A stretch of 64,000 nt of DNA from a virus. Made by a program: the position numbers and the translations under genes. The notes beneath the pieces were generated by a model, which saw nothing but the letters and a program-made list of their open reading frames with translations, had not been told where the DNA came from and searched no databases. How positions within the stretch are numbered: position 1 is the first letter of the stretch; every line of letters starts with the position of its first letter. The stretch lies in the IMG/VR virus record IMGVR_UViG_3300045988_115635, positions 1-64,000 of that record, one strand, 5' to 3'. Below, in pieces: positions 1 to 64,000 of this stretch.

Positions 1-2868
1 TGGTCCTTGGATACCCTGGATACCCTGGCTACCCGTATCTCCTGTGTCTCCTTTGTCCCCTTTGTCCCCTTTAGGGATAACAAAGTTAAACACAGCAGCA
101 CTAGAAGAACCTGAATTAGTAACTTGTGCATTTGTACCAGCATCACCTGTTGTAACGTTGCCTACAGAAATGGTTGCAGCAGTACCAGTATCACCTTTTT
201 CACCGCGAGGAATACCAAAATTAAAGACAGCAGCACTTGTAGAACCTGAATTGTTTACATAGGCTTCTTCTGTACTGTCTACAATCTCAATTTCCCCAAC
301 GTCAACGGTAGCAGCGTTGCCTGTATCACCTTTCTCGCCTGCTGGTCCTTGGATACCCTGGGGTCCTTGATCTCCCTGGGGTCCTTGAACCCCTTGAATA
401 CCTTGGTCCCCTTTCTCGCCTTTAGGAATACCAAAATCAAAGATGGCTGCGCTAGAAGAACCAGAATTTGTGACAGTAGGAGTAGAACCAGGTTCTAATG
501 AAGTAACTTGACCTACCGCAATGGTTGCCGCATTTCCTGGAATACCCTGACTACCTGTATCACCCGTGTCTCCCTTGTCACCTTTGTCACCCTTTGGAAT
601 AGTGAATTTAAAGACAGCAGAGGTGCTAGAACCCGTATTTTCAACGTTTGCAGCAGTACCAGCTTCACCTGTTACTACATCACCAACAGAGATAGTAGCT
701 GCTTGACCTGGTATACCCTGGGGTCCCGTATCACCTGTATCACCTTTATCCCCTGTATCACCTTTAACGCCCTGAACACCTTGGGGGATAACAAAGTTAA
801 ATACAGCATCGGTGTTTGAGCCTGTATTAGTAACAGATGCTTGTGTACCAGCTTCACCCGTTGTAACGGTCCCAATGGTGATAGTAGAAGTATCGCCTTT
901 ATCACCTTGTGGACCTTTAATGTTGCCTACATCAATCCAATCACTATCAGCACTTGACCATACATACAAGCCACCATTGATTATGTATGCATCACCAACT
1001 TCACCCGTTGGGTGAGCTTGTTTTAAATCTTCATAGGAATCATAAGAGCCTAAGATAGTTACACTTGTACCATCATCACCCTTATCACCTTTAGGACCTT
1101 GTGCGCCCTTAGGAATGTTAAAGACTAATTGAGCGTCAGTAGTAGAACCATTGTTTACAACGCTTGCATTTTCGCCAGCGTCAAGTGTATTGGTAGAAAC
1201 TACAGTAATAGTAGCTGCTTGACCAGCAGGACCAGTAGCACCATCTTCGCCAGGAATACCTTGAATACCCTGCAAGCCTTGGGGAATACCAAATTTAAGT
1301 AAAGCAGCGTTAGAAGAACCTACGTTTTCTACAGTTGCATCGCTGCCAGCAGGTAAGGTTTCAACTGAACTAATGGCAATAGTAGCAGCTTGCCCCGCTT
1401 GCCCTGCTTGACCAGGTTCACCTTGTTCACCTTGATCACCTTTTTCACCCTTTGGAATTCCAAAGTTTAAAATAGCGTCAGTATTAGAACCTGTATTAGT
1501 AACAGTAGGTGTTTCGTCTGGTTCTAAGGCTACAACGGTACCAACGGTAACAGTTGCAGCGTCACCTTTTTCACCTTGTGGACCAGTTTCACCTTGTGGT
1601 CCTGGGTCCCCTTGAACACCCGCTGGTCCGCGCTCCCCGTCTAAACCGTCATTACCTTTAGGTCCCTGTGGAATAGTAAAAACAAGTTCAGCAGCACTTA
1701 GTGTACCTTCATTAGTAACGCTTGCTTGCGTTCCTGGTTTACCTGTAATTGTCTCTTTTACAGTAATAGTTGCAGATTGACCCGCTGGACCTGGCTCACC
1801 TGGCTCACCTTGGGGACCTTTTTCACCCTTTGGAATTCCAAAGTTTAAAATAGCGTCAGTATTAGAACCTGTATTAGTAACAGTAGGTGTTTCGTCTGGT
1901 TCTAAGGCTACAACGGTACCAACGGTAACAGTTGCAGCGTCACCTTTTTCACCTTGTGGACCAGTTTCACCTTGTGGTCCTGGGTCCCCTTGAACACCCG
2001 CTGGTCCGCGCTCCCCGTCTAAACCGTCATTACCTTTAGGTCCCTGTGGAATAGTAAAAACAAGTTCAGCAGCACTTAGTGTACCTTCATTAGTAACGCT
2101 TGCTTGCGTTCCTGGTTTACCTGTAATTGTCTCTTTTACAGTAATAGTTGCAGATTGACCCGCTGGACCTGGCTCACCTGGCTCACCTTGGGGACCTGGC
2201 TCACCTTGAATTCCTGGCTCGCCCTGTTCGCCCTTTTCGCCCTGTTCGCCCCGTTCGCCCCGTTCACCTTGAATCCCTTGGGGCCCTTGGTCCCCTTGGG
2301 GTCCTTGCTCGCCCTGGGGTCCCGCTGGTCCCGCTGGTCCCTGGGGTCCTCTAGGTAAATAAAAATTAAGAACAGGGTTTTTATTGTCACCCGTAATGGT
2401 TACTTGTGGAGTTTCCGATTCTTCAACTACGCCTATAGTGATATTCGGGACAAATGCACCTGATTCAATATCATTTTTAATATCAGCAATTTGTTCATAG
2501 ATTTGCTGAAGAATTTCATCGAACTTTTGTTCATTTTGAGAGATTTCATAGTTGTTTGCTCTCATAATTCTTCTAGCAAATGCTACATAAGCTACTCGGT
2601 AAAATTTTGTATTGTAGTCATAAGTCAAGAAGTCCATCAGTACATCATCAACAGTTTCATCTGATGGATTGACTACATAATGACAAGAAAGTTCGTTAGC
2701 TTTTATATCAACCTGACGTGTTAGATCAGGGTCAAATACCTCATCAATTTTGGCGCATTTAGCCGCTAAGTCAGTAACTTCTACAGCTTCATATAAAGAA
2801 CCATTCAAGCTATTAGTAAGCCAATCGCCAACCTTGATTGGTGTGCCTTTTGAATCTATTAGCATCTA
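1..2868 (-). CDS. collagen-like tail fibre protein, N-terminal ~955 codons; gene runs off the left window edge
   Basis: rc ATG at 2866-2868 preceded by AAAAGGAG; ~170-aa globular N-terminus then long Gly-X-Y tracts (GPQGPAGPAGPQGEQGPQGDQ...) interrupted by recurring ~45-aa modules ending ..LNFGIPKGEKG; no in-frame stop down to position 1; the plus-strand ORFs at 44-1015 and 2104-2358 are shadows of this gene. Confidence 0.8.
1441..2196. repeat. two near-identical tandem copies of a 378-bp (126-codon) unit inside the collagen-like gene
   Basis: 1441-1818 and 1819-2196 identical by eye over almost the entire unit; each encodes one collagen stretch plus one NFGIPKGEKG-type module. Confidence 0.8.
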
Positions 2869-2984
2869 AAAACTCCTTTTCTGTTCTGCTTTTCATTTTA
2901 TAGAACGCCGTGTTTTGTCGCTATGCACTCGCAAAGCGACAGCGCGTTTGTATTTGTAGGCAAACTTTGAGAAAAGGAGTAAAA

Positions 2985-3857
2985 ATGAAGGTTTGCAAGT
3001 TCATTGAAGATTACTACTACAAAAGAGCGGTAAAGGGTTTAAGAAAGTCAACGATTATAGGTTATAAATCTTCTATTGATTTATATATTTTGCCTACTTT
3101 TGGCAAAATGGATTTTGAAGATATTACCGTAGAAATGCTTGAAGACTGGATTGACGGTATAGAAAAAGAAGGTGCAGCTTTTAAGGCTTACAAAACCTTT
3201 AGACAAATCATTAGAAAAGCGATCGACTATGATGTATTTAAAGGCAAAGACCCAACTACTAAACATATTAAAGTAGCTAGAAAGCCAAGGCGTGAGCCTA
3301 AAATCTTAGATGGTCGTGAAGTTGGTGAATTATTAGAAGGGTTTAGAGGTCATTATTTAGAAGCTACGATTATTTGTGCCGTTACTCTAGGTTTAAGGCG
3401 CGGTGAAGCCTTTGGGCTTACTTGGGAGGATATTGATTTACGTTCTGGTAAGGTCAAAATTAAGCGTTCTTATCAAAAGATTGCAGGTGAGGTTTTGGTA
3501 TTACCTCCAAAAACCGAAAAATCTAAGCGTATTTGTTGGTTGCCAAAATCAGCTTTAGTAAGAATGCGTGATTTAGGTCGTGGTAAGACTGGTCGTATTT
3601 CTATTGTTGATCAACCAGATCAAATGGCTAAAGACTATAAAGAACACTGTAAGAAAAATAATTTACCGTATACATCTTTTACTAACTTACGTCATACCTG
3701 GGCAACATTAGCCTTAGAAGGCGGTGCTGATATTGCAACTATTGCCAATATGCTTGGTCACACCGATATTATGAATGCTTACAATCATTACATTGTTCCA
3801 AGAGATAAGATGTATAAGAAAACTCAAAAGATGGTTGACAATTTAATCAACTGGTAA
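2985..3857 (+). CDS. tyrosine site-specific recombinase (phage integrase/XerC-Rci family, ~290 aa); candidate shufflon recombinase
   Basis: ATG at 2985 with AAAAGGAG RBS (the track ORF 2910-3857 starts further upstream); C-terminal catalytic region LRHTWATLALEGGADIATIANMLGHTDIMNAYNHY with conserved R, HxxR and terminal Y; followed by a terminator; ~1 kb from the site array. Confidence 0.8.
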   Translation: MKVCKFIEDYYYKRAVKGLRKSTIIGYKSSIDLYILPTFGKMDFEDITVEMLEDWIDGIEKEGAAFKAYKTFRQIIRKAIDYDVFKGKDPTTKHIKVARKPRREPKILDGREVGELLEGFRGHYLEATIICAVTLGLRRGEAFGLTWEDIDLRSGKVKIKRSYQKIAGEVLVLPPKTEKSKRICWLPKSALVRMRDLGRGKTGRISIVDQPDQMAKDYKEHCKKNNLPYTSFTNLRHTWATLALEGGADIATIANMLGHTDIMNAYNHYIVPRDKMYKKTQKMVDNLINW

Positions 3858-3863
3858 ATCAAA

Positions 3864-3891
3864 GAGGGGTGATATTTCACCCCTCATTTTT
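3864..3891 (+). terminator. rho-independent terminator after the recombinase gene
   Basis: GAGGGGTGA-tatt-TCACCCCTC hairpin followed by ATTTTTT. Confidence 0.7.
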
Positions 3892-3894
3892 TAA

Positions 3895-4239
3895 TATGAA
3901 TCTTTATCCCTAGTAGAGGTTGAGGTTACACCATTTACTAATAACGTTCCTGACACGTCAACCTTTGAATGCTTTGCTGTGCCTGCATTACGCATGTGCT
4001 TTGTACGAGCACATATCGACGGTGCTAAAGGCGCTCATCCGTCTGGTCAGAGTTGGACAGTAGGAAACATCACTGACGAGGAGTATATCCCTGCAAACAA
4101 TTTCGATCTTTATGGATCGGCATCTAACAATGCAGCTATGCGTCCTTATGTGTGGTCGGATGGTCAGTTTGTTATCAAAAATCAGGGTCAAACACAAGCA
4201 GGAACGTCATTTAGTTTAAGCGGTTTTTGGTTCTACTAG
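3895..4239 (+). other. start-less open frame (115 codons) ending in TAG immediately before site Sa; possible decayed or silent C-terminal cassette
   Basis: open from the TAA at 3892; only a GTG at 3979 as start, no RBS; stop TAG 4237-4239 is one nt before GCATTCTATAT. Confidence 0.4.
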
Positions 4240-4256
4240 AGCATTCTATATCCCTG
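4240..4256 (+). repeat. shufflon site Sa (core TTCTATAT 4244-4251)
   Basis: GCATTCTATATCCCTG; follows TAG of the preceding frame. Confidence 0.7.
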
Positions 4257-4514
4257 ATCAAAACTGGCGAAGCTGTACTAAACAAGGGCGACAATACTAT
4301 CACGTTCAATCAGCCATTTCCTGCTGGTATGTATTACAACGGAGTAGCCGTTATTGCCGCTAACGCATCAGATCATGCAAGCGTCAATGGTAGAAGCGTA
4401 CAGGTTATAGAAGTCACAAGCGACCATATTAAGCTAAGGTTTCTATCCAGCTTTGATTCCATATCGCAAGGTAGCGTTAGATGGATTGCGGTTGCTACTA
4501 AGCAGGAGGGATAG
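4242..4514 (+). other. silent C-terminal cassette a (90 codons, begins HSI, no start codon, no RBS)
   Basis: CAT TCT ATA TCC... open to TAG 4512-4514, which abuts the next site; the track ORF 4227-4514 uses a TTG that reads through the site. Confidence 0.65.
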
Positions 4515-4529
4515 CATTCTATATACCAA
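4513..4529 (+). repeat. shufflon site Sb (core 4517-4524)
   Basis: TAG CATTCTATATACCAA. Confidence 0.7.
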
Positions 4530-4805
4530 TTTGAAGAATTTGATATTGACAGCGGGAGTGTTTCTCCTGGAACTTGGCTTACGATTGATGCACCAACAAA
4601 AGAAGGGTATATAGCAATATCAGCAACCTTTGTTGGAACAATAACAAGTGGAGGTTGGCAATGGATAATCAATAATCCGATATGTTTTCCTGAGTCTAAA
4701 TTAGCAAAAATACGTGTTGTAAACAATAACAATGCAAATGCTGCAATACTAGGTAAAATAATTGTCACGTATCTAAAATCTAAGCTTAACAATGATTCTC
4801 AATAA
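4515..4805 (+). other. silent C-terminal cassette b (96 codons, begins HSI)
   Basis: HSIYQFEEFDIDSG...ISATFVGTITSGGWQWIINNP...NNNNANAAILGKII..; stop TAA 4803-4805; homologous to cassette c. Confidence 0.65.
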
Positions 4806-4850
4806 AATAATTGAAAAACGAACAAATGTTCGAACTCAATAAAATAATTG
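4799..4850. promoter_or_regulatory. LexA/Cheo-box-like dyad CGAACAAATGTTCG (~4819-4832) flanked by CTCAATAAAATAATTGA palindromic arms
   Basis: exact match to the Firmicutes SOS-box pattern CGAAC-N4-GTTCG; one of six related copies in the window. Confidence 0.55.
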
Positions 4851-4862
4851 AGCAAAAAAAAT

Positions 4863-4884
4863 AACCCCCTCAATTGAGGGGGTT
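4863..4884. terminator. bidirectional rho-independent terminator downstream of the endolysin
   Basis: AACCCCCTC-aatt-GAGGGGGTT hairpin with an A-run before and a T-run after. Confidence 0.75.
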
Positions 4885-4890
4885 TTAATT

Positions 4891-6109
4891 TTAATAACGC
4901 AATACCTGACCAGGATAGATTGTGTAAGGTGAAGAAATACCATTCTTAGAAGCAATGGTTTTCCAATTTACGCCTAATTTCTGACCAATCTCTGACAAAG
5001 TATCACCTGATTTAACCGTATAAGTATGGTTAGAAGCAGATGAGCCAGAAGAACCAGGAATGGTGAGACGTTGACCAGGATAAATCAAGTTTACGTTAGT
5101 AATGCCGTTAGCAGATGCAATAGCATTTACAGTAGTACCGTAAGAAGATGCAATTCCTGATAAAGTATCGCCAGACTTTACGGTATACATTACGCCAGAA
5201 GAACCGCCGCCATTTACAATCTTCATAACCTCATCGTAGCGTGAACCTAATACGGTCTTACGCAAATTGCCATTACCGTAAACACCTTCCCAGGTTTCAT
5301 CAGCTAGGGTAGAAGCAGAAGAATTAGAAATATGGTTAATCATTTCTTGTACTTCATCGTAGCGTGAACCTAAAGCCTGCTTACGTGCATCACCATTACC
5401 ATAGTCACCTTGCATTACCTTAGCAACAAGGTCAATAGTACGACCTTCTGGGTCAGAGCCTGTTTCTGGGGTAGAAGGTGTAGGAACAGTAGCATTACCA
5501 GACGGGTCTGCATACTTCATCCATGCTTCAGCGTCCATGTAAGCCTTGTTAAGGTCAAGGTTTCCGCCGTAGCCATTCAATCTACCAGCAGATGAATACT
5601 GACGGATAGCACAGCTATAAGCACCTTCATTCCACGGAGTATCCTGATAGCCAGTAGTATTGTTATTTGCATACTGTGCAACCCATGTACCAGCATTTAA
5701 GCCTGATGCAGTGTCCCAGGGAAATACTGACTTAGAAGAATAAATCAAAGGCGTTACGTTTGTTCTATCCTTTACTCTCTGACAGAATTGGCGCAAATAC
5801 TCAACGTTGCCCCATGCACTGTTTTGACCAGATTCCCAGTCAGCACACAAAATACCTTTACCAATCCAATTGAGAATTGAATCTACAAAATGATCAGCTT
5901 CTGCTGTAGCATTGCCGCCAGAAATGTAATGATAAACGCCAAAAAGCTTACCAGCACTAATACACTGTTCTACCTGACGAACACAGTCGGGTGAAACATA
6001 TGATGTACCCTGGGTAGCCTTGCAGATTACAAAATCTGATGGAACTACAGCTAGGTTGATGCCATTTTGCCAATTTGAAACATCAATACCGTTCATTGCC
6101 ATAATTCGT
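4891..6109 (-). CDS. endolysin: GH25 muramidase + 2 CW_7-like repeats + 2 LysM domains
   Basis: start [12 protein letters not shown] with AAAGGAG RBS (the track ORF extends to 6135); GH25 N-terminus (GIDVSNWQ...[16 protein letters not shown]...GVYHY); repeats [21 protein letters not shown] and [21 protein letters not shown] (CW_7-like); two [15 protein letters not shown] LysM motifs. Confidence 0.9.
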
Positions 6110-6151
6110 TTTCTCCTTTCTTTGCAAAGAAACATACTTCAATTTTAAAAG

Positions 6152-6168
6152 TAGTTTTCTATATCGCA
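6152..6168 (+). repeat. shufflon site Se (core 6157-6164)
   Basis: TAG TTTTCTATATCGCAA immediately beyond the endolysin start region. Confidence 0.7.
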
Positions 6169-6478
6169 ATATGAATTAGAAGATTGTTCTAGTTTGGTAA
6201 CTGCAAAAGATAATTTCAGCGTTGTAGAAGCTAGAGTATTAAAGCTTGGTAACTTAAAAATGCTTTATATTTATGTTTCTTGTTCTAGCTTGCTAAGCAG
6301 TGGTACTAATATCAATGCGTTTAGCGTTTCTGGGGAACTTATTCCAAAACAGAAAATACCAATAAGTTCTGACACCGTAACTGGTTATATAGGTACAAAT
6401 GGTAATTCATGGATGACACTTCAGGTAGCAAGATCATCTAGTCAAAACATAGGTTGTTGTACATGTTTTTACATTTAG
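6155..6478 (+). other. silent C-terminal cassette e (107 codons, begins FSI)
   Basis: TTT TCT ATA TCG CAA... open to TAG 6476-6478, which abuts site Sd; the track ORF 6194-6478 (TTG start) is the same frame. Confidence 0.65.
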
Positions 6479-6492
6479 TTTTCTATATCCCA
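6476..6492 (+). repeat. shufflon site Sd (core 6481-6488)
   Basis: TAG TTTTCTATATCCCAC. Confidence 0.7.
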
Positions 6493-6826
6493 CTACTCAA
6501 CAACCGAAACACCAACGGGCAAAACCTGGATTGATGGCAAGCCGATCTACTGTAAAGTGATCAAGTTCGGCGCGATGACAGGCAACAATCGGTATACCAT
6601 AGCGCATGGTATTTCTTACGACACTATAGTGTCCTTTAGTGCTATTGCCCGCAACTCCACTAATAGTTACTTACCTCTTGCGCGTGTTGGATACAATGGC
6701 GACAATCAGATAGATGCGTCCTTAAACGGTTATGCGTATATCACTCCTGATAATGCAATCATCATTGGAGGCTCGCAGACCAACTACACAGGCGCTACCG
6801 TAATTATTGAGTACACCAAGGCTTAA
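6479..6826 (+). other. silent C-terminal cassette d (115 codons, begins FSI)
   Basis: FSISHYSTTETPTGKTWIDGKPIYCKVIKFGAMTGNN...IIEYTKA*; the track ORF 6557-6826 is its GTG-started tail; ends convergently on the stop of the 152-aa gene. Confidence 0.65.
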
Positions 6827-7281
6827 CTAAGTTTATACCCGATAACTTTAGTGATACCGAGTTTGTCCTGTTTTCGTCTTTCCATAGTGCCGTTGTTCGT
6901 AAAACCAAGTTCACCAACAGCATGGTCAGTGTTTAACGTGCATTGCGTTCCTGATATATTCATACCTTTATAAGCGAACCATAAGTAACCATAAGAAGTT
7001 GACGATGTTGCATTGATTCCGATGGTTTTCCCATTCGGATCAGCAATCCTTTGGGAACCACATATGCCATCATCGTGCTTCCAAAAGAACTCTAAGTAGT
7101 CGTAATTCGCCGCAGAATCGGAGAGCGTAATTGCGTCCTTGGTGCCTTGCTCGCTTTCAAAAAGAGTTTGGGATATAGAATCCCAGTTAGCTTCTAAAGT
7201 CGATAATCGCTGGTCAATCGCGTCTCCATCAATAATTAACTGTGTGTCACCGCTCGTATTTTTGCCATATACTTTACCCAT
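6823..7281 (-). CDS. expressed shufflon gene: 33-aa constant N-terminus + DSIS crossover + 115-aa variable C-terminal domain; putative receptor-binding/tail-fibre tip protein
   Basis: the only properly initiated gene in the region (AAAGGAG-8nt-ATG); codons 34-37 GAT TCT ATA TCC are the inverted copy of the site; N-terminus (IDQRLSTLEANW) predicted helical. Confidence 0.7.
   Translation of the reverse strand: MGKVYGKNTSGDTQLIIDGDAIDQRLSTLEANWDSISQTLFESEQGTKDAITLSDSAANYDYLEFFWKHDDGICGSQRIADPNGKTIGINATSSTSYGYLWFAYKGMNISGTQCTLNTDHAVGELGFTNNGTMERRKQDKLGITKVIGYKLS
7170..7184 (-). repeat. shufflon site S0, the only minus-orientation copy (core rc of 7174-7181), inside the 152-aa gene
   Basis: minus strand reads GGGATTCTATATCCC. 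Confidence 0.7.
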
Positions 7282-7314
7282 ATTTTTAACTCCTTTTAGA
7301 GGTGCTTTTAAAAA

Positions 7315-7343
7315 ATTATAGTAGATAGTTTTCTATATATCAA
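7315..7343 (-). promoter_or_regulatory. sigma-A-like promoter of the 152-aa gene: TTGATA-17-TATAAT, with the -35 overlapping site Sf
   Basis: -10 TATAAT = rc 7315-7320; -35 TTGATA = rc 7338-7343; 17-nt spacer. Confidence 0.5.
7326..7342 (+). repeat. shufflon site Sf (core 7331-7338)
   Basis: TAG TTTTCTATATATCAA immediately upstream of the 152-aa gene promoter. Confidence 0.7.
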
Positions 7344-7595
7344 AGTAAAACATATTCTAAAAGTTTGACAATTGGAGCTGGTGCAACAGGAGACTTTTCA
7401 GCAACTCTTGATACACCTGGTGGATATATGCCTGTAGGGGTTACAGCAATAACAACTGGGCAAGTAAAATGGACACTCGTTCAGTTCGAAATCAATGTTG
7501 AAAATAACTACCTAGTTGCTTCAATTCATAGTGTTGACACTTCTAGCAGAACATCAACTGTTGCTATGTCAGTAGCGTTTATAAAGGTGAGTTAG
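7329..7595 (+). other. silent C-terminal cassette f (88 codons, begins FSI)
   Basis: FSIYQSKTYSKSLTIGAGATGDF...AFIKVS*; the track ORF 7365-7595 (TTG) is the same frame; TAG 7593-7595 abuts site Sc. Confidence 0.65.
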
Positions 7596-7609
7596 CATTC
7601 TATAGGCTT
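7593..7609 (+). repeat. shufflon site Sc (core TTCTATAG 7598-7605, one mismatch)
   Basis: TAG CATTCTATAGGC. Confidence 0.6.
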
Positions 7610-7892
7610 TTATTTTGGTGTTCAAAGCGTAGATACTGGCAACATAGATTCAAACGTAAGTTCTTGGCAAACAATTCCCTATGTAGAGGGATATTTACCT
7701 GTTAGTGTTTGCTTTGTTGGATATTACACAAATGGTTCAAGATGGATTGTAAGTAACCCTATGGAAATAACCGATAATGAAAGTCACATAACGTTAGTAA
7801 GAATGTTTAATAACAATGATACGGTTTCTGCTGCTAAAGGTGATTTAGAGATTATATATATAAAAAGATCGTTGTTTGAAAACCTTAGCTAG
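7596..7892 (+). other. silent C-terminal cassette c (98 codons, begins HSI)
   Basis: HSIGFYFGVQSVDTGN...VCFVGYYTNGSRWIVSNP...NNNDTVSAAKGDLEIIYIKRSLFENLS*; homologous to cassette b; not in the ORF track because it has no start. Confidence 0.65.
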
Positions 7893-8199
7893 TTTCAGTA
7901 GGTACAGCAATAAGAGTAACGCTATCGGGAGCGTCAGAAACATCACCAACGTATACTTCTTTAGAGTTCTGCATAGCGGTGTTAATCATCGTTTGAATTT
8001 GGGTTTGGTCCAAGTATTGAGCAGGTGAATAGTCCTGTAAAATTTCTTTAGTATTAGCATCACGTCTGACTACAACAGGTGTTGGAATACCGTTAACAAC
8101 TTTAACCCCATACATAATTTCTTGTATGGGGTGTGAAGTATCATCTACTACATAACCATTAGAAAGTAGTACGTCTATGCCTGTTGTGCTTTCTGACAT
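7885..8199 (-). CDS. hypothetical protein (104 aa)
   Basis: ORF; tight coupling with the upstream gene. Confidence 0.55.
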   Translation of the reverse strand: MSESTTGIDVLLSNGYVVDDTSHPIQEIMYGVKVVNGIPTPVVVRRDANTKEILQDYSPAQYLDQTQIQTMINTAMQNSKEVYVGDVSDAPDSVTLIAVPTETS

Positions 8200-8624
8200 T
8201 AGTCTACGTGAATTTCTTTCATCTCACCGTTGATATTTTTAATTCTAAGACCGCTCACGTGCTCCCAGCCGTCCGTTTCTAAAGAATTAGGAGAGTTAAT
8301 CGCTTTTGAGTAAACTGCCGCCTTAGAAACGCTTAGATTCCTTCTGGCGTATATTTCAACACCTGCGTAAGAACCAACGTAAGCTTCTTCATCTAAAGGA
8401 TTATCACCAATCTGTTCTAATCCTAACATCTGATAAAGCTGCTCTAGTGGTATGACTTTTACAGTATCGTCATACTCATTGCGTCCTACATATTGTACCT
8501 GAACTTCATCATCACCAACTTCAAGCACAATCATTTTTTTATATACGCCGCCTGGCATAAAATACGGGTCTGAAAAATCTTCAGGCAAGAATTCTGCGCC
8601 AGGTTTAATATCATCGTAATTCAA
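8199..8624 (-). CDS. hypothetical protein (141 aa)
   Basis: ORF; overlapping start/stop with neighbours. Confidence 0.55.
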   Translation of the reverse strand: MNYDDIKPGAEFLPEDFSDPYFMPGGVYKKMIVLEVGDDEVQVQYVGRNEYDDTVKVIPLEQLYQMLGLEQIGDNPLDEEAYVGSYAGVEIYARRNLSVSKAAVYSKAINSPNSLETDGWEHVSGLRIKNINGEMKEIHVD

Positions 8625-8821
8625 CGTTTATCACCAGCCAAAAAAGCAAGACTAAATAAAGCAGCAACCATAACAGTTAAACAAGCTTCTACTACACCTT
8701 GTGAAGCTATGATAACAGCTATGATTGCTATAACAATAAAAGAAGGAAACCTAATATCTTTTGTACGCCTTGAATTTTGAGCGATCTTCTTATAACGCTC
8801 GTATGCCTGTTTAGTAGTCAT
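8621..8821 (-). CDS. small membrane protein (66 aa); holin candidate
   Basis: long hydrophobic core FPSFIVIAIIAVIIASQGVVEACLTVMVAALFSLAFLAG with charged ends. Confidence 0.45.
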   Translation of the reverse strand: MTTKQAYERYKKIAQNSRRTKDIRFPSFIVIAIIAVIIASQGVVEACLTVMVAALFSLAFLAGDKR

Positions 8822-8884
8822 TGTAAAAACCTACTTTCTGCCCTGTAAAAAAGCATAAAGAAAAATAGGCGGTTTCGCTAGTTA

Positions 8885-9142
8885 CTAAAGCAGGCTTACT
8901 CTTTTTATAAGTCCGTTTTCTTCTTTGTAAATACCGAACTTATTTACTAATGATTGAATATCCTTGAAGTACATGGTAGGTCCGTCATTCATAGCTACAA
9001 CAATATAGCCATTAGATACTGAAAACACATCAGCTTGAAACTCAAAACCATTTTCAAAGAAATACACCTTGTTGTCATAAGGTATAAAAGTATCGTTACC
9101 TTTCCAAACAAGCGTAGCGTCTAAAATTTCGTATTTAGTCAT
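8885..9142 (-). CDS. hypothetical protein (85 aa)
   Basis: ORF. Confidence 0.5.
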   Translation of the reverse strand: MTKYEILDATLVWKGNDTFIPYDNKVYFFENGFEFQADVFSVSNGYIVVAMNDGPTMYFKDIQSLVNKFGIYKEENGLIKRVSLL

Positions 9143-9339
9143 TGTATTTTCTCCAAGTCTAACCTCGATGTGATTCTTGCCTGTAAGTTTCTTTCATCAA
9201 AGCAATGGTTTACTACTGTAGCTTTGTGCTTCTTGCCATTGAGTACGTATTGAATGGTGTTTCGTTTACGACCAATAACTTCAATGATCTCACCATCAAG
9301 GGTTTTATACTTCTTACCCACTTCAAACTTACTAGCCAT
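9139..9339 (-). CDS. hypothetical protein (66 aa)
   Basis: ORF, overlaps the downstream start by 4 nt. Confidence 0.5.
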   Translation of the reverse strand: MASKFEVGKKYKTLDGEIIEVIGRKRNTIQYVLNGKKHKATVVNHCFDERNLQARITSRLDLEKIQ

Positions 9340-9527
9340 AATTTAACCTCCTTATACAGCAAGGTTAGCATTTGTAAAAATATGTGTAAAGTAAAATGTA
9401 AAAGAAAACTGCACGATGCTTTAGACGTACCAAAGAGAGAGGGAGAAAATAGGCATAAGCACCGTGCAGCTATATTTATTATTTACGATGATTCTGTTTT
9501 TCGATACTGACAAAATAAAAAGGTCCT

Positions 9528-9550
9528 TATAGGACCTTTAAGCATATCCA
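9528..9550. terminator. bidirectional hairpin terminator
   Basis: AAAGGTCCTATAGGACCTTT perfect palindrome flanked by A/T runs. Confidence 0.6.
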
Positions 9551-9619
9551 TACCAACAAACGATATGCGGGGTTACTCCAATTAAAGGGGTCTTAGCATG
9601 TCATCGTAACCCTTCCACC

Positions 9620-9910
9620 CTATAGCTTGTTGTATTTTCTAAACTTATTGCGCTTCTTAAAGCGCCTGTATTTTCTGCTGTAAGTTCTTAGAATTTCGTC
9701 TAACATTAAGCAGTTTGTTTGCTCAACAGTTTCTGGGAGGGTAGTCAGATAAGGGTAATGTTTCTTATCGTCTATCAAAGTTTTAAAGATTAAATCTAGC
9801 GCGAATTGAGCATCTATAGGAGGGTCGCATAGTTCAGACTTATTGCCTTTGTACCAATTATCAATTTGGCTTTGAAACCCTTCAAAAGATATTTCTTCGT
9901 CCCATTCCAT
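9620..9910 (-). CDS. hypothetical protein (96 aa)
   Basis: ORF. Confidence 0.5.
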   Translation of the reverse strand: MEWDEEISFEGFQSQIDNWYKGNKSELCDPPIDAQFALDLIFKTLIDDKKHYPYLTTLPETVEQTNCLMLDEILRTYSRKYRRFKKRNKFRKYNKL

Positions 9911-9918
9911 GACTACCT

Positions 9919-9994
9919 TCTAAAAAAATGGTGCGCCTGGTAGGATTCGAACCTACAACCTTCAGATTAGAAGTCTGCTTCTCTTTCCGTTGAG
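9919..9994 (-). tRNA. tRNA-Arg (anticodon UCU), CCA encoded
   Basis: rc = GCGCCTG-TA-TCTC-AACGGAAA-GAGA-A-GCAGA-CTTCTAA-TCTGA-AGGTT-GTAGG-TTCGAAT-CCTAC-CAGGCGC-A-CCA; 7-bp acceptor stem, GTTCGAAT T-loop, anticodon loop CUUCUAA. Confidence 0.85.
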
Positions 9995-10398
9995 ATACAG
10001 GCGCAAATAATGTAAAGCTTTAACCCTTAACCTTGTCTTTACTGACAGACACCCAATATTGTCTACTAGTCCGTCTTCCCTCGCCCGTTCGCTGGTACTT
10101 TATGCTGTATTTTCCCTGCAAACACTAAGCCCGTGCTCTGTGGTTAACAGCCTATCACGCTGCTCCACGCACGTACTCTTTGCTTTAACAGCAATCAGCA
10201 AAGAGGTGATTAAAGACCCTCCTAACTTTTTGAGCCTATAGAGACAAAGAAAGTAGGAGGGCGAGTTTATACCTTGCGTCCTCCTACTAACGATTAGGAG
10301 GGTTTTTGAACCCAAAAACAATATACGAATTGTAAAACAATTTGTCAATTAAAAATTGAGAAAATGTGATAATCTTTACTTACCAAATAGGAGGAATC

Positions 10399-10947
10399 AT
10401 GAAAGAACTTGATAGCAAACTTATAGAAGACGCTAATATGATTAGCTTTTCTGGTCGTACAGGCGATATGTTTAATGAGGATTATAAAAACGCCTGTAAA
10501 GTCATTGAACAGCTTGGTGATGATAGTTTATACGATGATGCTTATAAACTATTTACTAAAGCCTTAGAAGCAAATGCGTCATGGGTATCACCTATTGTTG
10601 CTGGTCCTTCTAAATACAAACAAAACGATAAAAAGCTAGACCGTATCATTCATATAAACCAAGATATTGCAGATTTTATAGACGAACTTAACGAAAAGTT
10701 AGAAGTTAAGAAAAAGCGTGATGCTGGCGTTAGTGAACACGATGAATTTGTTCAAAAGAAGATAAAAGAAGCTATAGCTACCATTCGCTTTGTTGGTGAT
10801 CTCAATAAACCACTTTGTTATGAAACTATTCTTGAATTAGCTGATATTGATATAGAAGCATTTAAGAAGCTATACAGAACTTATGACAAAGTATACGGAA
10901 TTTCAAAAAGATCAAAGGTATATAAACGATATAAATTAAGCATCTAA
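10399..10947 (+). CDS. hypothetical protein (182 aa); one of only two plus-strand genes outside the shufflon
   Basis: TAGGAGG RBS + ATG (MKELDSKLIED); the track ORF starts at 10366. Confidence 0.55.
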   Translation: MKELDSKLIEDANMISFSGRTGDMFNEDYKNACKVIEQLGDDSLYDDAYKLFTKALEANASWVSPIVAGPSKYKQNDKKLDRIIHINQDIADFIDELNEKLEVKKKRDAGVSEHDEFVQKKIKEAIATIRFVGDLNKPLCYETILELADIDIEAFKKLYRTYDKVYGISKRSKVYKRYKLSI

Positions 10948-11649
10948 TATATCGTTTATACGATCTTCTTCTTGAATAACACCATCGCGTACTAGTTCTT
11001 CTCTAGTACGCCCACGCCCAAGGCGTTTATAATCTTCTTCAATAACTTCAAAGTCAATATCATTAATGGTTGAGGTCTGCTCAATAGGTATATCGGTAAT
11101 ATCTATCTTCATGCCCATTGTTTGTGACCTAGAAACGATTTTTGCGAGTTGTTCGGGGGATACAACACTTTTAACAGCTTCACTAATAACAGCCAAAGCA
11201 GTATAAAAGCCTTGCTTATCACCATCGGCAAGCAAGTCTTTTTCTTTCTGTTGTTCTTGAAACCTTTGCATAGCGTCTATAAGGTTTACCATCTCATTTA
11301 CGTTTTTGGGCTTTAGATACCCTCTAGCAACGTCCATAGCACCTTGAATAAACATTGTTTGAAGCATTGATTCAGCGGTAATTCTAGGTGTTTCACCATC
11401 TTCATTTACAACACCTTTCATGATGATACCAGTCTCTACAGCCGTTTCTTTTAGCTTGTGGTTTCTCATGTGGTTTTTGATAGTGTCTACATGAAAATGA
11501 GTTTTAAATGTTCGGTTTACTTTTTTGGTAAGTTCGGTCCAAGGTAATGCAGCACCAACGATGCATTGCATCTCTATAGCATCACGTTCAGGGTGATTGC
11601 ATATAGAACAGCGTGTTCTTTTTTCTTTTTTCTTCTTAGTCATAACCAA
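10936..11649 (-). CDS. zinc-ribbon protein (237 aa), possible DNA-binding regulator or small terminase-like
   Basis: N-terminal RCSICNHPERDAIE Cys/His motif, acidic C-terminus. Confidence 0.5.
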   Translation of the reverse strand: MVMTKKKKEKRTRCSICNHPERDAIEMQCIVGAALPWTELTKKVNRTFKTHFHVDTIKNHMRNHKLKETAVETGIIMKGVVNEDGETPRITAESMLQTMFIQGAMDVARGYLKPKNVNEMVNLIDAMQRFQEQQKEKDLLADGDKQGFYTALAVISEAVKSVVSPEQLAKIVSRSQTMGMKIDITDIPIEQTSTINDIDFEVIEEDYKRLGRGRTREELVRDGVIQEEDRINDILDA

Positions 11650-11685
11650 ACTCCAAATAAAAAGGGTAGTTGCCTACCCTTCATT

Positions 11686-12108
11686 TTAGCCGAATTCAAG
11701 TTTAAACATATCTAAGAGCGAATTGTTATCATAAGTAAACCCGTACAAGCATTGCAGCAAGTTTAGATGAAATACTCTTATCATTCGCTCGTAATCTTGC
11801 TCGTAGTTATTCTCAAATAAGAATTCTACATTACAACCTACTGTTGCTTCATTTTCATCTGGTTTTTCTATTTTATGCTCTTTAGCAAAGGTTTCAACGC
11901 TACTAATTTTGTCACCTTTTACAACTACACTTAATGTCGCTACCAAAAATGGTTCTACGCCGTCAACCTCATTTATAAATTGCAAAAGTTCAGCATCAAC
12001 CTTTTTCACATAGCAGTGATCTCTTTCTAGTGACAGAAAAGAGCCTACCCTACCCATAAGATCATCGGCTATCAGTGGTAGTTGTTTTTCTATAAATGCT
12101 TTGTCCAT
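11686..12108 (-). CDS. hypothetical protein (140 aa)
   Basis: ORF. Confidence 0.5.
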   Translation of the reverse strand: MDKAFIEKQLPLIADDLMGRVGSFLSLERDHCYVKKVDAELLQFINEVDGVEPFLVATLSVVVKGDKISSVETFAKEHKIEKPDENEATVGCNVEFLFENNYEQDYERMIRVFHLNLLQCLYGFTYDNNSLLDMFKLEFG

Positions 12109-13115
12109 ACTCTCTCTATTCTCTCACCAATCCATCTAATGACAGGTACTGCCATAGAGTTACCTAACGCCTTGTAACGCCTTGAATCTGATGCTGGCTT
12201 ACCTTTATAGGGAATTTGCGTATACCCGTCTGAAAAGCCCTGTAAACGCTCGCATTCGGTAGGAGTTAAGTATCTTACTGTATCTTCTTGCAAAACTACA
12301 GGACTAGAACCACCAACTTTTAACGCACCGCAAAGTTCTTCGTTGCAAGAAGCTTTAGAGGTTAAATCAGCTAGACAAATAACAGCGTGTCTATCAGTAG
12401 CAGTAACAGTAAACGCACCATCAATTTCAGGGTTTCTCACACCTGTATGATGTCCGCCATTTTCTAGCTTTCTACCTATGATATTGCCTGCTATCTCATA
12501 GCAGCTTTCTCTAAGGCTCGTTCCATTCTTATTGGCAATTTCCTTCCTCGCGTCCTTACTCTCTTTAACACCCCCCCCACACTCTTCGGGGTCAAACAAT
12601 ACTTCTGCGCTGGTTGTGTCTCCAAGGCTTCCGACAAGGTAGATACGCTTGCGTCTCTGGGGTAATCCGAAAAATTGCGCATCCAATACTCGCCACGATA
12701 AGCAATACCCGCTTTCTTCCAACCCCCTAAGCAATTGTCCGAAAGCATTCCCGTGTTCGACCGATAACGCCCCTGGGACGTTTTCCCAGATGAGAAACTT
12801 AGGCAAGATTTCGTGAATACATCGAATGTATTCGAACATAAGCCCTGATTCTCCTTTAAGCCCTTCTCGCTTTCCTGCATATGAGAATGACTGGCAAGGT
12901 GTTCCTCCGATAACGATGTCTGTTTTTCCACGGTATTTGCTCCAATCAATTTGGGTTGTATCACCTAAGTTAGGTACGTTTGGATAGTGATATTTAAGTA
13001 ATTCACAGCAGTAATCATCAATTTCAGAAAATGCTACAGGCTCCCAACCCAAAGGCTTGAAAGCTACTGTAGCTGCTTCTATACCACTAAAAGTAGAGAT
13101 GTATTTTAGGTTCAT
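12090..13115 (-). CDS. DNA (cytosine-5)-methyltransferase
   Basis: motif I FSGIEA, motif IV GGTPCQSFS, ENVPG motif. Confidence 0.85.
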   Translation of the reverse strand: MNLKYISTFSGIEAATVAFKPLGWEPVAFSEIDDYCCELLKYHYPNVPNLGDTTQIDWSKYRGKTDIVIGGTPCQSFSYAGKREGLKGESGLMFEYIRCIHEILPKFLIWENVPGALSVEHGNAFGQLLRGLEESGYCLSWRVLDAQFFGLPQRRKRIYLVGSLGDTTSAEVLFDPEECGGGVKESKDARKEIANKNGTSLRESCYEIAGNIIGRKLENGGHHTGVRNPEIDGAFTVTATDRHAVICLADLTSKASCNEELCGALKVGGSSPVVLQEDTVRYLTPTECERLQGFSDGYTQIPYKGKPASDSRRYKALGNSMAVPVIRWIGERIERVWTKHL

Positions 13116-13372
13116 TTCGTAAATCCAATTTCTTTTTCTTTTAACTTTCTTATAAAGCTGTTGATTTCGATATTATACGAATTCATACCGTTGATTTCAT
13201 AAAGGACAACATTTACCTTACCGTCAACCTCATAACAATGTACAAAAGAACATTCCTTACCATAGATAAGGAAAACAGAATTTTTATAGTCACAGATTTT
13301 GGAGAGTTCTTCTAACGCTTCATTTGCATTATCGAACGAACCTCGTTTGTTTAATTCCTTCAATGATTTCAT
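13112..13372 (-). CDS. hypothetical protein (86 aa)
   Basis: ORF. Confidence 0.5.
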   Translation of the reverse strand: MKSLKELNKRGSFDNANEALEELSKICDYKNSVFLIYGKECSFVHCYEVDGKVNVVLYEINGMNSYNIEINSFIRKLKEKEIGFTK

Positions 13373-13410
13373 TGTTAACCCTTCTTATAAAAGGGGTGTA
13401 TTTACACCCC

Positions 13411-13926
13411 TTATAGATTCTTTTTCATATAAGCTACCCTAGTACCAGTTGACACACCAGAGCTATAAACAATATCAAATACAATCATGTTTTGGGCGTG
13501 AACGATCTTTAAGAAGCCACCCATAGCTTTAGATAACTTAGATGCGTTTTCCATATAAACAGGGTCGTAAACGCCTGGCTCAAAGGTTTCTTCTTCACGG
13601 TAGGTAAGATTCTTTAGAGAATCATGAGAAAGATACCTACCTTCTTTAAAATCATGTTCAATAACCCACTTACCAATCTTGCAGCAGGTATCAGTGATCT
13701 CAATGTTATCTGCACCCTTGATACGATTAAAAATATCAGCGTCTAAAGAAAATGGCTTATCACCAAGTTCTTCATAGTTGGCTTCGATAGTAACCAACTG
13801 GTATGAATCCGTAGCAACAAGAAAACCGCTGCCGTCATAGAAAACGGTACTTAGCTTGTCGTCTGGGAAAGTATTCTTCTTAACAAAAGATTTGAGTGCT
13901 GAAAGAGTTTTGCCTGTAATTAACAT
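13411..13926 (-). CDS. hypothetical protein (171 aa)
   Basis: ORF with AGGAGG RBS, preceded by the conserved promoter element. Confidence 0.55.
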   Translation of the reverse strand: MLITGKTLSALKSFVKKNTFPDDKLSTVFYDGSGFLVATDSYQLVTIEANYEELGDKPFSLDADIFNRIKGADNIEITDTCCKIGKWVIEHDFKEGRYLSHDSLKNLTYREEETFEPGVYDPVYMENASKLSKAMGGFLKIVHAQNMIVFDIVYSSGVSTGTRVAYMKKNL

Positions 13927-13955
13927 AATGACCTCCTAAAAAGTTGATGAATTCA

Positions 13956-13989
13956 GTATAGCATATTTTCTTAATTTTTCTTTTACATT
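13956..13989 (-). promoter_or_regulatory. conserved promoter-like element (minus strand AATGTAAAAGAAAAATTAAGAAAATATGCTATACT)
   Basis: near-identical copies upstream of the genes starting at 18068, 26447 and 47267. Confidence 0.5.
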
Positions 13990-14020
13990 TTAAGAATAAA
14001 AAAAAGAACGGGTGATATTC
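13990..14020 (-). terminator. rho-independent terminator (minus strand)
   Basis: GAACGGGTGA-tatt-TCACCCATTC hairpin followed on the minus strand by T8. Confidence 0.6.
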
Positions 14021-14247
14021 ACCCATTCTTATCTTCTAATACGACTTCTATTCAGTTTTACAGTAAGTCGATAGTTTTTGACTTCTGATCTTCGATCTCT
14101 TCTTTTAATCTTTCGTTGCGTGCCAGAAGCAAACAAATAATGGCTAAAGAAAATAAGAACAACATTAGTAAAACAATCGAAAAATTAAAGAAGAACGAAT
14201 CCATTTATACCCCTGTAAAACGATATTTTGTTGTCAAAAAGTTTATA

Positions 14248-14988
14248 TCACATTTTACCTAAGCATTTATCGCAAGTTCGCTGATTTTTAAATCTAGGCT
14301 TAAACATGTTTCCACATACCTTACATTTGCGTTCACTCTTTTGCAATTCAGATACTTTTAGTTTTAGATCCGCCCAGGTTTTTACCTGGTCTATATTTTC
14401 GGCGTTGTATTCTCCACCCCTGTGAGCCAAGTTATTCATAAGAAGTAATTCGCTTCTTGATACCAAAAGCAAATTGTCAGGGTGAAAATTAAACACATCT
14501 CTGTCTTTGAAAATCACAACATGATTTTCAGGTACTTCTTTATGATGTGCTCTTTGCCATATGTAAGCAGCCTTACTAATAAAACTTTTATTAGCATTTT
14601 TTTTAATTTGTTCGTTTACTTTTACTTGTATAACTCCTTCTTTAGACAGTCTTTCATAACCAATATACTGTGTGTTTTTTGGCTTGTACCCCTTCTTGAA
14701 AAGATTCTTTTGTATGTTTTCAAGTTGTTCCTCGCCGTAATACTTTTTCATTTCTTCATAAGGCATATTTTTATTCCAAGGTGTAAAACCCTTTTTGAAG
14801 CGTCCACCATTTACACCATTTTTTAAATGCAGTGTTACTTTTCTATTTGCTAACATTGCATCGGTTATCCTAACGCCAAATTTTTCATAGAAGAGTTCTA
14901 TAACTTCTTTGTTTGGTCGACCAGGAACAACTTCTTTTAAGAATTCATCGTATTCAGGGTGTTCAAACCATTTCACCCTACTAGCCAT
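14248..14988 (-). CDS. HNH homing-type endonuclease
   Basis: QRAHHKEVPENHVVIFKDRDVFNFHPDNLLLVSRSE HNH motif plus C-terminal CxxC..CxxC. Confidence 0.7.
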   Translation of the reverse strand: MASRVKWFEHPEYDEFLKEVVPGRPNKEVIELFYEKFGVRITDAMLANRKVTLHLKNGVNGGRFKKGFTPWNKNMPYEEMKKYYGEEQLENIQKNLFKKGYKPKNTQYIGYERLSKEGVIQVKVNEQIKKNANKSFISKAAYIWQRAHHKEVPENHVVIFKDRDVFNFHPDNLLLVSRSELLLMNNLAHRGGEYNAENIDQVKTWADLKLKVSELQKSERKCKVCGNMFKPRFKNQRTCDKCLGKM

Positions 14989-15326
14989 TAGTTAGCAGTC
15001 CAAATCAGATAATCATTCTCAACAGAGATTTCAAATGATTTAATTCCATACTCTTTGGCTACAGCGTGCTCAATCCTACAACCCCGCGCTTTGTACCAGT
15101 CAGTATCAAATACCGCGATGTCAGCTTCTGCAATCTTAATAATAGATTCGCCCAAGCAGTAGATACTTTTGTTCTTAGTTTCAAGTGATTCAAAATCAGA
15201 AACGTAAGTATCAATGATTTCAGCATCAGGGAATTTAGCAAGAATGATATTAGTAATACGTTCAGTGTTTTGTTTGATTTCTTCTGGCGTTTTGCCATTC
15301 ATCATCTGAGAAATAAAAGCCTTCAC
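14988..15326 (-). CDS. hypothetical protein (112 aa), possibly nucleoside 2-deoxyribosyltransferase-like (DUF4406-type)
   Basis: AEADIAVFDTDWYKARGCRIEHAVAKEYGI resembles that fold; weak. Confidence 0.35.
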   Translation of the reverse strand: MKAFISQMMNGKTPEEIKQNTERITNIILAKFPDAEIIDTYVSDFESLETKNKSIYCLGESIIKIAEADIAVFDTDWYKARGCRIEHAVAKEYGIKSFEISVENDYLIWTAN

Positions 15327-15817
15327 TATTTTACCCCCGTAGAACCGTAGCCGTTTTCTCCACGTTCGCTATCGGATAGTTCATCTACCTCATGAAAATT
15401 AGGCGTAACATATTCCATAAATACAATTTGAGCGATTCTGTCCCCAACCTCATAAGTAAACGGCTCTGTGCCAAAGTTTCCTAATACAACCCAAATTTTA
15501 CCGCGATAATTAGCGTCAATAGTGCCTGTAAGCACAAAAATACCTTTCTTAGAAGCTAAGCCGCTCCTAGACTGAATATGACCGTACAGATGACTTGGTA
15601 TCTCCATAGCTATACCAGTTGGGATCATCTTAAATTCACCTGGTAAAATTTCACCTTGTTCAGATGCTTTAAGATCAGAACCAGCATCATAAAAATGCTT
15701 TCGTTCTGGTAAAGAACCATTTTCATATGTTTTTACACGAATATTGGCTTTAATGACGTTTTTTATTTCGCTAGTTTTCATTATCAAATCTTTTAATTCG
15801 ATAGTTTTCATTATCAA
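15326..15817 (-). CDS. dut: dUTP diphosphatase (trimeric dUTPase)
   Basis: motifs YDAGSDL, IQSRSGLA, GTIDANYRGKIWVVL, GDRIAQIVF; the start region carries an 18-bp tandem duplication that gives two candidate ATGs. Confidence 0.9.
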   Translation of the reverse strand: MIMKTIELKDLIMKTSEIKNVIKANIRVKTYENGSLPERKHFYDAGSDLKASEQGEILPGEFKMIPTGIAMEIPSHLYGHIQSRSGLASKKGIFVLTGTIDANYRGKIWVVLGNFGTEPFTYEVGDRIAQIVFMEYVTPNFHEVDELSDSERGENGYGSTGVK

Positions 15818-16103
15818 ATCCTTCGTATACTTCTATTGGAGCAACAACAGTTTCAATTTCACCATCTACAATCTTAACATTGCAGTTAGGACAAGCTAAA
15901 TTTAATTCGTTAAAACTGTGCGCTATGTCTAGCTGCTCAACAATTTCAGGCGGTAATTCCTCACGACAGTACCCACAAAGCCATATAGCGTATTCGTCTA
16001 AATAGCCATCATTTTGCACTGCTCCAACGACAAAGACAGGCGTTGCTTTAATCATTTTACCCCTTCTTTCTAAAATCTCGATTATTTTATTGAGATAGAA
16101 CAA
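15771..16103 (-). CDS. zinc-ribbon protein (true start probably MIKATPVF, ~95 aa)
   Basis: CGYC...CPNC; overlaps the dUTPase start by ~47 nt. Confidence 0.5.
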   Translation of the reverse strand: MFYLNKIIEILERRGKMIKATPVFVVGAVQNDGYLDEYAIWLCGYCREELPPEIVEQLDIAHSFNELNLACPNCNVKIVDGEIETVVAPIEVYEGFDNENYRIKRFDNEN

Positions 16104-16135
16104 ATGTTCTAGTTCAATTATTTTATTGAGGTTTA
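16085..16135. promoter_or_regulatory. Cheo-box-like dyad AGAACAAATGTTCT (~16098-16109) with TTATTGAG arms
   Basis: same composite motif as 4819, 25145, 26534, 37805 and 47349. Confidence 0.5.
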
Positions 16136-16140
16136 TTCTA

Positions 16141-16503
16141 CTAAGAATTTAAAAGTTCTTTTGCAGCTTCTTCTTGCGCTTCTTTAATAAGGTTTCGCTT
16201 AATAGAACGCTTAACAATTTTATCAGCAGCAATCTCTAAAATCTCGTCAAGGTGATCATCGAAGAATTTAGATATTTCGTCACTGACGAACTTTTTCATA
16301 TCTACAACCTCAACATCTTCATAAAAGGGATACCCGTAAATATCGTTTTGATTGTTCTTGGGTACTTTTTCGATCTTATGAGGAAAAGCTTTCAAGGCTT
16401 TTTCTACAAGTATGTTTTTAACTTCTTCTTTAGCTTGCTTTTCAATATATTCCTCAATCATCTTTTCAGAAAATGGTACGTTTATTGTAATTGGTACATT
16501 CAT
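16141..16503 (-). CDS. hypothetical protein (120 aa)
   Basis: ORF. Confidence 0.5.
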   Translation of the reverse strand: MNVPITINVPFSEKMIEEYIEKQAKEEVKNILVEKALKAFPHKIEKVPKNNQNDIYGYPFYEDVEVVDMKKFVSDEISKFFDDHLDEILEIAADKIVKRSIKRNLIKEAQEEAAKELLNS

Positions 16504-16506
16504 TGT

Positions 16507-16962
16507 TTAATCCTTATCAAAAACACCATATTTGTCGTTTATCACAATATCTCCTGTACAGTTTGTCGCAATTGTGTCTGGTCTATCAAGATTACCTGTA
16601 CAGTTATTTGCGGTTGTATCTTGTTCGACAAAGTTGTGAGCATAAATGCTGTATGAAAGTTGAAAGTCGTTATTTGCCATTGCAAAAACTTCTTGTAAAC
16701 AGTTAGCCATGCCATTAATGCCGTACATAACAGTATTTTCTAAGATTTCATCACCTGCATTTGGAGACTTGTCTTTACGCTTTCTCATTTTAGATTCGTA
16801 CTTTTGAAGCTTAAGAATAAGTTGTTCATACGCTTCACCAATTTCTAAAGCAAGCACAATAGCTTTCTGTTCTTCTTTAGAAAAGGTAGTAGAGTTGCCT
16901 AAGAACCTCTTAATAGAACGACCAATAACATTTTCTTCTTGGTTAGTTTCTTTATTTTTCAT
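16507..16962 (-). CDS. hypothetical protein (151 aa)
   Basis: ORF. Confidence 0.5.
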   Translation of the reverse strand: MKNKETNQEENVIGRSIKRFLGNSTTFSKEEQKAIVLALEIGEAYEQLILKLQKYESKMRKRKDKSPNAGDEILENTVMYGINGMANCLQEVFAMANNDFQLSYSIYAHNFVEQDTTANNCTGNLDRPDTIATNCTGDIVINDKYGVFDKD

Positions 16963-17245
16963 CGCATTTAACCTCGTCTAGTTTTCCTGATAAATACATT
17001 TGCATAGCAGCCATAGCTATTCTTGAAACATGAAAATACCAATCATCAAAATCTCTTTTACCCCCTTTTTCGACACCTTTCATTTGAGTTAGCATTTCAC
17101 GCAAAGCATCAAGATCATCTTTCATGCTTTCTTTGCAAGATTCTGTAAATTTCCAATCATTACTAAATTGGAACATTTGAAAAGTAGTAGCACTAGAATC
17201 TAGTGCTACTTGCGCCTTATTCATACTTTTCTCCTTTAGCATCAA
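16952..17245 (-). CDS. hypothetical protein (97 aa)
   Basis: ORF. Confidence 0.5.
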   Translation of the reverse strand: MMLKEKSMNKAQVALDSSATTFQMFQFSNDWKFTESCKESMKDDLDALREMLTQMKGVEKGGKRDFDDWYFHVSRIAMAAMQMYLSGKLDEVKCDEK

Positions 17246-17478
17246 TAATTGTTGGTTTTTTCGGAATAAGCATTAATCACTTTTTCAAGAACAAGTTCAG
17301 TCTCATCACCTTTGGAGTAATAAACCCTCACAAGCGTTTTCTTTTCATTCCTAATAGGGATAAGCGACACACGAACACTATCAGCTTCATACATACGCTT
17401 AATGACTTCACTCAACGTAAAGATTTCAGTATAATCATCAATGATTGCGCGTTCTGCTGCATTCTTGGGTTCTAACAT
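17242..17478 (-). CDS. hypothetical protein (78 aa)
   Basis: ORF. Confidence 0.5.
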   Translation of the reverse strand: MLEPKNAAERAIIDDYTEIFTLSEVIKRMYEADSVRVSLIPIRNEKKTLVRVYYSKGDETELVLEKVINAYSEKTNNY

Positions 17479-17486
17479 CGTTCCTC

Positions 17487-17750
17487 CTAAAATTGATACA
17501 CCAAAAAAGGTTCATCGTTTTCGTTAAAGCTGTAAACACAGAAACAGCCAGTGTATATGTCAAACTCGCAAGCACAGCCATTTTCAAGACCGAACAAATC
17601 TTCAAAGGTATATTGAATAATTTGATACTGCTTATAAAAGGCGTTCCAAACATACTCTGGGCAATCCTGGGGCAATGCTTTCCAGGAACGGTATGAATCT
17701 TCAAACTTTTTAAGAACCATACGCTCGGTTTCATTCTTTGCTCTAATCAT
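17487..17750 (-). CDS. hypothetical protein (87 aa)
   Basis: ORF. Confidence 0.5.
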   Translation of the reverse strand: MIRAKNETERMVLKKFEDSYRSWKALPQDCPEYVWNAFYKQYQIIQYTFEDLFGLENGCACEFDIYTGCFCVYSFNENDEPFLVYQF

Positions 17751-17759
17751 GGTTAACTC

Positions 17760-18068
17760 CTAAATGCTCGTCTCTTTTAAAAGATTGTTCTTAAAGAAGT
17801 TGTTTTTGTAAGCCAACCAATTAGGAATAGAAACCTCTACCCAGTTGCTTACGCCTGATTTGATTTCTTCTTCACTGAACAAACGGTTCTCGTCATAGTA
17901 GGGTTCAAGTTCGGTAATAGTCGTTTGAGACTTTGGCAACCAAACAACGCCATACTCTTTGTTAGAGTAGGAGTAATCATGCGAAACCGAATACTTAACA
18001 CCAAAGGCTTTTTCAGTTTCAATAAAATCATCTTTGAGAGCGTAGAAGCTAAAATCTGAACGCTTCAT
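17760..18068 (-). CDS. hypothetical protein (102 aa)
   Basis: AAAGGAGG RBS + ATG (MKRSDFSF); the track extension to 18107 translates the promoter/RBS region. Confidence 0.55.
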   Translation of the reverse strand: MKRSDFSFYALKDDFIETEKAFGVKYSVSHDYSYSNKEYGVVWLPKSQTTITELEPYYDENRLFSEEEIKSGVSNWVEVSIPNWLAYKNNFFKNNLLKETSI

Positions 18069-18089
18069 GATATTTCCTCCTTTAAGTTG

Positions 18090-18172
18090 GTAAAACCATT
18101 GTAGCATAATTTTCTTAATTTTTGTTTTACATTATGAAAATATAAAAAATAGAGGTAGTTTTACTACCTCTA
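18090..18172 (-). promoter_or_regulatory. terminator hairpin (18143-18172) followed by the conserved promoter element (..ATGTAAAACAAAAATTAAGAAAATTATGCTACAAT)
   Basis: AGAGGTAGT-ttt-ACTACCTCT hairpin + T-run on the minus strand, then the conserved element with -10 TACAAT. Confidence 0.5.
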
Positions 18173-18910
18173 CTCATTGTCGAATCTTTCTTCAAGGTCG
18201 AATACCGTTTTGCCGTCCCTTCTAAAGGGAATATCTATTCGACTTTGTAACCCTTTTAACCTTTCCCAGTAAAAGGGGAGATATTTTCTGATAGCTCGCA
18301 ACTCTTTCAGGTTTTTGTTTCTACAACACCAACAAGAAGCACGATCTAAAACATCATATAAATCAATGCCGTTTTCATTCCAATCAAACCCATGTTCACG
18401 ACAATACTGTAAACAATCTTTTTCAGTCATGCCCCATTCAATCAAGGGATAAATCTTATTAGGTTTGATTCTATGTTGTTCGTCTGCTGCAATACCTACA
18501 TACTCCACATACTCGCCCAGGCTCTTTTGATATTTGTCTATAGCCTGGTTTTTGATGGTAGTCATCCATCTGGTATTAGCACCGCACCAATCATAGCCAT
18601 ACTTACATGTACCGTCTCTTTTATTGACTGGTTTAGCAAACATTAACATTAGAAAAGATTCTTTAGGTTCAAGTCTTACTAGTTCGGCTCCGTATTCTTT
18701 AATAATCGGTTCAGCTTTATCAACATTTCTTTTTACTGATTCAAAATTCATGCCCTCATCAAAGTTAACAACCTTAGTAAGAGGTTTGTTTTCTTCAATG
18801 AGTTTCAATACCATTGCCAAGCTATCCTTACCGCCTGACAGACTTGCAATAAATTCCATAGCACCATGTGCAAAACCTTTGCAACATGGATACCTTAATT
18901 GGCTTCCCAT
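18170..18910 (-). CDS. PAPS-reductase-family (PP-loop ATP pyrophosphatase) protein
   Basis: SLSGGKDS PP-loop motif near the N-terminus; C-terminal Cys cluster CWCC; true start may be the internal MEFIASL. Confidence 0.65.
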   Translation of the reverse strand: MGSQLRYPCCKGFAHGAMEFIASLSGGKDSLAMVLKLIEENKPLTKVVNFDEGMNFESVKRNVDKAEPIIKEYGAELVRLEPKESFLMLMFAKPVNKRDGTCKYGYDWCGANTRWMTTIKNQAIDKYQKSLGEYVEYVGIAADEQHRIKPNKIYPLIEWGMTEKDCLQYCREHGFDWNENGIDLYDVLDRASCWCCRNKNLKELRAIRKYLPFYWERLKGLQSRIDIPFRRDGKTVFDLEERFDNE

Positions 18911-19272
18911 GCCAGCGTAGAATCTACGCCAACGCTACTAGATAAGGTTTACAGTGAGTTAGCCACCCATCACACCGACCACAGTTTACTGTGGTTTCGC
19001 TACGTCCTTTCTTCTTTGCAAACTACAAAATAAAAAATGTTTATAACTATCACCCCTTACCCTCAATAATCTCATCACAAGTATCTAAGAGTTTTTCATA
19101 CCCCAGGAATTCAATAAGTTCTTTTAAACACTTGGGACAGAGCCTACCGTGAATATGAAAACATGCTTATACCCTATGTAAATAACGTTATATTTCGATT
19201 CAGGTTCGTACTCTGAATTTCCGCTATCAACTTCAAACAAATTATTACATCTGCTACATGTATATGTTTCGA

Positions 19273-19725
19273 TCATAACCTTTTCCCTAGCTTAGGTGCT
19301 GATACTTCATACCCCAAAGCGTTAGCTAATTTGTTCATTTCTAAGAAGCTAAGGTTTTTAGACTTTAGAATTACTTGAAGTTCTTCAAGTGAGATATTTA
19401 ACCTATCAGCATATTCTTTTAATGTCATACCTTCATCGTCAACAAGAAACAGTATTTGCTCTATAAAGTTTTGGGTAATTTCTTCTGCAATTTCTTTCGC
19501 AAGTTCATCAGCGTTTTGTTCTTTTGTATCAATATCAAAGGCATGTAACAAGTCTACCTTCTTAATGTCATAACAGCCATTGAAAGACACATTTAAGAAC
19601 TTCTTTATTGCAACAGCATAAGAGTGGTTCATTACAGCATAAACGGGGCGTTCACGGAAAAAGATTGCTTGTCCATCTACTGTTTTCGAACCCTCAACAA
19701 TCACGTAAACAAAAGATTCTTTCAT
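19273..19725 (-). CDS. HTH (XRE-like) DNA-binding protein
   Basis: C-terminal MTLKEYADRLNISLEELQVILKSKNLSFLEMNKLANALG. Confidence 0.55.
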   Translation of the reverse strand: MKESFVYVIVEGSKTVDGQAIFFRERPVYAVMNHSYAVAIKKFLNVSFNGCYDIKKVDLLHAFDIDTKEQNADELAKEIAEEITQNFIEQILFLVDDEGMTLKEYADRLNISLEELQVILKSKNLSFLEMNKLANALGYEVSAPKLGKRL

Positions 19726-19734
19726 GTTCGTTCC

Positions 19735-19971
19735 TTACCAAAAATCAATACCCTCATACTGATCAGCAATCATTCGTTTAACCTCTCCTGGTCCTCCAAT
19801 AGCACTGATTTCACTCCACGTAAGATCAAACGACCTTACAACTTTTTCCTCAATGTCTACAGCCCAGCCATCATCAATAACATCATACATTTCTCTGATT
19901 TCATAATGATTGACGTGTTTTAATCCATCGACTTTTACTGTGCAAATGGTCCTTAGATATTGCAATTCCAT
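19735..19971 (-). CDS. hypothetical protein (78 aa)
   Basis: ORF. Confidence 0.5.
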   Translation of the reverse strand: MELQYLRTICTVKVDGLKHVNHYEIREMYDVIDDGWAVDIEEKVVRSFDLTWSEISAIGGPGEVKRMIADQYEGIDFW

Positions 19972-19973
19972 TG

Positions 19974-20171
19974 TTATTTCTCCTTGGTAGACGTGATTAA
20001 ATAATCTTCTTTAAATTTATCAATCCATTTCCTTACTTCTTCAGTAGGAGAATTTTGCAACTTATAAATGTAGATATCAAAAGTCTTAGTATTGATGTAC
20101 AGAATAATGTCTGGTACATCGTCTGAAAGAACAATCTTATAAGACGGGTTTTCAATATCGCTTTCGTTCAT
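19974..20171 (-). CDS. hypothetical protein (65 aa)
   Basis: ORF. Confidence 0.5.
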   Translation of the reverse strand: MNESDIENPSYKIVLSDDVPDIILYINTKTFDIYIYKLQNSPTEEVRKWIDKFKEDYLITSTKEK

Positions 20172-20193
20172 TGTTCCACCTCATGTTTATAAG

Positions 20194-20406
20194 TTATTCG
20201 TTCTTGCAACCGCAATAAGGGCAACAAGAAAGATGATCTTCAAGTGTATGAAACTCTTTTCCGCAACCAGAACAGGTGAACTCATTAGCACCTCGTGCAA
20301 TGTAAGGAAAGTTCTTTTTAATGTATTCAAGGTCCTTACATCTGAAAAAGAATGGTTCATCAATAACAAGGTTCTTTTTATTAAATAATTTATTGAACAA
20401 TTTCAT
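20194..20406 (-). CDS. Cys4 zinc-ribbon mini-protein (70 aa)
   Basis: CSGCGKEF...CCPYCGC. Confidence 0.5.
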   Translation of the reverse strand: MKLFNKLFNKKNLVIDEPFFFRCKDLEYIKKNFPYIARGANEFTCSGCGKEFHTLEDHLSCCPYCGCKNE

Positions 20407-20416
20407 CGCTAACCCC

Positions 20417-20740
20417 TTAAATAATATAGTTGAAACTACCGCACGTTTCGCCTACAAGTTTTTCATCGTACTTACCGTTGCTTTCGGTTAAAGAACAAGC
20501 ACCTTTGCATTCGTCGCAAGGGTCTTTCATAAAATAAAAGCAGTTGCCGCATGTTGCTGTGTATCTGCCTTTGAATTCATCAATGATTGGAAAGACTGTG
20601 TTTCTAAGAAAGCTTATGCGATTTTCAAGTTCGCGTTCATCTACACAGTCATTAATACAAAGAGCCGAATACAGCTTGCCGCAAAGAGCATCATAGTCTT
20701 CAATGACTTTTGATCTCTCTACCATGTTATCCATAACCAA
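20417..20740 (-). CDS. Cys-rich protein (107 aa)
   Basis: multiple CxxC pairs. Confidence 0.5.
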   Translation of the reverse strand: MVMDNMVERSKVIEDYDALCGKLYSALCINDCVDERELENRISFLRNTVFPIIDEFKGRYTATCGNCFYFMKDPCDECKGACSLTESNGKYDEKLVGETCGSFNYII

Positions 20741-21134
20741 ACCTCCTAAAAAAAATAAACCTCCTATTTGCAGGAGGTTTAATCTCCATAATCAAATAAT
20801 ATTTGATTAAGGTTTTAAAATCTATATTATTTTACAAATTTACTTAATTATTTTCTTACACTATTAACCCTTAGCTTTACTCCACAATTAGGACAGCGTT
20901 TTAATTCATAGTCCTTGTTTTCAAACCAACCAGCAGAACACCTTTCGCACGAATAGCACTGATACCCTTTACTAGGCTCACCGTGCTTAATCTTTTTATA
21001 TGTCTTTTCTTTCATAGCAAAACCTTAGATAGGGAACGAATACTATTAAAGTATAGACTTATGTCAAGATCAGCAAACCTACGATGAATACCATCACTAG
21101 CAGAACGAATATAAGAACATCATCAATACCAGGC

Positions 21135-21353
21135 TTATTCATGGATACCCCTATAATGTGATGGTTCTTTTACCTCTTTTAGAAGTAATGCCCCGCAATA
21201 AGGACAATATTCATAGTCGGGGTTTATATGACTGTCACAATGAGAGCAGGTATATGAAACAGTCCAACGGTCGCCTTCAAATAAAGGTTTAGGACCATGC
21301 ACCCCATGTTGTGTGACAACTTTAGCTACTAGCGGTTCATCTTTTGAAAGCAT
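21135..21353 (-). CDS. Cys4 zinc-ribbon mini-protein (72 aa)
   Basis: CSHCDSH...CPYCG. Confidence 0.5.
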   Translation of the reverse strand: MLSKDEPLVAKVVTQHGVHGPKPLFEGDRWTVSYTCSHCDSHINPDYEYCPYCGALLLKEVKEPSHYRGIHE

Positions 21354-21373
21354 TTTCTAGCGTCCCTTCTTTT

Positions 21374-21832
21374 TTACAACATTCCAATCTTTAAGGCTTT
21401 GTTTATTATTCCGCTTTGTTCCTGGTATGTTTTATCGTCTTTTAAAAATTCTTCTGCCATGTCAACGATCTCAACATTGTTTGCCCAGTTATCATCAAAA
21501 TCATTAAACAATTCTTTGCTCTTATGTTTTCTACAATCGTATTTGCTGCAAATATAAGGGCGTACAGGATACACCTTGCATAATTTAGTATCTAAGTCCA
21601 AGAATGGACACATTACAGGTTGATAAACAGGCTGAATGCCGTTTTTGGCGATATATTGTTTAATCACCTGTATCTCAATTCTTGTTACTGGTAAGAATTC
21701 GCTACAGCATTCTCCACAGCCTTTACAGGGGTGATTATAAGCAGTTACCTCTTTTGGTATTTCAATTTTGTTTGATCTAATCATTTTTAACACCTTTGAG
21801 TTGGATATAAAATTACCCATCAATGATAACAT
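21374..21832 (-). CDS. YkgJ-family Cys-cluster (zinc/iron-chelating) protein
   Basis: HPCKGCGECCSEF...C..C..C motif. Confidence 0.5.
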   Translation of the reverse strand: MLSLMGNFISNSKVLKMIRSNKIEIPKEVTAYNHPCKGCGECCSEFLPVTRIEIQVIKQYIAKNGIQPVYQPVMCPFLDLDTKLCKVYPVRPYICSKYDCRKHKSKELFNDFDDNWANNVEIVDMAEEFLKDDKTYQEQSGIINKALKIGML

Positions 21833-21888
21833 TGCAATGGGTAGGATTAAATAATTATTTTAATTATTTTCTTACAGTTTTATTCAGA

Positions 21889-22095
21889 TTAGGGAATGGG
21901 TAACCATGCTTTAGCTTTTCTATATTGCCCTCTTTTTCCGTAACTTACGGGTACATAAAATTCTGGTAGCAGATTACCGTCTTTATCTTGGCATCTAAGA
22001 CCCACAAACGGATAACCTTTAGAACCTTTCAGCAATACAGGTGTTTTAGCTTTAGGTTGGTCCTTAGTAACTTCTTGCCATTCTAAAAATTCCAT
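21889..22095 (-). CDS. hypothetical protein (68 aa)
   Basis: ORF. Confidence 0.45.
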   Translation of the reverse strand: MEFLEWQEVTKDQPKAKTPVLLKGSKGYPFVGLRCQDKDGNLLPEFYVPVSYGKRGQYRKAKAWLPIP

Positions 22096-22385
22096 ATCTT
22101 ACGCCCACATTCACTACAGTATTTTGGAGTTTCTTTATTAGTGGTTATCATTGTGTGACCACACTCTAATTCATGTTCGTAATAGTCAACATCACTAAAT
22201 TCGATGTGATTACATGACGCTTCATAGGTGTTTCTATCATCGTGTTTGTAGATACCGTAATAGCCTTCACCCTTTTTATAAAGACAAATAGCATCAAACA
22301 TAGATTGGTAAAGACTATATTCTGGGTCGCCTGCGCCTTCTATGGCTTCAAAAAGAGAATCTTGAAGTTTGTCAAAATCAATCAT
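22083..22385 (-). CDS. zinc-ribbon protein (100 aa)
   Basis: C-terminal CSECGRK. Confidence 0.5.
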   Translation of the reverse strand: MIDFDKLQDSLFEAIEGAGDPEYSLYQSMFDAICLYKKGEGYYGIYKHDDRNTYEASCNHIEFSDVDYYEHELECGHTMITTNKETPKYCSECGRKIWNF

Positions 22386-22496
22386 TGTTGTTCCTTTTAT
22401 ATAAGAATACTTGTATAGCGAGTTTTAGCTTAAAGGGTAGAGCAGCAAGCCTATTTTTAAGACTAGGCTTACACCCTATGAATTCTTCTAAAGGAA

Positions 22497-23120
22497 TCAT
22501 CTTGTTTCACCATTTGTAATTCTTGCTCCACACTTAGGACAGAACTTCCAATTATTATCAGGCTTGTGTTCTGGGTCGTCATAATAGAGAAAATCGGAAT
22601 CAGCATCAAAACAGCCACAGCTTAAATCCCAATTAGAATAAATGCATTCGTGACTATCAGGTGTATCTTCGTATTCTTCTCTCCATACCCATTTACAAGT
22701 CTTTTCTTTAGCAAATGATTCTTGAAATGCACCGCCGCATTCTCTACAGAAAGAATCATGGTCACTTACAGGGTAGCCACACCTACCGCAATAGTATTCG
22801 CTAACTTCTTTATTTTCGTGAACCAGGTCGCCAATTTTAAGACCAACATATTCAACCTTAGGCGAATGATCTTTTGATACTTTGTTGGCTTTTTCACTGT
22901 TCGTTTCTCCTAAGTTTTGCAGCCATTCAAGAAGTCTGTTTGCTTCATCTTTGTAAACAAATGCAGGATCATTGCCATTAACTTTAACGTAAGCAGCTCC
23001 GTCACTTCGAATAACAATGCTATTGAGGTTATTTCGATCAAATACTAAGTCATAATCACCATCAAATGTGTACTCCCCTGTTTGTCTTTTTGGAACGTGA
23101 AGCCTGAAATATCTGCTCAT
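22497..23120 (-). CDS. zinc-ribbon protein (207 aa)
   Basis: CGRCGYP...CRECG and CPKCG motifs. Confidence 0.5.
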   Translation of the reverse strand: MSRYFRLHVPKRQTGEYTFDGDYDLVFDRNNLNSIVIRSDGAAYVKVNGNDPAFVYKDEANRLLEWLQNLGETNSEKANKVSKDHSPKVEYVGLKIGDLVHENKEVSEYYCGRCGYPVSDHDSFCRECGGAFQESFAKEKTCKWVWREEYEDTPDSHECIYSNWDLSCGCFDADSDFLYYDDPEHKPDNNWKFCPKCGARITNGETR

Positions 23121-23374
23121 TACTCTACCTCACAATAATCGTTATCACGCTCATTGGCTCTTGTATTCCATAGCTTTGCGGCTTCTTCTTCTGTATGTGC
23201 CGCCCACAAATTAAACTCTCCAAGTTTAAGAATACAGTCTTTCTTATGATCAACTTTTACGTCACAAAAAGCATCTTCGTCATGCAGTTCCCCTTCTTCC
23301 CAGTAGTCATCATCGGACCACTCAAATCCGATAACATTCCCACCACAAAAAGGACATGGTTTTAGTTCGTTCAT
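23120..23374 (-). CDS. Lar-family restriction-alleviation-like protein
   Basis: ELKPCPFCGG ... WNTRA signature. Confidence 0.55.
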   Translation of the reverse strand: MNELKPCPFCGGNVIGFEWSDDDYWEEGELHDEDAFCDVKVDHKKDCILKLGEFNLWAAHTEEEAAKLWNTRANERDNDYCEVE

Positions 23375-23739
23375 TATTTGTTCCTCTCACAGTCATCTAT
23401 AAAACGTCTTACTTGCTTAGCTAAAAAATTAGTTTCTCTTTCGCATTCTAATTCAGTTCTATCACAGACCCATCTATCTGCTTCATAATGACCATCCCAC
23501 GAGTGAGCCATATCAAACCCTATGCAAAGCCGACCTCTTTCTCCTTCTGGTAATTCCCCAATAAACGTAATATCTCCGTTTGTTTCAAATTCCCAGTTGT
23601 TTGCAGCTTTTTTCACTTGGTTCCAGTATTCCTTTGGAATTTCTACGTATCCACATGGGTAGCTATCAAACGAAAGACTTTTATCCAATCGTCTTATAAT
23701 GCATGTTAAGCCTTTATTCTTGTACTCTTTAACTATCAT
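23374..23739 (-). CDS. hypothetical protein (121 aa)
   Basis: ORF. Confidence 0.5.
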   Translation of the reverse strand: MIVKEYKNKGLTCIIRRLDKSLSFDSYPCGYVEIPKEYWNQVKKAANNWEFETNGDITFIGELPEGERGRLCIGFDMAHSWDGHYEADRWVCDRTELECERETNFLAKQVRRFIDDCERNK

Positions 23740-23744
23740 CTTTA

Positions 23745-24077
23745 CTACTCTCCCAAAGCTTTTCGTATTTCATTGGCTATCCATCTGGTGTCTTTTTCGT
23801 ATTCAAGTTGATCTGCTAAATTTATAAGATATTCACGGTCGCACTCGTCCGCGCGTTGGTTCCAATGGCTTTCGGCTTCTTCTCTCGAATCGTATATGAG
23901 ATTGTAGCCATCTTCGCAAGTGTAAATAGGGCAGTCATCAGATTCATGCACGACTCGGTATCCCAATCCGCTCCACGGGTTACTCTCGTATTCTTCGCCC
24001 CTGACATTTCCTTCATCGTCACATTGCACTATTTTTGACTTACAGCCGCAAAAAGGACAAGGTTTCAACTTTTTCAT
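23745..24077 (-). CDS. Lar-family restriction-alleviation-like protein (paralog)
   Basis: KLKPCPFCGC ... HWNQRA signature. Confidence 0.55.
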   Translation of the reverse strand: MKKLKPCPFCGCKSKIVQCDDEGNVRGEEYESNPWSGLGYRVVHESDDCPIYTCEDGYNLIYDSREEAESHWNQRADECDREYLINLADQLEYEKDTRWIANEIRKALGE

Positions 24078-24105
24078 TATTTCGCTCCTGGTGCTTTACT
24101 GATTT

Positions 24106-24591
24106 TTATTCCAAACAAATCCAGTTATTTCTAAACAACTTTTCTGAAGAATACGGTATTTTAACCCAACCATAATACTTTCTTTTGTATGGTCTAAATG
24201 CGTACCAAACCCAACCATTTTCTGATTTTCCACAACAAACAGAATCGTATATTGCACCGTTTATAAATTTAGTACCTTTTAATTCGTCACCTTCTCCAAT
24301 AAATACAGCGGTGAACATTCCAGCACAGTTAATATTTATATCTCTACAATTTTTCCTTGCTTCAAAAGCGTCAAAAAAATCTTCAGCGTCTTGAAAGTTT
24401 TTTGAATTAAGGTCTCCACGTTTACAAAACGAACAAGGATCATTTTTACCAAATGAACCGTTTAACATTGAGCAATTCTCACACTTTTTTGAAAACAAAT
24501 GTTTTATCTTTGAAAACAATTGAGCTGATAGCCTGTCATATAACAATTTTGCGGCTGGCATCTTGTTTTCTTTGAAGTTACGATCTAACAC
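24106..24591 (-). CDS. Cys-rich protein (161 aa)
   Basis: ORF. Confidence 0.5.
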   Translation of the reverse strand: MLDRNFKENKMPAAKLLYDRLSAQLFSKIKHLFSKKCENCSMLNGSFGKNDPCSFCKRGDLNSKNFQDAEDFFDAFEARKNCRDININCAGMFTAVFIGEGDELKGTKFINGAIYDSVCCGKSENGWVWYAFRPYKRKYYGWVKIPYSSEKLFRNNWICLE

Positions 24592-24938
24592 TGTACATCT
24601 CCTTCAAGACTGTACTCGTTTATACTGTCTCGAAGCTTTTTAAGGTCATTGGTATCCAAATATCCGATTAAATCGTATGCAAGATTTAAAAGAGAATTAT
24701 ATGCTTTTTTACCACATTCTTTAGCTGAATACCTTCCATCGTCTTTCCACTCTGACACCTGAAAAAGCGCGTACATCATGTCGCCTGCAAGCTCGGCATG
24801 GTTGTCGATTGTTTCAAGCAATAAAGACTTCATGTATTTACCCTTCAAAGATATTTCCACAAACATTTTCGATAGTATCAAACAGCAAATCTTCACCAAG
24901 TAATTGAGGGTCGTATTTACAGAAGCCAACAAGCCCAA
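24585..24938 (-). CDS. hypothetical protein (117 aa)
   Basis: ORF. Confidence 0.5.
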   Translation of the reverse strand: MGLLASVNTTLNYLVKICCLILSKMFVEISLKGKYMKSLLLETIDNHAELAGDMMYALFQVSEWKDDGRYSAKECGKKAYNSLLNLAYDLIGYLDTNDLKKLRDSINEYSLEGDVQC

Positions 24939-25077
24939 GCTTGCCGTTCACTAAGACCCTATCAGTCATGCAGTTAGGACAGTCTTTGCACAAGGTGTGC
25001 TTGCAGAAATAAACTTCACCTTCATGCTGTTCACGATCATAAACAAGAAAGTCATTAGCTGGGTTATCGCTCCACAT
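24838..25077 (-). CDS. Cys-rich mini-protein (79 aa)
   Basis: ORF. Confidence 0.45.
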   Translation of the reverse strand: MWSDNPANDFLVYDREQHEGEVYFCKHTLCKDCPNCMTDRVLVNGKLGLVGFCKYDPQLLGEDLLFDTIENVCGNIFEG

Positions 25078-25124
25078 TGTTTTTACCTCCTTTAGAACCT
25101 CAATTATCTATTGAGGATTTTTTC

Positions 25125-25160
25125 TCAATAAATTTATTGAGATAGAACAACTGTTCGTGT
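25125..25160. promoter_or_regulatory. palindrome CTCAATAAATTTATTGAG + Cheo-box-like AGAACAACTGTTCG (25145-25156)
   Basis: perfect 18-bp palindrome abutting the GAAC-N4-GTTC dyad. Confidence 0.5.
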
Positions 25161-25234
25161 TTGAGTTGGTTTTTTCTTACACAACTATACTAAGTTATAG
25201 GGGGTAAAATGTAAAGTAAGAATTAAGATAATTA

Positions 25235-25420
25235 TTAAGATTTAACACCTTGGATAACGTGTCTACCACAGAAAGCGCAATAATTAGGCTTTACAAACTC
25301 ATAAGAATCGCAACCACATTCGCTGCATCTAAATACGCAAATCTTATACCCGTTTTTAAGTTCCTCGTGGTTAATAAGTTCAAGGTTTGTTTCTTGTTCC
25401 TGATAAGGTTTATCGTTCAT
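25235..25420 (-). CDS. Cys4 zinc-ribbon mini-protein (61 aa)
   Basis: CSECGCD...CAFCG. Confidence 0.45.
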   Translation of the reverse strand: MNDKPYQEQETNLELINHEELKNGYKICVFRCSECGCDSYEFVKPNYCAFCGRHVIQGVKS

Positions 25421-25599
25421 TTTTGTTCCTTACGCGCTAGTGATGCCTTGTATATCCCAAAGTGTTTATCAGATTGTTTTATAAGAGGTTCATACTCTTT
25501 ATAGTATTTGGGCTTATTAGTTTGCTTATACTTGCCCAGGCTTTCCATAGCTTGCTTGCGTAAGCTGCGAGCCAATTCCTTATGTTCGATATAGTTCAT
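25417..25599 (-). CDS. hypothetical protein (60 aa)
   Basis: ORF. Confidence 0.4.
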   Translation of the reverse strand: MNYIEHKELARSLRKQAMESLGKYKQTNKPKYYKEYEPLIKQSDKHFGIYKASLARKEQK

Positions 25600-25750
25600 T
25601 TTTTAACTCTATTGCGATTACCAATTTTGATGATTTATAATCAAGATGCTTTTGTTACTCGTATTCCTTCGATTACGTTTTCCTTAGACCGAACCTCGTA
25701 ATAAAAGCACCCCTTCTTTTAAGAGCGTCAGTTAAGACGCTCTTATTTTT

Positions 25751-26188
25751 TTATTCTGCCTTTTGCATGCCCAACAGCATTAGCTGTCTAACATGCTCTA
25801 AGTCTTTTTCGTATTCAATTCTTACGATCTTCTTTGATGGTATACCCTTCTTCGATTTAATGAGCTTATTCACGTTAGTGCGGTAGCAGCCTGTTAAATT
25901 ACAAAATTGTTTTACTGTCTCAAACCAGACAATAGACCCATCTTCATAATGGGTAATAATGGGCTTGTTGGTCCTATCAGTGAAGTCATAGTTACCTGTA
26001 TAGTCTGATTGTCTTAAATAGAGATATTCGCCGTCTCCATTGCGTTTGTTCCTTACATGTTCTTGTATTTGTTTTTCGCTAAGACCAGAAAACTCTTTAA
26101 CCTGATCCATATAAGTGAATATCTGTTCTATCTCACCTGTGTACTTGCTTATGACAAGTATTGGCTTGTTCATCTTCTTCATTCTCAA
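25751..26188 (-). CDS. hypothetical protein (145 aa)
   Basis: ORF. Confidence 0.5.
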   Translation of the reverse strand: MRMKKMNKPILVISKYTGEIEQIFTYMDQVKEFSGLSEKQIQEHVRNKRNGDGEYLYLRQSDYTGNYDFTDRTNKPIITHYEDGSIVWFETVKQFCNLTGCYRTNVNKLIKSKKGIPSKKIVRIEYEKDLEHVRQLMLLGMQKAE

Positions 26189-26447
26189 TCAAAAACACCT
26201 TCATTAAATAATCTACCTCGCGCTTCTTCTTAGTAATAGCTTCTGTTTGGAAATAAGCAGCAGACAAGAATACTGTGAGCGCGATGAAACCCAACACATA
26301 AATAATATAGTGCATATATTGAGTAATAGAGAAGATTAAAAATAAGAAAGATAAAAGCGTTAGTACGCTAAAGAGCCTAAAGGCTCGCTGGTTGTTTTTG
26401 ATTGATTGGAGCTTGTTATAAATAAGTCTTTCCTGGCGTGCTTTCAT
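26133..26447 (-). CDS. membrane protein (104 aa)
   Basis: two hydrophobic segments; AAAGGAGG RBS. Confidence 0.5.
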   Translation of the reverse strand: MKARQERLIYNKLQSIKNNQRAFRLFSVLTLLSFLFLIFSITQYMHYIIYVLGFIALTVFLSAAYFQTEAITKKKREVDYLMKVFLIENEEDEQANTCHKQVHR

Positions 26448-26600
26448 GATATTCCTCCTTTAAGTTGGTATAAGTCAGTATATCACCTTTATCTTACTTT
26501 TTGTTTTACATTCTCAATTATTTTATTGAACTAGAACAAATGTTCGTTCTCAATTAATTTATTGAGAATTTTGTTCTTAATACTTTTATTGAGGTTTATT
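26448..26600 (-). promoter_or_regulatory. conserved promoter element (GAGAATGTAAAACAAAAAGTAAG..TGATATACT) plus upstream Cheo-box-like AGAACAAATGTTCG (26534-26545) and TTATTGAG repeats
   Basis: same architecture as the 47281-47380 region. Confidence 0.5.
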
Positions 26601-26625
26601 TCAATATGTTTTATTGAGATAAAGC

Positions 26626-26671
26626 AAAAAAAAATACCCTGGTAAGGAAACGAACCAAAACTTACCAGGGT
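26626..26671 (-). terminator. rho-independent terminator (minus strand)
   Basis: ACCCTGGTAAG...CTTACCAGGGT 11-bp stem, U-run on the minus strand. Confidence 0.75.
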
Positions 26672-26788
26672 TATGCATCATAAAGGCGCTTAGAAAATGA
26701 TGCGAAAAGATTGTATACCATAAAACAGAATCGCGCCAATAGGCACCCTACCTATTGACGCTTTCTTGAAATGGTTCTGAAGTAATTC

Positions 26789-27067
26789 CTATTTTAGATC
26801 ATCTTCAAAAGGATTGAAAGAGGATTTATCATACATATTTAATAATTCAGCGATTGATTCAGCAGCAGCATCAAGAACTTCTTCTTTAACTTGTTCTATC
26901 TGTTGATCATCTAACTTGTTTAACTCTTTACAGTCCCTTGTGAAGTCGATACCTATATTCAATTCACAATGAAAATGCGCTTCACCATCTTTAGATACAA
27001 ACTTGCCGTTATATTTGGCTGGTCCTTTGATTTTGATGAATTGCTTTAAATCTTTCTTATCAATCAT
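26789..27067 (-). CDS. hypothetical protein (92 aa)
   Basis: ORF. Confidence 0.5.
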   Translation of the reverse strand: MIDKKDLKQFIKIKGPAKYNGKFVSKDGEAHFHCELNIGIDFTRDCKELNKLDDQQIEQVKEEVLDAAAESIAELLNMYDKSSFNPFEDDLK

Positions 27068-27257
27068 TGTATTCCCTATCGAACACCGCTAGTCCAGTAT
27101 CAGTCTCACAACTAATACTCTTACAGTGATTAAGACGATGGATTACTTTAGCTAATTCTTCGATACTCTCTGGCGTTTGATTTCTCAATGTGATTTTAGT
27201 CGTAGTGTTTCCATCGTATAGAGTTAATACATACCGATCAGAATTTACTTCTTTCAT
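27060..27257 (-). CDS. hypothetical protein (65 aa)
   Basis: ORF. Confidence 0.45.
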   Translation of the reverse strand: MKEVNSDRYVLTLYDGNTTTKITLRNQTPESIEELAKVIHRLNHCKSISCETDTGLAVFDREYND

Positions 27258-27553
27258 TCGAATGCTCTTTCCACGATGTTATTAAGATCATCGTCATTGT
27301 CAGGGATAGCGATTGATTCTAATTTGATTTCATCACTACCAGTGAGTAAGTAGGTTAGATAAATAGTACCTTCACCCTTATCATCTTCACAGTAAGCGTA
27401 GCTAATAAACTCTGTACGTTCGTTAGACTTGCGTCTAATGACTCCAATAAAATCACAGATTCTTTCAGGTACGTTGTTTTCCTCTAATGACTTTCTCCAA
27501 GCCTTGATATTGCCTGGTTTGTCATAACAATACGTCTGTGCTGCAATAAACAT
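27254..27553 (-). CDS. hypothetical protein (99 aa)
   Basis: ORF. Confidence 0.5.
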   Translation of the reverse strand: MFIAAQTYCYDKPGNIKAWRKSLEENNVPERICDFIGVIRRKSNERTEFISYAYCEDDKGEGTIYLTYLLTGSDEIKLESIAIPDNDDDLNNIVERAFE

Positions 27554-27974
27554 TGTTATTCTCCAAGTCGTCTTTGGTTAATGCTACATACTTTCCTTTT
27601 TCTATCGTGTCATAGTCTTTTGGAACCACGTTTTTATACATAGATAGACTTAGATTAAGCATGTCTACCCTAGAGATTAAGCGTTTCATTTCGTCCAAGG
27701 CTCTAAGTAAGGCTCTAGTAGCGTCAGAAAATCTATTAGGAGTTTTACAGCCAATAGAGATAGATAAGCCGTGTACATTAGCACGTGCTACTAACTCTAC
27801 AGATTCTTCTTTTACTGCATAGATTTTATAGTCTGTAATTTTGCCCCGCGAATAAGCTTCACTAAGCATATTAATTACATTAAGGATTTGGCGTTCTTTA
27901 CCTTCTAGCCCAGGCATCATTTCAACGAAATGTTTGGCATAATCTAGTTTGTTCTGTTTCACTTGTCTCTCCAA
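27522..27974 (-). CDS. hypothetical protein (150 aa)
   Basis: ORF. Confidence 0.5.
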   Translation of the reverse strand: MERQVKQNKLDYAKHFVEMMPGLEGKERQILNVINMLSEAYSRGKITDYKIYAVKEESVELVARANVHGLSISIGCKTPNRFSDATRALLRALDEMKRLISRVDMLNLSLSMYKNVVPKDYDTIEKGKYVALTKDDLENNNVYCSTDVLL

Positions 27975-28183
27975 GCACCTTTTACTAATTTATGTGCATA
28001 GTTATTAGCTTTTAATAAATCTTCTTGCGCATCACCCTTTAACCCCGCTCGGTCAAAGTATTTAAGGATATTAAAAAGCAATGCAGCTTCATAGGCTGGT
28101 AGTCCGTCTATTACTGTCTTAATTTTGTCTGACGTTTCCATGCCGCCTTTGGTGTAATAATCAGGACTGTATACGCTACCCAT
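27959..28183 (-). CDS. hypothetical protein (74 aa)
   Basis: ORF. Confidence 0.45.
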   Translation of the reverse strand: MGSVYSPDYYTKGGMETSDKIKTVIDGLPAYEAALLFNILKYFDRAGLKGDAQEDLLKANNYAHKLVKGAWRDK

Positions 28184-28790
28184 TTATTGCACCTTCTTTA
28201 ATAAGGTTATATAGAGTTTGGTATTCATCGTCCATGTTTAGAGTTTCAAGCATCTTTTCAGCCATGATTCTGATTTCCCATTGAGCAGCCTTATCACTTC
28301 TTAATGCGTAGAAGTGAGCAAACTCACGACAATTCATAGTTACTACTATTCTTGTGTCTTTGGCGTTTGGTAGTAGGTATCTTGCATCTTCTGCTTTGAA
28401 GCCATCTTCAATAAGTTCTGCGTAAGTATTGAAAGAAGCCTTGCAGCTAAGTTCGAACTTCTTTCTTGCCACATCATCTTTAGCTATTGCAGGCGGGATT
28501 ACATAATCATCAATATCAAATTCTTCTACTTTTACGTAACGCTGTGACTGCTGGGTATAAGAAGCTATACGATGTCTTACTAACTGATGGGAGATTGCCC
28601 TTGATAGCCCTTGTACGTCCCAGGTAAATACTAGGTGCTCAAAAGGTGATAGGTGTCCTTGTTTACCTATATTGATTGCTCTTTTTACTGGGTCCCCTTT
28701 ATCTTGCCTGTCATAACACATGCCAGCTATTGAGCCTATGTAACTCAATGGCTTCTTAGGACAGGTAGTAGCTTTAAGCGTTACTTCCAT
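28176..28790 (-). CDS. thyX: flavin-dependent thymidylate synthase ThyX
   Basis: ThyX signature RHRIASYTQQSQRY and HLSPFEH. Confidence 0.85.
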   Translation of the reverse strand: MEVTLKATTCPKKPLSYIGSIAGMCYDRQDKGDPVKRAINIGKQGHLSPFEHLVFTWDVQGLSRAISHQLVRHRIASYTQQSQRYVKVEEFDIDDYVIPPAIAKDDVARKKFELSCKASFNTYAELIEDGFKAEDARYLLPNAKDTRIVVTMNCREFAHFYALRSDKAAQWEIRIMAEKMLETLNMDDEYQTLYNLIKEGAING

Positions 28791-29049
28791 CAGTTATCCC
28801 TTTCTCTTTTCTTTTACCTATTAGCTTTTGCGCTGTAGTGTCGTTAGCGTCTAATCTATCAGCGTTATATTCTGCTACCTTGATTAGAGTATTAGCGTTT
28901 TTAATAATACTTTCAGCCACGTTTGATAGGGCTTCTGCTCTTAATACTTCTTTCTGTATGTCTAGGGCATCTTTGGCGTTAGACAATCTTTCTAACTCAT
29001 CAAACATATAGTCATTTAGCGTCCATAGACCTCTTTGATTGTTAGGCAT
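28774..29049 (-). CDS. hypothetical protein (91 aa)
   Basis: ORF. Confidence 0.5.
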   Translation of the reverse strand: MPNNQRGLWTLNDYMFDELERLSNAKDALDIQKEVLRAEALSNVAESIIKNANTLIKVAEYNADRLDANDTTAQKLIGKRKEKGITDGSNA

Positions 29050-29219
29050 ATCTTTCCCCTTACCTATATTCTGTTCGTATTTATAGCCTTATTTGTTGTT
29101 TGCTATATATATGTTTGCATTAGCTTGTTTTTAACAGGGATAAAACAAGGCTTTTACGGTTATTTATTCTATTGGTAGATAGGCATAAATTTAATACTTT
29201 ACTTTTTAGGTAAGTAGCG

Positions 29220-29594
29220 TTAATGGAGGTTTATTGGGACCCATTCAAATTCTTCGTTATAGACTTCTTTTGTGTATTTAGTCATTGCTATATTAAATGC
29301 TTGGAGGTCTACGCTTCCTAATATGTATTCATAATTACATTGGAATAGTTTGTAGTTATAGGGGCCGCCAACAAGAATAAATATATTATCATCGCCTTGT
29401 AAGTAGGAGTATAGGGGCGAGAATAAGGTTGATAGTTTTATCATCGAATTATCTTGACGGGTCATTGATATTACTAATGCGTGAATATCATCTACAGTAA
29501 CTATGCCTGAATTTCTTAGTTGAGATAAACAGTCTGGGTCGTATTGTGCTAAAGCATCATATATTTCTTTATAGGGAAAATCATGTAGGTTCAT
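29220..29594 (-). CDS. hypothetical protein (124 aa)
   Basis: ORF. Confidence 0.5.
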   Translation of the reverse strand: MNLHDFPYKEIYDALAQYDPDCLSQLRNSGIVTVDDIHALVISMTRQDNSMIKLSTLFSPLYSYLQGDDNIFILVGGPYNYKLFQCNYEYILGSVDLQAFNIAMTKYTKEVYNEEFEWVPINLH

Positions 29595-29610
29595 TTTTTA
29601 GTTTTCCTTT

Positions 29611-30210
29611 TTATTTAAGAATCGTTTTTTCTGCTTTGTCTTTAGCGAATTCATAAAGCGTTTTCATGAAGTGAGCGTGCTTTAATTCTTCTTTGAATTC
29701 ATCTAATGAATAACAATCGGGCGAATAGACAATGGCATCATCTATCCATGATTCAAAGTCTCCATCGTATACAAAGCCAAACCTGCGATGGGGTTCATTG
29801 ATGTTTATATAATCTATTTCTTCAAGGCTTGTAACTCTTAAAGAGTTATCGAAGTTTTTAAAGTATCTTTTCTTGAACTCTGCCATGCCAAGATAGTCAT
29901 AAATTTTATTTACGTCTATTTTTGGTGATAGGTTTCTATACAGGTCCAGTTCTTCATTAAGGCGTTCTATCTTTAGCTTTTTGTCGTTAAGGTCTTCTTT
30001 TATATATTTGACTACACTTACTAGGTTTTTGATTGCATTACATGACCTATGCGACACATCACTTATTTCGACAATAAGCTTTTCTATAGAAGAATCGTTA
30101 TCTAGGTTCATTTCTCTAAGCACCTTCTTGTGTAAAAGATTTTGTAAAAACCTTTGCAGCTTTTTGTAAGTAAAAATGTAAGTGTTAGGCTTCTTTGAAT
30201 TGGATACCAC
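29611..30210 (-). CDS. hypothetical protein (199 aa)
   Basis: ORF. Confidence 0.5.
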   Translation of the reverse strand: MVSNSKKPNTYIFTYKKLQRFLQNLLHKKVLREMNLDNDSSIEKLIVEISDVSHRSCNAIKNLVSVVKYIKEDLNDKKLKIERLNEELDLYRNLSPKIDVNKIYDYLGMAEFKKRYFKNFDNSLRVTSLEEIDYININEPHRRFGFVYDGDFESWIDDAIVYSPDCYSLDEFKEELKHAHFMKTLYEFAKDKAEKTILK

Positions 30211-30418
30211 TAGGGAAAAATACTTTTTCCATGCCGTAGCCTTTTACCATGATTGGAGCATTATGCTTTTCAGCTAGTTTTCTAGCTACGTCAAAAGCAT
30301 CTTCCCAAGAATCATATTCCCCAGCGTAAGAGACTGGGGGCATACCATATTGTCTAGCAATGCTAAGGAATGTTTGGGGGTAGCTAAAACTAGCTTTAAT
30401 CATCGCTACCACCAACAA
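30185..30418 (-). CDS. hypothetical protein (77 aa)
   Basis: ORF. Confidence 0.45.
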   Translation of the reverse strand: MLVVAMIKASFSYPQTFLSIARQYGMPPVSYAGEYDSWEDAFDVARKLAEKHNAPIMVKGYGMEKVFFPSGIQFKEA

Positions 30419-30695
30419 ACGTTACCATAGCGCATTCGTCTTTAGTATTGATAGATACTCTTACGTCAATACCTACGATCTTTGCTGCGCTAATAAGGCG
30501 GTATCTAAAGGTATGCCATTTATTATGTTCTAATTCGTCTACCATTGCGATTTTTACTGCTTTTGCTTTGTTGGCAATAGCGCTTTTGTAAATATCCGCG
30601 ATTTCCTCAACGCGCTTTGAGCGTTTACGACCTCGCAAGTCGCTCTTTTCTTCACATTCGTCTTTATTAAAAACTAATTCGTAATTTCCATTCAT
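30396..30695 (-). CDS. hypothetical protein (99 aa)
   Basis: ORF. Confidence 0.5.
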   Translation of the reverse strand: MNGNYELVFNKDECEEKSDLRGRKRSKRVEEIADIYKSAIANKAKAVKIAMVDELEHNKWHTFRYRLISAAKIVGIDVRVSINTKDECAMVTFVGGSDD

Positions 30696-30770
30696 GAATA
30701 TGCTCCTTCTAGTCTTGTTTTAATAATATCATCTGTTAATAAATATGTAAAACAAAACTAAAAACAATGA

Positions 30771-31409
30771 TTAAGAATTTCTTTCAGCATTGCGTTCTAG
30801 TTCACGCATTCTCATGCGTCTATCATAGATGCGTTCAACACGTCTAACTAGCTTGTCTATACTGTCTATCAACTCTTTTGATTTCTTCCAATAGTGAGAT
30901 AAGAATTGTGCTCTCCACTTTTCACGCTTTGCCATTGTTGCCGCTATTGATGCTCTCATGTCATTAGTACCGTTTAATGGCTCTACGAATGCTTTATTGT
31001 AAGTATCGTTATAGAGCATTGTTGCGTAGGCTGCTTCTGCCTGTACATTAATAGATTGTTGAGAATCAAATACCAGGTATTGTGAAGCAGCTAAAATAAA
31101 TTCTTCCATGTCTTTTTCGGTTAGGTTAGACCAATCTTCTACGAAAGAACCATCAGCGTTTTTAACGTAACCACCGCCAGAAGCCACAGGAGCTTTTACA
31201 CGAACCTTATTCATAAACTCTCGCTCTATCTCAAATAGTTGGGCATATTCGACCTCTAAACGCTTGTTAGCGTAGTCTACAAGCTGATCTATTACTTGTT
31301 TATCTTCCTCGTTAAACTTTAACAACCGCTCTGGTGCTGCAACCTGAAGTTCTGTTTCATCTAGTTGTGCTTTTTGTTCTAGGGTTTCACCAACAGGAGG
31401 TATATTCAT
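30771..31409 (-). CDS. hypothetical protein (212 aa)
   Basis: ORF; predicted helical, charged C-terminus. Confidence 0.5.
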   Translation of the reverse strand: MNIPPVGETLEQKAQLDETELQVAAPERLLKFNEEDKQVIDQLVDYANKRLEVEYAQLFEIEREFMNKVRVKAPVASGGGYVKNADGSFVEDWSNLTEKDMEEFILAASQYLVFDSQQSINVQAEAAYATMLYNDTYNKAFVEPLNGTNDMRASIAATMAKREKWRAQFLSHYWKKSKELIDSIDKLVRRVERIYDRRMRMRELERNAERNS

Positions 31410-31919
31410 TTACATCACCCGCTTCATTCCTGAAACATCAAACATTGAATGCTGAATTCTCACGCATTTAATAACATTTTCATCAGTTTCAAAAACAGCT
31501 AGAGGGATTGATTTTCTCCCTCGCTTTTTCATTGCTTCTCTAAGGTCTTTCCATGTGAGTATTGGTACTAAATAGCAGATATTAAAATTACGCCTATTGT
31601 CTTTGTCATAAAAATTTACCGCTACAAAGCCGTGAGCATCTTTGTGTTCATTTTCAAAGGCTAGGAGGGCTTCATATTGGTGTTCTTTTAGCTTTTCTAA
31701 AGAAAACGATTTGTTCTTGGTTGCTTTAGCTTCTACTAGGGCAACACATAAATTATCTTTAGCAGTATCAAATACCCAAAAGTCTGCTTCGCTTTCTTGT
31801 GACAAAATTCTATTACCTGACAAAAAGGTTCTATCGGTAATTCTCTTAGGTAGCAGACCAGCATATTCAAATGACTTAAATAACTCACGTTCGAATACTT
31901 TTCCTATTGATGTAGCCAT
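31410..31919 (-). CDS. PD-(D/E)xK-fold nuclease, RecU/Hjc-like Holliday-junction-resolvase candidate
   Basis: ADFWVFD...VALVEAKATK (D...ExK). Confidence 0.4.
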   Translation of the reverse strand: MATSIGKVFERELFKSFEYAGLLPKRITDRTFLSGNRILSQESEADFWVFDTAKDNLCVALVEAKATKNKSFSLEKLKEHQYEALLAFENEHKDAHGFVAVNFYDKDNRRNFNICYLVPILTWKDLREAMKKRGRKSIPLAVFETDENVIKCVRIQHSMFDVSGMKRVM

Positions 31920-32191
31920 TAGTTAGCCTCCACGTGAAAACTACCGTCTATGCCAAGTGCTTCAACCATTCTTTTAGCACCATCAATAAAGCCTAAGTCA
32001 TAAAGCATTGATGAAGATATATTGCTAATCTCCATAATGTCTTTACCTGCTCTTGCTTCATCTAATTTAGCCGTTAGATTAAGAGTGTTTTCTATTGGCT
32101 GGGTTATTGTTTCTTTATATGCTTTAATGATTTGTTCTTGTGCTACTGGTGCAAAATCCATGCTGGTATCTTCCCTCCCTCTTCCCTGCAA
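31919..32191 (-). CDS. hypothetical protein (90 aa)
   Basis: ORF. Confidence 0.45.
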   Translation of the reverse strand: MQGRGREDTSMDFAPVAQEQIIKAYKETITQPIENTLNLTAKLDEARAGKDIMEISNISSSMLYDLGFIDGAKRMVEALGIDGSFHVEAN

Positions 32192-32946
32192 AATGCTCTA
32201 CAAGGGCATTTCTTATAGGTAGAATCTCCAAATTTGCATTCATAGCCAATACCATCAACAGAACCACGATCTAAAGCTGCTTTTACCGTCTCCCAGCGTC
32301 TTAGAGTAGGTCCCATGTCTATTGGCTTGATGATAAATTCTTTCATCTTGTGTGGTCGGTCTTTTGATATATATAAAGCAATACCAAAAGGTAGATTTTT
32401 AAGCATTAAATACATTGATACTTGCATAATGTGCGCTGTATCTGGTTTAGATAATGACTTAAACAAAGGCGCGGTTTTGGTCTTAATTTCAATAGGTACT
32501 TCTTTTTCAAAACCAGGAAACTTTAGAATACTGTCGATACTGCCAGCGATTCTATGCTCTTTGTCTATTACCTTGCATTCATTACTAATAAGAGTTGGAA
32601 AACCATCGTAATTATTAAAGTCTGCGAACCACGCTTGAATCATTGCATGTAAAGCGTGACCGATCTTAAAAGTAATTTGCAACTCTGTATCATGCTTATT
32701 TATAAACTGTTTGTCATATTTGCCGCTCTTTTCAAAATATAAGCGTCTCATGCACATTAAGCACTCATTAGAGGGGTGCAAGTTAACACGATCAATAGGC
32801 TTGAATCTATCCTCTACCGTATAGTCTCCAACGTTAGGTACTAGCGTTAGGTATTTTTCTATATAAGGTATTAGCTTTGGGTATCCTTCATCGTTCGTTT
32901 TCTGTTCGGTTATTCCAAACAATTCAGACCCATTTTTAATAATCAA
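32143..32946 (-). CDS. PD-(D/E)xK exonuclease with C-terminal Cys cluster (Cas4/RecB-nuclease-like)
   Basis: GSIDSIL...EIKTK motif; C-terminal CKFGDSTYKKCPCRAFC. Confidence 0.5.
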   Translation of the reverse strand: MIIKNGSELFGITEQKTNDEGYPKLIPYIEKYLTLVPNVGDYTVEDRFKPIDRVNLHPSNECLMCMRRLYFEKSGKYDKQFINKHDTELQITFKIGHALHAMIQAWFADFNNYDGFPTLISNECKVIDKEHRIAGSIDSILKFPGFEKEVPIEIKTKTAPLFKSLSKPDTAHIMQVSMYLMLKNLPFGIALYISKDRPHKMKEFIIKPIDMGPTLRRWETVKAALDRGSVDGIGYECKFGDSTYKKCPCRAFCREEGGKIPAWILHQ

Positions 32947-32955
32947 AATAGAACC

Positions 32956-33396
32956 TCACTCAAAATTATTCCATGATAGAAAATCTTCCATGTCATAAAC
33001 CACAACTTTGTCGCTCCAACTGTTGTGTACTATCTCTATACACTCACCTACAGACTTTTTAGTAACTGTGTAAGACTTTCTTGTTTTGCTTGCGCTGATT
33101 TCTTCTGTCATTGTGTAGGCTGAAACTACAATTAGTTTTGATAACTCATCACCATCTATACAAATAGCCATCATTGGTGATTTGTTTTCATTTAACGCCC
33201 AAGTGCTTACCTTGTACCACATATCGCCTGTGAGAGCGTATTTATTGCTTTGGGTGTACTTACAGTCGCAAATAAAATTTTTGGTCTTTACATCGCCTTT
33301 AAAACCCGTCATACGCCCCGAATACTTAACTGGCTTACCGTTTAATCTTTCAGCTACTTCACTTTCCCAGGCTTGCCAATTATTCACGGTACTCAC
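32956..33396 (-). CDS. hypothetical protein (146 aa), possible PD-(D/E)xK-like nuclease
   Basis: GDVKTKNFICDCK. Confidence 0.35.
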   Translation of the reverse strand: MSTVNNWQAWESEVAERLNGKPVKYSGRMTGFKGDVKTKNFICDCKYTQSNKYALTGDMWYKVSTWALNENKSPMMAICIDGDELSKLIVVSAYTMTEEISASKTRKSYTVTKKSVGECIEIVHNSWSDKVVVYDMEDFLSWNNFE

Positions 33397-34543
33397 CTTC
33401 GCCTGGTTTTGCGTTCTTCAAGTGATTTTCACTTTCTTCAATAACAATAGCCATAGTTTCCTCATGGACCTTTTGAGCAAATTCAGGATTATCTCGTAAG
33501 AGTTCTAGCATCTTGTTTCTGCCTTGTGCTTTTACGAACCCTTCTTGACCTTCTTCGCCGTAGTAGAACCAAGCACCTTTTTGAACGATAGTTTTATATC
33601 CGATAGCTAAGGTTAATAAACTGTCTGCACTGTCTACGCCAAAAGGATAATCTTCGGTTTCTACGAAATAGAACCAATAAGCAGCTTCACGGTATGGCTC
33701 TGCTAATTTGTTTTTACGATTCTTGCAAATTACACGATTGCCCACTTTAATTCTTTCGCCGTGAATATCTGCATATTTAGTATCATCTGCTGCACCTGAT
33801 GCTCTAATCTCTGTAATGGTCTTACAAGCGTGCTTTAGACCTTCACCGCCTGAAATAGTCAAACCACCATGCAAAGACTTCATATTAATGCGTGCTTGAC
33901 CAATGTATAAAACAACTGGTAATACAACGTCTTTGCCTGCTCGCTTTTTATTAGCGATACGGGTGAGTTCGGCGTTTACACGGTTAACCATTCGAGTAAT
34001 AACAACAGATGAACCTGCTACCTGAACAGCGTTAGCGTCTCCACCCTTGCCATTTTTACCGTCAATCTCTACGCCACGGGCAACAGCGCCCAAACTATCT
34101 ACAACAATAAAGTCAAAAATACCTTCTTCAATAATCGCGCAAAGGCTATTTACAGCATTTTCAACTGTATCTGGCGTTGATACCCATACTCGGTTGTTGT
34201 TGGGGTTTTCATAGTCAAAATTGATACCGTCAAATTTTTCTAGCCATTGAGGTGTAACAGAACCTTCAATGTCTACGATGCATGCCATAGCGTTGGGGTC
34301 GAAGGTTAACAGTCTACCAATAGCAGAATACGTTAAAGCAGACTTACCAGACGAATAAGTACCCATGATCATGTGTTGGTGTCCACGCATCCACCCACCG
34401 CCTAAAGCAACGTCTAAGGTATCTGCGCCCGTAGAAATAACACCTTGTGAATAGTCAATCTGCTCCACAGGAGAAAAGAAAGACCCCTCGAGAAAATCAT
34501 GCCTAATTTTGTCTATACCTTTTGATTTGTCTTTTAAGTCCAT
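33380..34543 (-). CDS. RecA/RadA-family ATPase (recombinase candidate)
   Basis: Walker A GTYSSGKS, Walker B-like FIVVDSLGA. Confidence 0.5.
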   Translation of the reverse strand: MDLKDKSKGIDKIRHDFLEGSFFSPVEQIDYSQGVISTGADTLDVALGGGWMRGHQHMIMGTYSSGKSALTYSAIGRLLTFDPNAMACIVDIEGSVTPQWLEKFDGINFDYENPNNNRVWVSTPDTVENAVNSLCAIIEEGIFDFIVVDSLGAVARGVEIDGKNGKGGDANAVQVAGSSVVITRMVNRVNAELTRIANKKRAGKDVVLPVVLYIGQARINMKSLHGGLTISGGEGLKHACKTITEIRASGAADDTKYADIHGERIKVGNRVICKNRKNKLAEPYREAAYWFYFVETEDYPFGVDSADSLLTLAIGYKTIVQKGAWFYYGEEGQEGFVKAQGRNKMLELLRDNPEFAQKVHEETMAIVIEESENHLKNAKPGEGEYRE

Positions 34544-34557
34544 ATCTTTACCTCCAT

Positions 34558-37500
34558 TTACTCTGTCTTAATTGGCATAAAGTGTTCAAGAATATAATTA
34601 TCTTCATCATTTCTAAGTTGCTTTTTCAACTCAAAAATAAAATATGATTCATTTTTTAAGTACATGCGTATTTTTTCGAATATGTCAGTAAACGCTACAA
34701 CTTCAAGTTCGAACCCCTCACTTTCGCACTTAATAAAAGCCATAGGTTTACCCTTTTTTGTGGTGATACGTCTAAAACTCGTAACCATAGCAAGCGTAGC
34801 GAACTTTTCTGTATAGTCCACAAAGTTAATCGCGTTACCATTCTTTAGCGCGTCTTTGTATGGTTTCACAATTTCTAATACCTCTGCGTACGGGTCATAA
34901 GTAATAGGCATACCTATTAAGTCTTTTTCGTTTTCAATTATTTCTTTTTTAGCGTAAGCAGGTTGTTCTTCCGTAAACCTTTCTTGGAGCGATTCTCCGA
35001 AAAGGTTTCGAGCAGTGTCGTTAGCTTCATACCTAAAAAGTAGGTCCTTAGAATTTGGATACCACTCACGGAAAAACCCTGCCATTATTAATGATTTCAT
35101 AACGCCAGAATTAGCACCTGATCTTGTTACAAAATCATCAAAATCTGTATAAGGAGCGTTTTCAGCAATCTTTACTACTGCTTTATCACCTACGCCGCGC
35201 AATGAACCAATGCCAATAGCAATAGTTTCATCATCTAAAATAACCCAATCATCAGCTATGTTTGTCACAGTAGGCATAACAATTTTAATACCGTTATCTC
35301 TAGCTTCACGCATGTACCTTGGTAAATCTTCCGATGGTACTGTTTGAAAGCATGAACAATAAAACTCAATAGGGTAGTTATATTTCATCCATGCCGTCCA
35401 AAAAGCTAAGACAGCATAAGCGTATGAATGAGCCTTATTAAAGGAGTAAGAACCAGAAGCCTTGATTTGATTAAAAATTGTTTCTGCTTGCTGTACTGAT
35501 ATACCGCTGTGGTCAACACAACCTTGAACAAATTTAGGCTCTTCTTTTTCCATCTCCTTTAGCTTCTTTTTGCCAATAATGGCTCTCATGTGGTCTGCTT
35601 CTAATGGAGTATAACCAGCCAAAGCACGGCAAATACTCATAGCTTGTTCTTGGTAAACAATTACGCCATAAGTCTCTTTTAGAATAGGCTCTAATTGTGG
35701 TACTACGTATTCAACAGGTTCGCGCCCTGTTTTACGATTGATAAATACTTGCAACATACCAGCCAAAATAACACCTGGTCGATACAACGCTAAAATTGTT
35801 GATAGGTCCATAATGTTATGAGGTAATAATTGCATCGCACATTGTGTAATGTTCTTACCTGATAATTGGAATACGCCTAAAGTATTTCCTGTCTTAAATA
35901 GGTTCCACACACCCTCTTGTGCATCATCTTCAGTAAGCGAATAAAAATCAATGTCCACACCATGACGCTCCTTTACCATTCTTTGGGCGTTGGTTAGCGA
36001 ACTTAAATTTCGCAAACCTAAGAAGTCTGCTTTTAAGAAACCTAAACTTTCAATAGCTACTTTATCGAACTGTGAAACAATATCACCTGTTTTAAGTGAC
36101 AGCCTGGTAGGCATTGCGTTAGATAACTCAATAGGAGAAATAACATAACCACAAGCATGTTGTCCCCATTGTCTAGGAACACCAATCAGGCTAGAAGTGT
36201 GCTTAAACACAGTAGGAAAACGTCCCATCATGCTTTCTAGGTACGTTCTATCCTTATCTTCTAGCAAGTCTAAATGATCATGCCATTCTTTAGGATTCTT
36301 TAGGTTTCTATCAAATACATCAAGAATCTTAGAAACATTTAGTGATTCTTGGTAAGGTATTCTGTAGTAGCGTGCTAGGTCCTGAAAAGCGTTTTTAATC
36401 TTAAAGGTTCCAACTGTACCAACAGCGCAAACATGATCTTTGCCGTACTTTTCATTACAATATTCAACAACATCATGACGTTCTTTATCAGGAAAATCTA
36501 AGTCAATGTCTGGTAAAGAATCAAGCCTGCCCTCATTCAAAAATCGCTGAAAAATAAGACCCTTCCCCATTGGGTCGACCTCTGTAATGTCAGTTGCATA
36601 GCAAAGAATAGAAGCGGTACATGAACCACGTCCAGGACCTACCAGCATATGTTCTTTTGCATATTTATTGTAGTCAGACACTAAAAGAAAATAATCAGCT
36701 AGACCATTATCAAAAATAATGGGCCATTCATTTTCTGTCATTTCTTTAGCATAAGGTACAACTTTTTTAAGGTCCCCGCCCTTGTATTGAATTGTGCCAA
36801 TTTCTTCACCATCAAAGACTTCACAGCCGCCAACTTTTCTAAACAATCCCTTAGCACACAAGTATTTAAGATAGTCGGTACTATCCTTGCCTGCGTCTAT
36901 CCACTTTTGCGGTAAAGGGTATTTAGGTACTTTATGAGATTTATCAAAGTCATAAGGTACTACACGGCTTAATATGCTATCTACCCCATCGAAACAACGT
37001 TCTACATCACCAAGGTATTCAAGGCGTTTTCTTACGTCTTGTTCGTCCATCATGTAATAATCTGCTCGCATACGCATATGATCTTCGTCATAGTGTTTAT
37101 GCATATTGCAGCCAAGCATGATATTTTGAAGTTCGCTATCTTCACGCCTTACGTAATGAGAATCAATAGCATAAATAGTTTTTAAGTCGTGCTTTTTAGC
37201 AAAGTTCATCAACCAAAGATTTACCTTGCGTTGTTCAGGCTCGTTGTTAGTATGAATTTCTACTACAAAATCATCGAAAATAGGCTTTAGCATATCCAAG
37301 AAATATAAAGCCATGTTTTCATCATCATTTTTAGCAGCTACAGACAAAGGACCTGCCAAACAAGCAGAACCACACACTACGCCTTTTCTTCTTGTTCCTA
37401 AATCTTCAACGTAAGTATTGGTGTAAGCGTCTTTACCTTCTTCATGTAGCCATGACTTAGAAGATATATCCCAAACGTTATGTAGACCTTCTTCAGTAGT

Positions 37501-37767
37501 TGCCCAAAGAGTTAAATGGAAACCCTTGCGCGATGAATTGTGATATTTACCATCGCGCAAATATAACTCTGTTCCAAGAATAGGAATTAAGCCGCGCTTT
37601 TTAGCTTCCGTGTATATGTAGTAGTGACCTACACAATGCCCGTGGTCTGTTACAGCAACGTATTTGCTACCAATTTCTAACGCCCTATCGCAAATATCAG
37701 ATGGACTAGCTAGACCATCTAAGAAGCTGTAATAGCTGTGACAGTGTAAATTAGCAAATTCATGCAT
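34558..37767 (-). CDS. dnaE: DNA polymerase III alpha subunit (DnaE-type, N-terminal PHP domain)
   Basis: LHCHSYYSFLDGLASP PHP motif; 1069 aa; polymerase core motifs; start anchored by RBS GAGGT. Confidence 0.85.
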   Translation of the reverse strand: MHEFANLHCHSYYSFLDGLASPSDICDRALEIGSKYVAVTDHGHCVGHYYIYTEAKKRGLIPILGTELYLRDGKYHNSSRKGFHLTLWATTEEGLHNVWDISSKSWLHEEGKDAYTNTYVEDLGTRRKGVVCGSACLAGPLSVAAKNDDENMALYFLDMLKPIFDDFVVEIHTNNEPEQRKVNLWLMNFAKKHDLKTIYAIDSHYVRREDSELQNIMLGCNMHKHYDEDHMRMRADYYMMDEQDVRKRLEYLGDVERCFDGVDSILSRVVPYDFDKSHKVPKYPLPQKWIDAGKDSTDYLKYLCAKGLFRKVGGCEVFDGEEIGTIQYKGGDLKKVVPYAKEMTENEWPIIFDNGLADYFLLVSDYNKYAKEHMLVGPGRGSCTASILCYATDITEVDPMGKGLIFQRFLNEGRLDSLPDIDLDFPDKERHDVVEYCNEKYGKDHVCAVGTVGTFKIKNAFQDLARYYRIPYQESLNVSKILDVFDRNLKNPKEWHDHLDLLEDKDRTYLESMMGRFPTVFKHTSSLIGVPRQWGQHACGYVISPIELSNAMPTRLSLKTGDIVSQFDKVAIESLGFLKADFLGLRNLSSLTNAQRMVKERHGVDIDFYSLTEDDAQEGVWNLFKTGNTLGVFQLSGKNITQCAMQLLPHNIMDLSTILALYRPGVILAGMLQVFINRKTGREPVEYVVPQLEPILKETYGVIVYQEQAMSICRALAGYTPLEADHMRAIIGKKKLKEMEKEEPKFVQGCVDHSGISVQQAETIFNQIKASGSYSFNKAHSYAYAVLAFWTAWMKYNYPIEFYCSCFQTVPSEDLPRYMREARDNGIKIVMPTVTNIADDWVILDDETIAIGIGSLRGVGDKAVVKIAENAPYTDFDDFVTRSGANSGVMKSLIMAGFFREWYPNSKDLLFRYEANDTARNLFGESLQERFTEEQPAYAKKEIIENEKDLIGMPITYDPYAEVLEIVKPYKDALKNGNAINFVDYTEKFATLAMVTSFRRITTKKGKPMAFIKCESEGFELEVVAFTDIFEKIRMYLKNESYFIFELKKQLRNDEDNYILEHFMPIKTE

Positions 37768-37780
37768 CGTTTTACCTCAA

Positions 37781-37860
37781 AATCTCAATTAATTTATTGA
37801 GATAGAACATTTGTTCGTTTTTATAAAAAGATAGGGTAAGCACCCGTGAAGGTGCTTACC
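37781..37860 (-). promoter_or_regulatory. terminator hairpin (GGTAAGCACC..GGTGCTTACC) + Cheo-box-like AGAACATTTGTTCG (37805-37816) + CTCAATTAATTTATTGAG palindrome, directly upstream of dnaE
   Basis: terminator followed by the operator-like composite motif. Confidence 0.5.
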
Positions 37861-37862
37861 GC

Positions 37863-39074
37863 TTAATCAAAAGGGATGTCGTTGTCATACACTCCACTCT
37901 GTACGTCCTGCCAAGGAATTGTATAAGGTGCTTGTGATGGAGTTGGTACGGCTGTAGGAATCTGCTGTACTTGCTGTACTGGCTGCGTAGGAACATCTTG
38001 AACAGGAGCAGCCTGAACGGGTTGAGCAGCAATAGTTTGAGCAGGTTGAGCCACTACTTGTGTAACTGGCTGTGCTACCTGCGTAACAGGTTGAGCAGGA
38101 ATGCCTTGCATAGGAACAGGCTGCTGTACTGGCTGTGCCTGCTGTACTGGCTGAACAGGTTGAGCAGCCTGCTGCAAAGCCTGCGTAGCACTCGCTACCG
38201 TTGCGTTAGGCTTATAACCTACATTTTCATTTGCATAACCCTCTACTTGAATACCGCAAGAATTATATGCCTGGGGTGTACCCATACTTGCCACTAAATC
38301 AGCAAGGGTTCTGGTCATATATGGCTTATAAGGCGTGTTATCGGTTTCGCCTGTCTGAAAATTCAAACGATTAAAACGATAGGTGCGTTCATCAATGCGC
38401 TGAATTTCCCAGTCATAGTAAGTAATGGAATCAAAATAAGTTGGGTCCTGGTCGTTGAGGATAGACCAGAAGTTACCATAAGCCTGGTTAACCATTACAA
38501 CCTCTGGGATCATTTCACCATCTTTTTCAATCATCTTGTCTTTGATTGATTTTACCTGCTTATCAGGGATACCCATGCTATTTACAGTAGTTTCATATTC
38601 AGCTTCACGAACAACAGCATAACCATACAAACGGGGTGAAGGATTATTCTTAGCCATGTACTTACGCCCGTTGTATTCTTTTTCAACTTCTTGCTCACAA
38701 AGAGGGCAAGAATAAGGCTGCTGATTCTCTGGGTCGTTCAAACACCATACAGAACGATTAGCACCCTTTACAAAGTGAAAATCACCGCCAGCAGTTCCTT
38801 CTTTTACGTCTACAATATCAGCGTCAGAAAAAGGCTTGCCACATACAGGGCAAACAATAGGCTTACCCTCTGCTATACCTTTATCCCATTCCATCTTTGG
38901 AATTTCGATATTGCAATTACAGCCTACTGATGCGTGATTTACTACTACACAATCAACCATTGGAGTTAAGAAGCGCAAAATTGCACTTTCTCCCTTTTTC
39001 AGACTAAACCAACCAAAACCACCATTGCCTTTGGTGTTCTGTTCCTTAGACAAACGCGCTGCAACATTCAACAT
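37863..39074 (-). CDS. ssDNA-binding-like protein with zinc ribbon, Q/P/V-rich low-complexity linker and C-terminal DIPF tail
   Basis: CPVCGK..CPLCEQE zinc ribbon; QPVQPVQQAQPVQQPV... repeats; terminal YDNDIPFD resembles the SSB C-terminal DDDIPF motif. Confidence 0.45.
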   Translation of the reverse strand: MLNVAARLSKEQNTKGNGGFGWFSLKKGESAILRFLTPMVDCVVVNHASVGCNCNIEIPKMEWDKGIAEGKPIVCPVCGKPFSDADIVDVKEGTAGGDFHFVKGANRSVWCLNDPENQQPYSCPLCEQEVEKEYNGRKYMAKNNPSPRLYGYAVVREAEYETTVNSMGIPDKQVKSIKDKMIEKDGEMIPEVVMVNQAYGNFWSILNDQDPTYFDSITYYDWEIQRIDERTYRFNRLNFQTGETDNTPYKPYMTRTLADLVASMGTPQAYNSCGIQVEGYANENVGYKPNATVASATQALQQAAQPVQPVQQAQPVQQPVPMQGIPAQPVTQVAQPVTQVVAQPAQTIAAQPVQAAPVQDVPTQPVQQVQQIPTAVPTPSQAPYTIPWQDVQSGVYDNDIPFD

Positions 39075-39760
39075 GTTTTCTCCTTACTCTTTTTAAACAA
39101 TTCCATTAGAACGTGTGCCATATAACGTTCAATCTTTACGCCTTTTTGAAATGTAAAAACGTCAAATTCAACAGCATACCCGTTTTTAACTGATTTTCGA
39201 ATACCTGCTTTAATTTCCATTTTCATATTTCTAATATAAGCAGCATCTAATAGGTATTTAACCCAAGTATCTACCTCACTTTCGTCCGTTTCCTCCATGA
39301 TAATATCTGGCTCTTTGTAATAAGCACATCGAGTAATTATTTCAGGTTCTGCCAATACAGGATTAGTTGTTTTTACTGTTTTAACAGATACAACCTCATT
39401 ATTTGTTTTAGCGTCATATTCGGCGCGTTTTACTGGGTCTGATAAAACCTCATAGGCTTTAAAAATCTCTAAGAATGTTTCTTCATTGCCGCCGTGGTCA
39501 GGGTGATTTTCTATCAAGGCTTCTTTTGCTGCCTTTTTAATCTCCTGCTCTGTAGCGTGAGAATCTACTTCTAAGATTTTGTACAGACCGTCAACATCTA
39601 AACAAGGTTTGTATAGTCGAACTATATCTTTATCAGACGAAAAGAAAACTTTTCCACCTGTCAAAGAAAGAACTAATCCATCTGGCACAGGGTTATTTGC
39701 TACCCTTTTCCTTATTGGCGTTTTCTTCTTTCTTTTCGGTTTCGACTTTAGAACAACCAT
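39068..39760 (-). CDS. J-domain (DnaJ-like) protein
   Basis: YKILEVDSHATEQEIKKAAKEALIENHPDHGG (HPD motif). Confidence 0.7.
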   Translation of the reverse strand: MVVLKSKPKRKKKTPIRKRVANNPVPDGLVLSLTGGKVFFSSDKDIVRLYKPCLDVDGLYKILEVDSHATEQEIKKAAKEALIENHPDHGGNEETFLEIFKAYEVLSDPVKRAEYDAKTNNEVVSVKTVKTTNPVLAEPEIITRCAYYKEPDIIMEETDESEVDTWVKYLLDAAYIRNMKMEIKAGIRKSVKNGYAVEFDVFTFQKGVKIERYMAHVLMELFKKSKEKTC

Positions 39761-39892
39761 TTTCCTTTTCTGATACTTTCAAATTTTTGGTTTTTACTGC
39801 ATTAAACTTTTTGAATGCCATTGTGTTACCTCCTTTAAAACAATAGTACCACTTTTCAAACAATAATTAAGAAAATAATTAAGAAAATAATT

Positions 39893-40789
39893 TTAATAGC
39901 ACCAAGAAGGTATTACGCCCTTTTTGTAGATAGCTTCGATGCATTCTTCTTTAGTCTTTGCCGCTGGGTCGTCTCTCGTAGGCTGAACTACGAACACCTT
40001 ACAATGAGGCTCTAACATTGATATTGCTTTTTTAGTACCATGATAACCCGCTGGGTCTGGGTCATAAAAAATAAGCACATTATCAAAGTTAGCACGTATT
40101 AGCCTTGCTTGGCCCTCTGATAATTGACAGCCAAAAGTAGCTACAGCGTTATGTATTCCGTATTGGTCTAGTTTAATCGCTGATAATGGCGCTTCTACTA
40201 GCACGCATGAATCAGAATCTACATTATCTAAACCAAACAAAATATACTCTCGTGGTAAATCAGGCGAATGTAGCCACTTAGGAATAGTTGCGTTATTTAC
40301 ACCTCTAGCAGTCCACCCAATAAGTTCACCTTTGAAGTAAATAGGAACCACAACACGATTCATTTCTTGCGAGTAGCCTAATTTCCACTTTTTAATAGTT
40401 TCATCATTGAAGCCACGATCATACCAGTATTGATGCTTGTTATTGAGCCAATTAGTAATATCTCGCTCTAATGGGGTAACTTGTTTAATCTCTCTCGTAC
40501 CGCTAGACATAATTTTTAGCAGTTCTTCTTTAGTAACTTCACCATAAATAAGATTTATAGCTTGTGACTTGCTACACTGCTTTTTACTCATTACTAAAGA
40601 GATTAAAGACCCTGAAAAACCACAAGCGAAACAATGATGTTTGAGTGTTTTCAAGTTTAAGGACCAGGAGGGTTTTCTGTCTCCGTGCTTGTGGTTTTCA
40701 GGGCAAGGACAGCTTGCCCATAATTCATCTTTTTCAATACGTGAATTTTTGAGGTCAAGCAGTTCTATTATTTTATCAGCAGTTACCAT
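39893..40789 (-). CDS. dnaG: DNA primase (CHC2 zinc finger + TOPRIM)
   Basis: CPCPENHKHGD...CFACG; TOPRIM VLVEAPLSAIKLDQ...DPDPAG. Confidence 0.75.
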   Translation of the reverse strand: MVTADKIIELLDLKNSRIEKDELWASCPCPENHKHGDRKPSWSLNLKTLKHHCFACGFSGSLISLVMSKKQCSKSQAINLIYGEVTKEELLKIMSSGTREIKQVTPLERDITNWLNNKHQYWYDRGFNDETIKKWKLGYSQEMNRVVVPIYFKGELIGWTARGVNNATIPKWLHSPDLPREYILFGLDNVDSDSCVLVEAPLSAIKLDQYGIHNAVATFGCQLSEGQARLIRANFDNVLIFYDPDPAGYHGTKKAISMLEPHCKVFVVQPTRDDPAAKTKEECIEAIYKKGVIPSWCY

Positions 40790-42084
40790 CTTTCTACCCG
40801 CTTTGGTATGCCGTTTTCGTCTTTAATAAGATCAATTAAAGCCTGACGCTTTAGTTCCCAGCGCAATTTATAACCCATATTCCCGTAACGCCTTGTTTTC
40901 AGGGTTACTAATTTCATAATAGATATTTTGCTTTCTTCTTCTGTATTACCTAACGCCCAAATAACATCAGCTAACTGTTCTACTACAGATGAATGAGCAA
41001 TATCTTGCGCTGTACCTATGCCGTCTTTAGCATTTTTAACACCTTCACGTGTCATTTGATGTAGTAACAACATAGGCGTTTTTACATTATCAGCGGGTGA
41101 AGCTATCAAGTTTTTAATTGTATAAATACAATCAGCAGTTTGTTCGTAAAGGCTTTGAATTTTGGGGTTTTTAGTTACGAACTGCAACTGGTCAACAATA
41201 ATAAAGTTACACCCGTTCATTTTGGCGTTTTGAACCAAATCTGACGGGGTACGTTCCTTCATTGAGGGCTGATCAATTACTAACCTACCTGGTAACTGTC
41301 CTATCTCGTCTCTGGCTCTGTCTAATGCCTGAATATACCTAGGCATTTCCACGCCTTTTAAAAACTGGTCTACAGGAACAACAACATCGTTTCTGTTAAC
41401 CCATAACAACTCTGTACGCCTGCCAATATCGAACGGGTCAAGTTCGAGTGTCGCAAAATATACGTTCCAACCTCTCTCGGCTGCTCTAAGAGCCGTTAAA
41501 GCTGCAAACCACGTTTTACCCTTACCAGTAGGAGCAACCAGTACAGCAAGCTCTCCTGGCTTTATACCGCCTGTTTCAACGTTTAATTCATCAAAGGGGT
41601 ATGGCGCGCCATTTTCATTTATTTTTGCATTAGCAAGCTTTTTGTATACGTCCATATTTTCGCCGTATACAATTTTTTGCTGCCTTGGAGTTACGTTATC
41701 CACTATTGCAGATAAGCTATCACGTAACAACTTAGCTTTATAGCAAGAATCAATATCAGCATCAATCAGACCAGAACGCACGACTTCCGTCATTTGCATA
41801 AAAGTGTATTGGTCCTTTAATTTTTTAGATAAATAAGCGGGTGCTGCCCCCTCTGCATTTGCTATTAAAACATCGTAGTCGCTAAATTTATTCCTTAGAA
41901 TATCAACTGTCGGTGCAGACTTCATAGCTGAATAATTAAGCCAGTAGTCTATAGCAAAGTCATAAATTTCACCCATCTTTTCATCAGCAAAATGGGTTTT
42001 GTCTATTCCCTCTTGATAAAAGACCATTAAAGCATCGGCGTTGGTAACAGCTTTAACAATCTCTGTTTCTACGTCTAATGCCAT
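40783..42084 (-). CDS. dnaB: DnaB-family replicative helicase
   Basis: Walker A LVAPTGKGKT, RecA-like C-terminal fold. Confidence 0.75.
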   Translation of the reverse strand: MALDVETEIVKAVTNADALMVFYQEGIDKTHFADEKMGEIYDFAIDYWLNYSAMKSAPTVDILRNKFSDYDVLIANAEGAAPAYLSKKLKDQYTFMQMTEVVRSGLIDADIDSCYKAKLLRDSLSAIVDNVTPRQQKIVYGENMDVYKKLANAKINENGAPYPFDELNVETGGIKPGELAVLVAPTGKGKTWFAALTALRAAERGWNVYFATLELDPFDIGRRTELLWVNRNDVVVPVDQFLKGVEMPRYIQALDRARDEIGQLPGRLVIDQPSMKERTPSDLVQNAKMNGCNFIIVDQLQFVTKNPKIQSLYEQTADCIYTIKNLIASPADNVKTPMLLLHQMTREGVKNAKDGIGTAQDIAHSSVVEQLADVIWALGNTEEESKISIMKLVTLKTRRYGNMGYKLRWELKRQALIDLIKDENGIPKRVERW

Positions 42085-42897
42085 TTAATAAATCCTCTTT
42101 AGCTTACGTTTTGCATTTGCTTGATGCCTATAGTCAGACCCGCTTACAGATACTAAGTCACATGTTTCTGTTAACAATGATACGAAATAACTACCATATA
42201 CTTTTTCAACACCTGATGGACAGTCGAGGTTAGTTGTAAAGATAGTTGCTCGTGACTGTTGTGTTCTAACCCTTAAAAGATTTTCGATCTGCTTTTTGGC
42301 GTATTTATTGCCTTTGTCAGAATCTAATTCTTTGCCAAGATCATCAATCACTAAGATTCTTGCACTACTGATTTTAGTTTTATGCCAGTCCGCGAACTCT
42401 GGGTCGTTCCAGCCTTTTTTAGTATCATCAATCAAACTTTTAGAAGTTGTTAGATAACATTCGATACCACGTAAAACTACTTGCTTTAAGAACAAAGCAG
42501 AAAGCATCGTTTTACCAGTACCAGCAGGACCAAATAAAATAAACCCTTTACCTGTCATCATATTTTCTTGGAGGTTTTGCAACCACGTAAGCACATAGTT
42601 TTTGGCGTTTACGTCTCCTACAAAATCCTCCCAGGTTAAGCGTTGGTAAGTGATACCAATACCAGCGTTAAGGTAGTGTTTGTAGCGTTGTAGTTGGTCT
42701 TTACAATTACAAATGTATTGCTTGCCATCTACCTCTAATATGCCGTCTACGCCCTCTCCTTGGTTCTTAAAACAAGTAGGGCAATACTCCAAGTAATCGG
42801 ACCCAAGATCAGGATAAAATTTATAAAGTTTATCAGCATCTTGTTGTGACAATGCAACATCGACTAATGGAGAATCTTCTAAACGTTCTACAGCCAT
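42085..42897 (-). CDS. DnaC/DnaI-like AAA+ helicase loader
   Basis: ILFGPAGTGKTMLS Walker A, VIDDLG Walker B. Confidence 0.65.
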   Translation of the reverse strand: MAVERLEDSPLVDVALSQQDADKLYKFYPDLGSDYLEYCPTCFKNQGEGVDGILEVDGKQYICNCKDQLQRYKHYLNAGIGITYQRLTWEDFVGDVNAKNYVLTWLQNLQENMMTGKGFILFGPAGTGKTMLSALFLKQVVLRGIECYLTTSKSLIDDTKKGWNDPEFADWHKTKISSARILVIDDLGKELDSDKGNKYAKKQIENLLRVRTQQSRATIFTTNLDCPSGVEKVYGSYFVSLLTETCDLVSVSGSDYRHQANAKRKLKRIY

Positions 42898-43250
42898 ATA
42901 TCTTGGTCCACCTCTTTAGTATTAGATTCAGCCAAAGCAGAATCGGTTAACCACCTGAATTTTTTAGAAAATAATTCTTTGCCAATAGGCTTGTTTTTAA
43001 ACCTGCCACCCCATTCACCATAGATGTAAGAAACAATCTTAATAGCATCATCTTTGCCGTAGTCTCTTACAAAGCATTCAACACTGCGCATTGCAGGCGC
43101 GGTAAACATGCTTTTCTGATTCATGGGATCGATACTAAAAAGAGACATATAACAATTCCTAAAATTGTCATACACCTCTTTAATATCAGGGTTATTTTCG
43201 TAAATGTTATGTGCCGTCCCTGGTATATTTTTTAAGTCCATAGTTATCAC
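42888..43250 (-). CDS. hypothetical protein (120 aa)
   Basis: ORF. Confidence 0.5.
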   Translation of the reverse strand: MITMDLKNIPGTAHNIYENNPDIKEVYDNFRNCYMSLFSIDPMNQKSMFTAPAMRSVECFVRDYGKDDAIKIVSYIYGEWGGRFKNKPIGKELFSKKFRWLTDSALAESNTKEVDQDIWL

Positions 43251-43704
43251 AGATTCCGTTTATTACTCTAGCTGCTTCTATAGGGTCATTTATAGGTAAG
43301 ACAGCTTCAATGTTTTTATTCTCAATATCTTCACCATCAAGGCTAAAGACTATATTAAAGCTATATCGACTTAATATAGTCTCAATTTCGGTTTCGAGAA
43401 TCTTTTTCAATGATTCATCTTGAACCTCGTCAATAAATTCAATTGGTAAATCCCTTGACACAATCAACTTTAAGGGTTGGTACATTTGCGCCATTCCTTT
43501 TACTGATTCGTTGGTAAGCATTAAATCAAATAAAAGTTGATTGATAGAGAGATTCAAAAGTTCGTCATTACCAAACTCAAAGTTTGGCATGCGTCTAAAT
43601 ATCTCAAAGGAGGTATGGTGATAATCTATGCAATTACTAAGCACCTTTGAAAACTTTCGTTTTTCTGCAAGGCTACCACCATATAGACCAATGTTTAATA
43701 TCAT
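43207..43704 (-). CDS. hypothetical protein (165 aa)
   Basis: ORF. Confidence 0.5.
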   Translation of the reverse strand: MILNIGLYGGSLAEKRKFSKVLSNCIDYHHTSFEIFRRMPNFEFGNDELLNLSINQLLFDLMLTNESVKGMAQMYQPLKLIVSRDLPIEFIDEVQDESLKKILETEIETILSRYSFNIVFSLDGEDIENKNIEAVLPINDPIEAARVINGICDNYGLKKYTRDGT

Positions 43705-43982
43705 CGTGCCATTGCCGCCTGTTGTTTTGCTATAGCCTGATCAGAAATGTTTTGTGCAATACGATCAATTTCTTCATCACAAACTTTTTCGCAATCATGA
43801 TTCATTTGATGCATTACTTGCGTCAATAATTCCTGTGTTGGATACCCTGGTCCGATTTGAGACTTCATAGAAACATCTTTCTTAACCCATGAACCATCGG
43901 GTGCTTGAATTGAAAAGCCTACCTGAACGGTAGCGTCAACACGATAAACACCCTGTTGTTGCAATGTATCAGCGGTACTCAT
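43701..43982 (-). CDS. hypothetical protein (93 aa)
   Basis: ORF. Confidence 0.5.
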   Translation of the reverse strand: MSTADTLQQQGVYRVDATVQVGFSIQAPDGSWVKKDVSMKSQIGPGYPTQELLTQVMHQMNHDCEKVCDEEIDRIAQNISDQAIAKQQAAMAR

Positions 43983-44509
43983 TGGCTTACCTCTATCATC
44001 ATAAATTTCTGTCCGTCTTCACCGTCATATTCCATAAGCCCATTAGCTGAACTTTCGGAATACTCGTCAATAAGCATATTAGCTTCAAAGTCTTTTCGAT
44101 GGATAGTAATAGTACCATCTTCATTTACGTTCATTGGTGCTTCAAAGGTATAAGCAGATGATTCATAAGTAGGGTGCATTGTAACGTTTACACTCTGCAA
44201 ATCATCATCAAAATCTAATTCAAAAGATGGATATTCGTAATACTTATTGTCGTAGTCGCTATATTCATAGACGTTATAGGTATTACCAGAAATAAACTGC
44301 TTAGCCTTAGCCTGCGGTTGGGGGTCTAAGAAGAGTAAAGAAACAATTACTAACGCTAGAATAAATGCAATACAGACTGCGGCAACTGCACAGCCAAAGA
44401 TCAGTGTGTTTCTGTCTTTGGCTGCAAATTTCTTTAGTTGCTCACCCATTTTAATCACCCATAGGCTCAAAGCTATTGAGTTCCCTATTTGCGTAACGAC
44501 CTTCTTCAT
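43979..44509 (-). CDS. membrane-anchored protein (176 aa)
   Basis: N-terminal TM segment FGCAVAAVCIAFILALVIVSLLFL. Confidence 0.5.
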   Translation of the reverse strand: MKKVVTQIGNSIALSLWVIKMGEQLKKFAAKDRNTLIFGCAVAAVCIAFILALVIVSLLFLDPQPQAKAKQFISGNTYNVYEYSDYDNKYYEYPSFELDFDDDLQSVNVTMHPTYESSAYTFEAPMNVNEDGTITIHRKDFEANMLIDEYSESSANGLMEYDGEDGQKFMMIEVSQ

Positions 44510-45035
44510 TCTTAGTCATTTTGCGCAAAACAAGCTTATAGCTTGCAGGCTTTACTGTCATAACATCTTCCGAACAAACAAGGTCGGTAGGAACAAGGTC
44601 ATTAAGACCAACAATAGCCTTTTCGATCTTAGATTCATCAATGATGCGAGGTACAGGGTTTACCTTAGTAACACTCTTGAATGCTTCCCAAGCTTTACCC
44701 TTTTTGTCATTAATATCTTCGCCGTAGTAAGCGTACAAAGCGTTTAACAGATTATCTTCTGTAATTTCGCGCTGTTCACCACGTGCTACTTCACGCTGAA
44801 TTTTCTGCTGGTTATCAAAACCATAGATCGAAGCAGTAGTTTCGCCCGTTTCGTCAATGAGTGAGTTAATAGTAGATTTAATAGCAGAAAGATTCTTGTC
44901 AATTTCTTTCTTTTGCTTGTTAAGATCATCGTAAAGACGAACCAAAGCTTCAGCGCGTTCTGGTTTGTAAAGGTCCTCTTTTGAATAGTCCTTTACTGCT
45001 AAGATTTGTTCAGAAACCTTTTGAATGTCAGCCAT
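44451..45035 (-). CDS. hypothetical protein (194 aa)
   Basis: ORF. Confidence 0.5.
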   Translation of the reverse strand: MADIQKVSEQILAVKDYSKEDLYKPERAEALVRLYDDLNKQKKEIDKNLSAIKSTINSLIDETGETTASIYGFDNQQKIQREVARGEQREITEDNLLNALYAYYGEDINDKKGKAWEAFKSVTKVNPVPRIIDESKIEKAIVGLNDLVPTDLVCSEDVMTVKPASYKLVLRKMTKNEEGRYANRELNSFEPMGD

Positions 45036-45136
45036 TGTAAGCCACCTTTCATCTCCTTGCTTTTGATAATTTAATGATAGCTTAGTGCGCTAAAAGTGTA
45101 AAGAAATAATTGAGATAATTATTTAAATAATTTTAT

Positions 45137-45499
45137 CTACTGAATTACCTTCCAACTTTCGCCCATGTCGGTTGATTTGTTAATAAATGTATCAGAAGGA
45201 AAATTTGCTACCGCAAAATCGACTAATTTGTTTACCTCTGCTTCATTGTCTCCAAAGAACTCAAAGCCAATAGCAGGTAATTTGTCGGTTTCTTTCATAA
45301 GTTCTAGTAGCTGCAAACCGTTGTAGTTTCCACCGTTAGGGGTAATAGCGAACCAGCCTACTTTATCGGCTAACTCTATAATCTTGGGGTCCTGTGTCCA
45401 ACTGTAATTTGTTCGCATTCCTTTGTTAGTTGGTGCAAGCCATACATTTACCCTAGCAGCTACAATTTTCATGATATTTTTCTCCCCATTAAAAGCCAA
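45137..45499 (-). CDS. hypothetical protein (120 aa)
   Basis: ORF. Confidence 0.5.
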   Translation of the reverse strand: MAFNGEKNIMKIVAARVNVWLAPTNKGMRTNYSWTQDPKIIELADKVGWFAITPNGGNYNGLQLLELMKETDKLPAIGFEFFGDNEAEVNKLVDFAVANFPSDTFINKSTDMGESWKVIQ

Positions 45500-47267
45500 G
45501 TATGTAATCTATATTCTTCATTGTATCGTTTTCACCTGCGATCTCATACTCACCAATTCCCATATCTTGCGCTAAGGCTCGTCTACCTGCCATAGTATCT
45601 TCAATGCGTTCTTCTATCGTTTCTCGCGTAACAAAACGATAAATTGTTACGTGATTATGCTGTGAACTAATACGATGGATACGGTCTGATCTTTGGTTGT
45701 ATGCAGAATAGGTCGAAGGGGTATCATAATGAATCAAGTACCTACCTTCTGGTAAGTCTATTCCTTCTTTTCCTGCGTCACTCATTAAGATTAAGTTGTA
45801 ATTTTTATCATGCCTAAAAGCATCACCGATAACTTTTCTTTCTTTTGCACTTTGCTCACCTGTATATAGCAGTGGTTTATATTGCTTTAGATGATTAGCT
45901 AGGGGAATTAAGCAGTTATTAGTGTGTTGAGCAAAGATAATAAGCTTTTCACCTCCACCGATTATCTGGTCCACTAATTCTTCTGCTTTTTGCAATTTTT
46001 CACTATTCTTACTATCTACTAAATCTTTAGCGTATTTTTGAACAATTTGGTGTATATGTTCTAGCTGATCTTTATAAAAGAATATACCGCCGTTATACTG
46101 CCAAATGTCATCGTTGAGTAAAACCTCTGGCATTCGACAGATACGCTCTAACATAAGCATAAATAGCGTTCGCTGCTTAGTATCTGTTTTCTGCTCACGG
46201 TCAAAAGCGCTTACTTCTTTGCCGTAATTTTCTATTTCGTTGTATAGCTTTCGCTCTATTGGTGATAAGTCTAACTCAATAACAATTTCCTGCTTTTCAG
46301 GAAACTCTTTAGCGATTTCAGGGTTTGTTTTCTCGGCAATAAAGGTTTTACCCGCGCTCATTAAGCCCATAATGTCTAAATTTTGAAAACCAAGATAACG
46401 ATTGAACATATCTTTTTCGCCATCGTTATAGGTAAATAGATGTTCAAAATCTTTAACTCTACCGTAAATATCAGGCTCTATAATTCGCCATTCATTATAA
46501 AAATCTTCAGGACCACGTTCTAACGGGGTAGCAGTTAAACCTATCTTGTATTTAACGTCTAGCTTTTTATTAAACTCAATAAATTTCTTATGGCGTGAAC
46601 TTTTCCTATTTTTAAGTCGCTGAACTTCATCGTAAACGATACAAAGCTTTTTACCTTCTAACGCCTTTATGATGTAATGCCAATCTTTAGTGTTTGCTCG
46701 GTCGTAGTTAATAACCCAAATATCACTAGTATCTGTTTGATACCATGCCTGGCGTTTAGATAATGGCTTGTTTCTATCTACTGTTCCTGCTGTTAGCTTT
46801 GTAGCAGTTTCTAACCATGAAACCCACTGCTCAATCAAAGGAGCAGGGCAAAAAACTAAGACTTTATTTATATTTCCTCTATCAAATTCACGGGTGAAAA
46901 ATACTGTGCCTAAACACGTTTTACCAGTGCCACATGAACAAATAAACATGGCGTTATTTTTGCCATCTAAAGCATGTAAACCACGTTTTTGAAAAGCTTT
47001 TAAATCAAAAGGTAAAGTAAGAGATTCGCTCTCAATATTCGATTCGTTTCTTACTTTTTGGAATAACTTTGCAGCATCTTCAGTAAACCCAACGTTTGAT
47101 ACTTTAGACAATCCTTCACAAAGTTCTGTGATGCGATCTGAATTCTTTAGAACGTTGGTTCTACTTACTATAGATGCGTCTTTAAAAGGCTCTAGTACAG
47201 ATTGATCCTCTGCAATTACTTCAAATTGATCTTCGAAATAAGGTGATAGTGCGATGGTAGTATTCAT
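45489..47267 (-). CDS. SNF2-family helicase/ATPase
   Basis: motif I CSCGTGKT, motif II DEVQRL, helicase C-terminal domain. Confidence 0.8.
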   Translation of the reverse strand: MNTTIALSPYFEDQFEVIAEDQSVLEPFKDASIVSRTNVLKNSDRITELCEGLSKVSNVGFTEDAAKLFQKVRNESNIESESLTLPFDLKAFQKRGLHALDGKNNAMFICSCGTGKTCLGTVFFTREFDRGNINKVLVFCPAPLIEQWVSWLETATKLTAGTVDRNKPLSKRQAWYQTDTSDIWVINYDRANTKDWHYIIKALEGKKLCIVYDEVQRLKNRKSSRHKKFIEFNKKLDVKYKIGLTATPLERGPEDFYNEWRIIEPDIYGRVKDFEHLFTYNDGEKDMFNRYLGFQNLDIMGLMSAGKTFIAEKTNPEIAKEFPEKQEIVIELDLSPIERKLYNEIENYGKEVSAFDREQKTDTKQRTLFMLMLERICRMPEVLLNDDIWQYNGGIFFYKDQLEHIHQIVQKYAKDLVDSKNSEKLQKAEELVDQIIGGGEKLIIFAQHTNNCLIPLANHLKQYKPLLYTGEQSAKERKVIGDAFRHDKNYNLILMSDAGKEGIDLPEGRYLIHYDTPSTYSAYNQRSDRIHRISSQHNHVTIYRFVTRETIEERIEDTMAGRRALAQDMGIGEYEIAGENDTMKNIDYILGF

Positions 47268-47280
47268 ATTTTCTCCTTGC

Positions 47281-47413
47281 TCTGAAACACACTATACCAC
47301 CTTTTAGCTTCATTTTTGTTTTACATTCTCAATAAATTTATTGAGATAGAACAAATGTACGTGTTCAATTATTTTATTGACAAAAAAAAGGAGGTATTCA
47401 TAACGAATACCCC
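47281..47413 (-). promoter_or_regulatory. terminator (47382-47413) + Cheo-box-like AGAACAAATGTACG (47349-47360) with CTCAATAAATTTATTGAG palindrome + conserved promoter element (..AATGTAAAACAAAAATGAAG..TGGTATAGT)
   Basis: boundary between the structural and replication blocks. Confidence 0.5.
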
Positions 47414-47474
47414 CTATCAGCGCACCCACATCATTAGAGCAAGGAGATGATGAGTGAATACATACATTATAACA

Positions 47475-49352
47475 TTAGTAATAGCTATACATATAGTTAA
47501 TTGTCTTAGATGAATTACCCCCAACAGGTGATTTGTAATTGATAACGATTTGACCATTTGATAAATCGACCGTGCTAGGGAAAGTAATTGATATATCTCT
47601 ATCAATAGCAGTTGTAATACCCTGCTGCGCAACATCAGAACCAGGGAAATAACCATTTACGGTAACGCTGTTAATAAATACAGATGGTGCTACCGAACTG
47701 TCATAACTTGATTCACCTTCATAGAATACATAAGCGTCAATATCTACTGTTCGAGATTGCAAGCCGATAACATTTAACTGATCTTCAATTCTATTTCCAT
47801 CTGGTCCAACGTAATAAACATCAGAATACGATGGAATAGCCGTGAATTGAACTTCATCTTCTACGGTAGTAGAAGCAGAAATAACGCCTGTGTTGTTATC
47901 AGTTGTTTCTGTGCCCTTCCAATGGATAAGCAAAGATTTAACATCGCCTAAAGCTTCAAAGTCAGTTAACGACCATTCTGGCGTTTGCAAGTATGCACTC
48001 ATATAAGGGTCGTCTAGCTTCTTAATGTCACCTGTCGACAAACTAAAATGAGGGTTAAGTTTGATATAAGCAGATTCGAAAAATACCGATGCTCCAAATA
48101 CCTTGTTTGATGAATACATTTCCGCGCCGTCAGAACTACCCCCAACATCAGAATAGTAAAAGTAACCAGCATCAATAGCAGTTACAGCAGCAAGGCTACT
48201 TGTGATATTAAGTGTCGCTTGTTGCTGATTTACCTTAACGGTCAAAACACCATTACCAGTAGCTTTGTAATCTATTGAGCAGGTTTGACCAACAGTCATT
48301 TCAAATGCCGTTGTATTACTAATGGTCCATTCTGCGTCCATCGAGTTACCACTACGGGTATCATAGTTAATATCACCAATAGTAAAGGTAGCGTAAAACT
48401 CATTGGTATAACCTACATAATCGCTTGCGCCTAAGCGGTTAATTTTTAAATCTTCAATGTATGGGTCTAAACACATACCAGAACTATCAATAGCAGAAAC
48501 GGTATACGTTTTTGAAGAATCATAATTATCTAACTGATAAGAGGTAAGGCGTGTCTTAGCAATCATTACCCCATCTTCATAGATGTAATAAACGAATACG
48601 CCATTACCGCCTGTTGCTTCTGTCCAAGTAGCATAACCAACAATAGAAGCACTAAAGTCACTTTCGCCATCTTCTGTATTCCATGTCAGATCATCAGGTG
48701 TACCAATCTGAAAATCAGGTTTAGGGACAATAGCAAAAGCTTGTAACCATTCCTGGGGGTTGTTTGATAATACTCTAGCTTTAAGGGTATTAGTCTGCCT
48801 TGGTAGCGTCATTCTTGTATAGGTCTTATTTGGTAAGTCATACCACTGATACCACTTATTACCACCATCGGGGCTAAACTCCCAAAGAAGGTTTGAGTAT
48901 CTAAAGCGTGCATTATCGAACCACGCTTCGCCTTCCCCATCATCGGAATATAGATTAAACGATAAACCTACACTGTCTGTAGTGTCGTCATTCTTACCCC
49001 AGCTACGCCCCTTTTCAACCGATTCAGGGTACTTGTTATAGCTTTGCCTTACGTGGTATTCAGGACCAGTAGAACCCATCTCATCAAGTACCGCGAACAT
49101 ATTAGCCCAAGTGGTAGCTCTAGGGTCGGTTGTAGTAGCAGGTACAGATGTTCCTTTACCTGCTCGGTCGAAAAATCTTTTTATTTCGTTAACAGTAATG
49201 CTTTTGCCAATTCCGTTTTCGATTGAAGGGTCAAAGATATTGTAGGTATATTCTCCTAATTCCCTAGCACCATATCTAACCATTCTCACAGAACCCTGGG
49301 CGGATTTACCGCCTTCAAAACAATTACCGATTCTTAATGTTGGGTCTGGCAT
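47475..49352 (-). CDS. tail fibre / receptor-binding structural protein (625 aa)
   Basis: large beta-rich protein at the distal end of the tail block. Confidence 0.5.
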   Translation of the reverse strand: MPDPTLRIGNCFEGGKSAQGSVRMVRYGARELGEYTYNIFDPSIENGIGKSITVNEIKRFFDRAGKGTSVPATTTDPRATTWANMFAVLDEMGSTGPEYHVRQSYNKYPESVEKGRSWGKNDDTTDSVGLSFNLYSDDGEGEAWFDNARFRYSNLLWEFSPDGGNKWYQWYDLPNKTYTRMTLPRQTNTLKARVLSNNPQEWLQAFAIVPKPDFQIGTPDDLTWNTEDGESDFSASIVGYATWTEATGGNGVFVYYIYEDGVMIAKTRLTSYQLDNYDSSKTYTVSAIDSSGMCLDPYIEDLKINRLGASDYVGYTNEFYATFTIGDINYDTRSGNSMDAEWTISNTTAFEMTVGQTCSIDYKATGNGVLTVKVNQQQATLNITSSLAAVTAIDAGYFYYSDVGGSSDGAEMYSSNKVFGASVFFESAYIKLNPHFSLSTGDIKKLDDPYMSAYLQTPEWSLTDFEALGDVKSLLIHWKGTETTDNNTGVISASTTVEDEVQFTAIPSYSDVYYVGPDGNRIEDQLNVIGLQSRTVDIDAYVFYEGESSYDSSVAPSVFINSVTVNGYFPGSDVAQQGITTAIDRDISITFPSTVDLSNGQIVINYKSPVGGNSSKTINYMYSYY

Positions 49353-50798
49353 TTATAACGTCCTCCATTCACCACGAACGCGAACATAAACACCTTCGGT
49401 TTCGTGCCACTTACCATCTTTGTAAATATAGGTTAAGCCTTGATGCCACCTGTTTTCATTAGGAACATCATAACGCCAAATAATACCGCCGTAATACTCC
49501 ACACTACAGGTAGTATTTTCACCGTCAGAATTATAAATAAGTCTGTTTTTAGTATCGTAGGCTTTCAGAGTAAACACTTGAATAGTTCTAGGTCGCTGCC
49601 TGCCTAACGTAACCTCAACATACTTTTCTCCATTTACTCCACTGTCTATAGCATCGCTTGCATTCCATGACTTAACAAGTCCGTCTAAGTCTCCTACTAA
49701 TTCAAAGCGAGACAATGGATAAGAGCCATCGAACCAACCAGAATAGTAAAACTTAACTGTCTCACCCGCACAAAGAACTTCATTTCTTGTGCCACGCCTG
49801 CCAACGCAATAAAGTTCTTCAGGAGCAACAGACGGAATTTCAAAGTAATGGATAGAATTAGACCACGTTACAGCCTTTGAGAAAGCCTGTCCGTCCCAAG
49901 TTCTAACACCAAAGTATAATTTGTCGTCTGTTTGAATATCGAACGCCAGAGAGGGGTCTACGTCCGCCGTAAGGGTATCTATTCCGTTGACAGACTGCAA
50001 TAAAGTAGCGTATTGAGCAACATTATCACCTACGGTTGCTCCACTCGGTACACTGTCACCTCTGTATACGAATATGTCATACCTACTTGCGCCATTACAC
50101 CTGTCCCAAGAAACGGTAACTCTTTGGTCTGATGCACGAATAATTTCAATTTCTGTTGGTGATGCTGTTACCTGCGAAGGTGAAGCAGGTCTAGGGTATA
50201 CGCCAATCCAACCACCCGCTAATTCTTCAAGATTTCTATTATTTAAGAAACAACCATCATTAGGGCATGCTCTCCATGCATAAGTACCAATATGTTCATC
50301 AGCGTTCCAAGGTCTCCAATAACCTTGTGCGCCTTGCCAGTTGTTAATATCCTGTGCATTAGCGGCATAAATGCCACCGCCGCCTAAACCAGTAATAGGC
50401 GGTCTGGTAATGCAAGGAATTATATGTAATTGACCATCATCAGTACCTATTGATACTGTGCCATTAAAGACAGTAAACCAACCTTTCCAAGCAGAACCAT
50501 CATAGAGCGAATCTCCATACTGCCAGTAAAAATCACCGCCACCATAGTATGAACCACTCCACTGATGACCCCAAAACCTACGGGTGGTCTTAATGTCTGC
50601 ATACTGATATGTGCCGTTTACTTTGCACTCATGAGCAATCCTAAACGAAAAATAAGAAGAATAGTTTTTAAGTCTCAATCTAATCTGCAAAGTTACTTTT
50701 ACACTGCTTGCAGTACGATTAGACGAACTTAGAGAGTATTCATAAAAAGTCTTAGGACTGCCATTTGATTGCGTAGCACCTGATAAAGGTATTGTCAT
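49353..50798 (-). CDS. tail structural protein with FN3-like segment (481 aa)
   Basis: PASPSQVTASPTEIEIIRASDQRVTVSWD..YDIFVY FN3-like; Gly-rich loops. Confidence 0.5.
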   Translation of the reverse strand: MTIPLSGATQSNGSPKTFYEYSLSSSNRTASSVKVTLQIRLRLKNYSSYFSFRIAHECKVNGTYQYADIKTTRRFWGHQWSGSYYGGGDFYWQYGDSLYDGSAWKGWFTVFNGTVSIGTDDGQLHIIPCITRPPITGLGGGGIYAANAQDINNWQGAQGYWRPWNADEHIGTYAWRACPNDGCFLNNRNLEELAGGWIGVYPRPASPSQVTASPTEIEIIRASDQRVTVSWDRCNGASRYDIFVYRGDSVPSGATVGDNVAQYATLLQSVNGIDTLTADVDPSLAFDIQTDDKLYFGVRTWDGQAFSKAVTWSNSIHYFEIPSVAPEELYCVGRRGTRNEVLCAGETVKFYYSGWFDGSYPLSRFELVGDLDGLVKSWNASDAIDSGVNGEKYVEVTLGRQRPRTIQVFTLKAYDTKNRLIYNSDGENTTCSVEYYGGIIWRYDVPNENRWHQGLTYIYKDGKWHETEGVYVRVRGEWRTL

Positions 50799-50808
50799 AA
50801 AACATCAC

Positions 50809-51402
50809 CTAGTCGATGTACTTTACGTATAAGTCACCATCACGTAATTCAGATGGTAAAGATGCTAAATCAGGGTCAGCCGTACCATAGAAAATTCTGT
50901 ACATGTCTGTAATATCAGCCATCACATGAGTATGCACCTTAGCAGCAGCAGGTAGTGTCACGTCAGTTTTACCATCAATAAAAGTGTCCGCTGCGCCATC
51001 AATATGAATAGTAAAGCCTTTAAGAGAATCAGACGTTACAGCATGATCAGAATTTGGGACCCATTCGGGGGTAGGGTGGTAGTGTTGACTAGTAACGTAT
51101 CTAGTCATACCACCTTCTTTGTGATCATCTGCTCTTTGCTGCAAATAATCATCAACAAAAAATGTTGTATCGGTTGGTACAGTAGAAACAACAATATCAT
51201 CGCCATCTTTATCTACGCCTACTGTGATATTGGTATTTCCACCATTTGATACTAATTTAGCCTTTTCTATTTTATCGAAAATAGCACCTGATACAGAAAG
51301 CCTAAAATCGGCTACTTCTTGCGTGCTATCAGCTTCACCCTCCTGGGGGGTTGAAAACCCCCAGTCTCTATCCGCGCTAATTGTCTCTAAAACGTAAGCC
51401 AT
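50809..51402 (-). CDS. tail structural protein (197 aa)
   Basis: ORF within the tail block. Confidence 0.5.
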   Translation of the reverse strand: MAYVLETISADRDWGFSTPQEGEADSTQEVADFRLSVSGAIFDKIEKAKLVSNGGNTNITVGVDKDGDDIVVSTVPTDTTFFVDDYLQQRADDHKEGGMTRYVTSQHYHPTPEWVPNSDHAVTSDSLKGFTIHIDGAADTFIDGKTDVTLPAAAKVHTHVMADITDMYRIFYGTADPDLASLPSELRDGDLYVKYID

Positions 51403-51414
51403 TCTAGCTCTCCT

Positions 51415-54400
51415 TTAGTAAGTGCCATTGTTATAAGTTCTAGTGTTGTAAATGTTGTCTATATTCTCGCACTCTGTACCGTCAATCCATACCTCCATGT
51501 TTCGACCACGCTTATTTTCAGCGTCAATTTGCGTAGGAGTTTGATATATTGACCTTTCACCTTGTGCGCTCCACTGAATCAAAACAAAAGACTTTACACC
51601 TTCATTAAAATCAGCGTGAGTGATAAATGAATTCAAAAAGCCGTCTGGTTCTTGAATCACTACATATAATTGCTGCTCGTAGGTGTAAACGCTCAAACGC
51701 CTTGTTTCATCTTGATAGTCAAGAATATAGCGTTCTGAAGCCGTACCACGCTGCCCCTCTGGTACTTTGTCTAAGTCAGTATCAGGCGTGTATTCAAATG
51801 TAATAAAGCCTGCACCCGCATCAATTCTGAATGCTGTACTCATTTCTAACCATGCATCAGCATTAGCAATATGCGCACCCTTGCCCGTCTCATAAGTAAT
51901 AGAGCCTGACGGGTCGTGTTCTGTCATTTCGTAACAAGGCAACTCTACAGGCTTAAATACAGCGTGATAATCTCTCATTGGCTCACGTGATTCATTTGCA
52001 TAGCCAAAATAGAAGTAATAAGCACCAACAAAAGCATTGATGTCATAGTCATAATATCCATCAGCACTAGCACCTTCAGGAATATCATCTTGAATTCTGA
52101 ACCATACTTCCATATTGTCGGTAATGTCACAGTCAATTTCTTGACACTGTACGCCGTTGTAGTAAATACACCTAAAGTCTTTTAAGTCTTCACGAACCAT
52201 TGGCGTTGATTGATTTCGTAAAGTGTCAAAATCAATGTTAGGGACAAACACCGTGGTACCAGCAGGGACAAAACCATCAATAGGAATTCTCACACGGTAG
52301 TCATAAGCATTTGACCACCACATACCGCCTACTTGTGGTGTGAAGGTATTGCCGATTGTTACCCACTTGCCACCTTCAACTTCATATTTAGTATTAAATA
52401 CTTCTTCTTCTGAAAGGTCCAAACATTGTAAATACCAAGTTCTAGGCTCAACGCTGAAAACATCAACCTGAATAGATGCAATAGATTGTGAGCGTACTAA
52501 CTTGCTTTCAGATGATATGCCACTATCTCCACTAGAAAGATTTGCATGCAATACCGTACCAGAAACGCCAAATTCGGTAGATTCTACCTCCGAATTCATT
52601 GCGCCCCATTCCTGAATCATGTCTGACGGATAGTCAAACACTTCTCTAGGCTCGCGTTGATTTACAGCAAAGTCGAAAGTCTTAAAAGCAATAACACTAT
52701 TGAGGTTAATGAACTCTAATGAGTTCATTAATTCCATAGTTGGGACCATGCGCTCGTCATTGGTAAGTTCGAAACCTGTATTTTTCTCTACTACAGATTC
52801 ATCAGCCACAAATGCCACGAATTCGCTATCTGGTTCAATAATCGCACGAACACCTGAAATACCAAAAGAAATGTCTTTTATAGCTACAACATAGGCAAGA
52901 TCATTTGATCTCATATTTTGCTGTATCTTGTATTCGTGTTGACCCTCTTCGTAAAACCTCATATTTAACACTGTGCCACTTACTGGGGGTCTAGCACTAG
53001 AAGGTAACTGGTTTTCATAACGCATGCTATCGCCCAGAATAGAAGCAATAGCACCATTGTCAGTAAAACGCCAAGAATCAGGCGTTACCAAAATAGGCAA
53101 ATATAGCGGGTTATTTGTCTGTGAAATAGTATCAGCAATAGTTCTTTTTTGTTCTATTTGCTGATAGATATTAGAAGTGCCAATAGTGTCATATACGCCT
53201 AAATTATTTTCATAAATAGGCGTATCTTGTGTAGACAATAACTGTCTGTACAATTCCATTGAATACGTGCTTGCAGGCTGATTATCAAAGTAGTGTTTAA
53301 TTTCGTAAGGATAATCTCGCTCAAAAACACTAATATCATCGTCAATTACTGTATATGGAATTGAGCTTAATGTTGTGAATTCAAGTTTAATAAACTTTAC
53401 CTTACGCAAGGGCAAGGAATACTTAACACTTTGCAGCGTATAAACACTTGGATATGGTTTCCAACTTGCAGTTGCAGGGTCACTATCTTCAGTAGAATAA
53501 ACATTCATCTGACAGCCGCCCCATACAGCACTTATTGTCATATTGTTTACTCTTTGAGCGTTTCCGTCACCATCTCGCAAGTCAAAGATTAAGTATTCAA
53601 CGGATTCTTGAAGCGTGTTAGGCTGTGAACACCAAAAAGTAGAAGAATCTGCATCTAACAAGCATTCTTCATTACGCTCATAAAATTCAGTCTCTACTTT
53701 ATTACCGAACGGGTCCTCAAATGTTGCGTCTACATAATCCTCTTTTCTTTTGATGTCATAATGCAAAGCAAAATTGCTCATATCAATAGAATATGGAAAA
53801 TCTTGCTCTTTTAATGCACCGTCTGACAGTGTTTTGTAGTAAGGAACGTCCAAGCGGTTAAAAACAAGTCTAAAGCCATATGCTTGCGCCAAATTAAATT
53901 TAAAAGAAACGCTAAACATGTCACCCGTAGTGCTTGCGCCGCTCCAGGTTCTGCAAGTATAAGAAAGCTGTGTGCCATATTCATTTGTGATTCTTTCCCA
54001 GGTTTCCTCTGTGTCAGACAAAAGAACGTAAGGAATAATCTCAACAGGCTTCTTAGAAATGTCGAAAGTAAGCTTGTTTACAGGAATACCCTTATCAAGC
54101 CTTACTTCAAACCATTCTGTAGGCTTATCATCGGGGTATGCTTCATCGCTAGACCACATTCGCGAACTTCTAGCCTGCTCATTAAACTTTTCGTTTACTA
54201 GCGGGGTGTAGTCAATAGGATAGGACCAATCAGCCATACCGTCTGACCCAAAATAAGAAGCAGAATACAGTTTAGAAGAAACATCAGAAACAGCGTTTGC
54301 AGCCTTTTGTAAGTCGGTTCTATTATCCATGTCGAGATAATAGAAAGCACCTGAATGTCTTACGTCAAAATTTCCGATGTGTTCACTTGATGCCGAAACA

Positions 54401-55287
54401 TCATTAATCAAATACGTAAAGTCAAAAGCTTCTTCTTGATGATTTACCAAAGACTGCGTAGGTGCTTCACGTCTTTCATTTGGTGATACCCACAAATTAA
54501 GATCATCGTCTACGTCATATTCCCAGTCTGGTCTACCAGTTACATAACGCTTTACCTGCCAAAGGTTAGAAGATGATTCTACCCCTCTCGGTTCTACCGT
54601 TACATCTTCTTTGGTTTCAAGAATAAGCTTATCGAAAAATTCATCACGCTGTACGACAGTCATTATCGCGTCTTGCGGTCTGATATTTTTGGTTACTTTA
54701 TTGATGTTATAACGGTCTGCTTCAGTAACTTCAGCATCATCTACTACAACAATGTATTCGTTGTAATTTGCTTGTTCGTAGTAACCAGGCGTTAAAGCTG
54801 CCTGGTCCCCATCAGCCACATTTACGCCCTCGTAAAATTTCCAAGCTTCTAATACATTGCAAGGTTTAGCACACGCGCTTTCTGCTGCTAATTGGATACC
54901 GTAAGCGGTACCACCATACTGAAAAGCAAGCATGTATTTATAAATACGCGCCCTATACATTGAGTCTTTTGCTTCTACCTCATCCATCTGCTCACCCGTG
55001 AGCAAATTAGACTTAGGGTTATAAGAATAGCTTTCAGATTCTAAACGTCTAAAGCCAAAAGCGCGCCCGTATAATTCGTCTAAGTCCCCATAGTGAGTTT
55101 CTTCAAGGTTAGTTTGTAGACGTTTGAGCATGAGTTGGTTTCTAGCAGCACCAGCCCCAGCACCGCCACAGACAGCGTCCATGATTCTCACCATGTGACT
55201 TGATCTGTCTTTACTATATATTTCTTCTGGTAAGCCTGATAAATAGACTTCCCTGTTAGTTGGTCTTAGCTTGTTTACGCTACCCAT
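51415..55287 (-). CDS. large tail/baseplate protein (1290 aa), adsorption-associated-tail-protein-like
   Basis: size and position just downstream of the baseplate J-like gene. Confidence 0.5.
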   Translation of the reverse strand: MGSVNKLRPTNREVYLSGLPEEIYSKDRSSHMVRIMDAVCGGAGAGAARNQLMLKRLQTNLEETHYGDLDELYGRAFGFRRLESESYSYNPKSNLLTGEQMDEVEAKDSMYRARIYKYMLAFQYGGTAYGIQLAAESACAKPCNVLEAWKFYEGVNVADGDQAALTPGYYEQANYNEYIVVVDDAEVTEADRYNINKVTKNIRPQDAIMTVVQRDEFFDKLILETKEDVTVEPRGVESSSNLWQVKRYVTGRPDWEYDVDDDLNLWVSPNERREAPTQSLVNHQEEAFDFTYLINDVSASSEHIGNFDVRHSGAFYYLDMDNRTDLQKAANAVSDVSSKLYSASYFGSDGMADWSYPIDYTPLVNEKFNEQARSSRMWSSDEAYPDDKPTEWFEVRLDKGIPVNKLTFDISKKPVEIIPYVLLSDTEETWERITNEYGTQLSYTCRTWSGASTTGDMFSVSFKFNLAQAYGFRLVFNRLDVPYYKTLSDGALKEQDFPYSIDMSNFALHYDIKRKEDYVDATFEDPFGNKVETEFYERNEECLLDADSSTFWCSQPNTLQESVEYLIFDLRDGDGNAQRVNNMTISAVWGGCQMNVYSTEDSDPATASWKPYPSVYTLQSVKYSLPLRKVKFIKLEFTTLSSIPYTVIDDDISVFERDYPYEIKHYFDNQPASTYSMELYRQLLSTQDTPIYENNLGVYDTIGTSNIYQQIEQKRTIADTISQTNNPLYLPILVTPDSWRFTDNGAIASILGDSMRYENQLPSSARPPVSGTVLNMRFYEEGQHEYKIQQNMRSNDLAYVVAIKDISFGISGVRAIIEPDSEFVAFVADESVVEKNTGFELTNDERMVPTMELMNSLEFINLNSVIAFKTFDFAVNQREPREVFDYPSDMIQEWGAMNSEVESTEFGVSGTVLHANLSSGDSGISSESKLVRSQSIASIQVDVFSVEPRTWYLQCLDLSEEEVFNTKYEVEGGKWVTIGNTFTPQVGGMWWSNAYDYRVRIPIDGFVPAGTTVFVPNIDFDTLRNQSTPMVREDLKDFRCIYYNGVQCQEIDCDITDNMEVWFRIQDDIPEGASADGYYDYDINAFVGAYYFYFGYANESREPMRDYHAVFKPVELPCYEMTEHDPSGSITYETGKGAHIANADAWLEMSTAFRIDAGAGFITFEYTPDTDLDKVPEGQRGTASERYILDYQDETRRLSVYTYEQQLYVVIQEPDGFLNSFITHADFNEGVKSFVLIQWSAQGERSIYQTPTQIDAENKRGRNMEVWIDGTECENIDNIYNTRTYNNGTY

Positions 55288-55290
55288 CTA

Positions 55291-57282
55291 CTACCACCCT
55301 TGCTGTGTACGTCCGTAGAATTGTACGTATTGAACGTCAAAGCACTCATCGCTTCTTAATTTAAAGTCATTAGTAAATTGAGCCGTTTGAGTTTCACCAT
55401 CTCGTGCATACTCAACAATACCGAAAGCACCGAAAGAACCTGCTCCTTGTGCAATGCTACCAGCAGCATCAGATTCTTTAGATACTCTTACGTTATCAAC
55501 ACCTGCAACGTTAGCCGCTACAGTCTCAATGTCTGAAAATTGGATTGTATAGCCAAAAGGTAAGGCGTTCGCCCAAGTAATAATAGCTTCTTCTACTGCT
55601 TGCATAATAGAATCGCGTGTATAGACGCTAAACATTAAAGTAAGGTAAATGCCAAACCTTCTACGCTTTACCTCGTGTACCAATGTATTAGCGGTAACAA
55701 CAGATTGTTTGTCTACGAGTTCCTGAACTTCTTCTGGTACTGTGTTATAAACGAACGGGATATTCAAAGGCGTTTCGTTAGTCAAACTGATATTAGTACC
55801 ATCAGGCGTGAAGGTATTCTTTTCACCTGAATAGCTACCGATAAGTTCTACAGCGTCCATCGCTCGTGAACTTCCGTCTCGCTTTTCGTAGCCAGAATCA
55901 TAAAGCATCTTAAAATGTTTACCTTCTTGCAAAATAATATCAGCACCAACATTTATCATGCCGTTATAGCTTTCTAGTACGGGCTGATAAGAAAGCGGGA
56001 TATATAAGTTATTTTCAGTTGGCAAACTTCCATCATCATGCGTCCAATTGCTTTTGTTTGCAGCAGTAATACGCTTGTTAAAGTCAATAAACTGTAAGTC
56101 AGATACTGTCTGCCCTGATTGACCATCGACAAATACCTCTACGGTCTTAATACCTCCACGATTGATATTTGATAAATAGTCATATTCGATTGTAATAAAA
56201 TCACCGATGTTCGCTGCTTTATAGGTGTAAGTAACTAATACGGTTTGACCTACATAGTCAGTAGGAAAATCAGAATCAACGGATATTTTATTTCCTGATA
56301 CTGTGTAGCCATCGGTAATAGGAACAACGCCGTCATTAGAAGTAATGCTAGAAACGCTTAAAACGTTATTTTTAGACAATTCATAAGAATTACCTCTAGC
56401 AATAGGTCCGATTAATTCTGTCGTTGATACGTCATGAAAACTAATTGATGCGTTATCAGCATCAACGTTATATTCACCTCTCGTAAAGAGTTCGTCAGTA
56501 TCAGCGTTTCGAACCCAAAAGCGGTTTGTCGTGTCTAGCATTTCAGCAACTTCATCGGTGCTAAATGTAGCCGTGTAGTTAGATTGTACGTTTACAGTTT
56601 CAGACCAGGTGCTTTCTTGCCCTACTACTGACGCTCTACTATTTGCAGTGTGAGCCAAAGCCAAACCTAAATACTGGTCCTCTGTACCAAACTCACCTCT
56701 AAAGACCGTATTTACAAATCTTTGTCTTAGTTCTTCATCGGTTTCAACGTCTCTGCCGCCTGTCATTGGTAGAGAGTTAGTAACGGAAAAATAACCTTGA
56801 TAAGAAACGGTATAAGTGACAGTATTAGCCGCTACATTTGCAGCACTACCCGCCAAAGTTGCCACTACTGGTATTTCCACCTTAGTAACACCTTTAGCCA
56901 TTTCCTGATATGAGGTAGTTTGAAAATATACTGCGTCTTGTGTAGAAGTAGCAGGCTTATAAAATTGGCTGCCATATGCGATTGTCTGAATACTATCAGC
57001 GTTATCTCTCGTAATAGTGATAGTACCTGACGCGCTTTGTGCCTGCTGCCTTGCAAAACCAAACATGCCCACAAAAGAATCTAATTCTTCACCTGAATAT
57101 GCGTCAATCGAATACAAGGTATCAGTTGTGTTTTGGTCTGCTACAAGCGTTGCTAATTCTGACGCAAAAGCAGTAATCATTTTGCGAATAGGAGTACCAA
57201 GTTGCGTAGATAACTGCGGGTCTGTAATTGCAAGCTGATTTATGATTGATTGCTCAAATTGTGCCTGTGTCGTACTAGCCAT
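55291..57282 (-). CDS. baseplate J-like (gp6-like) protein (663 aa)
   Basis: follows the gp25/W-like gene; size and position. Confidence 0.45.
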   Translation of the reverse strand: MASTTQAQFEQSIINQLAITDPQLSTQLGTPIRKMITAFASELATLVADQNTTDTLYSIDAYSGEELDSFVGMFGFARQQAQSASGTITITRDNADSIQTIAYGSQFYKPATSTQDAVYFQTTSYQEMAKGVTKVEIPVVATLAGSAANVAANTVTYTVSYQGYFSVTNSLPMTGGRDVETDEELRQRFVNTVFRGEFGTEDQYLGLALAHTANSRASVVGQESTWSETVNVQSNYTATFSTDEVAEMLDTTNRFWVRNADTDELFTRGEYNVDADNASISFHDVSTTELIGPIARGNSYELSKNNVLSVSSITSNDGVVPITDGYTVSGNKISVDSDFPTDYVGQTVLVTYTYKAANIGDFITIEYDYLSNINRGGIKTVEVFVDGQSGQTVSDLQFIDFNKRITAANKSNWTHDDGSLPTENNLYIPLSYQPVLESYNGMINVGADIILQEGKHFKMLYDSGYEKRDGSSRAMDAVELIGSYSGEKNTFTPDGTNISLTNETPLNIPFVYNTVPEEVQELVDKQSVVTANTLVHEVKRRRFGIYLTLMFSVYTRDSIMQAVEEAIITWANALPFGYTIQFSDIETVAANVAGVDNVRVSKESDAAGSIAQGAGSFGAFGIVEYARDGETQTAQFTNDFKLRSDECFDVQYVQFYGRTQQGW

Positions 57283-57296
57283 GTATGATCTCCTAC

Positions 57297-57734
57297 TTAA
57301 ATAGTCTGTTCTACGGTTACTTCTGTATCAGCAGCCGTACTTAGACTAACAATAACTCTAACGTCTGTTTCGGTTTGACTTACGTTTATGCTTGAAATAG
57401 AAGTTACAATGTCGTAATCGGTCCAACATTGCAAAAATTCCTCATTGCTCATTGATTGCTTATCTTGTGCAATTCTTTCGTTTTGAGCAGCAATGTAGTT
57501 ATTTACAACTCGCGTAACTTCAGTACGTATAGCCATTAAGTTATCTTCAAAAGCAGGTGCGCCAATATAAGTCCAAAGATCAGCACCGAATTTAGGATAT
57601 ACGGGGTCGGTTCCTAATGGTTCTAATAGCCACAAAGCTAATTCTTGCTTTATTCGCTCTGTGCCTTCCACCATAACGATTTTCCCGTCTCCACCCACGG
57701 AAATATCACCATCTATAACACGCATGCATTTCAT
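57297..57734 (-). CDS. baseplate wedge protein, gp25/GPW-like
   Basis: IKQELALWLLEPLGTDPVYPKFGADLWTYIG matches the GPW_gp25 signature. Confidence 0.5.
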   Translation of the reverse strand: MKCMRVIDGDISVGGDGKIVMVEGTERIKQELALWLLEPLGTDPVYPKFGADLWTYIGAPAFEDNLMAIRTEVTRVVNNYIAAQNERIAQDKQSMSNEEFLQCWTDYDIVTSISSINVSQTETDVRVIVSLSTAADTEVTVEQTI

Positions 57735-57805
57735 GTATTGCCCTGCTTTCTTTCGTCTGGTTTTATTTTAGCAGCAGGGCAAATATAAAGACACTTAGAA
57801 CAAGG

Positions 57806-59704
57806 CTATGATTCTCTTGATATTGAGTATAGAAATAGTTCGCTTGCTAACTCTCCAAACATACTTTCTTTTTCAATATCCATAGCCATATAAACATGTC
57901 TGTCTTTAATCATAATAGGTGCTTGTACTTCGATATTAATAGCACCGTCACTGCTCTGTGTTTGATCATAACCTGTAGCTATCGTATTGTTTAATGCTGT
58001 AGCGTACCCTGTAACACCAAGGTCAATATAAAAGGACCTATCATGATCTTCAATATAGCCTGCTTTTACCGTGAGAGAGTAAATATACTCTCGTGTCTCT
58101 GTAGCGCTTTCTCCAAATAAATCTAAAAATGGATATGTTCTAGTGCTAGTAGTATCATCGACTAAATAGCCACATCGACCAATTAAGCAAAGATAACGCC
58201 CACCATCATTTACTATATTTGTAACTGCGTTTATAGTATCGTCTGTCATATTAGACACCATAAACAAGCAAGTAGCAGCGTTACGATTATATTTTTCTTC
58301 TAGGCTCAAATCATCATCAAATAAGATGCGTAGCCTATGGCTAGTTTTATCAACAATTAGTGATGCCATTGAGTACCATGATTCCATATAGTCAATGTTT
58401 GCTTCGCTTTGCCAGTGACTAGCGTTTAATGATTGCATGGACAAAACTAAGCCATCATAGTCGCTGTTATTTACATTAGTAATTCTATATTTATCCATTG
58501 CGCGCCAAAGTTCTTCTGTAACTTCATCAGATAAAACTTTGTAATCATCATAATCACCAACAATAACTTGATTTGCTCCATATTTAGCAAGGATAGAAAA
58601 CATGCCATAAGGCTGTGTAATATCTGGTACAGATAAATCAAAAATAGGCTTACATTGCTCACCTAAGCGGCAACAGATAGCTACGCATGCTTCAAAACTT
58701 CTTAATTCACTTTGGGGGTCTGCACTGTGTTGATAAGCAATAGGCATACCAGCATAAGACCAGCCATAGCCGCCGAAACTAGAATCAATACCACTTCTTG
58801 CATACCCTAAGCCGTCAGAATCTACTAGACAATATGCATAATCAGGAACGATAGCTATTAAGCCTGTAATGCCTATCTTATCCTTGATAGCTTGACACAA
58901 TAAACGTTGTTCTTGTGATAAAAATTCACGCCATAATAAATAATTATCATCAATGCCGTTTACTATATAATTATCGCTAGGCATGATTCTATTTTGAGAA
59001 TAAAAGTTTTTATCAGCTATAGGATTTCTGTCATATGCAAGACCAGCTAGACCGATACCATCTAAGCAATAGCTTGTGATGTCGCTACCATACTTCAATC
59101 TAAGTTCATCTATTAAAGCTACGATAGCGTCTTTTGCTCCACTTGCAGACCACTTACGCGAACGTACACCTGTGTTGGTCTGTTGCTGGTAGGTAGCAAA
59201 ATCATCATTGGTTGTGTCGCTCCAAATTTCAGATGATAAAGCTACGGTAACAGCAACATTGTTGTTTCTAAATCTGTCTAATAGCTGCTTTAAAATTGGT
59301 TGACTTTTAAGACCGTAATTTTCACAAATATCACTGTCCCAGTAAACAAAACCATTATCAGCTACTGTTAATAAGACCTCATCAAAACCAGCAGATACAA
59401 TATCATCTACTACTGCTCGCTCTTTGCCTATACAACGCGATGCGTTAAGCCTGATAACGTAACGCATTACATTGATATTTCCATTTGTGACTTTATTCCA
59501 TAAACGCCACTTGTTAGAAGCTACCTTAGAGATAAGCCAAACTTCATTTACCTTTGGAGGGGTTTCCGTATTGGATAAGTCAAAATTTATAGTAAGCGTA
59601 CCTGCTTGTGTTTTGCAGGTGATGCCGTTTGAACCTACATTTACGATTTGTACGACCTGCATTTGGTCGCCGCTAAGACCTCTATCCATTGTTATTTCTC
59701 CCAA
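57806..59704 (-). CDS. tail/baseplate protein (632 aa)
   Basis: ORF in the tail block. Confidence 0.5.
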   Translation of the reverse strand: MGEITMDRGLSGDQMQVVQIVNVGSNGITCKTQAGTLTINFDLSNTETPPKVNEVWLISKVASNKWRLWNKVTNGNINVMRYVIRLNASRCIGKERAVVDDIVSAGFDEVLLTVADNGFVYWDSDICENYGLKSQPILKQLLDRFRNNNVAVTVALSSEIWSDTTNDDFATYQQQTNTGVRSRKWSASGAKDAIVALIDELRLKYGSDITSYCLDGIGLAGLAYDRNPIADKNFYSQNRIMPSDNYIVNGIDDNYLLWREFLSQEQRLLCQAIKDKIGITGLIAIVPDYAYCLVDSDGLGYARSGIDSSFGGYGWSYAGMPIAYQHSADPQSELRSFEACVAICCRLGEQCKPIFDLSVPDITQPYGMFSILAKYGANQVIVGDYDDYKVLSDEVTEELWRAMDKYRITNVNNSDYDGLVLSMQSLNASHWQSEANIDYMESWYSMASLIVDKTSHRLRILFDDDLSLEEKYNRNAATCLFMVSNMTDDTINAVTNIVNDGGRYLCLIGRCGYLVDDTTSTRTYPFLDLFGESATETREYIYSLTVKAGYIEDHDRSFYIDLGVTGYATALNNTIATGYDQTQSSDGAINIEVQAPIMIKDRHVYMAMDIEKESMFGELASELFLYSISRES

Positions 59705-61107
59705 GAAACCATACCAGGAAAACGTGTATCCCCTGCTTTACATTGAGGGCATAAAAGGCTTACAGACGTTGAATAGCCACCTGCACCTGGTCCGCCGCTA
59801 TGTTGAACACCTGTTACATAACCAGACAAACCTAAACTTTTGACCTTAATTCTCATGCCGGGCCATATATTAGGCATCCATGTTATCTGAATTGTCATTT
59901 TGTACTGATTTGCCCAGTTTGTCATAAATTCATACAAGGCATAAAGAAACGGCAAAATATATTGAGGATTGCTCTCTGAACCACCTGCGTTTTCTCCACC
60001 TGCTGCTGTGTCTCCACTTGGTGATTCAATTACGTGTTGTAATTGCTTCTTAGCAGGTCTAGCACCATAGCGTCTATATAGCTCTCTAGGAGTAAATCTC
60101 CACTCTTCACCCTCGGGAATGTTAATAAGTTTCTTTAATAAAGCACTAGGTTCATCAGAAATGCTATCTTCACCAATTTCAGATAAAGCAGACGAAGCAG
60201 AAGCAGCTAGGTTACTTTCAATAGATACAACGCCTTGTGTCAACGCCCATTGCATATCTGATGTTTGCCCACTACTGCCTAAATACTGTCCGCCTACGTT
60301 TACACCTGCGCAAAATTGATGTGAAACGAATGTATCTTCTGATTGAGTAATCTTTAAGTCTATAAGTTCAATATCATCTAATAGCAAACAAGGAGTATTA
60401 CCAGATACGCCCCAGTAATCAGGATACCAAGCCATAAAGCTACCATCTGGACCAGCCATAACGGTACGCATAGAAGAATTAAAAATATCTTTGATTGTAT
60501 TCCACACGGGTTCATCGTTTGCTAAAGCGCGTTCACCTACTAAAACCTGTGAAGCCGCACTATTCATCACATTACCGAAAGAAGATGCAAAGAACCAAGC
60601 CGTAGAAGCTAGTGAGCCTGAACTTGATGATGTATCAGTACCGCCTTGTGCTTGTGCTTCTTCTACACTTGTAGCATCACCGCCGTACTGAATATCAGTA
60701 ATGCCATCTTTCGACTGAACAAATCTAGGGGTTATAAACATAAAACTGTCATTGTCAGTAGTGTTTACTGATAGACAATTTTCATTAGCTAAGTCTTTTA
60801 AGTCTCCTAGTTTGCCACTGTCTGATAGGGTAAATTCCCAAGCAATACCCCAGCCAAAATAATGGATATATTTCAAAAATTTATCATTGCCGTTGTTTGC
60901 CCAATTTTGAGCAGTCTCTTTCTTAACACGACCAGAATAGCCAAGGTTTACGGTAATACCATTATCTTTTTCGACCTTGCCAACAAACTCACGTACAGCG
61001 TTTTTAAAAGCACCCTGTAAGCCGTCTTGCCCCTCGCCTGTAGTCGTGCTTGTGTCTACGCCAGCATATTTATCATCGTCTGTAGGAACAAAGTATTTTC
61101 CTAACAT
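59692..61107 (-). CDS. tail/baseplate protein (471 aa)
   Basis: ORF, translationally coupled. Confidence 0.5.
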   Translation of the reverse strand: MLGKYFVPTDDDKYAGVDTSTTTGEGQDGLQGAFKNAVREFVGKVEKDNGITVNLGYSGRVKKETAQNWANNGNDKFLKYIHYFGWGIAWEFTLSDSGKLGDLKDLANENCLSVNTTDNDSFMFITPRFVQSKDGITDIQYGGDATSVEEAQAQGGTDTSSSSGSLASTAWFFASSFGNVMNSAASQVLVGERALANDEPVWNTIKDIFNSSMRTVMAGPDGSFMAWYPDYWGVSGNTPCLLLDDIELIDLKITQSEDTFVSHQFCAGVNVGGQYLGSSGQTSDMQWALTQGVVSIESNLAASASSALSEIGEDSISDEPSALLKKLINIPEGEEWRFTPRELYRRYGARPAKKQLQHVIESPSGDTAAGGENAGGSESNPQYILPFLYALYEFMTNWANQYKMTIQITWMPNIWPGMRIKVKSLGLSGYVTGVQHSGGPGAGGYSTSVSLLCPQCKAGDTRFPGMVSWEK

Positions 61108-62240
61108 TAAGAACCTCCAAATTGTGAGAATGCCGCCTGTGCATAAGCAACACGCTGTTCCATTCTTGGAATAGAAGCGCGTGTATATACTCGTTCAAAG
61201 GCTTCTGTTGCCCAAGGAATATCGGTTAATGCTTTGAATTGGTCAAAGGTCATTTTTTCAGCAATCCACGCTTGCGCGCCACTAGGATAGGTATATACGC
61301 CGTGTCCTGTATAAGCATCAAATTGGCTAGGTGCTTCTTGTACAAAGTATAGTAGCTGTGATTGAATATCTGTCCAATCTGCACCTCTTTGTGATGCGAA
61401 CTGACAAAGCGAATTGAAACGGTCTGAACCAACTTCCCATTGAAGTAAGCCACGACCAGGACCGCCGCCGCTCTGACACTTTGCAGGGTCAACACCTGAT
61501 TCTTGTTGCATATTGCCAATAACGCCAGCAGCAGCTTGTTTTGTAAAACCTTGCGACAAACAAAAATTCCAAACGATTTCTGCGTTGGTATTTCCTGAAA
61601 AATCAGCAGCACCCGCAACACCTGAAGCAGCAGTACCGATTTTCGGTCCTGATGTTTGAAGCATTTCGTAAATATTGTTAACAAGGTCTGCACCCTGTGT
61701 ATCTTCAAGCCTTACTTGGTACATATCAGTTGCCCACTGAATAACTTCATCGGGTATTTGACCAATAGATATTTTATTTGCGGGCCAATTAGCTACTGCC
61801 TGTAAAAGTCTTACGCCTTTTTTCCAATAGCCACCATCTTGGCTTGTATTATCTTGCTGCGAGAATACTAACCAATAAGAATCTTCTAGGTTGGGGTCCC
61901 AGTACAGCCTTTGAAGCCTAAATAGAACATCTCTGCCTGTGATAGTAACCTCGCCTGCATTCAAATTAAAGTAAGGTACTGTTTGAATATATCCTGCCAA
62001 CACTTGATATTTTTCGCTTTTTGTCAACCAAATAGCTATTTTATCCATAGGCGAGAATACACCCATGTACTTGTTCTTTTCATTTTTCAAAGTAATAGAA
62101 AAGTCTGAACTATCATCTGTTTTAAGGTTAATTGAAAAACGAACAATATCATCTGATACGTCATAGGCTTTAGTAGAACCATTGCTAACTGTGCCTATTT
62201 GAGCGTGAATCATTGGCGTATATGTAAGTATCTTAGTCAT
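61107..62240 (-). CDS. tail protein with C-terminal phage tail-lysozyme-like domain
   Basis: AAGVIGNMQQESGVDPAKCQSGGGPGRGLLQW matches the tail tip lysozyme signature; N-terminal ~200 aa paralogous to the gene at 63056+. Confidence 0.55.
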   Translation of the reverse strand: MTKILTYTPMIHAQIGTVSNGSTKAYDVSDDIVRFSINLKTDDSSDFSITLKNEKNKYMGVFSPMDKIAIWLTKSEKYQVLAGYIQTVPYFNLNAGEVTITGRDVLFRLQRLYWDPNLEDSYWLVFSQQDNTSQDGGYWKKGVRLLQAVANWPANKISIGQIPDEVIQWATDMYQVRLEDTQGADLVNNIYEMLQTSGPKIGTAASGVAGAADFSGNTNAEIVWNFCLSQGFTKQAAAGVIGNMQQESGVDPAKCQSGGGPGRGLLQWEVGSDRFNSLCQFASQRGADWTDIQSQLLYFVQEAPSQFDAYTGHGVYTYPSGAQAWIAEKMTFDQFKALTDIPWATEAFERVYTRASIPRMEQRVAYAQAAFSQFGGS

Positions 62241-62253
62241 GCTTATATTTTAG

Positions 62254-63015
62254 CTAGAACTGTTTCCATACGCTAATAAAATAGCACCAAGAACCTTGTG
62301 CTCTTAATTCTTGTTCGCTCCATACTCTCGTATTTTCATGTGATGCTGGGTCATTGATTCTTAAATTACCGTCAGAATCTAACCACATTAAAACTAAGTG
62401 ACCGCCGTAATAAACTGCTCCAAATTGACCAGCCACGCTACACCATACAGTGTGCCCCGCCTTAGCTTCATTTATTGCAAAATCTAGGTCCCACATTTGA
62501 TTTGAAGCCTGTAGCCCTAAAGAATTTCTAGCAAAATCAGCAAAAGCAAGCATATAGTTTAAACCGCCATAGGTACAGCTATCTCCTACAGTATCCCTTA
62601 GCCTTAAAGGTGTAAACTCTTCGCGTGTCCAATACTCAAAAGACATTGCAGCGGTAGTTAATCCGCAACCATTTGAACCTATCGTGTTGCCATGTGCGTA
62701 ACTAACGCCGCTCCATCTCTCATCACCTTGATAATATGCTGGCATGTATCTAGGGTCGTGTTGGTCGTGCCATTCTTCCATTGCCTTTTGATAGGTAGGC
62801 TCAATACATGAATAAGTATCGTTCATAAACGCTGCTAGACTATCAGCAATAGGCTCTAAAGTAGGTCTAGCTAAAGTAGCCTTTTGTTGGTCTAAAGTTA
62901 ATTTTCTATCATCGACAGATGTATTCACGATTGCCGAAAACAGAATAATAGCGGTAATAAATAAGACCAGAAATAGATAAAGAATCTTCTTTAATATGTT
63001 GATAAACTTCTTCAC
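62254..63015 (-). CDS. membrane-anchored C39-like (papain-fold) cysteine peptidase domain protein
   Basis: N-terminal TM; SNGCGLTTAAMSFEYW Cys and GHLVLMWLDSDGNLRINDP His motifs. Confidence 0.5.
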   Translation of the reverse strand: MKKFINILKKILYLFLVLFITAIILFSAIVNTSVDDRKLTLDQQKATLARPTLEPIADSLAAFMNDTYSCIEPTYQKAMEEWHDQHDPRYMPAYYQGDERWSGVSYAHGNTIGSNGCGLTTAAMSFEYWTREEFTPLRLRDTVGDSCTYGGLNYMLAFADFARNSLGLQASNQMWDLDFAINEAKAGHTVWCSVAGQFGAVYYGGHLVLMWLDSDGNLRINDPASHENTRVWSEQELRAQGSWCYFISVWKQF

Positions 63016-63055
63016 CTATTTAATGTTAGGCTTATATATTTTTACCGCTACCTAC

Positions 63056-64000
63056 TTAAACACCCGTAAATCTAAAGTAGTGCGTCCAACCGCCTGAAAT
63101 GTTTACTACAGAAACCTCTGTTCCTGTCTGGTCACCTGCTTGCGGGTTTCCTCGTGAAGAGTGAGCACCCGCTGTTTGTCCGCCACCTATGTACCATTCT
63201 GTGTGTCCACTTCTCCACATAATATCCCCACGTTGCAAGGAGTTAACATCGTTGTTATAGGGGTATTTGGTCCAACCACACCCAGGTAATTGAGAATCCA
63301 TAGAGTAGGTTGTAAAAGCGTAAGAGCCTAATTGATCTTGTGTCCAACCATTGTTGAGCAGCGAGTAATAGACAAGTGACGAACAGTCATAGTCAGGATT
63401 GCCTGTACGATTTGCCTGTGAATAGCCATGAGAATCATCATTGCATATGTTGATTGCCCACTGTACAGCCGCTTCAACTGCTTCTGATGATGCTGTACCT
63501 GTAAAGCCTGTCGTTCCTGTTGTACCAATTTGAGGACCAGACGTTTTTAGCATTTCATAAATCTGATTTACTAAATCCGCGCCTTGTGTATCCTCTAATT
63601 TTGTTTGATACATTTGCACGGCCCACTCAACAACATCTTCTGGCATTTGACCAATAGATATTTTGTTGGGGTCCCAATTTGCTACTGTTGTTAAAACATT
63701 TACACCCGAACGCCAGTATTCCTCATTGCTAGTCCACAGTGAAGAATCATTCATCAGTAATAATTGTGATGATACTAAACCGCTATCCCAGTAAAGAGCG
63801 TTTAATCTGTATAGGGTGCATTTGCCCTGTATGTTAAAGTCGCTGCCATATAAGGACCAAAAATCACATGTAGTTATATAGCCTGCAAATACAGGTGTTT
63901 CATCTGACTTTACTAGACTAATTACAATTCTATCCATAGGCGTGAAAACGCCATTATATTTTGACTTCTTATTTTGAAGTGAGATTGAAAAGGTTGAGCA
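63056..64000 (-). CDS. tail protein with C-terminal NlpC/P60-like endopeptidase domain (5' end beyond window)
   Basis: DYDCSSLVYYSL and C-terminal GHTEWYIGG; the reading frame continues open past 63937 to the window end and matches the N-terminus of the 61107-62240 protein. Confidence 0.55.
   Translation of the reverse strand, partial: CSTFSISLQNKKSKYNGVFTPMDRIVISLVKSDETPVFAGYITTCDFWSLYGSDFNIQGKCTLYRLNALYWDSGLVSSQLLLMNDSSLWTSNEEYWRSGVNVLTTVANWDPNKISIGQMPEDVVEWAVQMYQTKLEDTQGADLVNQIYEMLKTSGPQIGTTGTTGFTGTASSEAVEAAVQWAINICNDDSHGYSQANRTGNPDYDCSSLVYYSLLNNGWTQDQLGSYAFTTYSMDSQLPGCGWTKYPYNNDVNSLQRGDIMWRSGHTEWYIGGGQTAGAHSSRGNPQAGDQTGTEVSVVNISGGWTHYFRFTGV

Follow-up and report, generated by a model that had tools for sequence, protein, structure and literature searches.

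A gene for a tyrosine recombinase lies beside an array of short repeated sites in a 64,000-nt stretch of viral DNA (positions 1 to 64,000 of the IMG/VR record IMGVR_UViG_3300045988_115635; the whole stretch is called the window below). The locus raises the question of whether this enzyme rearranges the array, serves the phage as a lysogeny integrase, or does both. The reading that we prefer, to which we assign a probability of roughly 0.85, is that the recombinase is the invertase of a Rin-type shufflon that exchanges the C-terminal region of a small receptor-binding protein in the tail or baseplate. The Rin shufflon was described in bifidophages as an arm-less tyrosine invertase with a constant part (Rc), variable cassettes (Rv) and an 11-bp asymmetric repeat, rix, TTCCCTAACCC (Mavrich et al. 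2018, PMC6109161), and was later reported from Eggerthella prophages (PMC8778435). The features of the locus are listed in Table 1.

Table 1. Features of the recombinase gene and the neighbouring cassette array (positions are those of the window; core and arms of each site are separated by hyphens)
Feature	Position	Strand	Remarks
Tyrosine recombinase, putatively Rin type, 290 aa	2985..3857	+	core-binding and catalytic domains; R138, K176, (T233), R236, H259, Y269
Intrinsic terminator-like hairpin of the recombinase gene	3864..3885	+	GAGGGGTGA-TATT-TCACCCCTC, then T-run
Degenerate site (ATCTTTA-TCCC, 2 core mismatches) and silent cassette V0	3900..4239	+	112 aa, 3901-4236, stop 4237-4239
Site (tagagca-TTCTATA-TCCC) and silent cassette V1	4244..4514	+	89 aa, H-lectin/Gp53-like_C type
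Site (tagca-TTCTATA-TACC) and silent cassette V2	4517..4805	+	95 aa
Bidirectional terminator-like hairpin 3′ of the lysin gene	4863..4884	both	
Endolysin GH25 + CW_7 + LysM, inside the array	4891..6135	-	Pfam; passenger, not cassette
Site (tagtt-TTCTATA-TCGC) and silent cassette V3	6157..6478	+	106 aa
Site (tagtt-TTCTATA-TCCC) and silent cassette V4	6481..6826	+	114 aa, 'TGKTWIDGKPIY' type
Expressed gene, Rc + V5, 152 aa	6823..7281	-	V5 = 7173-6826, stop 6825-6823
Expressed-gene site, perfect dyad TGGGA-TTCTATA-TCCCA	7169..7185	-	5-bp arms, 7-bp asymmetric core 7180-7174
Best promoter-like match, TTGATA-17-TATAAT, 11/12, into Rc	7315..7343	-	candidate
Site (tagtt-TTCTATA-TATC) and silent cassette V6	7331..7595	+	87 aa; always head-to-head with Rc
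Site (tagca-TTCTATA-GGC) and silent cassette V7	7598..7892	+	97 aa

The recombinase gene starts with ATG at 2985, with AAAGGAG located 8 nt 5′ of the start, and ends with TAA at 3857. Nearly all genes in the window are on the minus strand, and this is the only large plus-strand gene around the locus, with the first cassette on one side and, on the other, a collagen-like tail-fibre gene that starts at 2866 on the minus strand. Pfam Phage_integrase matches residues 124-271 with 53 bits against a cut-off of 27.1, Phage_int_SAM_3 matches from residue 9, and PHROG_1 'integrase' is matched at E 2e-44. The open reading frame of about 290 residues that a preliminary description had assigned to the Int/XerC family is thus real, and its placement between the tail-fibre gene and the array and its own hairpin are confirmed as well. 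The R..HxxR..Y motifs given there hold for Arg and Tyr, but not for His. In an alignment, R138, K176, R236, H237, H259, and Y269 are invariant across 119 homologues, while Thr233 occupies the position of the His in the HxxR box, as Thr does in 107 of the 119 relatives, so that the motif is TNLR-H and not HxxR. Thr in place of the canonical His could reduce the activity, though the substitution is family-wide.

In the AlphaFold2 model of the recombinase (pLDDT 90), the core-binding and the catalytic domain are the only ones present. The top Foldseek match of the model is residues 82-397 of Tn1549 Int (TM 0.80), followed among others by XerA and by residues 75-356 of lambda Int, with full-length coverage for Tn1549 and lambda. 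An arm-binding domain was found neither by Pfam nor by the fold comparison. There is also no extra C-terminal domain: Y269 is followed by 21 residues, predicted as a single helix, before the chain of 290 residues ends. The NCBIfam matches are all sub-threshold and comprise Xer and integron-integrase families, the Xer cut-offs being clearly missed (XerA, 64 bits vs 220; XerD, 53 vs 330; XerC, 40 vs 335). Judged from profiles and the modelled fold, the recombinase is nearest to the arm-less cores of phage and ICE integrases (Tn1549 Int 82-397 and lambda Int 75-356) and XerA.

The array downstream of the gene has TTCTATA as its 7-bp core. The window contains 11 copies of TTCTATAT, where 4.5 would be expected, and six of the copies are within 3.1 kb (4244-7338), a clustering with a Poisson P of ~3e-7 for a 3.7-kb stretch. 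Eight sites are found at 3900-7604, one of them within the expressed gene. The seven silent cassettes are all on the plus strand, opposite to the expressed gene, and have neither a start codon nor an N-terminal module. Each is entered in the same frame, T-TCT-ATA (Ser-Ile), stays open for 87-114 codons, and has its stop codon 2-4 nt before the next core. Since the stop of each cassette sits just before the next core, the silent sites read as TAG-NN-TTCTATA-(T/A)CC or similar; they keep the core and the right arm, and the left arm is absent. A cassette homologous to V0 is joined to the constant N-terminus in the metagenome protein P0154, and a V3-like cassette in P0144. The match of V1 to Pfam Gp53-like_C (22.5 bits) is under the cut-off. 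One further TTCTATA, at 2905-2899 on the minus strand between the fibre and recombinase genes, lacks arms and is flanked by neither a stop nor GGGA, and was therefore taken as a chance occurrence. Megablast of 2800-8200 against 50,697 phage records gave no match.

The expressed gene carries the only site with both arms. Its constant part, Rc, comprises 34 codons up to ...NWD, to which the core adds Ser-Ile, giving a common N-terminus of 36 residues (7281-7174; MGKVYGKNTSGDTQLIIDGDAIDQRLSTLEANWDSI). More than 20 database proteins share this N-terminus at 86-100% identity and diverge fully past ...NWDSI. The −35 hexamer of the candidate promoter coincides with the first codons of V6 and overlaps the site at 7331. 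The match should be regarded only as a lead, since a promoter scan gave no overall excess over shuffled sequence in this region.

The 152-residue product of the expressed gene has no match in Pfam or PHROGs. Its AlphaFold2 model (pLDDT 81) shows an N-terminal helix followed by a β-sandwich, and resembles the baseplate chain 9euf_8 of Staphylococcus phage phi812 (E 7.5e-6, TM 0.64) and the C-terminal domains of phage K gp144, both of which are baseplate or receptor-binding chains of Kayvirus. Seven fusions of Rc with a cassette were made in silico, and only the one with V1 gives a tail-fibre match, which is sub-threshold. Sister cassettes are H-type lectin domains (40.5 bits for P0148). In the best explanation of the locus, the product is probably a small receptor-binding protein of the tail or baseplate.

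These arrangements suggest the following mechanism. The enzyme would recognize the 7-bp asymmetric core TTCTATA, where crossover occurs, together with a short right arm, (T/A)CCC. One such site is inside the sole expressed gene of the set, where it has the matching left arm TGGGA and encodes ...N-W-D-S-I. Each of the remaining sites heads a promoterless, start-less 3′ cassette and is preceded by the stop of the preceding cassette (TAG plus 2 nt). Recombination of the expressed site with an oppositely oriented silent site would invert the intervening DNA and bring the constant N-terminus in frame with a different C-terminal domain of 87-118 residues, and recombination between two silent sites would reorder the cassette stock. 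If the product is a receptor-binding protein, the phage population would hold mixed host-recognition specificities. Catalysis by the window enzyme, the time of its action in infection and a change in host range are what we infer from this scheme.

The inversions themselves are directly observed among near-identical contigs. The recombinase is identical or at least 98% identical on many metagenome contigs, and arrangements were compared among contigs with at least 98% identity in this protein, which come from separate metagenome assemblies and are not one clone. The cassette map of 13 contigs contains 29 cassette types in at least seven arrangements. The window segment from 6481 to about 7181 is reversed in two contigs (L003 and L004) at 97% identity; there, the expressed gene is Rc fused to V4, and V5 of the window is silent. 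The same segment is likewise reversed in L186 in a different background. The segment 7174-7604 is reversed at 100% identity in contigs L171-L175 from several samples, and its ends are exactly two 7-bp cores, which places the crossover within TTCTATA and indicates that the site at 7598 is functional. L185 is converted to L186 by a single inversion, while conversion of L179 to L180 needs two, one of which is between two silent sites.

Not all differences are inversions. L185 differs from the window by a clean indel of a 268-bp cassette unit at the core at 6481. Such cassette-unit indels mean that events between direct repeats also occur, which leaves it unproven that the enzyme only inverts. The arrangements are unlikely to result from misassembly, given repeats of just 10-17 bp and the recurrence of the same states across independent samples. 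An inversion extending to V1 and V2 would turn the lysin gene around as well. The identical lysin was seen in 10 contexts, and in all 10 it runs antiparallel to the recombinase gene. Some of the array may thus be inaccessible, with V1 and V2 beyond reach, or else the flipped states may be counter-selected.

Relatives of the recombinase lie beside similar arrays. Its best phage matches are the 'integrase' of Bifidobacterium phage PMBT6 (39% identity, E 6e-56) and an enzyme of Siphoviridae sp. ctl617 (38%, E 1e-58), after which the identity in phage matches falls to 29% or less. Both enzymes are encoded in the tail/lysis region beside TTCCGTAACC arrays, where the site in the expressed gene is gggaTTCCGTAaccc and the silent sites are tagcwTTCCGTAaccc, that is, the same grammar as in the window. 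A prophage locus (L007) with a 71% identical recombinase also has this grammar, with the core TTCCGTA. The form GGGA-core-WCCC of the expressed site is shared by PMBT6, ctl617, L007, and the prophage L177 described below.

Our survey covered 127 loci, taken from IMG/VR and GTDB genomes, whose recombinases have 38-49% identity; two or more sites matching TTC[CT][GA]TA[TA]CC were counted as an array. An array adjoins the recombinase in 104 of them, compared with 2 of 32 loci whose recombinases are at most 32% identical. The genome loci belong to Collinsella, Olsenella, Eggerthellaceae, Enteroscipio, and Bifidobacterium. Among 510 sites of the family, a stop codon plus 2 nt precedes 63% and GGGA precedes 17%; exactly one GGGA-type site is present in 68 loci. 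The repeat of the window, TTCTATATCCC, has TTC..TA.CCC in common with the published rix. From the homology with PMBT6 and ctl617 and the published description of Rin, the window enzyme is assigned to the Rin family. The earlier proposal of a shufflon recombinase is thus supported by the site-bounded inversions in sister genomes, by the link between family and array, and by the homology and common grammar with PMBT6 and ctl617.

It could be supposed that the inversions are real and are made by a recombinase of the host or of another phage, the window reading frame being a decayed or unrelated enzyme. Thr233 at the His-I position would fit this, as would a second inversion locus in bifidophages that has no adjacent recombinase (Mavrich et al., PMC6109161). 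However, Arg, Lys, Arg, His, and Tyr are invariant in the 119 homologues, the protein is 98-100% conserved among the shuffling genomes, and enzyme and array occur together over hosts of 38-71% GC. We therefore regard this explanation as highly improbable.

A 205-kb contig of 43% GC carries the siphovirus-like prophage L177, whose Rin-like enzyme is 46% identical to that of the window. L177 uses the same TTCTATA core and AACTGGGA left arm. A segment of 716 bp is common to L177 and the window (6473-7188) at 94.8% identity. The segment is the tail-to-tail pair of V4 and V5, bounded by two sites and including the AACTGGGA left arm, and no homology between L177 and the window is found outside it. 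Together with the cassette-unit indels, this pair suggests that site-bounded cassettes move between phages.

The nearest known phage is Eggerthella phage LE2-3, a 112-kb myovirus, whose DnaE is 67% identical to that of the window; close relatives of the window DnaE were not found in IMG/VR. The GC content is 38% in the window and 63% in LE2-3, and contigs with the phage type of the window are up to 111,866 bp long. LE2-3 has no match to the recombinase and no annotated integrase. In the same place as the array, between the lysin and tail fibre 1, LE2-3 has four full-length genes, LE23_36-39, of which one is annotated as 'tail fiber protein' and one as 'structural protein'. Their N-termini resemble Rc (MAKLKYRGTGGVVELLD...RLSSLEAK), and each has a different C-terminus. 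The Rc-like N-termini at the same spot indicate one protein family, present as tandem paralogues in LE2-3 and as a single gene with a shufflon here. As a separate observation, phages of ~130 kb and low GC in IMG/VR with 8-13 sites were considered as members of the same phage type and were rejected, having no flanking gene in common with it; most of them carry a second tyrosine recombinase.

The paralogues of LE2-3, which stand at this spot with no recombinase, could be taken to mean that the repeats are simply a conserved coding motif of paralogous tail genes and that the enzyme is an ordinary lysogeny integrase, as PHROG_1 and the records of PMBT6 and ctl617, with their label 'integrase', would have it. 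The silent cassettes, unlike the paralogues, lack the N-terminal module and a start. Core-bounded segments are inverted between sister genomes at 97-100% identity, and arrays accompany the family in 104 of 127 loci. An ordinary integrase is hence hardly credible.

The other genes in the window resemble those of a lytic phage. They include baseplate and tail genes and a complete set for replication, with DnaE, DnaB, DnaC, primase, a UvsX-like recombinase, SNF2 helicase, ThyX, and a methyltransferase. The preliminary description saw no lysogeny module next to the enzyme; likewise, the PHROG scan gave no lysogeny function among the 30 largest other open reading frames, and no second tyrosine or serine recombinase is found in the 64 kb. 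Relatives that are prophages have separate integrases, a large serine recombinase in the case of L007, and bifidophages with the Rin shufflon have their own Int (PMC6109161). A lysogeny role for the window enzyme is therefore unsupported, considering the lytic-type gene set, the single recombinase, LE2-3 with no integrase, and the separate integrases of the prophage relatives.

The enzyme might still do two jobs, inverting cassettes and also integrating the phage, or resolving multimers of the genome, at a site sharing the core. It is the sole recombinase found in the 64 kb, profile and fold place it beside integrase cores, and the cassette-unit indels and the cassette pair shared with a prophage are reactions beyond simple inversion. 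Several results argue against a second job. The enzyme lacks an arm-binding domain, and the attP-like or tRNA-derived core whose search had been proposed did not turn up in the one tRNA gene of the window (tRNA-Arg, 9929-10004), which lacks TTCTATA. Among 185,579 representative bacterial genomes (one per species), no copy of the recombinase with more than 50% identity is found, the best match being 48% identical in Collinsella prophages. The absence of a recombinase match and an annotated integrase from LE2-3, and the separate integrases of the prophage relatives, point in the same direction. The double role is accordingly improbable, and the earlier suggestion that the enzyme acts in addition as a lysogeny integrase finds nothing in its favor. 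A bolder extension of the shufflon reading is that the phage never lysogenises, that the invertase is active in lytic growth, and that the sites also exchange cassettes between phages in an integron-like manner; we put this forward tentatively, as a rather doubtful possibility.

The assignment to a Rin-type shufflon has practical consequences. Phage records give enzymes of this family the label 'integrase', a routine mis-annotation that the present results correct; with this label, phages are wrongly marked as temperate, which matters for phage therapy screening and lifestyle prediction. The results also extend Rin-type shufflons from a few prophages of Actinobacteria to a large myovirus, low-GC phages, and more than 100 public loci, and provide a simple grammar for finding them, namely, GGGA or TAG-NN, then TTCYRTA, then WCCC. 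The 29 cassette types, the arrangements, at least seven in number, and the one shared pair suggest that, in nature, receptor-binding domains turn over fast and in a modular way.

Prophages already provide known examples of this kind of system, and what is new is the carrier setting. As in the Rin shufflons of Bifidobacterium and Eggerthella prophages, an arm-less tyrosine recombinase adjoins an array in which Rc and promoterless Rv cassettes of ~90-115 codons are set apart by short, asymmetric repeats of similar sequence (TTCCCTAACCC in rix, TTCCGTAACCC in PMBT6 and ctl617, and TTCTATATCCC in the window). PMBT6 and ctl617 share with the window GGGA before the expressed site and TAG plus 2 nt before the silent sites. 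On the other hand, the window phage is a large myovirus of the LE2-3 type with 38% GC and no integrase or lysogeny module in 64 kb, whereas the described carriers are all temperate with a separate integrase. Rc has 36 residues here and 168 in bifidophages, the core is TTCTATA, and cassettes are located on both sides of Rc, the array enclosing the lysin gene. With 29 types in 13 contigs, the pool of cassettes is also much bigger. A large myovirus in which no lysogeny genes are seen, with a lysin in the array and cassettes in common with an unrelated prophage, is thus an unusual setting for this system.

The shufflon of R64/IncI plasmids (Rci, sfx) is also similar in its tyrosine recombinase and multiple inversions, and in its asymmetric sites, in which a crossover region of 7 bp adjoins a single conserved arm; it serves to vary the C-terminus of one adhesin-like protein (PMC11852207). 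Its target is the plasmid pilus adhesin PilV rather than a tail protein of a phage. Rci carries an extra C-terminal domain believed to restrict it to inversion (PMC11852207), whereas the window enzyme ends 21 residues past the catalytic Tyr; by this description, the two enzymes are set apart. The term 'Rci-like' used earlier is thus apt for function only, the closest family being Rin.

Gin of Mu, Cin of P1, and Min of p15B are likewise phage-encoded and swap the C-terminal part of a tail-fibre or receptor-binding protein by inversion, but they are serine recombinases, whereas the window enzyme is a tyrosine recombinase. Gin, Cin, and Min need an enhancer and Fis. Min forms a multi-segment shufflon (PMC6109161). 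Finally, BV01-like Phocaeicola phages have an active, recombinase-flanked shufflon of multiple cassettes over the distal end of a tail-fibre gene, whose configurations vary between samples (preprint PMC13596623). Compared by description, that system differs from the present one in its temperate Bacteroidota carrier, its three cassettes, and its unrelated 10-bp motif, TGGGAGAACT.

The window and an otherwise unrelated virus hold a two-cassette module of the shufflon in common. In the sequence comparison, the segment at 6473-7188 is 94.8% identical to positions 10106-10821 of L177, a siphovirus-like prophage that has no relationship to the myovirus of the window outside this module. A recombination site is located at each of the two ends of the module. 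The recombinases of the two viruses share only 46% identity. Tyrosine recombinases have their first catalytic histidine at the position that corresponds to residue 233 of the window recombinase (2985-3857); in the homologue alignment, the entire family of the enzyme carries Thr there, or in some cases Met or Arg.

The endolysin gene divides the array. Cassettes V0-V2, interchangeable 3' segments to the left of this gene, could be joined to Rc, the constant N-terminus of the expressed tail-protein gene, only if the inverted segment included the lysin gene as well. The lysin orientation is unchanged in all 10 contexts compared, and V1 and V2 are confined to the lineage of the window in the cassette map of the compared contigs. 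The −35 hexamers of the promoter-like elements directed into Rc and into the lysin are the opening codons of cassettes V6 and V3, respectively. In all arrangements seen, Rc and V6 form a head-to-head pair, and V3 adjoins the lysin gene.

Features in and around the shufflon of the window
Feature	Position	Strand	Remarks
378-bp tandem duplication	about 1441-2196	-	in collagen-like tail-fibre gene
Lone TTCTATA core	2899-2905	-	between fibre and recombinase genes; also kept in sister contig L171
Endolysin gene	4891-6135	-	inside shufflon
Promoter-like element	6142-6169	-	straddles site 6157; 9/12 match; directed into lysin
Promoter-like element	7315-7343	-	straddles site 7331; 11/12 match; directed into Rc
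96-aa gene	about 9620-9910	-	precomputed Pfam match to Tad8 (PF25189) in identical contig L005
tRNA-Arg(TCT) gene	9929-10004	-	

The lone core near the recombinase gene is probably a chance occurrence, because its flanks contain neither an arm nor the stop codon or GGGA found to the left of the silent and expressed-gene sites, respectively. Fibre length is polymorphic, since the 378-bp unit duplicated in the window is present as a single copy in L005; the complete tail fibre in L171 consists of 1361 aa. The 96-aa gene may be an anti-defence gene.

Arrays adjoining a Rin-like enzyme are also found in a group of large low-GC phages (L028-L048; IMG/VR contigs of 78-133 kb, 38-41% GC), with up to 13 TTCCGTATCC or TTCCATATCC sites. 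Most of them have a second tyrosine recombinase approximately 5 kb away, and comparison of the group with the window revealed no synteny. Eggerthella phage LE2-3 has tRNA-Met, tRNA-Cys, and tRNA-Arg at a place comparable to that of the window tRNA gene. No recombinase is present in LE2-3; where the window has the recombinase and the cassettes, this phage has four paralogous genes (16824-18849), each of which encodes a full-length small tail protein whose N-terminus resembles Rc.

Follow-up and report, generated by a model that had tools for sequence, protein, structure and literature searches.

A 4-kb array of short repeated sites and open reading frames lies near the left end of the window (the whole 64-kb stretch of viral DNA that was analysed), between a tyrosine recombinase gene and the first gene of a minus-strand operon (Table 1). 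The collagen-like tail-fibre gene to the left of the array is oriented divergently from the recombinase gene; its 955 codons are uninterrupted by a stop and contain 106 G-X-Y triplets in 11 runs, and its homologues in the related loci L001 and L011 have a length of 1361-1364 aa. The 104-aa gene on the right is collinear in all relatives. An endolysin gene is located inside the array, a position overlooked in the preliminary description of this DNA, and its start at 6102, with a GGAG site, agrees with 403-aa homologues. The carrier phage has a size of ~94-110 kb and a G+C content of 38%, and encodes its own DnaE polymerase.

Table 1. Features of the recombinase locus and the adjoining array, in window coordinates.
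Feature	Position	Strand	Remarks
Collagen-like tail-fibre gene	1-2865	-	5' part, 955 codons; the gene continues beyond the left window edge
Tyrosine recombinase gene, 290 aa	2985-3857	+	Predicted armless, XerD-like; presumed invertase and Rin homologue
Bidirectional terminator-like hairpin	3864-3885		3' of recombinase gene; fixed left boundary of the array
Boundary cassette 0	3898-4239	+	113 codons, ESLS..., behind degenerate core 3900-3906
TTCTATA cores, plus strand	Starts 4244, 4517, 6157, 6481, 7331, 7598	+
Silent cassette a	4242-4514	+	90 codons, core 4244-4250
Silent cassette b	4515-4805	+	96 codons, core 4517-4523
Bidirectional terminator	4863-4884		Separates cassette b from the 3' end of the endolysin gene
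Endolysin gene, 403 aa from ATG 6102	4891-6102	-	GH25 + CW_7 + LysM (Pfam); within the invertible array
Promoter-like element upstream of endolysin	6142-6169	-	Straddles site c; 9/12 consensus matches
Silent cassette c	6155-6478	+	107 codons, core 6157-6163
Silent cassette d	6479-6826	+	115 codons, core 6481-6487
Expressed gene, 152 aa	6823-7281	-	Constant N-terminus 1-33, junction DSIS 34-37, head domain e
Expressed crossover site TGGGA-TTCTATA-TCCCA	7169-7185	-	Core 7174-7180; sole minus-strand core
Constant segment	7181-7330	-	Codons 1-33, ribosome-binding site, -10 box
Best sigma-70-like promoter match of the region	7315-7343	-	Straddles site f; 11/12 consensus matches
Silent cassette f	7329-7595	+	88 codons, core 7331-7337
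Silent cassette g	7596-7892	+	98 codons, core 7598-7604
104-aa gene	7885-8199	-	Right-hand limit of the array, fixed; first gene of the flanking minus-strand operon

Seven sites in the array have a 7-nt asymmetric core, TTCTATA, in common. The preliminary description had taken the 8-mer TTCTATAT as the shared element, but the site at 7598 reads TTCTATAG, and the truly shared core is therefore the 7-mer. The six sites in plus orientation were confirmed at the positions described before, as was the presence of a single minus-strand site, although the 8-mer of the latter occupies 7173-7180 and not 7174-7181. In the entire window the core occurs 24 times on both strands, eight times inside 3895-7892, and the 8-mer is found 11 times (4.5 expected), with six of these occurrences within this 4-kb region. 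Of all the sites, the expressed one alone is fully symmetric, forming a perfect inverted repeat, a property missing from the earlier account. The silent sites have retained the right arm, which is atypical (GGCTT) at site g, and possess a degenerate left arm, [T/G]AG[C/T][A/T], that at the same time provides the stop codon for the cassette before it. The claim that TAG directly precedes the plus-strand sites holds for all but site a, where the gap amounts to 2 nt (4240-4241) and not to the single nucleotide reported. A degenerate core, ATCTTTA, is located ahead of boundary cassette 0.

As originally proposed, the minus-strand site forms codons 34-37 (GAT TCT ATA TCC, encoding DSIS) of the 152-aa gene, which has a GGAG ribosome-binding site. 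The AlphaFold2 model of the encoded protein (pLDDT 89.6) consists of a hairpin (residues 3-18), a helix (19-34), and a beta-sandwich (37-149). The best promoter match of the region, with a -10 box TATAAT and a -35 box TTGATA that is the reverse complement of the site f right arm, may drive this gene. The promoter-like element ahead of the endolysin gene, a candidate from a consensus scan, has the -10 box TAAAAT, and its -35 box TTGCGA is the reverse complement of the site c right arm.

From each plus-strand site an open frame of 88-115 codons without a start codon extends in frame, with (H/F)SI as its first residues, and all six such frames listed in the preliminary description were found; an eighth in-frame cassette, the boundary cassette 0, had been overlooked. 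Stored head domains comprise 88-119 codons, have no start codon, and each begin with the core and right arm. The suggested homology of cassette b with cassette g (formerly called c) was substantiated by 36% identity (E 1e-15). Cassette a yielded a weak Pfam match, below the cut-off, to Gp53-like_C, a tail-fibre C-terminal domain (7.7e-5). Cassette d converges on the expressed gene with overlapping stop codons (TTAA). Cassette 0 is probably immobile; its degenerate site is also present in L001 and L011, and P0034 and L023 show cassettes of its type in the expressed state. In DNA of 38% G+C, chance does not account for seven open frames of 88 codons or more, and the overall pN/pS of 0.40 for the silent cassettes indicates that they are maintained. 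Across the intervening TAG the reading frame continues from cassette a to b, from c to d, and from f to g, and each pair could be regarded as a read-through gene in which TAG is a sense codon (genetic code 15), with no DNA rearrangement involved, an idea to which some database gene calls with Q at TAG positions (P0003-P0005) lend a certain plausibility. This reading is almost certainly wrong, as TAG is the stop codon of 19 of the window's 73 long ORFs, Arg(TCT) is its sole tRNA, and the frames have neither start codon nor ribosome-binding site. Moreover, under table 11 the P0003 and P0005 genes do not yield the stored proteins, and the Q residues are thus a gene-caller artefact.

In metagenomic relatives with flanks 97-99% identical to those of the window, the same segments were found inverted with breakpoints exactly at the cores. 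In L001, the 431-bp segment 7174-7604, which extends from site to site, matches at 100% identity in the opposite orientation, while the adjacent region 7592-8700 is collinear with the window (98%). The constant segment together with cassette f lies on the opposite strand in L001 and L011 (100% identity), cassette b is present in L011 and inverted in L013, and in L013 and L014 the endolysin gene points the other way with respect to the flanking operon. The inversions of the constant segment and of the endolysin gene had both escaped earlier attention. The constant segment is itself invertible because it has cassettes on both sides, and cassette f adjoins its upstream side wherever both are on the contig (11 of 12 mapped loci). 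Six loci contain 50 sites with 30 distinct silent junctions, at which left and right flanks reassort exactly at TTCTATA: the end of c joins five different cassettes, the end of f joins four, and four different ends precede g. The 12 mapped loci comprise 25 cassette families that reassort at the core, with 8-11 cassettes per genome. A breadth-first search placed all complete maps at zero or one constant-site inversion from the all-opposed state, in which every silent cassette opposes the expressed gene. The comparison with related genomes for permuted cassette order, recommended in the preliminary description, was thus positive, with core-bounded segments inverted and the maps reachable by site inversions.

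Alternatively, the array might be a fossil, in which relic sites and cassettes persist, ordinary homologous recombination or an exchange of modules among co-infecting phages accounts for the differences between genomes, and no programmed inversion takes place at present. Such a scenario is very unlikely. The breakpoints coincide with a core of 7 nt, a length insufficient for homologous recombination, the flipped segments are 100% identical, and all maps can be reached via inversions between opposed sites; the recombinase gene is intact with 97-99% nucleotide conservation beside every array, and the silent cassettes are still open at the pN/pS given above. Some observations do fit a fossil array, namely the single configuration found identically across 12 contigs (L001-L006 represent one identical configuration from several samples), the degenerate state of boundary cassette 0 in the window and its frameshift in L011, and the unequal cassette content of the genomes, which calls for processes beyond inversion. 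That all maps lie within one inversion of the ground state could reflect a low switching rate; switching at an appreciable rate within a population is presumed.

In dozens of database proteins a near-identical N-terminus leads, immediately behind DSI(S), into one of over 15 unrelated C-termini; in a few of these proteins the divergence sets in at least one residue earlier. The set includes the predicted in-frame fusions of the constant part to cassette c (P0024, L018) and to cassette d (P0020). A second constant region is fused to d in P0051, P0053, P0059, and P0078, and a second phage family shows both states, e (P0002) and d (P0051 and others). With these fusions and the inverted segments in relatives, the core of the earlier proposal, a multiple-inversion shufflon that combines a constant N-terminus with alternative C-terminal cassettes, has been corroborated.

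The locus encodes a single recombinase, a member of the tyrosine family, and no serine recombinase was detected among the ORFs of the region. The protein matched Pfam Phage_integrase (4.6e-14) and SAM_3 and no other domain, and XerD in the PDB by sequence (E 8e-8, full-length class). The residues R138, K176, R236, H259, and Y269 are conserved, and Asn234 occupies the position of the initial His in the usual HxxR box, as in all four aligned relatives. The recombinase gene borders the array not only in the window but also in L001, L007, L011, L013, L015, and L019. This recombinase most probably drives the inversions, judging from its sequence and location. PHROGs and database records name it and its relatives 'integrase', and the inversions might be real while the adjacent enzyme serves as a phage integrase or in another function, the reaction being catalysed in trans by a different host or phage enzyme. 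We consider this highly improbable, since the 290-aa, XerD-like protein is predicted to be without an arm-binding domain and its gene is found at the array edge in every full-length locus, including that of the unrelated temperate phage L015. In addition, the homologues in Bifidobacterium phages likewise adjoin homologous sites, and the same organisation is known from the Rin loci (PMC6109161).

Rin shufflons have been described in prophages of Bifidobacterium breve and B. longum (Mavrich, 2018; PMC6109161) and of Eggerthella lenta (PMC8778435). The window recombinase is 38-40% identical (E ~1e-56) to those of the Bifidobacterium phages PMBT6 and ctl617 and of a B. angulatum MAG. The PMBT6 and ctl617 enzymes are encoded in tail-fibre/lysin loci with the sites TAGC(A/T)TTCCGTAACCC and TGGGATTCCGTAACCC, and the Bifidobacterium phage sites (TAGCATTCCGTAACCC / TGGGATTCCGTAACCC) are homologous to those of the window: the flanks TAGyw or TGGGA and the pattern TTC..TA.CCC are common to the window, PMBT6, and ctl617. 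The TTCCGTAACCC sites of the PMBT6, ctl617, and B. angulatum MAG loci differ by 1 nt from the published Rin site rix, TTCCCTAACCC (PMC6109161), with which TTCTATATCCC of the window agrees at 8 of 11 positions. Because its recombinase has this degree of identity to Bifidobacterium phage enzymes with homologous sites, the window system is best classified as a Rin-family shufflon and not as a new kind, an assignment for which the recombinase was compared via the PMBT6 and ctl617 relatives. In both, an armless XerD-like tyrosine invertase flanks the locus, a short asymmetric site precedes each start-less cassette (~90-120 aa) and recurs inside the expressed gene, that of a receptor-binding protein in Rin and of a putative one in the window, inversions occur at the sites, and a constant N-terminal part is combined with alternative C-termini, H-lectin cassettes among them. 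The window system differs from Rin in its core (TTCTATA), in a constant part of 33 instead of 168 residues, and in its carrier, a DnaE-encoding phage of the size and G+C content given above versus a temperate siphovirus of ~40 kb and high G+C content. New relative to Rin are the location of this constant part on a 150-bp self-inverting segment with its own putative promoter and cassettes on both sides, the 8-11 cassettes per genome as opposed to ~5, the endolysin gene enclosed by the array, and the cassettes in common with an unrelated temperate phage (L015).

The shufflon logic of the systems named in the preliminary description, R64/Rci and the Mu, P1, and p15B switches, applies, but the closest known relative is the probably homologous Rin shufflon. 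The R64/IncI1 system (Rci, sfx, pilV) likewise employs a tyrosine recombinase for multiple inversions of segments singly or in groups, at sites with a 7-bp asymmetric core, one conserved and one variable arm, and supplies the constant N-terminus of an adhesin with alternative C-termini. This is a pilus adhesin and not a phage tail protein, and the site sequences are probably unrelated; the likeness is one of logic only. The window recombinase, with 290 aa, presumably lacks the C-terminal extension of Rci. Gin of Mu, Cin of P1, and Min of p15B also are phage-encoded and exchange tail-fibre C-termini and hence host range by inversion, Min with multiple segments; they are serine invertases that use an enhancer and Fis, in contrast to the tyrosine recombinase of the window, whose segments are not accompanied by fibre-assembly genes. 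The tail-fibre shufflon of BV01-like Phocaeicola phages, whose configurations were seen in reads, is similarly a phage-encoded multi-cassette system that adjoins a recombinase and overlaps a tail-fibre gene at its distal end, but by description its cassettes number three, its motif of 10 bp is TGGGAGAACT, and it resides in temperate phages of Bacteroidota (PMC13596623).

The closest isolate is Eggerthella phage LE2-3 (MW679026), whose DnaE polymerase is 67% identical and whose G+C content is 63%. Its genes LE23_36-39 are syntenic, being located between a GH25 lysin gene and a collagen-like fibre gene plus RtcB; the fibre gene syntenic with that of the window is annotated as 'putative tail fiber protein 1'. 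They encode proteins of 146-166 aa with N-termini homologous to the constant part of the window protein (...RLSSLEAK...) and differing C-terminal heads. Each of the four LE2-3 genes is complete and can be started on its own, in contrast to the single expressed gene with silent cassettes in the window, and neither a recombinase at the syntenic position nor matching sites were found in LE2-3, apart from one chance match to the loose pattern TTCnnTAnCCC.

Taken together, the locus very probably represents a Rin-family multiple-inversion shufflon whose variable part is the head domain of a small receptor-binding protein at the tail tip. According to the mechanism we propose, the segment 7181-7330 would supply the promoter -10 box, the ribosome-binding site, and codons 1-33. 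The recombinase would bring the expressed site together with a silent site of opposite orientation, and strand exchange within the core would be followed by inversion of all DNA between the two. The constant hairpin and helix would thereby be joined in frame to a new head at the hinge DSI(S), and the displaced head would become a silent cassette behind a stop codon. Since cassettes flank the constant segment on both sides, some inversions would flip the segment with the promoter and N-terminus, and others the block that contains the endolysin gene. The recombinase could in this way join the 33-residue start to any of seven or eight stored domains.

The assignment of the expressed protein as a tail-tip receptor-binding protein has indirect support from fold similarity, H-lectin cassettes, and the LE2-3 paralogues. 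A Foldseek search with the model of the 152-aa protein retrieved a baseplate chain of phi812 (9euf_8, E 1.4e-6) and the receptor-binding protein gp144 of phage K. A model of the d-type fusion had no significant match in the PDB, so that significant structural similarity is confined to the e-type head, and most cassettes have no Pfam match. One might therefore suppose that the shufflon is real while the variable protein does not determine host range and instead serves as a fibre cap, decoration protein, or decoy. This appears unlikely given that the structural matches are receptor-binding and baseplate proteins, that some cassettes contain carbohydrate-binding H_lectin domains, and that e-type and d-type heads also form the C-termini of many fibre-like proteins. 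Furthermore, the gene has the collagen-like fibre gene as a neighbour, and of the four LE2-3 paralogues two bear an annotation, LE23_37 as tail fibre protein and LE23_39 as structural protein. As a tail-tip receptor-binding protein, the product of the expressed gene would determine host range, and the switching of its head domain probably alters the bacteria to which the phage can attach.

The window sequence bears out the seven sites and the start-less frames of the preliminary description: within the array the asymmetric heptamer TTCTATA occurs six times on the plus strand and once on the minus strand, where it falls inside the 152-aa gene, and each plus-strand core is followed by an in-frame, start-less frame of 88–115 codons that opens with (H/F)SI (see the table). 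The plus-strand core positions stood, but the minus-strand 8-mer is correctly placed at 7173–7180. Since site 7598 reads TTCTATAG, the core shared by all copies, formerly taken to be 8 nt, is only 7 nt long, and the gap after TAG at site a, once given as a single nucleotide, is 2 nt. Features that had been overlooked include an eighth cassette behind the degenerate core ATCTTTA at the left end, and the nature of the expressed site (TGGGATTCTATATCCCA) as a perfect inverted repeat (TGGGA-TTCTATA-TCCCA). Silent-type sites (TAGCATTCTATATCCC) retain the right arm (consensus TCCCA) and have the left arm (T/G)AG(C/T)(A/T), so that a degenerate half-site incorporates the stop codon of the cassette before it. 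As A(-4) is present in 30 of the 30 distinct silent sites and G(-3) in 29, even where the stop codon is TAA or lies further upstream, these bases are part of the site and not merely of the stop codon. The window contains 11 copies of TTCTATAT (4.5 expected for the whole window), 6 of which lie in the 4-kb array; for TTCTATA, 8 of 24 copies fall in the array region. The degenerate leftmost core is kept in three genomes (the window and the related loci L011 and L001), and the cassette behind it is intact, frameshifted, and of a different body, respectively.

Features of the window and of related loci, and order of elements in four maps (REC, recombinase; LYS, endolysin; CONST::x, constant N-terminus fused to head x; a–g and N numbers, cassette families; g104, 104-aa right-boundary gene)
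Feature	Coordinates	Strand	Remarks
Duplication in collagen-like fibre gene	1399-2197		378-nt tandem, 2.1 copies, 97% identical
Tyrosine recombinase gene	2985-3857	+	290 aa; core-binding and catalytic domains only
Eighth (leftmost) cassette	3898-4239		L011, 6670-7015; L001, 5540-5935
Silent-site cores (starts)	4244, 4517, 6157, 6481, 7331, 7598	+	TTCTATA
Endolysin gene	4891-6102	-	GH25/CW_7/LysM; L013, 10072-11283
Sigma-70-like match, 9/12	6142-6169	-	upstream of endolysin, straddles site c; -35 TTGCGA, reverse complement of site c right arm; -10 (6142-6147) in fixed flank
e/d module	6473-7188		L015, 10106-10821
Expressed 152-aa gene	6823-7281	-	GGAG ribosome-binding site
Expressed-site core	7174-7180	-	within codons 34-37 (GAT TCT ATA TCC, DSIS)
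Segment inverted in L001	7174-7604		expressed-site core to site g core, exactly; 100% identical
Constant segment	7181-7330		150 bp
Sigma-70-like match, 11/12	7315-7343	-	upstream of expressed gene, straddles site f; -35 TTGATA, reverse complement of site f right arm; -10 (7315-7320) in fixed flank
Segment collinear in L001	7592-8700		98% identical
Tad8-matching gene	9620-9910	-	96 aa; Pfam E 6e-26
tRNA-Arg(TCT) gene	9929-10004	-
C-5 cytosine DNA methylase gene	12090-13115	-
DnaE-type polymerase gene	34558-37767	-
Expressed cassette N13, L001	10102-10432		P0018; right arm AACAT
Syntenic region, LE2-3 (L017)	16824-18849
Map, window			REC+, a+, b+, LYS-, c+, d+, CONST::e-, f+, g+, g104-
Map, L011			REC+, b+, LYS-, c+, d+, e-, f-, CONST::N1+, g+, g104-
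Map, L018			LYS-, d+, N17-, CONST::c-, f+ ...
Map, L013			REC+, N3+, N15+, d+, e-, c-, LYS+, b-, CONST::N14-, f+, N1+, g+, g104-

A search with the expressed protein returned dozens of metagenomic proteins whose first 33–37 residues are near-identical to it and whose sequences are unrelated after DSI(S); the number of distinct fusions obtained in this way is a lower bound. The fusions of the constant N-terminus to other cassettes that had been predicted do exist as proteins, with c (P0024), d-type (P0020), 0-type (P0034), and f-like (P0032) heads. Further matches represent silent tandem cassettes in which head e follows (F/H)SIS. The database proteins P0003, P0004, and P0005 (from the short array contigs L029 and L030) bear a Q at the cassette junctions, as would be expected if read-through of TAG or genetic code 15 joined the cassettes. 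This reading is excluded, because TAG closes 19 of 73 long ORFs in the window, which contains no suppressor tRNA, and the Q is a gene-caller artefact: translated under table 11, the genes do not yield the stored proteins, and the caller evidently chose an alternative code. Looked up for within-sample heterogeneity, the tandem-cassette proteins P0003 and P0005 led to other samples only.

Contigs encoding several of the fusion proteins were fetched and had flanks 97–99% identical to the window. In L001, the segment between the expressed site and site g is inverted and the adjoining region is collinear. Related genomes thus show inverted segments and reassorted cassettes at the same sites, the permuted order for which the preliminary description had proposed to look. 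Six loci yielded 50 sites with 30 distinct silent junctions, in which left flanks occur with different right flanks and the exchange point is exactly the heptamer. Five different cassettes follow the end of cassette c and four that of cassette f, and four different ends precede cassette g. Altogether, 25 cassette families were found across 12 mapped loci. A breadth-first search in which the expressed site could recombine by inversion with any silent site of opposite orientation was applied to the nine loci whose arrays were sufficiently covered (one only in part). Every map lies either at (window, L007, L015) or one inversion from (L001, L010 [partial], L011, L013, L018, L019) an arrangement with every silent cassette opposed to the expressed gene, a pattern characteristic of site-specific inversion. 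A fossil array whose cassettes had been moved by homologous recombination is inconsistent with breakpoints at a 7-nt core, which is too short for this process, and with flipped segments of 100% identity. The silent cassettes stay open, with an overall pN/pS of ~0.40, which is compatible with intermittent expression. The observation is confirmed, and the interpretation of the locus as a real, well-formed shufflon is supported. The configuration of L001, which expresses N13 behind a right arm deviating from TCCCA, recurs unchanged in 12 contigs sampled at several sources and may be a locked variant. In the 192-aa database protein P0060, the N-terminus of an L015-type recombinase continues, from a common KPIYR motif, into the body of cassette d, which probably reflects chimeric assembly or a deletion at microhomology.

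The recombinase encoded beside the array resembles XerD and has conserved residues R138, K176, R236, H259, and Y269, with Asn234 replacing the first His of the HxxR box, as in three aligned relatives. Its best matches among 50,697 phage records were the "integrases" of Bifidobacterium phage PMBT6 and Siphoviridae sp. ctl617 (38–40% identity, E about 1e-56); a megablast of the locus against the same records gave no match. Both genes are located between tail-fibre and lysin genes amid repeats reading TAGC(A/T)TTCCGTAACCC in one orientation and TGGGATTCCGTAACCC in the other, the same grammar as that of the window sites, TAG(C/T)(A/T)TTCTATATCCC and TGGGATTCTATATCCCA. Further relatives were found by genome scan in MAGs of Bifidobacterium angulatum and Adlercreutzia, and none in an IMG/VR scan with the recombinase alone as query. 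The exact 19-mer AACTGGGATTCTATATCCC was present in two IMG/VR contigs and absent among 185,579 species genomes. The Bifidobacterium prophage shufflon Rin was described as the first phage-encoded tyrosine invertase system and switches C-termini (Rv) of about 100 aa on a receptor-binding protein (RBP) with a constant N-terminus (Rc); whether deletion between directly repeated sites is prevented was asked for this system (Mavrich et al., 2018; PMC6109161). Eggerthella lenta prophages were subsequently reported to have the same system, with H-lectin cassettes (PMC8778435). The 11-bp rix site of Rin, TTCCCTAACCC, is absent from every fetched locus and differs by one base from the TTCCGTAACCC carried by the relatives. 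Given the related recombinases of PMBT6 and ctl617, the common site grammar, and this near-identity of rix, the window system is most probably a homologue of Rin and not a new kind. Catalysis of the inversions by an enzyme other than the adjacent recombinase is considered unlikely, since the linkage of this recombinase to such arrays is conserved in several phage lineages. No reverse transcriptase, as of a diversity-generating retroelement, was noticed among the ORFs of the region.

Within the Rin kind, the system stands apart by its architecture and by a shared cassette pool of unusual size. In contrast to Rin, its constant part comprises only 33 residues and has cassettes on both sides, so that the segment with putative promoter and N-terminus itself flips (seen in L001 and L011). 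The arrays are larger (8–11 cassettes), an endolysin gene is embedded between the cassettes, and the carrier is a phage of 38% G + C with contigs of 94–110 kb. It is unusual for a shufflon segment to include an unrelated lysis gene; in L013 and L014 this gene is flipped with respect to the flanking operon, along with the adjacent cassettes b and c. The best sigma-70-like match of the region precedes the RBP gene and straddles site f, and a weaker one precedes the endolysin. Cassette f adjoins the constant segment wherever both are on a contig (11 of 12 mapped loci), and cassette c adjoins the endolysin in 7 of the 8 mapped loci containing the latter, the exception being L018 with cassette d. 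The conserved right arms, read on the other strand (TTGGGA, TTGATA, TTGCGA), may double as -35 boxes of site-straddling promoters. Such predicted promoters would allow transcription of the RBP and endolysin genes in either orientation, and both would then be expressed in every isomer.

A confident AlphaFold2 model of the expressed protein (pLDDT 89.6) consists of a beta-hairpin (residues 3–18), a helix (19–34), and a beta-sandwich (37–149), with the crossover codons at the hinge. Its best structural matches were to a baseplate chain of Staphylococcus phage phi812 (9euf_8; E 1.4e-6, TM 0.64) and, in phage K, to the C-terminal domains of gp144, a receptor-binding protein. The model of a d-type fusion (const::d', pLDDT 76) has the same N-terminal architecture and no significant PDB match, only weak ones to R-pyocin fibres (TM about 0.35). 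Heads e and d form the C-termini of many otherwise different fibre-like proteins, several cassette types contain H-type lectin domains, and cassette a weakly matches a tail-fibre C-terminal family. From the phi812 and gp144 folds and these domain affiliations we infer, with good though indirect support, a receptor-binding role of the variable protein.

The convergent e/d module of the window has a counterpart of 94.8% nucleotide identity in L015, an unrelated temperate siphovirus-like prophage on a host contig of 43% G + C, whose recombinase is only 43% identical and whose constant region is different. The similarity is bounded by two cores, outside of which none was found between window and L015, and this suggests cassette transfer between phages at the sites. 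The second family, of the L015 type, was seen with either head, e in P0002 and d in P0051 and others, and a third N-terminus with a DSIS junction occurs in P0058. We tentatively raise the possibility, considered rather unlikely in this full form, that TTCTATA sites define a shared mobile pool of head cassettes exchanged site-specifically, much as gene cassettes are by integrons, with right arms that keep RBP and endolysin expressed by serving as -35 boxes. Users of this pool may include, besides the ~100-kb phage, two or more further constant-region types, among them that of a temperate siphovirus.

Genes for a DnaE-type polymerase, a DnaB helicase, and baseplate proteins are present in the carrier phage. 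The isolate nearest to it is Eggerthella phage LE2-3 (MW679026; 112 kb), on which no literature was found; the polymerases share 67% protein identity, yet the G + C contents of 38 and 63% leave a large compositional gap. At the syntenic position, LE2-3 lacks both a recombinase and matching sites, apart from one chance match to the loose pattern TTCnnTAnCCC, and has instead four complete paralogous genes (146–166 aa) with N-termini homologous to the constant part of the window. LE23_37 is annotated as tail fibre protein and LE23_39 as structural protein. This four-gene array is a multi-gene counterpart of the shufflon. Elsewhere in the window, the collagen-like fibre gene contains a tandem duplication, the flanking operon carries tRNA and DNA methylase genes, and a protein encoded 1.7 kb from the shufflon matches Tad8, a type II Thoeris inhibitor, and is by this match likely an anti-defence protein.

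For data handling, these results mean that assemblies break at such loci, that silent cassettes get called as genes, and that gene callers testing alternative codes mis-assign code 15 to short array contigs. The contrast between the complete paralogues of LE2-3, without a recombinase, and the array of the window offers a testable view of interconversion between multi-RBP arrays and shufflons. Phage-encoded tyrosine-invertase RBP shufflons extend beyond small temperate actinobacterial prophages to a large, low-G + C phage with its own DNA polymerase, which has the biggest repertoire of its kind within this analysis (each genome with 8–11 cassettes, the population with 25 or more head families). 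In principle, one phage genome could thus provide many receptor specificities, with a bearing on host-range prediction, on phage–bacterium dynamics in the gut, and on phage engineering, for which the system represents a natural kit of swappable 90–120-aa heads on a 33-aa adaptor.

Follow-up and report, generated by a model that had tools for sequence, protein, structure and literature searches.

According to our analysis, the six GAAC-dyad sites in a 64-kb window (the whole stretch of DNA analyzed) of a human gut phage genome of about 110 kb, some 45 kb of which lie beyond the window, appear to represent one modular regulatory cassette of the phage, present six times, in which a GAAC-N4-GTTC dyad, here called B, adjoins an 18-bp palindrome, here called P. 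With a probability that we put at roughly 45%, P would serve as operator for a phage factor specific to the lineage, and B would be a LexA-type operator added beside it. To our knowledge, there is no prior information on how LE2-3-like phages of gut Gram-positive anaerobes regulate their genes.

Dyads of the Gram-positive LexA type

A preliminary description of this DNA had reported six near-identical GAAC-dyad elements, and these were borne out: GAACAnnTGTTC occurs in the window in five exact copies and one copy with one mismatch, against 0.07 expected, an enrichment of about 70-fold. The exact matches to GAACANNTGTTC lie at 4820, 16098, 25145, 26534, and 37805, while the sixth site, at 47349, reads GAACAAATGTAC and carries the mismatch; a motif scan of the window places the dyads far above chance, as none of 100 shuffles reached five matches. 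At S1 the full 14-mer (4819-4832) is, as had been stated, an exact CGAAC-RNRY-GTTCG. The GAAC-N4-GTTC form, including A6 and T9, is present at all six sites, where B can be written (C/A)GAACAnnTGTTC and its extended Cheo form CGAACRNRYGTTCG, and the claimed fit to the Gram-positive LexA (Cheo) dyad therefore stands. This consensus is that of B. subtilis and clostridia (PMC4234289). The phage host is Gram-positive; relatives of the phage endolysin occur in both 65%-GC and 27%-GC contexts. Judged by sequence, B is a predicted high-affinity Gram-positive LexA (Cheo) operator.

B is confined to the low-GC sublineage, being absent from the high-GC relatives, from a 52%-GC relative, and from the IMG/VR relatives that carry P. 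Sites S3 and S4 are orthologous in the relative L009 (DnaE 75% identical), where the S3 orthologue lies at 18150-18300 and the S4 orthologue is a composite cut off at the end of the available L009 sequence; cassette positions otherwise differ between the window and L009. In the L009 orthologue, the B arms are kept and the center is changed from AGTT to ATAT, while the protein encoded downstream is only 40% identical. Over 11 strains, 0 of 56 arm positions were variable versus 6 of 34 in the center and linker (Fisher P = 0.002). The half-sites are thus under selective constraint and the centers are free to vary, which speaks against the possibility, raised in the preliminary description, of a mere repeated scaffold.

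A palindrome common to the lineage

The palindrome beside every B copy has the form CTCAAT-W6-ATTGAG in the window. The 18-mer CTCAATAAATTTATTGAG, allowing up to 3 mismatches, has 11 matches there versus 0.09 expected, 10 of which fall inside the six clusters. Across the lineage the form is (C)TC(A/G)AT-W6-AT(T/C)GA(G). The Eggerthella phage LE2-3, whose genome has 63% GC and whose DnaE is 67% identical to that of the window phage, carries 16 copies as (T/C)CGAT-W6-ATCGA with at most 1 mismatch (0.00 expected per 50 kb); further counts are 4 in 23 kb of L011, 9 in 22 kb of L009, and 13 in the window. The 52%-GC relative also carries P and the IMG/VR relatives have many copies, while none was found in relatives with 45 to 50% DnaE identity. 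P is therefore an independent motif, the signature regulatory palindrome common to the whole LE2-3-like myophage lineage: short, present many times per genome, located in intergenic 5' regions, and conserved across related phages. The CTCAAT...ATTGAG sequences had been taken for arms of the LexA box, a view that we abandon, since they are found without the GAAC dyad in high-GC relatives.

In LE2-3, P lies either over the -10/+1 region of early promoters or 14 to 27 nt upstream of start codons. It covers the -10 of the primase promoter in LE2-3 (97650) and L011 (6938) and occupies +2 to +17 after -10 elements at LE2-3 109207 and 30752 and at L011 18360, while a lone P stands upstream of dnaE, as the counterpart of S5, in LE2-3, L004, L006, and L011. 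On the coding strand, the asymmetric centers of LE2-3 copies read AAAATA, with TAAAAT contained in it, in 6 cases versus 0. Each genome uses one arm type, G:C in LE2-3 and A:T in the window phage (with an A/C hybrid at S2), which argues for a co-evolving sequence-specific trans factor over mere RNA pairing. The half-site changed from TCGAT to TCAAT as genome GC went from 63% in LE2-3 to 38% in the window phage, and this covariation could be used to fish out the P-binding protein. The P sequence TCGATWWWWTAATCGA was considered both as a DNA target and as an RNA hairpin.

Architecture of the six sites

The cassette consists of an optional P, 3 bp, B, 3 bp, and P, the B-P spacing being 4 bp only once. 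In the sense of transcription, P follows B at all six sites and precedes it at four. A scan of the window and of 10 strains turned up no P standing by itself, and isolated B copies there did not exceed chance; in the low-GC phages, each B adjoins a P. Coordinates are given in Table 1.

Table 1. Elements of the six composite sites in the window (B, GAAC dyad; P, 18-bp palindrome)
Feature	Span	Strand	Elements
S1 composite	4798..4852	+	P 4798-4815, B 4819-4832 (CGAACAAATGTTCG), P 4835-4852
S2 composite	16077..16130	-	P 16113-16130, B 16098-16109, P 16077-16094 (hybrid CTCAAT...ATCGAG)
S3	25098..25215	-	B 25145-25156, P 25124-25141, second P 25098-25116, RBS, ATG 25077
S4	26477..26670	-	terminator 26637-26670 + T-run, P 26549-26566, B 26534-26545, P 26513-26530
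S4 degenerate P units	26600-26618 and 26576-26593	-	
S4 promoter part		-	TGTAAAACAAAAA 26497-26510, extended -10 TGATATACT 26477-26485, ATG 26447
S5	37784..37860	-	terminator 37835-37860, B 37805-37816, P 37784-37801, RBS GAGG, ATG 37767
S6	47291..47415	-	terminator 47389-47415, P 47364-47381, B 47349-47360 (GTACATTTGTTC on the coding strand, one mismatch), P 47328-47345
S6 promoter part		-	TGTAAAACAAAAA 47311-47325, extended -10 TGGTATAGT 47291-47299, ATG 47267 (SNF2 helicase operon)

The genes around all six sites are encoded on the minus strand. The claim that several sites follow a terminator is borne out by S1, S4, S5, and S6; S2 has none. The placement of the sites at operon boundaries is confirmed for the 5' regions of the SNF2-helicase-primase, dnaE-recA, and small-gene operons, but not for S2, which is internal to an operon. 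At S2, which is present in strain L105 too, an RBS (GGGG) and the ATG at 16055 begin 21 nt past P, followed by the dUTPase gene. S3 is served by a sigma-70-type early promoter, TTTACA-17-TAGTAT (25215-25187), with a TCTTAAT element upstream, and its first gene encodes an acidic, Cys-rich protein of 79 amino acids. The number of P units at S4 ranges from 1 to 4 among strains. The S5 gene is dnaE, followed by recA, an exonuclease gene, and the gene for RecU. No promoter was recognizable at S2 or S5, and no sigma-70-type promoter was predicted at the latter. Relative to the promoter, the cassette extends from +25 to +57 at S3 and from about -44 to -97 at S4 and S6: at S3 and its L009 orthologue it lies at about +25, downstream of a strong promoter, whereas at S4 and S6 it lies upstream of the extended -10.

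By its asymmetric P centers (AAAATA) and junctions, S1 is oriented for the plus strand, opposite to the other five sites. It lies between plus-strand tail-fiber cassette ORFs and a bidirectional terminator (4865-4882), at which the endolysin gene ends as well. One box had been placed inside the shufflon and thought possibly to gate the switching locus. S1 adjoins the invertible tail-fiber region but is outside it; its orientation is reversed, the cassette ORFs end just before it, the terminator comes directly after it, and the recombinase gene is some 1 kb away. S1 is followed by no gene start, and a link of the boxes to tail-fiber switching is unsupported.

Candidate binding factors

Among the Pfam matches listed for the 75 ORFs of the window, none is to LexA_DNA_bind or S24, which gives no indication of a LexA encoded by the phage. 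The lineage-conserved small proteins gave no Pfam or NCBIfam match to a DNA-binding family; 30396-30695, 43207-43704, and 45137-45499 are candidates for the P binder by phyletic pattern only. Two weak HTH candidates are specific to the low-GC clade. The product of 25751-26188 (pI 9.2), with weak Pfam matches to HTH_17 (0.011) and HTH_36 (0.012), has two tandem repeats, putatively NUMOD-like, and is encoded by the second gene of the S4 operon, the operon with the largest operator array; 19273-19725 matches HTH_3 (9e-4).

Proposed regulation and its alternatives

We propose that the likeliest function of P is to bind, as an operator, a dimeric factor that is lineage-specific and probably phage-encoded, as its position, symmetry, and co-evolution suggest; it would act where it overlaps the -10/+1 of an early promoter or directly precedes a ribosome-binding site. 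B would have joined P later, only in the low-GC sublineage. Since B is by sequence a high-affinity Cheo operator, host LexA would be the most economical binder; which proteins bind B and P, and in which direction they regulate, we infer. LexA would then stand shoulder to shoulder with the P-binding factor, their centers 18 bp apart, and early, accessory, nucleotide-metabolism, and replication/recombination operons would be corepressed until LexA is cleaved or displaced. With an SOS box at a fixed 3 bp from the older P, host DNA-damage signaling may be wired onto the phage's own gene control. A stronger version, in which a widespread gut myophage devoid of a classical lysogeny module has recruited LexA as a corepressor, perfect SOS boxes are clamped between P operators, and DNA damage releases a dormant or carrier state, is rather unlikely in our estimation; here the LexA/phage-factor complex would cover the replication operons (SNF2-DnaB-primase, DnaE-RecA) and the early operons, and an SOS-gated switch would have evolved atop an ancestral virulent-phage circuit. 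The precedent of GIL01, where LexA works with phage factors at phage promoters (PMC4551915, PMC6182141), counts for a role of LexA. Counting against it are the heterogeneous distances between cassette and promoter and the lack of boxes in LE2-3 and other Eggerthella-infecting relatives, despite the actinobacterial host of LE2-3, whose LexA should recognize the same GAAC dyad. Within the window we found neither an integrase-type lysogeny module nor a CI-like repressor nor partition genes, and the sole tyrosine recombinase there is a small Xer-like enzyme adjoining the invertible tail-fiber cassettes. The phage looks virulent from its gene content, and a virulent phage would pay a price if LexA kept its essential replication genes repressed in cells under no stress.

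The rigid B-P spacing and the lack of any P-less B would be explained as well by a dedicated phage partner or a single multidomain complex. B might be the operator of a regulator of the low-GC phage clade that acts with the P factor, the SOS match being coincidence or mimicry. The virulent-type gene content, the box-free LE2-3 genome, and the small basic or HTH-like proteins of the clade (above) agree with this, as does a B always 3 bp from P and never free-standing; we hold it to be somewhat unlikely, since all 10 LexA-dyad bases are present at the right spacing (prior roughly 1e-4, by our own rough estimate), no LexA-like wHTH is among the matches listed, and Gram-positive LexA would bind a Cheo-type site anyway. 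It is less likely still that the cassette is a phage-specific middle-class promoter whose P core is read by a factor-modified RNA polymerase, with initiation just 3' of P and with B, at about -26, as the repressor site of that promoter. Such a self-contained promoter would account for the heterogeneous placement; the AAAATA bias speaks for it, and P often lies right after a terminator hairpin, 14 to 27 nt before the SD, with no other promoter (at dnaE in the window, LE2-3, and L011, and at LE2-3 13430). However, TATTTA and TAAATA centers, which lack a TAnnnT -10, swap with AAAATA at the orthologous dnaE site; both P arms are conserved, as would befit binding by a dimer; the matches listed include no sigma factor or RNA polymerase of the phage; and S1 would fire straight into a terminator.

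That the palindromes act in RNA, as 5'-untranslated-region hairpins serving as translational operators, stabilizers, or processing sites, with the GAAC dyad as another hairpin, we consider improbable. P does lie just 5' of the SD with a biased orientation, its folds are more stable than those of shuffles (z from -1.7 to -5.3), and an extended stem at LE2-3 109207 sequesters the SD. Yet the stems have only 5 to 6 bp (4 in B) and are AU rich in the window phage, each genome has a single arm sequence where compensated pairs could have been mixed, pairing is broken in CCGAT...ATCGA and in the S2 hybrid although both persist, no Rfam family was matched, and at several promoters P lies on the -10 or transcription start and so would not be transcribed in full. 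Most improbable of all is a terminator/promoter scaffold or selfish mobile repeat with no specific binder. The near-identical copies, the strain-dependent P number, the positions that differ from L009, and an S1 with no obvious target gene would suit it, but the half-sites are constrained while centers drift, the motif is kept across the GC shift, and the copies are strictly intergenic and consistently oriented at five of six sites.

A predicted lineage-wide operator motif is obtained for LE2-3-like phages. On the reading that we prefer, P as a phage operator with a LexA-type box beside it, it would be a case of regulatory layering, in which a host SOS-type operator was grafted beside a phage operator, with the geometry fixed, before spreading to six operons. 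DNA-damaging drugs would be predicted to alter the replication of an abundant gut phage.

Comparison with known systems

LexA-gated phage control also occurs in CTXphi and 186. If LexA binds B, such control would not be limited to small temperate phages like GIL01 but would include a large phage that has a replisome of its own. In the tectivirus GIL01, LexA, gp7, and gp6 control the promoters (PMC4551915, PMC6182141). In line with what is proposed for the window phage, GIL01 has host LexA boxes (dinBoxes) in promoters for replication and late genes, next to a second, phage-specified palindrome that can be occupied at the same time, and SOS is its trigger. Unlike the window phage, with its six cassettes, fixed 3-bp distance between box and palindrome, and virulent look, GIL01 is temperate, exists as a linear plasmid-prophage of 15 kb, and has three promoters; its gp7 binds LexA rather than DNA, and its gp6 is a truncated LexA homologue, with no counterpart among the matches listed for the 75 ORFs here. 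A gp7-like protein has no recognizable sequence signature.

In SPbeta, SPBRE is an element of about 15 bp in some 10 intergenic promoter regions and the site of one master repressor, MrpR (PMC10516654). It resembles P as a repeated intergenic element of a large (Bacillus) phage; however, SPbeta is temperate, the SPBRE binder is a dead tyrosine recombinase, no SOS box is paired with it, and the two sequences are dissimilar. The stoperators of cluster A mycobacteriophages, asymmetric 13- to 14-mers bound by a monomeric immunity repressor (PMC9283540, PMC6550527), are likewise dispersed in many copies over actinophage genomes; they occupy short intergenic gaps, follow the direction of transcription, and co-evolve with their repressor, but they belong to temperate phages, whereas P has dyad symmetry and the phages studied here have no known repressor or integrase. 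The Cheo/SOS boxes in chromosomes of Firmicutes and Actinobacteria (B. subtilis DinR/LexA; C. difficile regulon, PMC4234289) share the GAAC-N4-GTTC dyad, and the genes downstream in the phage (recA, dnaE, resolvase, exonuclease) are SOS-like in theme; chromosomal boxes stand alone, usually over the -35/-10, whereas those of the phage are set in a palindrome array at variable distance from the promoter.

Composite sites in the window

According to our window scan, the six composite sites S1 to S6 each combine a LexA-type dyad GAAC-N4-GTTC (B) with an adjoining palindrome CTCAAT-W6-ATTGAG (P). The exact dyad GAACANNTGTTC occurs five times, where 0.07 copies are expected and none of 100 shuffles reached that count, and S6 carries the one-mismatch copy GAACAAATGTAC. 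The 14-mer CGAACANNTGTTCG gave 8 matches at up to 2 mismatches (1.7 expected), adding to the six sites just two matches, both within coding sequence and at chance level. P takes the form CTCAATAAATTTATTGAG in the window phage and TCGATTATTTAATCGA in LE2-3, a high-GC Eggerthella phage; at up to 3 mismatches, the former 18-mer matched the window 11 times (0.09 expected), 10 of them inside the six clusters. Since both counts lie far above expectation, the near-identical repeated composites with LexA-type dyads reported in the preliminary description are confirmed.

From about 4,800 onward the minus strand carries essentially all genes, and in that direction the layout reads (optional P) - 3 nt - B - 3 nt ("tat") - P. 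An intrinsic terminator lies directly upstream of S1, S4, S5, and S6; S2 has no upstream terminator, promoter prediction gave nothing recognisable at S2 or S5, and S3 is located about 25 nt 3' of a good promoter of sigma-70 type (TTTACA-17-TAGTAT). Poor hexamer fits and predictions no commoner than chance led us to reject a plain sigma-70 promoter as an account of the composite. S1 is exceptional in that its orientation, judged from asymmetric P centres and junctions, follows the plus strand; it has no downstream gene and is flanked on one side by tail-fibre cassette ORFs of the plus strand, at their 3' ends, and on the other by a bidirectional terminator. Neither this position nor this orientation supports the earlier proposal that the element gates a host-range switching locus.

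An early-promoter architecture, TCTTAAT(T)-N-TTTAC(A/T)-17-TAnnnT, is kept through the lineage from 38% to 63% GC. A second promoter class, TGTAAAA(C/G)AAAA...AAG...TGnTA(T/C)A(A/C/G)T, has four copies in the window, two directly 3' of a composite and two without one. The 403-aa protein encoded upstream of S5 and dnaE has a CxxC zinc motif, a Q/P-rich linker, and a C-terminal ...DNDIPFD tail, and is likely the phage SSB (gp32-like).

Coordinates of features in the window and in related phages
Feature	Position	Strand	Remarks
S1	4820	+	
S2	16098	-	RBS and start codon 16055 downstream
S3	25145	-	RBS and start codon 25077 downstream
S4	26534	-	Conserved extended -10 promoter TGTAAAACAAAAA...TGnTATAnT downstream
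S5	37805	-	RBS and dnaE start codon 37767 downstream
S6 (SNF2 operon)	47349	-	Same promoter as S4 downstream
Early promoters, window	25187-25240, 39850-39892, 45060-45136, 30700-30770		
Early promoters, relatives	LE2-3 97600-97665, 109160-109210; L011 6890-6940; L009 18150-18215		
Second promoter class	47311-47325, 26497-26510, 18131, 13987	-	
TCTTAATT...TTTACA element	13969, 18113		Read on the complementary strand at second-class promoter copies
403-aa protein	37863-39074	-	
Collagen-like tail-fibre gene	1-2865	-	Start 2865; extends past window start
Tail-fibre region	2989-3857 (+), 3900-4790, 6136-7884		
13-mer repeat	4252, 4524, 6165, 6489, 7338		
tRNA-Arg(TCT) gene	9929-10004	-	Phage encoded
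ORF resembling anti-Thoeris protein Tad8	Within 6823-20740		6e-26
Accessory small-gene region	15235-25000		3' of S3
Three P copies, L009	8464-8540		36 and 24 bp apart, in DnaJ-domain gene, in-frame LNKIIE repeats
P copies within ORFs, LE2-3	24336, 51182, 79192		Translate as DKIIE

What looks like a tail-fibre switching region contains a small Xer-like tyrosine recombinase and short cassette ORFs in mixed orientation, one with Gp53-like_C, and the repeated 13-mer GATATAGAA(A/T)(A/G)CT is its likely crossover site. B as the recombination site of a tail-fibre invertase was rejected, since this repeat is the better candidate and the 2-bp centre of B leaves too little room for the core of a tyrosine-recombinase site. 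A similar small recombinase is present in an unrelated 65%-GC prophage, by a tail gene that is inverted between two samples (L019 vs L020). The long collagen-like (Gly-X-Y repeat) gene harbors large near-identical internal repeats, e.g., about 1500-1830 vs 1830-2160.

The phage, its relatives, and host

Relatives were drawn from the protein database and from Logan/ENA contigs. LE2-3 (112 kb, 63% GC) is the nearest described one, with 67% DnaE identity, a common gene order in the replication module, and a 70% identical 1,290-aa tail protein; with E. lenta DSM 2243 it forms a system that can be cultivated. The window has a GC content of 38%; among the recovered contigs, L009 (39% GC) and L011 (52% GC) encode DnaE proteins 75% and 64% identical to that of the window, and the L009-type phage has a size of 113,488 bp. 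A span from 38% to 63% GC at 64-75% DnaE identity is an unusually large shift, which implies hosts differing greatly in GC. LE2-3-like contigs were also recovered from metagenomes and IMG/VR; in IMG/VR, the DnaE query found no close relatives and the composite-motif query gave zero matches. Many metagenome samples contain near-identical genomes of 105-112 kb; judging by the cohort-style names of their records, such as ZELL14-1, these samples probably come from the human gut. A 226,264-bp contig in the P0001 cluster, about twice the genome length, carries the window phage and could be an assembly concatemer or the phage within other DNA. In a comparison of the window with L102 to L111, the strains are 97-100% identical outside the accessory region, which is highly mosaic, with sets differing in Lar-like, Dam, WDGH, and zinc-ribbon genes.

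Among phage records, the endolysin matched a mix of Actinobacteria and Firmicutes; in the scan of GTDB genomes, the highest identities were 43-46% and belonged to Clostridia, and homologues at 60-69% identity lie in 65-67%-GC prophages and one 27.5%-GC contig.

The palindrome across the lineage

The core TC(G/A)AT-N6-AT(C/T)GA was found in every phage of the set (window, LE2-3, L009, L011, and LE2-3-like contigs), and no P was found in relatives whose DnaE is 45-50% identical. In LE2-3, (T/C)CGAT-W6-ATCGA occurs 16 times with up to one mismatch allowed, an AT-rich motif despite the 63% GC of the genome, and a single 50-kb segment contains five P sites (7 strand matches vs 0.00 expected). L011 has four copies, one of them flanked by a terminator hairpin and the RBS of dnaE, the same location as S5. 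In the high-GC phages, P contributes or overlaps the -10 element at the primase promoter (TTTACT-17-TAAAAT), lies about +2 to +17 past TGTGATAGTCT-type -10 elements, or stands 3' of a GC hairpin, 14-27 nt 5' of the SD. GAAC-N4-GTTC is not enriched in the genome of any high-GC relative, and LE2-3 has no such dyad beside a P. P had been read as the arms of LexA boxes, a view that does not hold, as it recurs lineage-wide, including in high-GC relatives lacking the GAAC dyad; this distribution indicates that P is an independent element, older than B, and that B is restricted to the low-GC sublineage. Nothing was found in the literature on the P sequence, and NrdR, ArgR, Fnr/Crp-type, and dif/Xer sites were rejected on half-site sequence and spacing. 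The AAAATA variant of P has one open reading frame only.

The LexA-type dyad in the low-GC sublineage

All B copies in the window, L009, and the related contig L010 adjoin a P at 3 bp, and the window and ten additional strains contain neither stand-alone B over chance nor P apart from composites. The S3 orthologue in L009 shares the TCTTAAT...TTTACA promoter, B, P, and RBS, keeps the B arms with a centre changed from AGTT to ATAT, and precedes a homologue, 40% identical, of the small acidic Cys-rich protein 3' of S3. S4 also has an L009 orthologue, interrupted at the contig end; since no counterpart of S5 or S6 was found there, the cassette has spread. P-unit number varies among the 11 strains, from 1 to 4 at S4 and 1 to 2 at S3.

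Regulatory reading and alternatives

We propose, with a probability of roughly 0.45, that a dimeric phage regulator specific to the lineage uses P as its operator, by which it would shut down, or time, transcription units of the early and middle phases. First candidates for the P binder are the ORFs at 30396-30695, 43207-43704, 45137-45499, 25751-26188, and 19273-19725. Phages of the low-GC sublineage would have acquired a LexA-type operator fused at 3 bp from P, and the fused unit would then have been copied into six regulatory regions. By binding there as well, host LexA would couple these regions to DNA damage. P could instead be the central element of a phage-specific promoter, B then lying near -26, which we deem unlikely. 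RNA hairpins are a still less probable explanation: P arms are uniform within each genome (G:C in LE2-3 and L011, A:T in the window and L009), the exceptions being a single hybrid at S2 and CCGAT variants that disrupt pairing, which fits a co-evolved sequence-specific trans factor and not selection on an RNA stem, and Rfam matched no known RNA family. A functionless repeat is very improbable; in the B-P cores of the 11 strains, 0 of 56 half-site positions and 6 of 34 centre or linker positions vary (Fisher p=0.002), indicating that B is under constraint.

In favor of host LexA as the putative binder of B, the genes behind the sites have replication, recombination, and nucleotide-metabolism functions, and the LexA consensus of Actinobacteria equals the dyad, A6 and T9 included. 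So does that of Firmicutes (PMC4234289), and in GIL01 there is a precedent for LexA acting beside phage-specified sites (PMC4551915, PMC6182141). No LexA-like DNA-binding domain was present among the matches listed in Pfam scans of 75 phage ORFs, which likewise counts for host LexA, nor did PHROGs and NCBIfam searches for regulators return one. Against host LexA, B never occurs independently of P, its distance to the promoter is heterogeneous among sites, Eggerthella phages lack it, and the endolysin matches point to no single host group; moreover, no lysogeny module was found in the window, where the sole recombinase is the small Xer-like enzyme by the invertible tail-fibre cassettes. Weak HTH candidates specific to the low-GC clade are a further point against host LexA, and weak HTH hits were all that the listed Pfam, PHROGs, and NCBIfam matches gave in the search for phage regulators. 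Binding of B by a phage-encoded protein is a rival account, which we regard as less likely than host LexA. The acidic Cys-rich protein 3' of S3 was rejected as B binder on charge (pI 4.4).

Comparison with known phage systems

The cassette falls outside the families of GIL01, SPBRE/MrpR of SPbeta, and the Cluster A stoperators, having no LexA homologue among the listed matches and no temperate module found in the window, and P is a dyad without sequence relation to their sites. In the proposed reading it resembles GIL01 in the control of promoters by LexA together with a phage factor, and both SPBRE/MrpR (PMC10516654) and the stoperators (PMC9283540, PMC6550527) in forming a dispersed operator regulon.

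Follow-up and report, generated by a model that had tools for sequence, protein, structure and literature searches.

A probable Rin-type phage shufflon in which the promoter-bearing start of a gene appears to invert together with a neighbouring cassette

The window (the whole 64,000-nucleotide stretch of viral DNA that was analysed) contains a locus that reads, from left to right, as a collagen-like tail-fibre gene on the minus strand, a recombinase gene and cassettes g, a and b on the plus strand, a bidirectional terminator, and an endolysin gene on the minus strand. Beyond the endolysin gene lie cassettes e and d on the plus strand, the expressed gene on the minus strand, site Sf, cassettes f and c on the plus strand, and the next operon on the minus strand. 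The features are as follows.

2985–3857, plus strand: tyrosine recombinase gene (290 aa), a Rin-like invertase without an arm-binding domain
3900–4239, plus strand: cassette g, 112 codons, with a degenerate site ATCTTTAT at 3900–3907
4244–4514, plus strand: site a (4244–4251) and cassette a, 89 codons
4517–4805, plus strand: site b (4517–4524) and cassette b, 95 codons
4863–4884, no strand: hairpin of a bidirectional terminator separating cassette b from the endolysin gene, detected by the scan on both strands
4891–6135, minus strand: endolysin gene (Pfam GH25, CW_7 and LysM), within the invertible region
6142–6169, minus strand: promoter-like TTGCGA-16-TAAAAT upstream of the endolysin gene, straddling site e (9/12 in the scan)
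6157–6478, plus strand: site e (6157–6164) and cassette e, 106 codons
6481–6826, plus strand: site d (6481–6488) and cassette d, 114 codons
6823–7180, minus strand: cassette d0, the C-terminal 118 codons and the currently expressed cassette
7168–7185, minus strand: site S0, TGGGA-TTCTATA-TCCCA (core 7173–7180), a natural-inversion breakpoint
7181–7330, minus strand: constant module, with 34 codons (7181–7281), ribosome-binding site (RBS) AAGGAG at 7290–7295 and −10 element TATAAT at 7315–7320
7331–7338, plus strand: site Sf, core TTCTATAT, left arm TAGTT
7332–7595, plus strand: cassette f, 87 codons, which always travels with the constant module
7338–7343, minus strand: −35 element TTGATA, 17 nt from the −10 element, coinciding with the Sf right-arm half-site and with f codons 2–4
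7598–7892, plus strand: site Sc (TTCTATAG, 7598–7605) and cassette c, 97 codons

The expressed gene spans 152 codons on the minus strand (7281..6823), in which the 34 constant codons are followed by d0, and its ATG (7279–7281) is preceded by AAGGAG 8 nt upstream. Eight in-frame C-terminal cassettes flank the constant module, g, a, b, e, d and d0 to its left and f and c to its right, and counterparts of several of them are found fused to the constant part in related sequences (a homologue of g in P0011 and P0017, e in P0034, and d-like cassettes in P0032 and P0018). Cassette a matches Pfam Gp53-like_C at 7.4e-5, slightly under the gathering score. The endolysin unit, having its own promoter-like element as well as the bidirectional terminator, looks built to work in either orientation.

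The collagen-like tail-fibre gene (1–2865, minus strand; >955 aa) extends beyond the window, varies in length among relatives and contains a near-identical internal duplication of ~375–440 bp (~1399–1839 versus 1777–2214). On the other side of the locus, a 96-aa ORF at 9620–9910 (minus strand) has a precomputed Pfam Tad8 (PF25189) match in the contig gene tables and may encode an anti-defence protein, and a tRNA-Arg(TCT) gene (9929–10004, minus strand) lies near genes for a DNA methylase (12090–13115), an HNH_3 endonuclease and a dUTPase. The genes further along the window, including those for DNA polymerase III alpha (34558–37767) and Baseplate_J, are consistent with a large phage of virulent type.

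The recombinase matches Pfam Phage_integrase (4.6e-14) and Phage_int_SAM_3, and is assigned to integrase by PHROG. Its domains are Phage_integrase and the SAM-like core-binding domain only, as in the armless invertases of Rin-type shufflons. Its nearest relatives in deposited phages belong to Bifidobacterium phage PMBT6 and Siphoviridae ctl617 (38–39% identical over 98–99% of the length), whose loci carry repeated rix-like TAGC[AT]TTCCGTAACCC sites together with a TGGGATTCCGTAACC site within the expressed gene.

S0, whose core TTCTATAT occupies 7173–7180 on the minus strand within codons 34–37 of the expressed gene, consists of perfect TGGGA...TCCCA palindromic arms flanking a 7-bp asymmetric overlap. 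The extended site AGYWTTCTATA is found six times, always on the plus strand and always within 4240–7604, against 0.47 copies expected; none of 100 shuffles matched this count, indicating that the array did not arise by chance. These six copies open the silent cassettes a, b, e, d, f and c, each an in-frame unit of 87–114 codons, and a stop codon ends each cassette frame just ahead of the next site. The consensus obtained from position weights over 59 distinct junctions is T[AG]GN[AT]-TTCTATA-TCCC, and because the TTCTATA overlap is asymmetric, DNA between inverted sites is expected to be inverted. From S0 to Sf there are 150 bp between the 8-bp cores (7181–7330), or 158 bp from centre to centre. 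The initial annotation of this region had described inverted S0 and Sf sites around the start codon, the RBS and a −10 element at 7315–7320, and a constant region with cassettes to either side; the minus-strand sequence and the cassette positions bear this out, with two corrections, in that S0 had been placed on the right strand but one base off (7174–7181), and the enclosed unit had been given as 145 bp.

We note that S0 can also form a perfect hairpin (6-bp stem, 5-nt loop; 7168–7185, minus strand) followed by a T-rich run, which the scan scores as terminator-like. We note too that in some relatives the TAG stop ahead of a site has been lost (read as Q, for example), giving run-on ORFs across several silent cassettes (593 aa in L007, 1769–3550, which is P0001; 161 aa in P0024) that gene callers report as artificial multi-cassette 'proteins'.

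The expressed protein has no Pfam or PHROG match in profile searches; a sister cassette, P0006, matches H_lectin at 3e-10. The expressed protein, as modelled by AlphaFold (pLDDT 69 overall, >84 at the N-terminus), consists of a hairpin, a helix over residues 19–36 and then a beta-sandwich formed by d0. In a Foldseek search the best matches of this model were the C-terminal domains of phage K gp144, which we take to be a receptor-binding protein, and phi812 baseplate chains (E 3.5e-4 to 1.2e-3). The hairpin-helix-beta-sandwich order would place the crossover at the junction of neck and head of a small predicted receptor-binding protein, and we think it likely, taking the explanation as a whole, that the shufflon swaps the C-terminal 86–118 residues of such a tail protein. 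Searches of public data with the constant peptide showed the 34-residue N-terminus joined to at least 27 different C-termini, among them those of P0028 and P0029 (LL), P0030, P0027 and P0007, which are cassettes located upstream of the promoter in other lineages.

Two further observations concern the constant part. One variant, P0039, is without the ANWDSIS junction residues (LSTLE is followed directly by EQVVESGHEDGW) and occurs in one Logan lineage with 10 member sequences; an imprecise or deleted junction seems to have become fixed there. In a different, smaller phage (L009, 3272–4237) a d/d0 cassette pair with 92.5% DNA identity and the same core TTCTATAT is attached, in the opposite orientation (constant+d), to an unrelated constant part (41 aa, MAYTKQVWRD...) that is without an upstream site. 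Judging from this pair on an unrelated constant part, d/d0-type cassette pairs seem to move between phages.

To compare arrangements of the locus we used ~25 related ENA and Logan contigs reached by exact-protein look-ups. A megablast of 3000–9500 against the phage collection gave zero matches, and no relative was found by scanning IMG/VR with the DNA pattern GCTAACTGGGATTCTATAT and recombinase peptide patterns, or JGI metagenome contigs with the recombinase peptide patterns. All of the isomers compared are assembled metagenome strains (96–97% identical), some of low coverage, and the switching is seen between strains. The isomer in the window is common to five contigs. In L014–L019 (whose protein is present in 12 contigs) the block 7174–7604 is inverted at 100% identity, both flanks are collinear at 96–97%, and the gene reads rightwards into a cassette absent from the window (n) and then c. 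In L026–L028, which come from three samples, the block 7172–7604 is inverted at 99.8% identity, giving the recombinant junctions f-tail/d0 and const/LL; both parental junctions, const/d0 and f-tail/LL, occur together in L008. The two parental and the two recombinant junctions were all recovered, which is the mark of a reciprocal crossover within the core. The flipped units thus comprise the constant part, Sf and f (431–433 bp), with breakpoints in the site cores, in two independent lineages and 15 contigs. As judged from these comparisons, the constant module is flipped in nature, together with cassette f.

Other junctions are reassorted as well. The e-tail, f-tail and g-tail left arms are each paired with 3–5 different right arms across loci, the b arm is paired with three different left arms among relatives, and the c arm, at the Sc site that forms the right-hand limit of the inverted blocks, is paired with 5. 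Relative to the window, L023 and L024 carry an inverted block at 4517–6492 that includes b, the endolysin gene and e, and the e-tail/d0 junction is present. We had considered a 'master site' model, in which the constant site is the only possible partner, and dropped it because the e-tail/d0 junction of L023 needs a crossover between cassettes. At Sc, where the window has the junction f-tail/c, L008, L012, L014 and L023 hold 1–3 additional cassettes between f and c; these match site-specific deletion between direct-repeat sites (or the reverse insertion), and cassettes may be lost or gained there. Finally, the Logan contig L017, which also counted against the 'master site' model, begins at the very point where two inverted sites part in their arms (cccag-tcgc versus cccag-caaa), and it is one of three contigs from independent samples (L017, L013 and L004) that end 0–5 nt from a site core, which suggests within-sample heterogeneity at the sites.

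The promoter of the expressed gene straddles Sf. The initial annotation had put the −35 element across or outside the Sf crossover, and the second of these applies: TTGATA adjoins the 7-bp crossover region on its outside. In an automatic scan of 3800–8300, TTGATA/TATAAT was the top promoter-like pair, with 11/12 consensus positions. The promoter stretch, 30 nt running from TTGATA to TATAAT, shows 100% conservation across 8 lineages in which the body of f and the synonymous sites of the constant part vary, and conservation of the promoter and of the first ~36 nt of f far exceeds that of the f body. In the flipped isomers (L014–L019 and L026–L028) the gene and the neighbouring operon are convergent, and upstream of the gene there is nothing that reads in the same direction. 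Since the flipped gene opposes all of its neighbours, a promoter within the f-Sf-constant unit would be needed, and we infer from the sequence and from the orientation of the flipped isomers that the predicted promoter within this unit drives the gene. The linkage of f to the promoter has most likely been kept by selection, because the first codons of f supply the −35 element; the simplest reading is that recombinants in which the −10 element is parted from a usable −35 element lose expression and are selected out.

Two rival explanations were weighed first. The alternative arrangements might be assembly artefacts at short repeats, given that all of the comparison data are metagenome assemblies and that some have low coverage. 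We regard this as highly improbable, since the shared repeats are only ~13–16 bp and thus below assembler k-mers, the identical flipped forms occur in 12 and 3 contigs from different samples and from differing sources (Logan assemblies, and ENA contigs bearing either SPAdes-style NODE names or scaffold names), and the junctions are exact and reciprocal. Alternatively, TTGATA/TATAAT might not be a working promoter, and transcription of the gene might come instead from read-through out of the late operon upstream, transcripts from a distal late promoter being what the initial annotation had named as evidence against its own promoter pair. In the isomer of the window the gene is indeed codirectional with the upstream genes, and the terminator-like hairpins on the minus strand from 7885 to 7343 are all weak; against read-through, the isomers in which the gene converges on that operon are majority forms in 15 contigs, and the promoter stretch is invariant across the 8 lineages. 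Read-through therefore strikes us as improbable, though not to the degree that artefacts are.

The harder question is whether the 150-bp module is ever flipped without f. The initial annotation had this small segment inverting between S0 and Sf as a regular event, each flip acquiring a new −35 element, so that the level of the receptor-binding protein would depend on the isomer. S0 and Sf are inverted, match the consensus in full and lie about 15 helical turns apart (158 bp), and in Clostridioides difficile the tyrosine recombinase RecV inverts a 154-bp segment (PMC5386303), from which a loop of the S0–Sf size appears feasible. When modelled, recombination of S0 with Sf yields an in-frame constant+f fusion and a rebuilt promoter, TTGGGA-17-TATAAT (10/12), and implies the junctions GCTAACTGGGATTCTATATATCAAAGTAAAAC (constant/f) and AGAGTTTGGGATATAGAAAACTATCTACTATAAT (d0 arm/promoter), whereas recombination of S0 with Sc gives constant+c in one step and leaves the promoter unchanged. 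The small flip is thus required for f only, and not, as had been supposed, for both right-hand cassettes; that a rightward flip of the module serves to reach right-hand cassettes is seen in the flipped relatives. The frame of f is open in 6 variants (87 codons, no indels, up to 26% nucleotide divergence), an outcome with a chance of ~0.075 under random substitution (67 changes), and f itself lacks a conserved start codon. The dN/dS of f is 0.34–0.70 in most comparisons and ~2.4–2.75 between near-identical variants (9–10 differing sites); the lower range stands against 0.7–1.0 when the most divergent pairs (window versus L010/L012) are read in the other frames, and in other pairs and the near-identical variants the frames are not cleanly separated. 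Variants of cassette c have too few differences for dN/dS. Because the f frame has been kept open and its dN/dS is mostly below 1, f is probably expressed at times, and the small flip probably occurs at some level. L004, a SPAdes contig with 2.9x coverage, ends inside Sf at 7336; this end lies 2 nt from the expected branch point and could weakly hint at heterogeneity at Sf.

Against regular flipping of the module alone, exact look-ups of constant+f and constant+c came back empty under conditions in which the native protein was found, and neither f nor c occurs in any of the constant fusions, of which at least 27 are distinct. The Sf junction, tatagtagatagtt-TTCTATAT-atcaaag, is the only combination seen for the promoter-side arm in 23 loci of 8 lineages and several isomers; Sf is never seen recombined among these 23 loci, whereas the other junctions reassort. 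The segment that the initial annotation had called invertible is flipped in 15 contigs, but always as the 431–433-bp unit with f and never as 150 bp alone, and the claim that every flip rebuilds the promoter fails, since the −35 element is carried along with f in the observed flips. Regular small flips with isomer-dependent expression are accordingly doubtful, in our estimation. We give about the same limited credence to an opposite reading, in which Sf is no longer a crossover site at all, f is retained only for its −35 or upstream element (and perhaps as a recombinase site that modulates transcription), and the module flips only as the constant+f unit. This reading accounts for the invariant Sf junction, the missing f fusions and the strong conservation of the f start relative to the f body, and for a constraint on f that is looser than that on the expressed cassettes e (dN/dS 0.28–0.56) and d0 (0.08–0.30). 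The same frozen arrangement recurs at the endolysin promoter, where the site-e junction (ttttaaaagtagtt-TTCTATAT-cgcaat) is unchanged in 16 loci; yet site e does recombine, having been captured by the constant part in P0034. The Sf core, moreover, is complete and its TAGTT left arm is identical to that of active sites, and the open frame of f also speaks against a site retired from recombination. We consider it likely that the region 2985–7892 is a Rin-type shufflon, belonging to a phage of roughly 105 kb with ~104–112 kb contigs, in which the module flips together with f and the small flip is rare.

In the mechanism that we propose, a self-contained module of ~150 bp, carrying the −10 element, the RBS and 34 codons for a hairpin and helical neck, would sit amid the cassette array, bounded by S0 on its 3′ side and by Sf immediately ahead of the −10 element. 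Recombination of S0 with a left-hand site would change the cassette and leave the module in place. Recombination of S0 with a right-hand site distal to f would flip the module and f together, so that the gene reads rightwards with its whole promoter intact, which is the form observed. The flip of the module alone, between S0 and Sf, would be the sole route to f; it is sterically plausible and has gone unobserved, and so would be rare or counter-selected. A more ambitious view, which we consider unlikely, is that the split promoters of the predicted receptor-binding protein (at Sf) and of the endolysin (at site e) act by design as a filter that couples recombination state, protein level and phage viability. 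The −10 element would then belong to the module side and the −35 element would be at once the first codons of a cassette and a recombinase half-site, expression would be kept only if the incoming arm supplies TTGnnA (as d0, b, e and f do), and recombinase bound at the site could gate transcription too.

The closest known counterpart is the Rin shufflon of Bifidobacterium prophages, in which the rix site is TTCCCTAACCC (Mavrich et al. 2018; PMC6109161) and a constant part of 168 residues is fixed at one end of the array with rin at the other (PMC6109161). As in Rin, a phage-encoded armless tyrosine recombinase adjoins tandem cassettes of ~90–115 codons for the C-terminus of a receptor-binding protein, a predicted one in the present case, a short asymmetric site that is rare elsewhere stands ahead of each cassette, and one more site lies within the expressed gene, in the constant N-terminal part, inverted relative to those of the silent cassettes. 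The natural variants are likewise inversions with breakpoints inside the sites. Site layouts correspond as well: TAGCA-TTCTATA-TCCC and, in the constant part, TGGGA-TTC... here, versus TAGC[AT]-TTCCGTA-ACCC and TGGGA-TTCCGTAACC in PMBT6 and ctl617. Rin shufflons are reportedly present in Eggerthella lenta prophages too. Unlike in Rin, the constant part here is just 34 codons long with its own promoter and RBS, an endolysin gene with a promoter-like element and a bidirectional terminator rides in the invertible DNA, and the constant part is internal to the array, flanked on either side by sites and cassettes, and is inverted in nature (L014–L019 and L026–L028). The architecture is, as read from these sequences, a new one, of Rin-type design but with a constant part that is not fixed at the array end.

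Other multiple-inversion systems share some of these traits. In the shufflon of plasmid R64, Rci acts at sfx sites in pilV, and the constant part of pilV lies outside the shufflon at one end and is not known to move. The two systems have in common multiple inversions by a tyrosine recombinase that join a constant N-terminus to alternative C-termini, and a 7-bp asymmetric spacer with one arm well conserved and the other loosely; they differ in that R64 varies a plasmid pilus adhesin and the present locus a phage protein, and in that the constant segment here moves and does not lie outside the invertible cluster. At the sap locus of Campylobacter fetus, known from the work of Dworkin and Blaser, a promoter segment is said to invert alone or with neighbouring cassettes. 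There too a single promoter-bearing segment lies between opposed cassettes and expresses those on either side, the same topology as the flipping of constant+f, although sap inversion is RecA-dependent, uses long 5′ homologies and serves a bacterial S-layer, whereas the phage locus has a dedicated recombinase and 7-bp overlaps. The Gin, Cin and Min systems (Mu, P1 and p15B) also change host range by inverting alternative tail-fibre C-termini, Min at multiple sites; they do so with serine invertases, an enhancer and Fis, and with the constant part and promoter fixed outside, whereas the sole recombinase of the present locus is of the tyrosine type. The C. difficile flgB switch resembles the S0–Sf interval in that a tyrosine recombinase, RecV, acts on a 154-bp regulatory segment between inverted repeats (PMC5386303). 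It acts as an ON/OFF switch within a 5′ UTR and exchanges no coding cassettes, and the present locus does not fall into this fimS/flgB type, the 150-bp segment being inverted only with f, and never alone, in the assembled contigs.

Phage shufflons driven by tyrosine recombinases have been described with a constant gene fixed at one end. At this locus the gene start itself (half of the promoter, the RBS and 34 codons) would be a mobile cassette that can face either way, opening silent, putative receptor-binding domains on both sides to one phage, in a shufflon that tolerates an endolysin gene within the shuffled DNA. The known designs for programmed variation of host range in uncultured phages are thereby extended. 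In the frozen sites that straddle promoters there is a testable case of selection on which recombination products survive, and a single 34-residue adaptor that public assemblies show with at least 27 alternative tips constitutes a natural library for the engineering of receptor-binding proteins.
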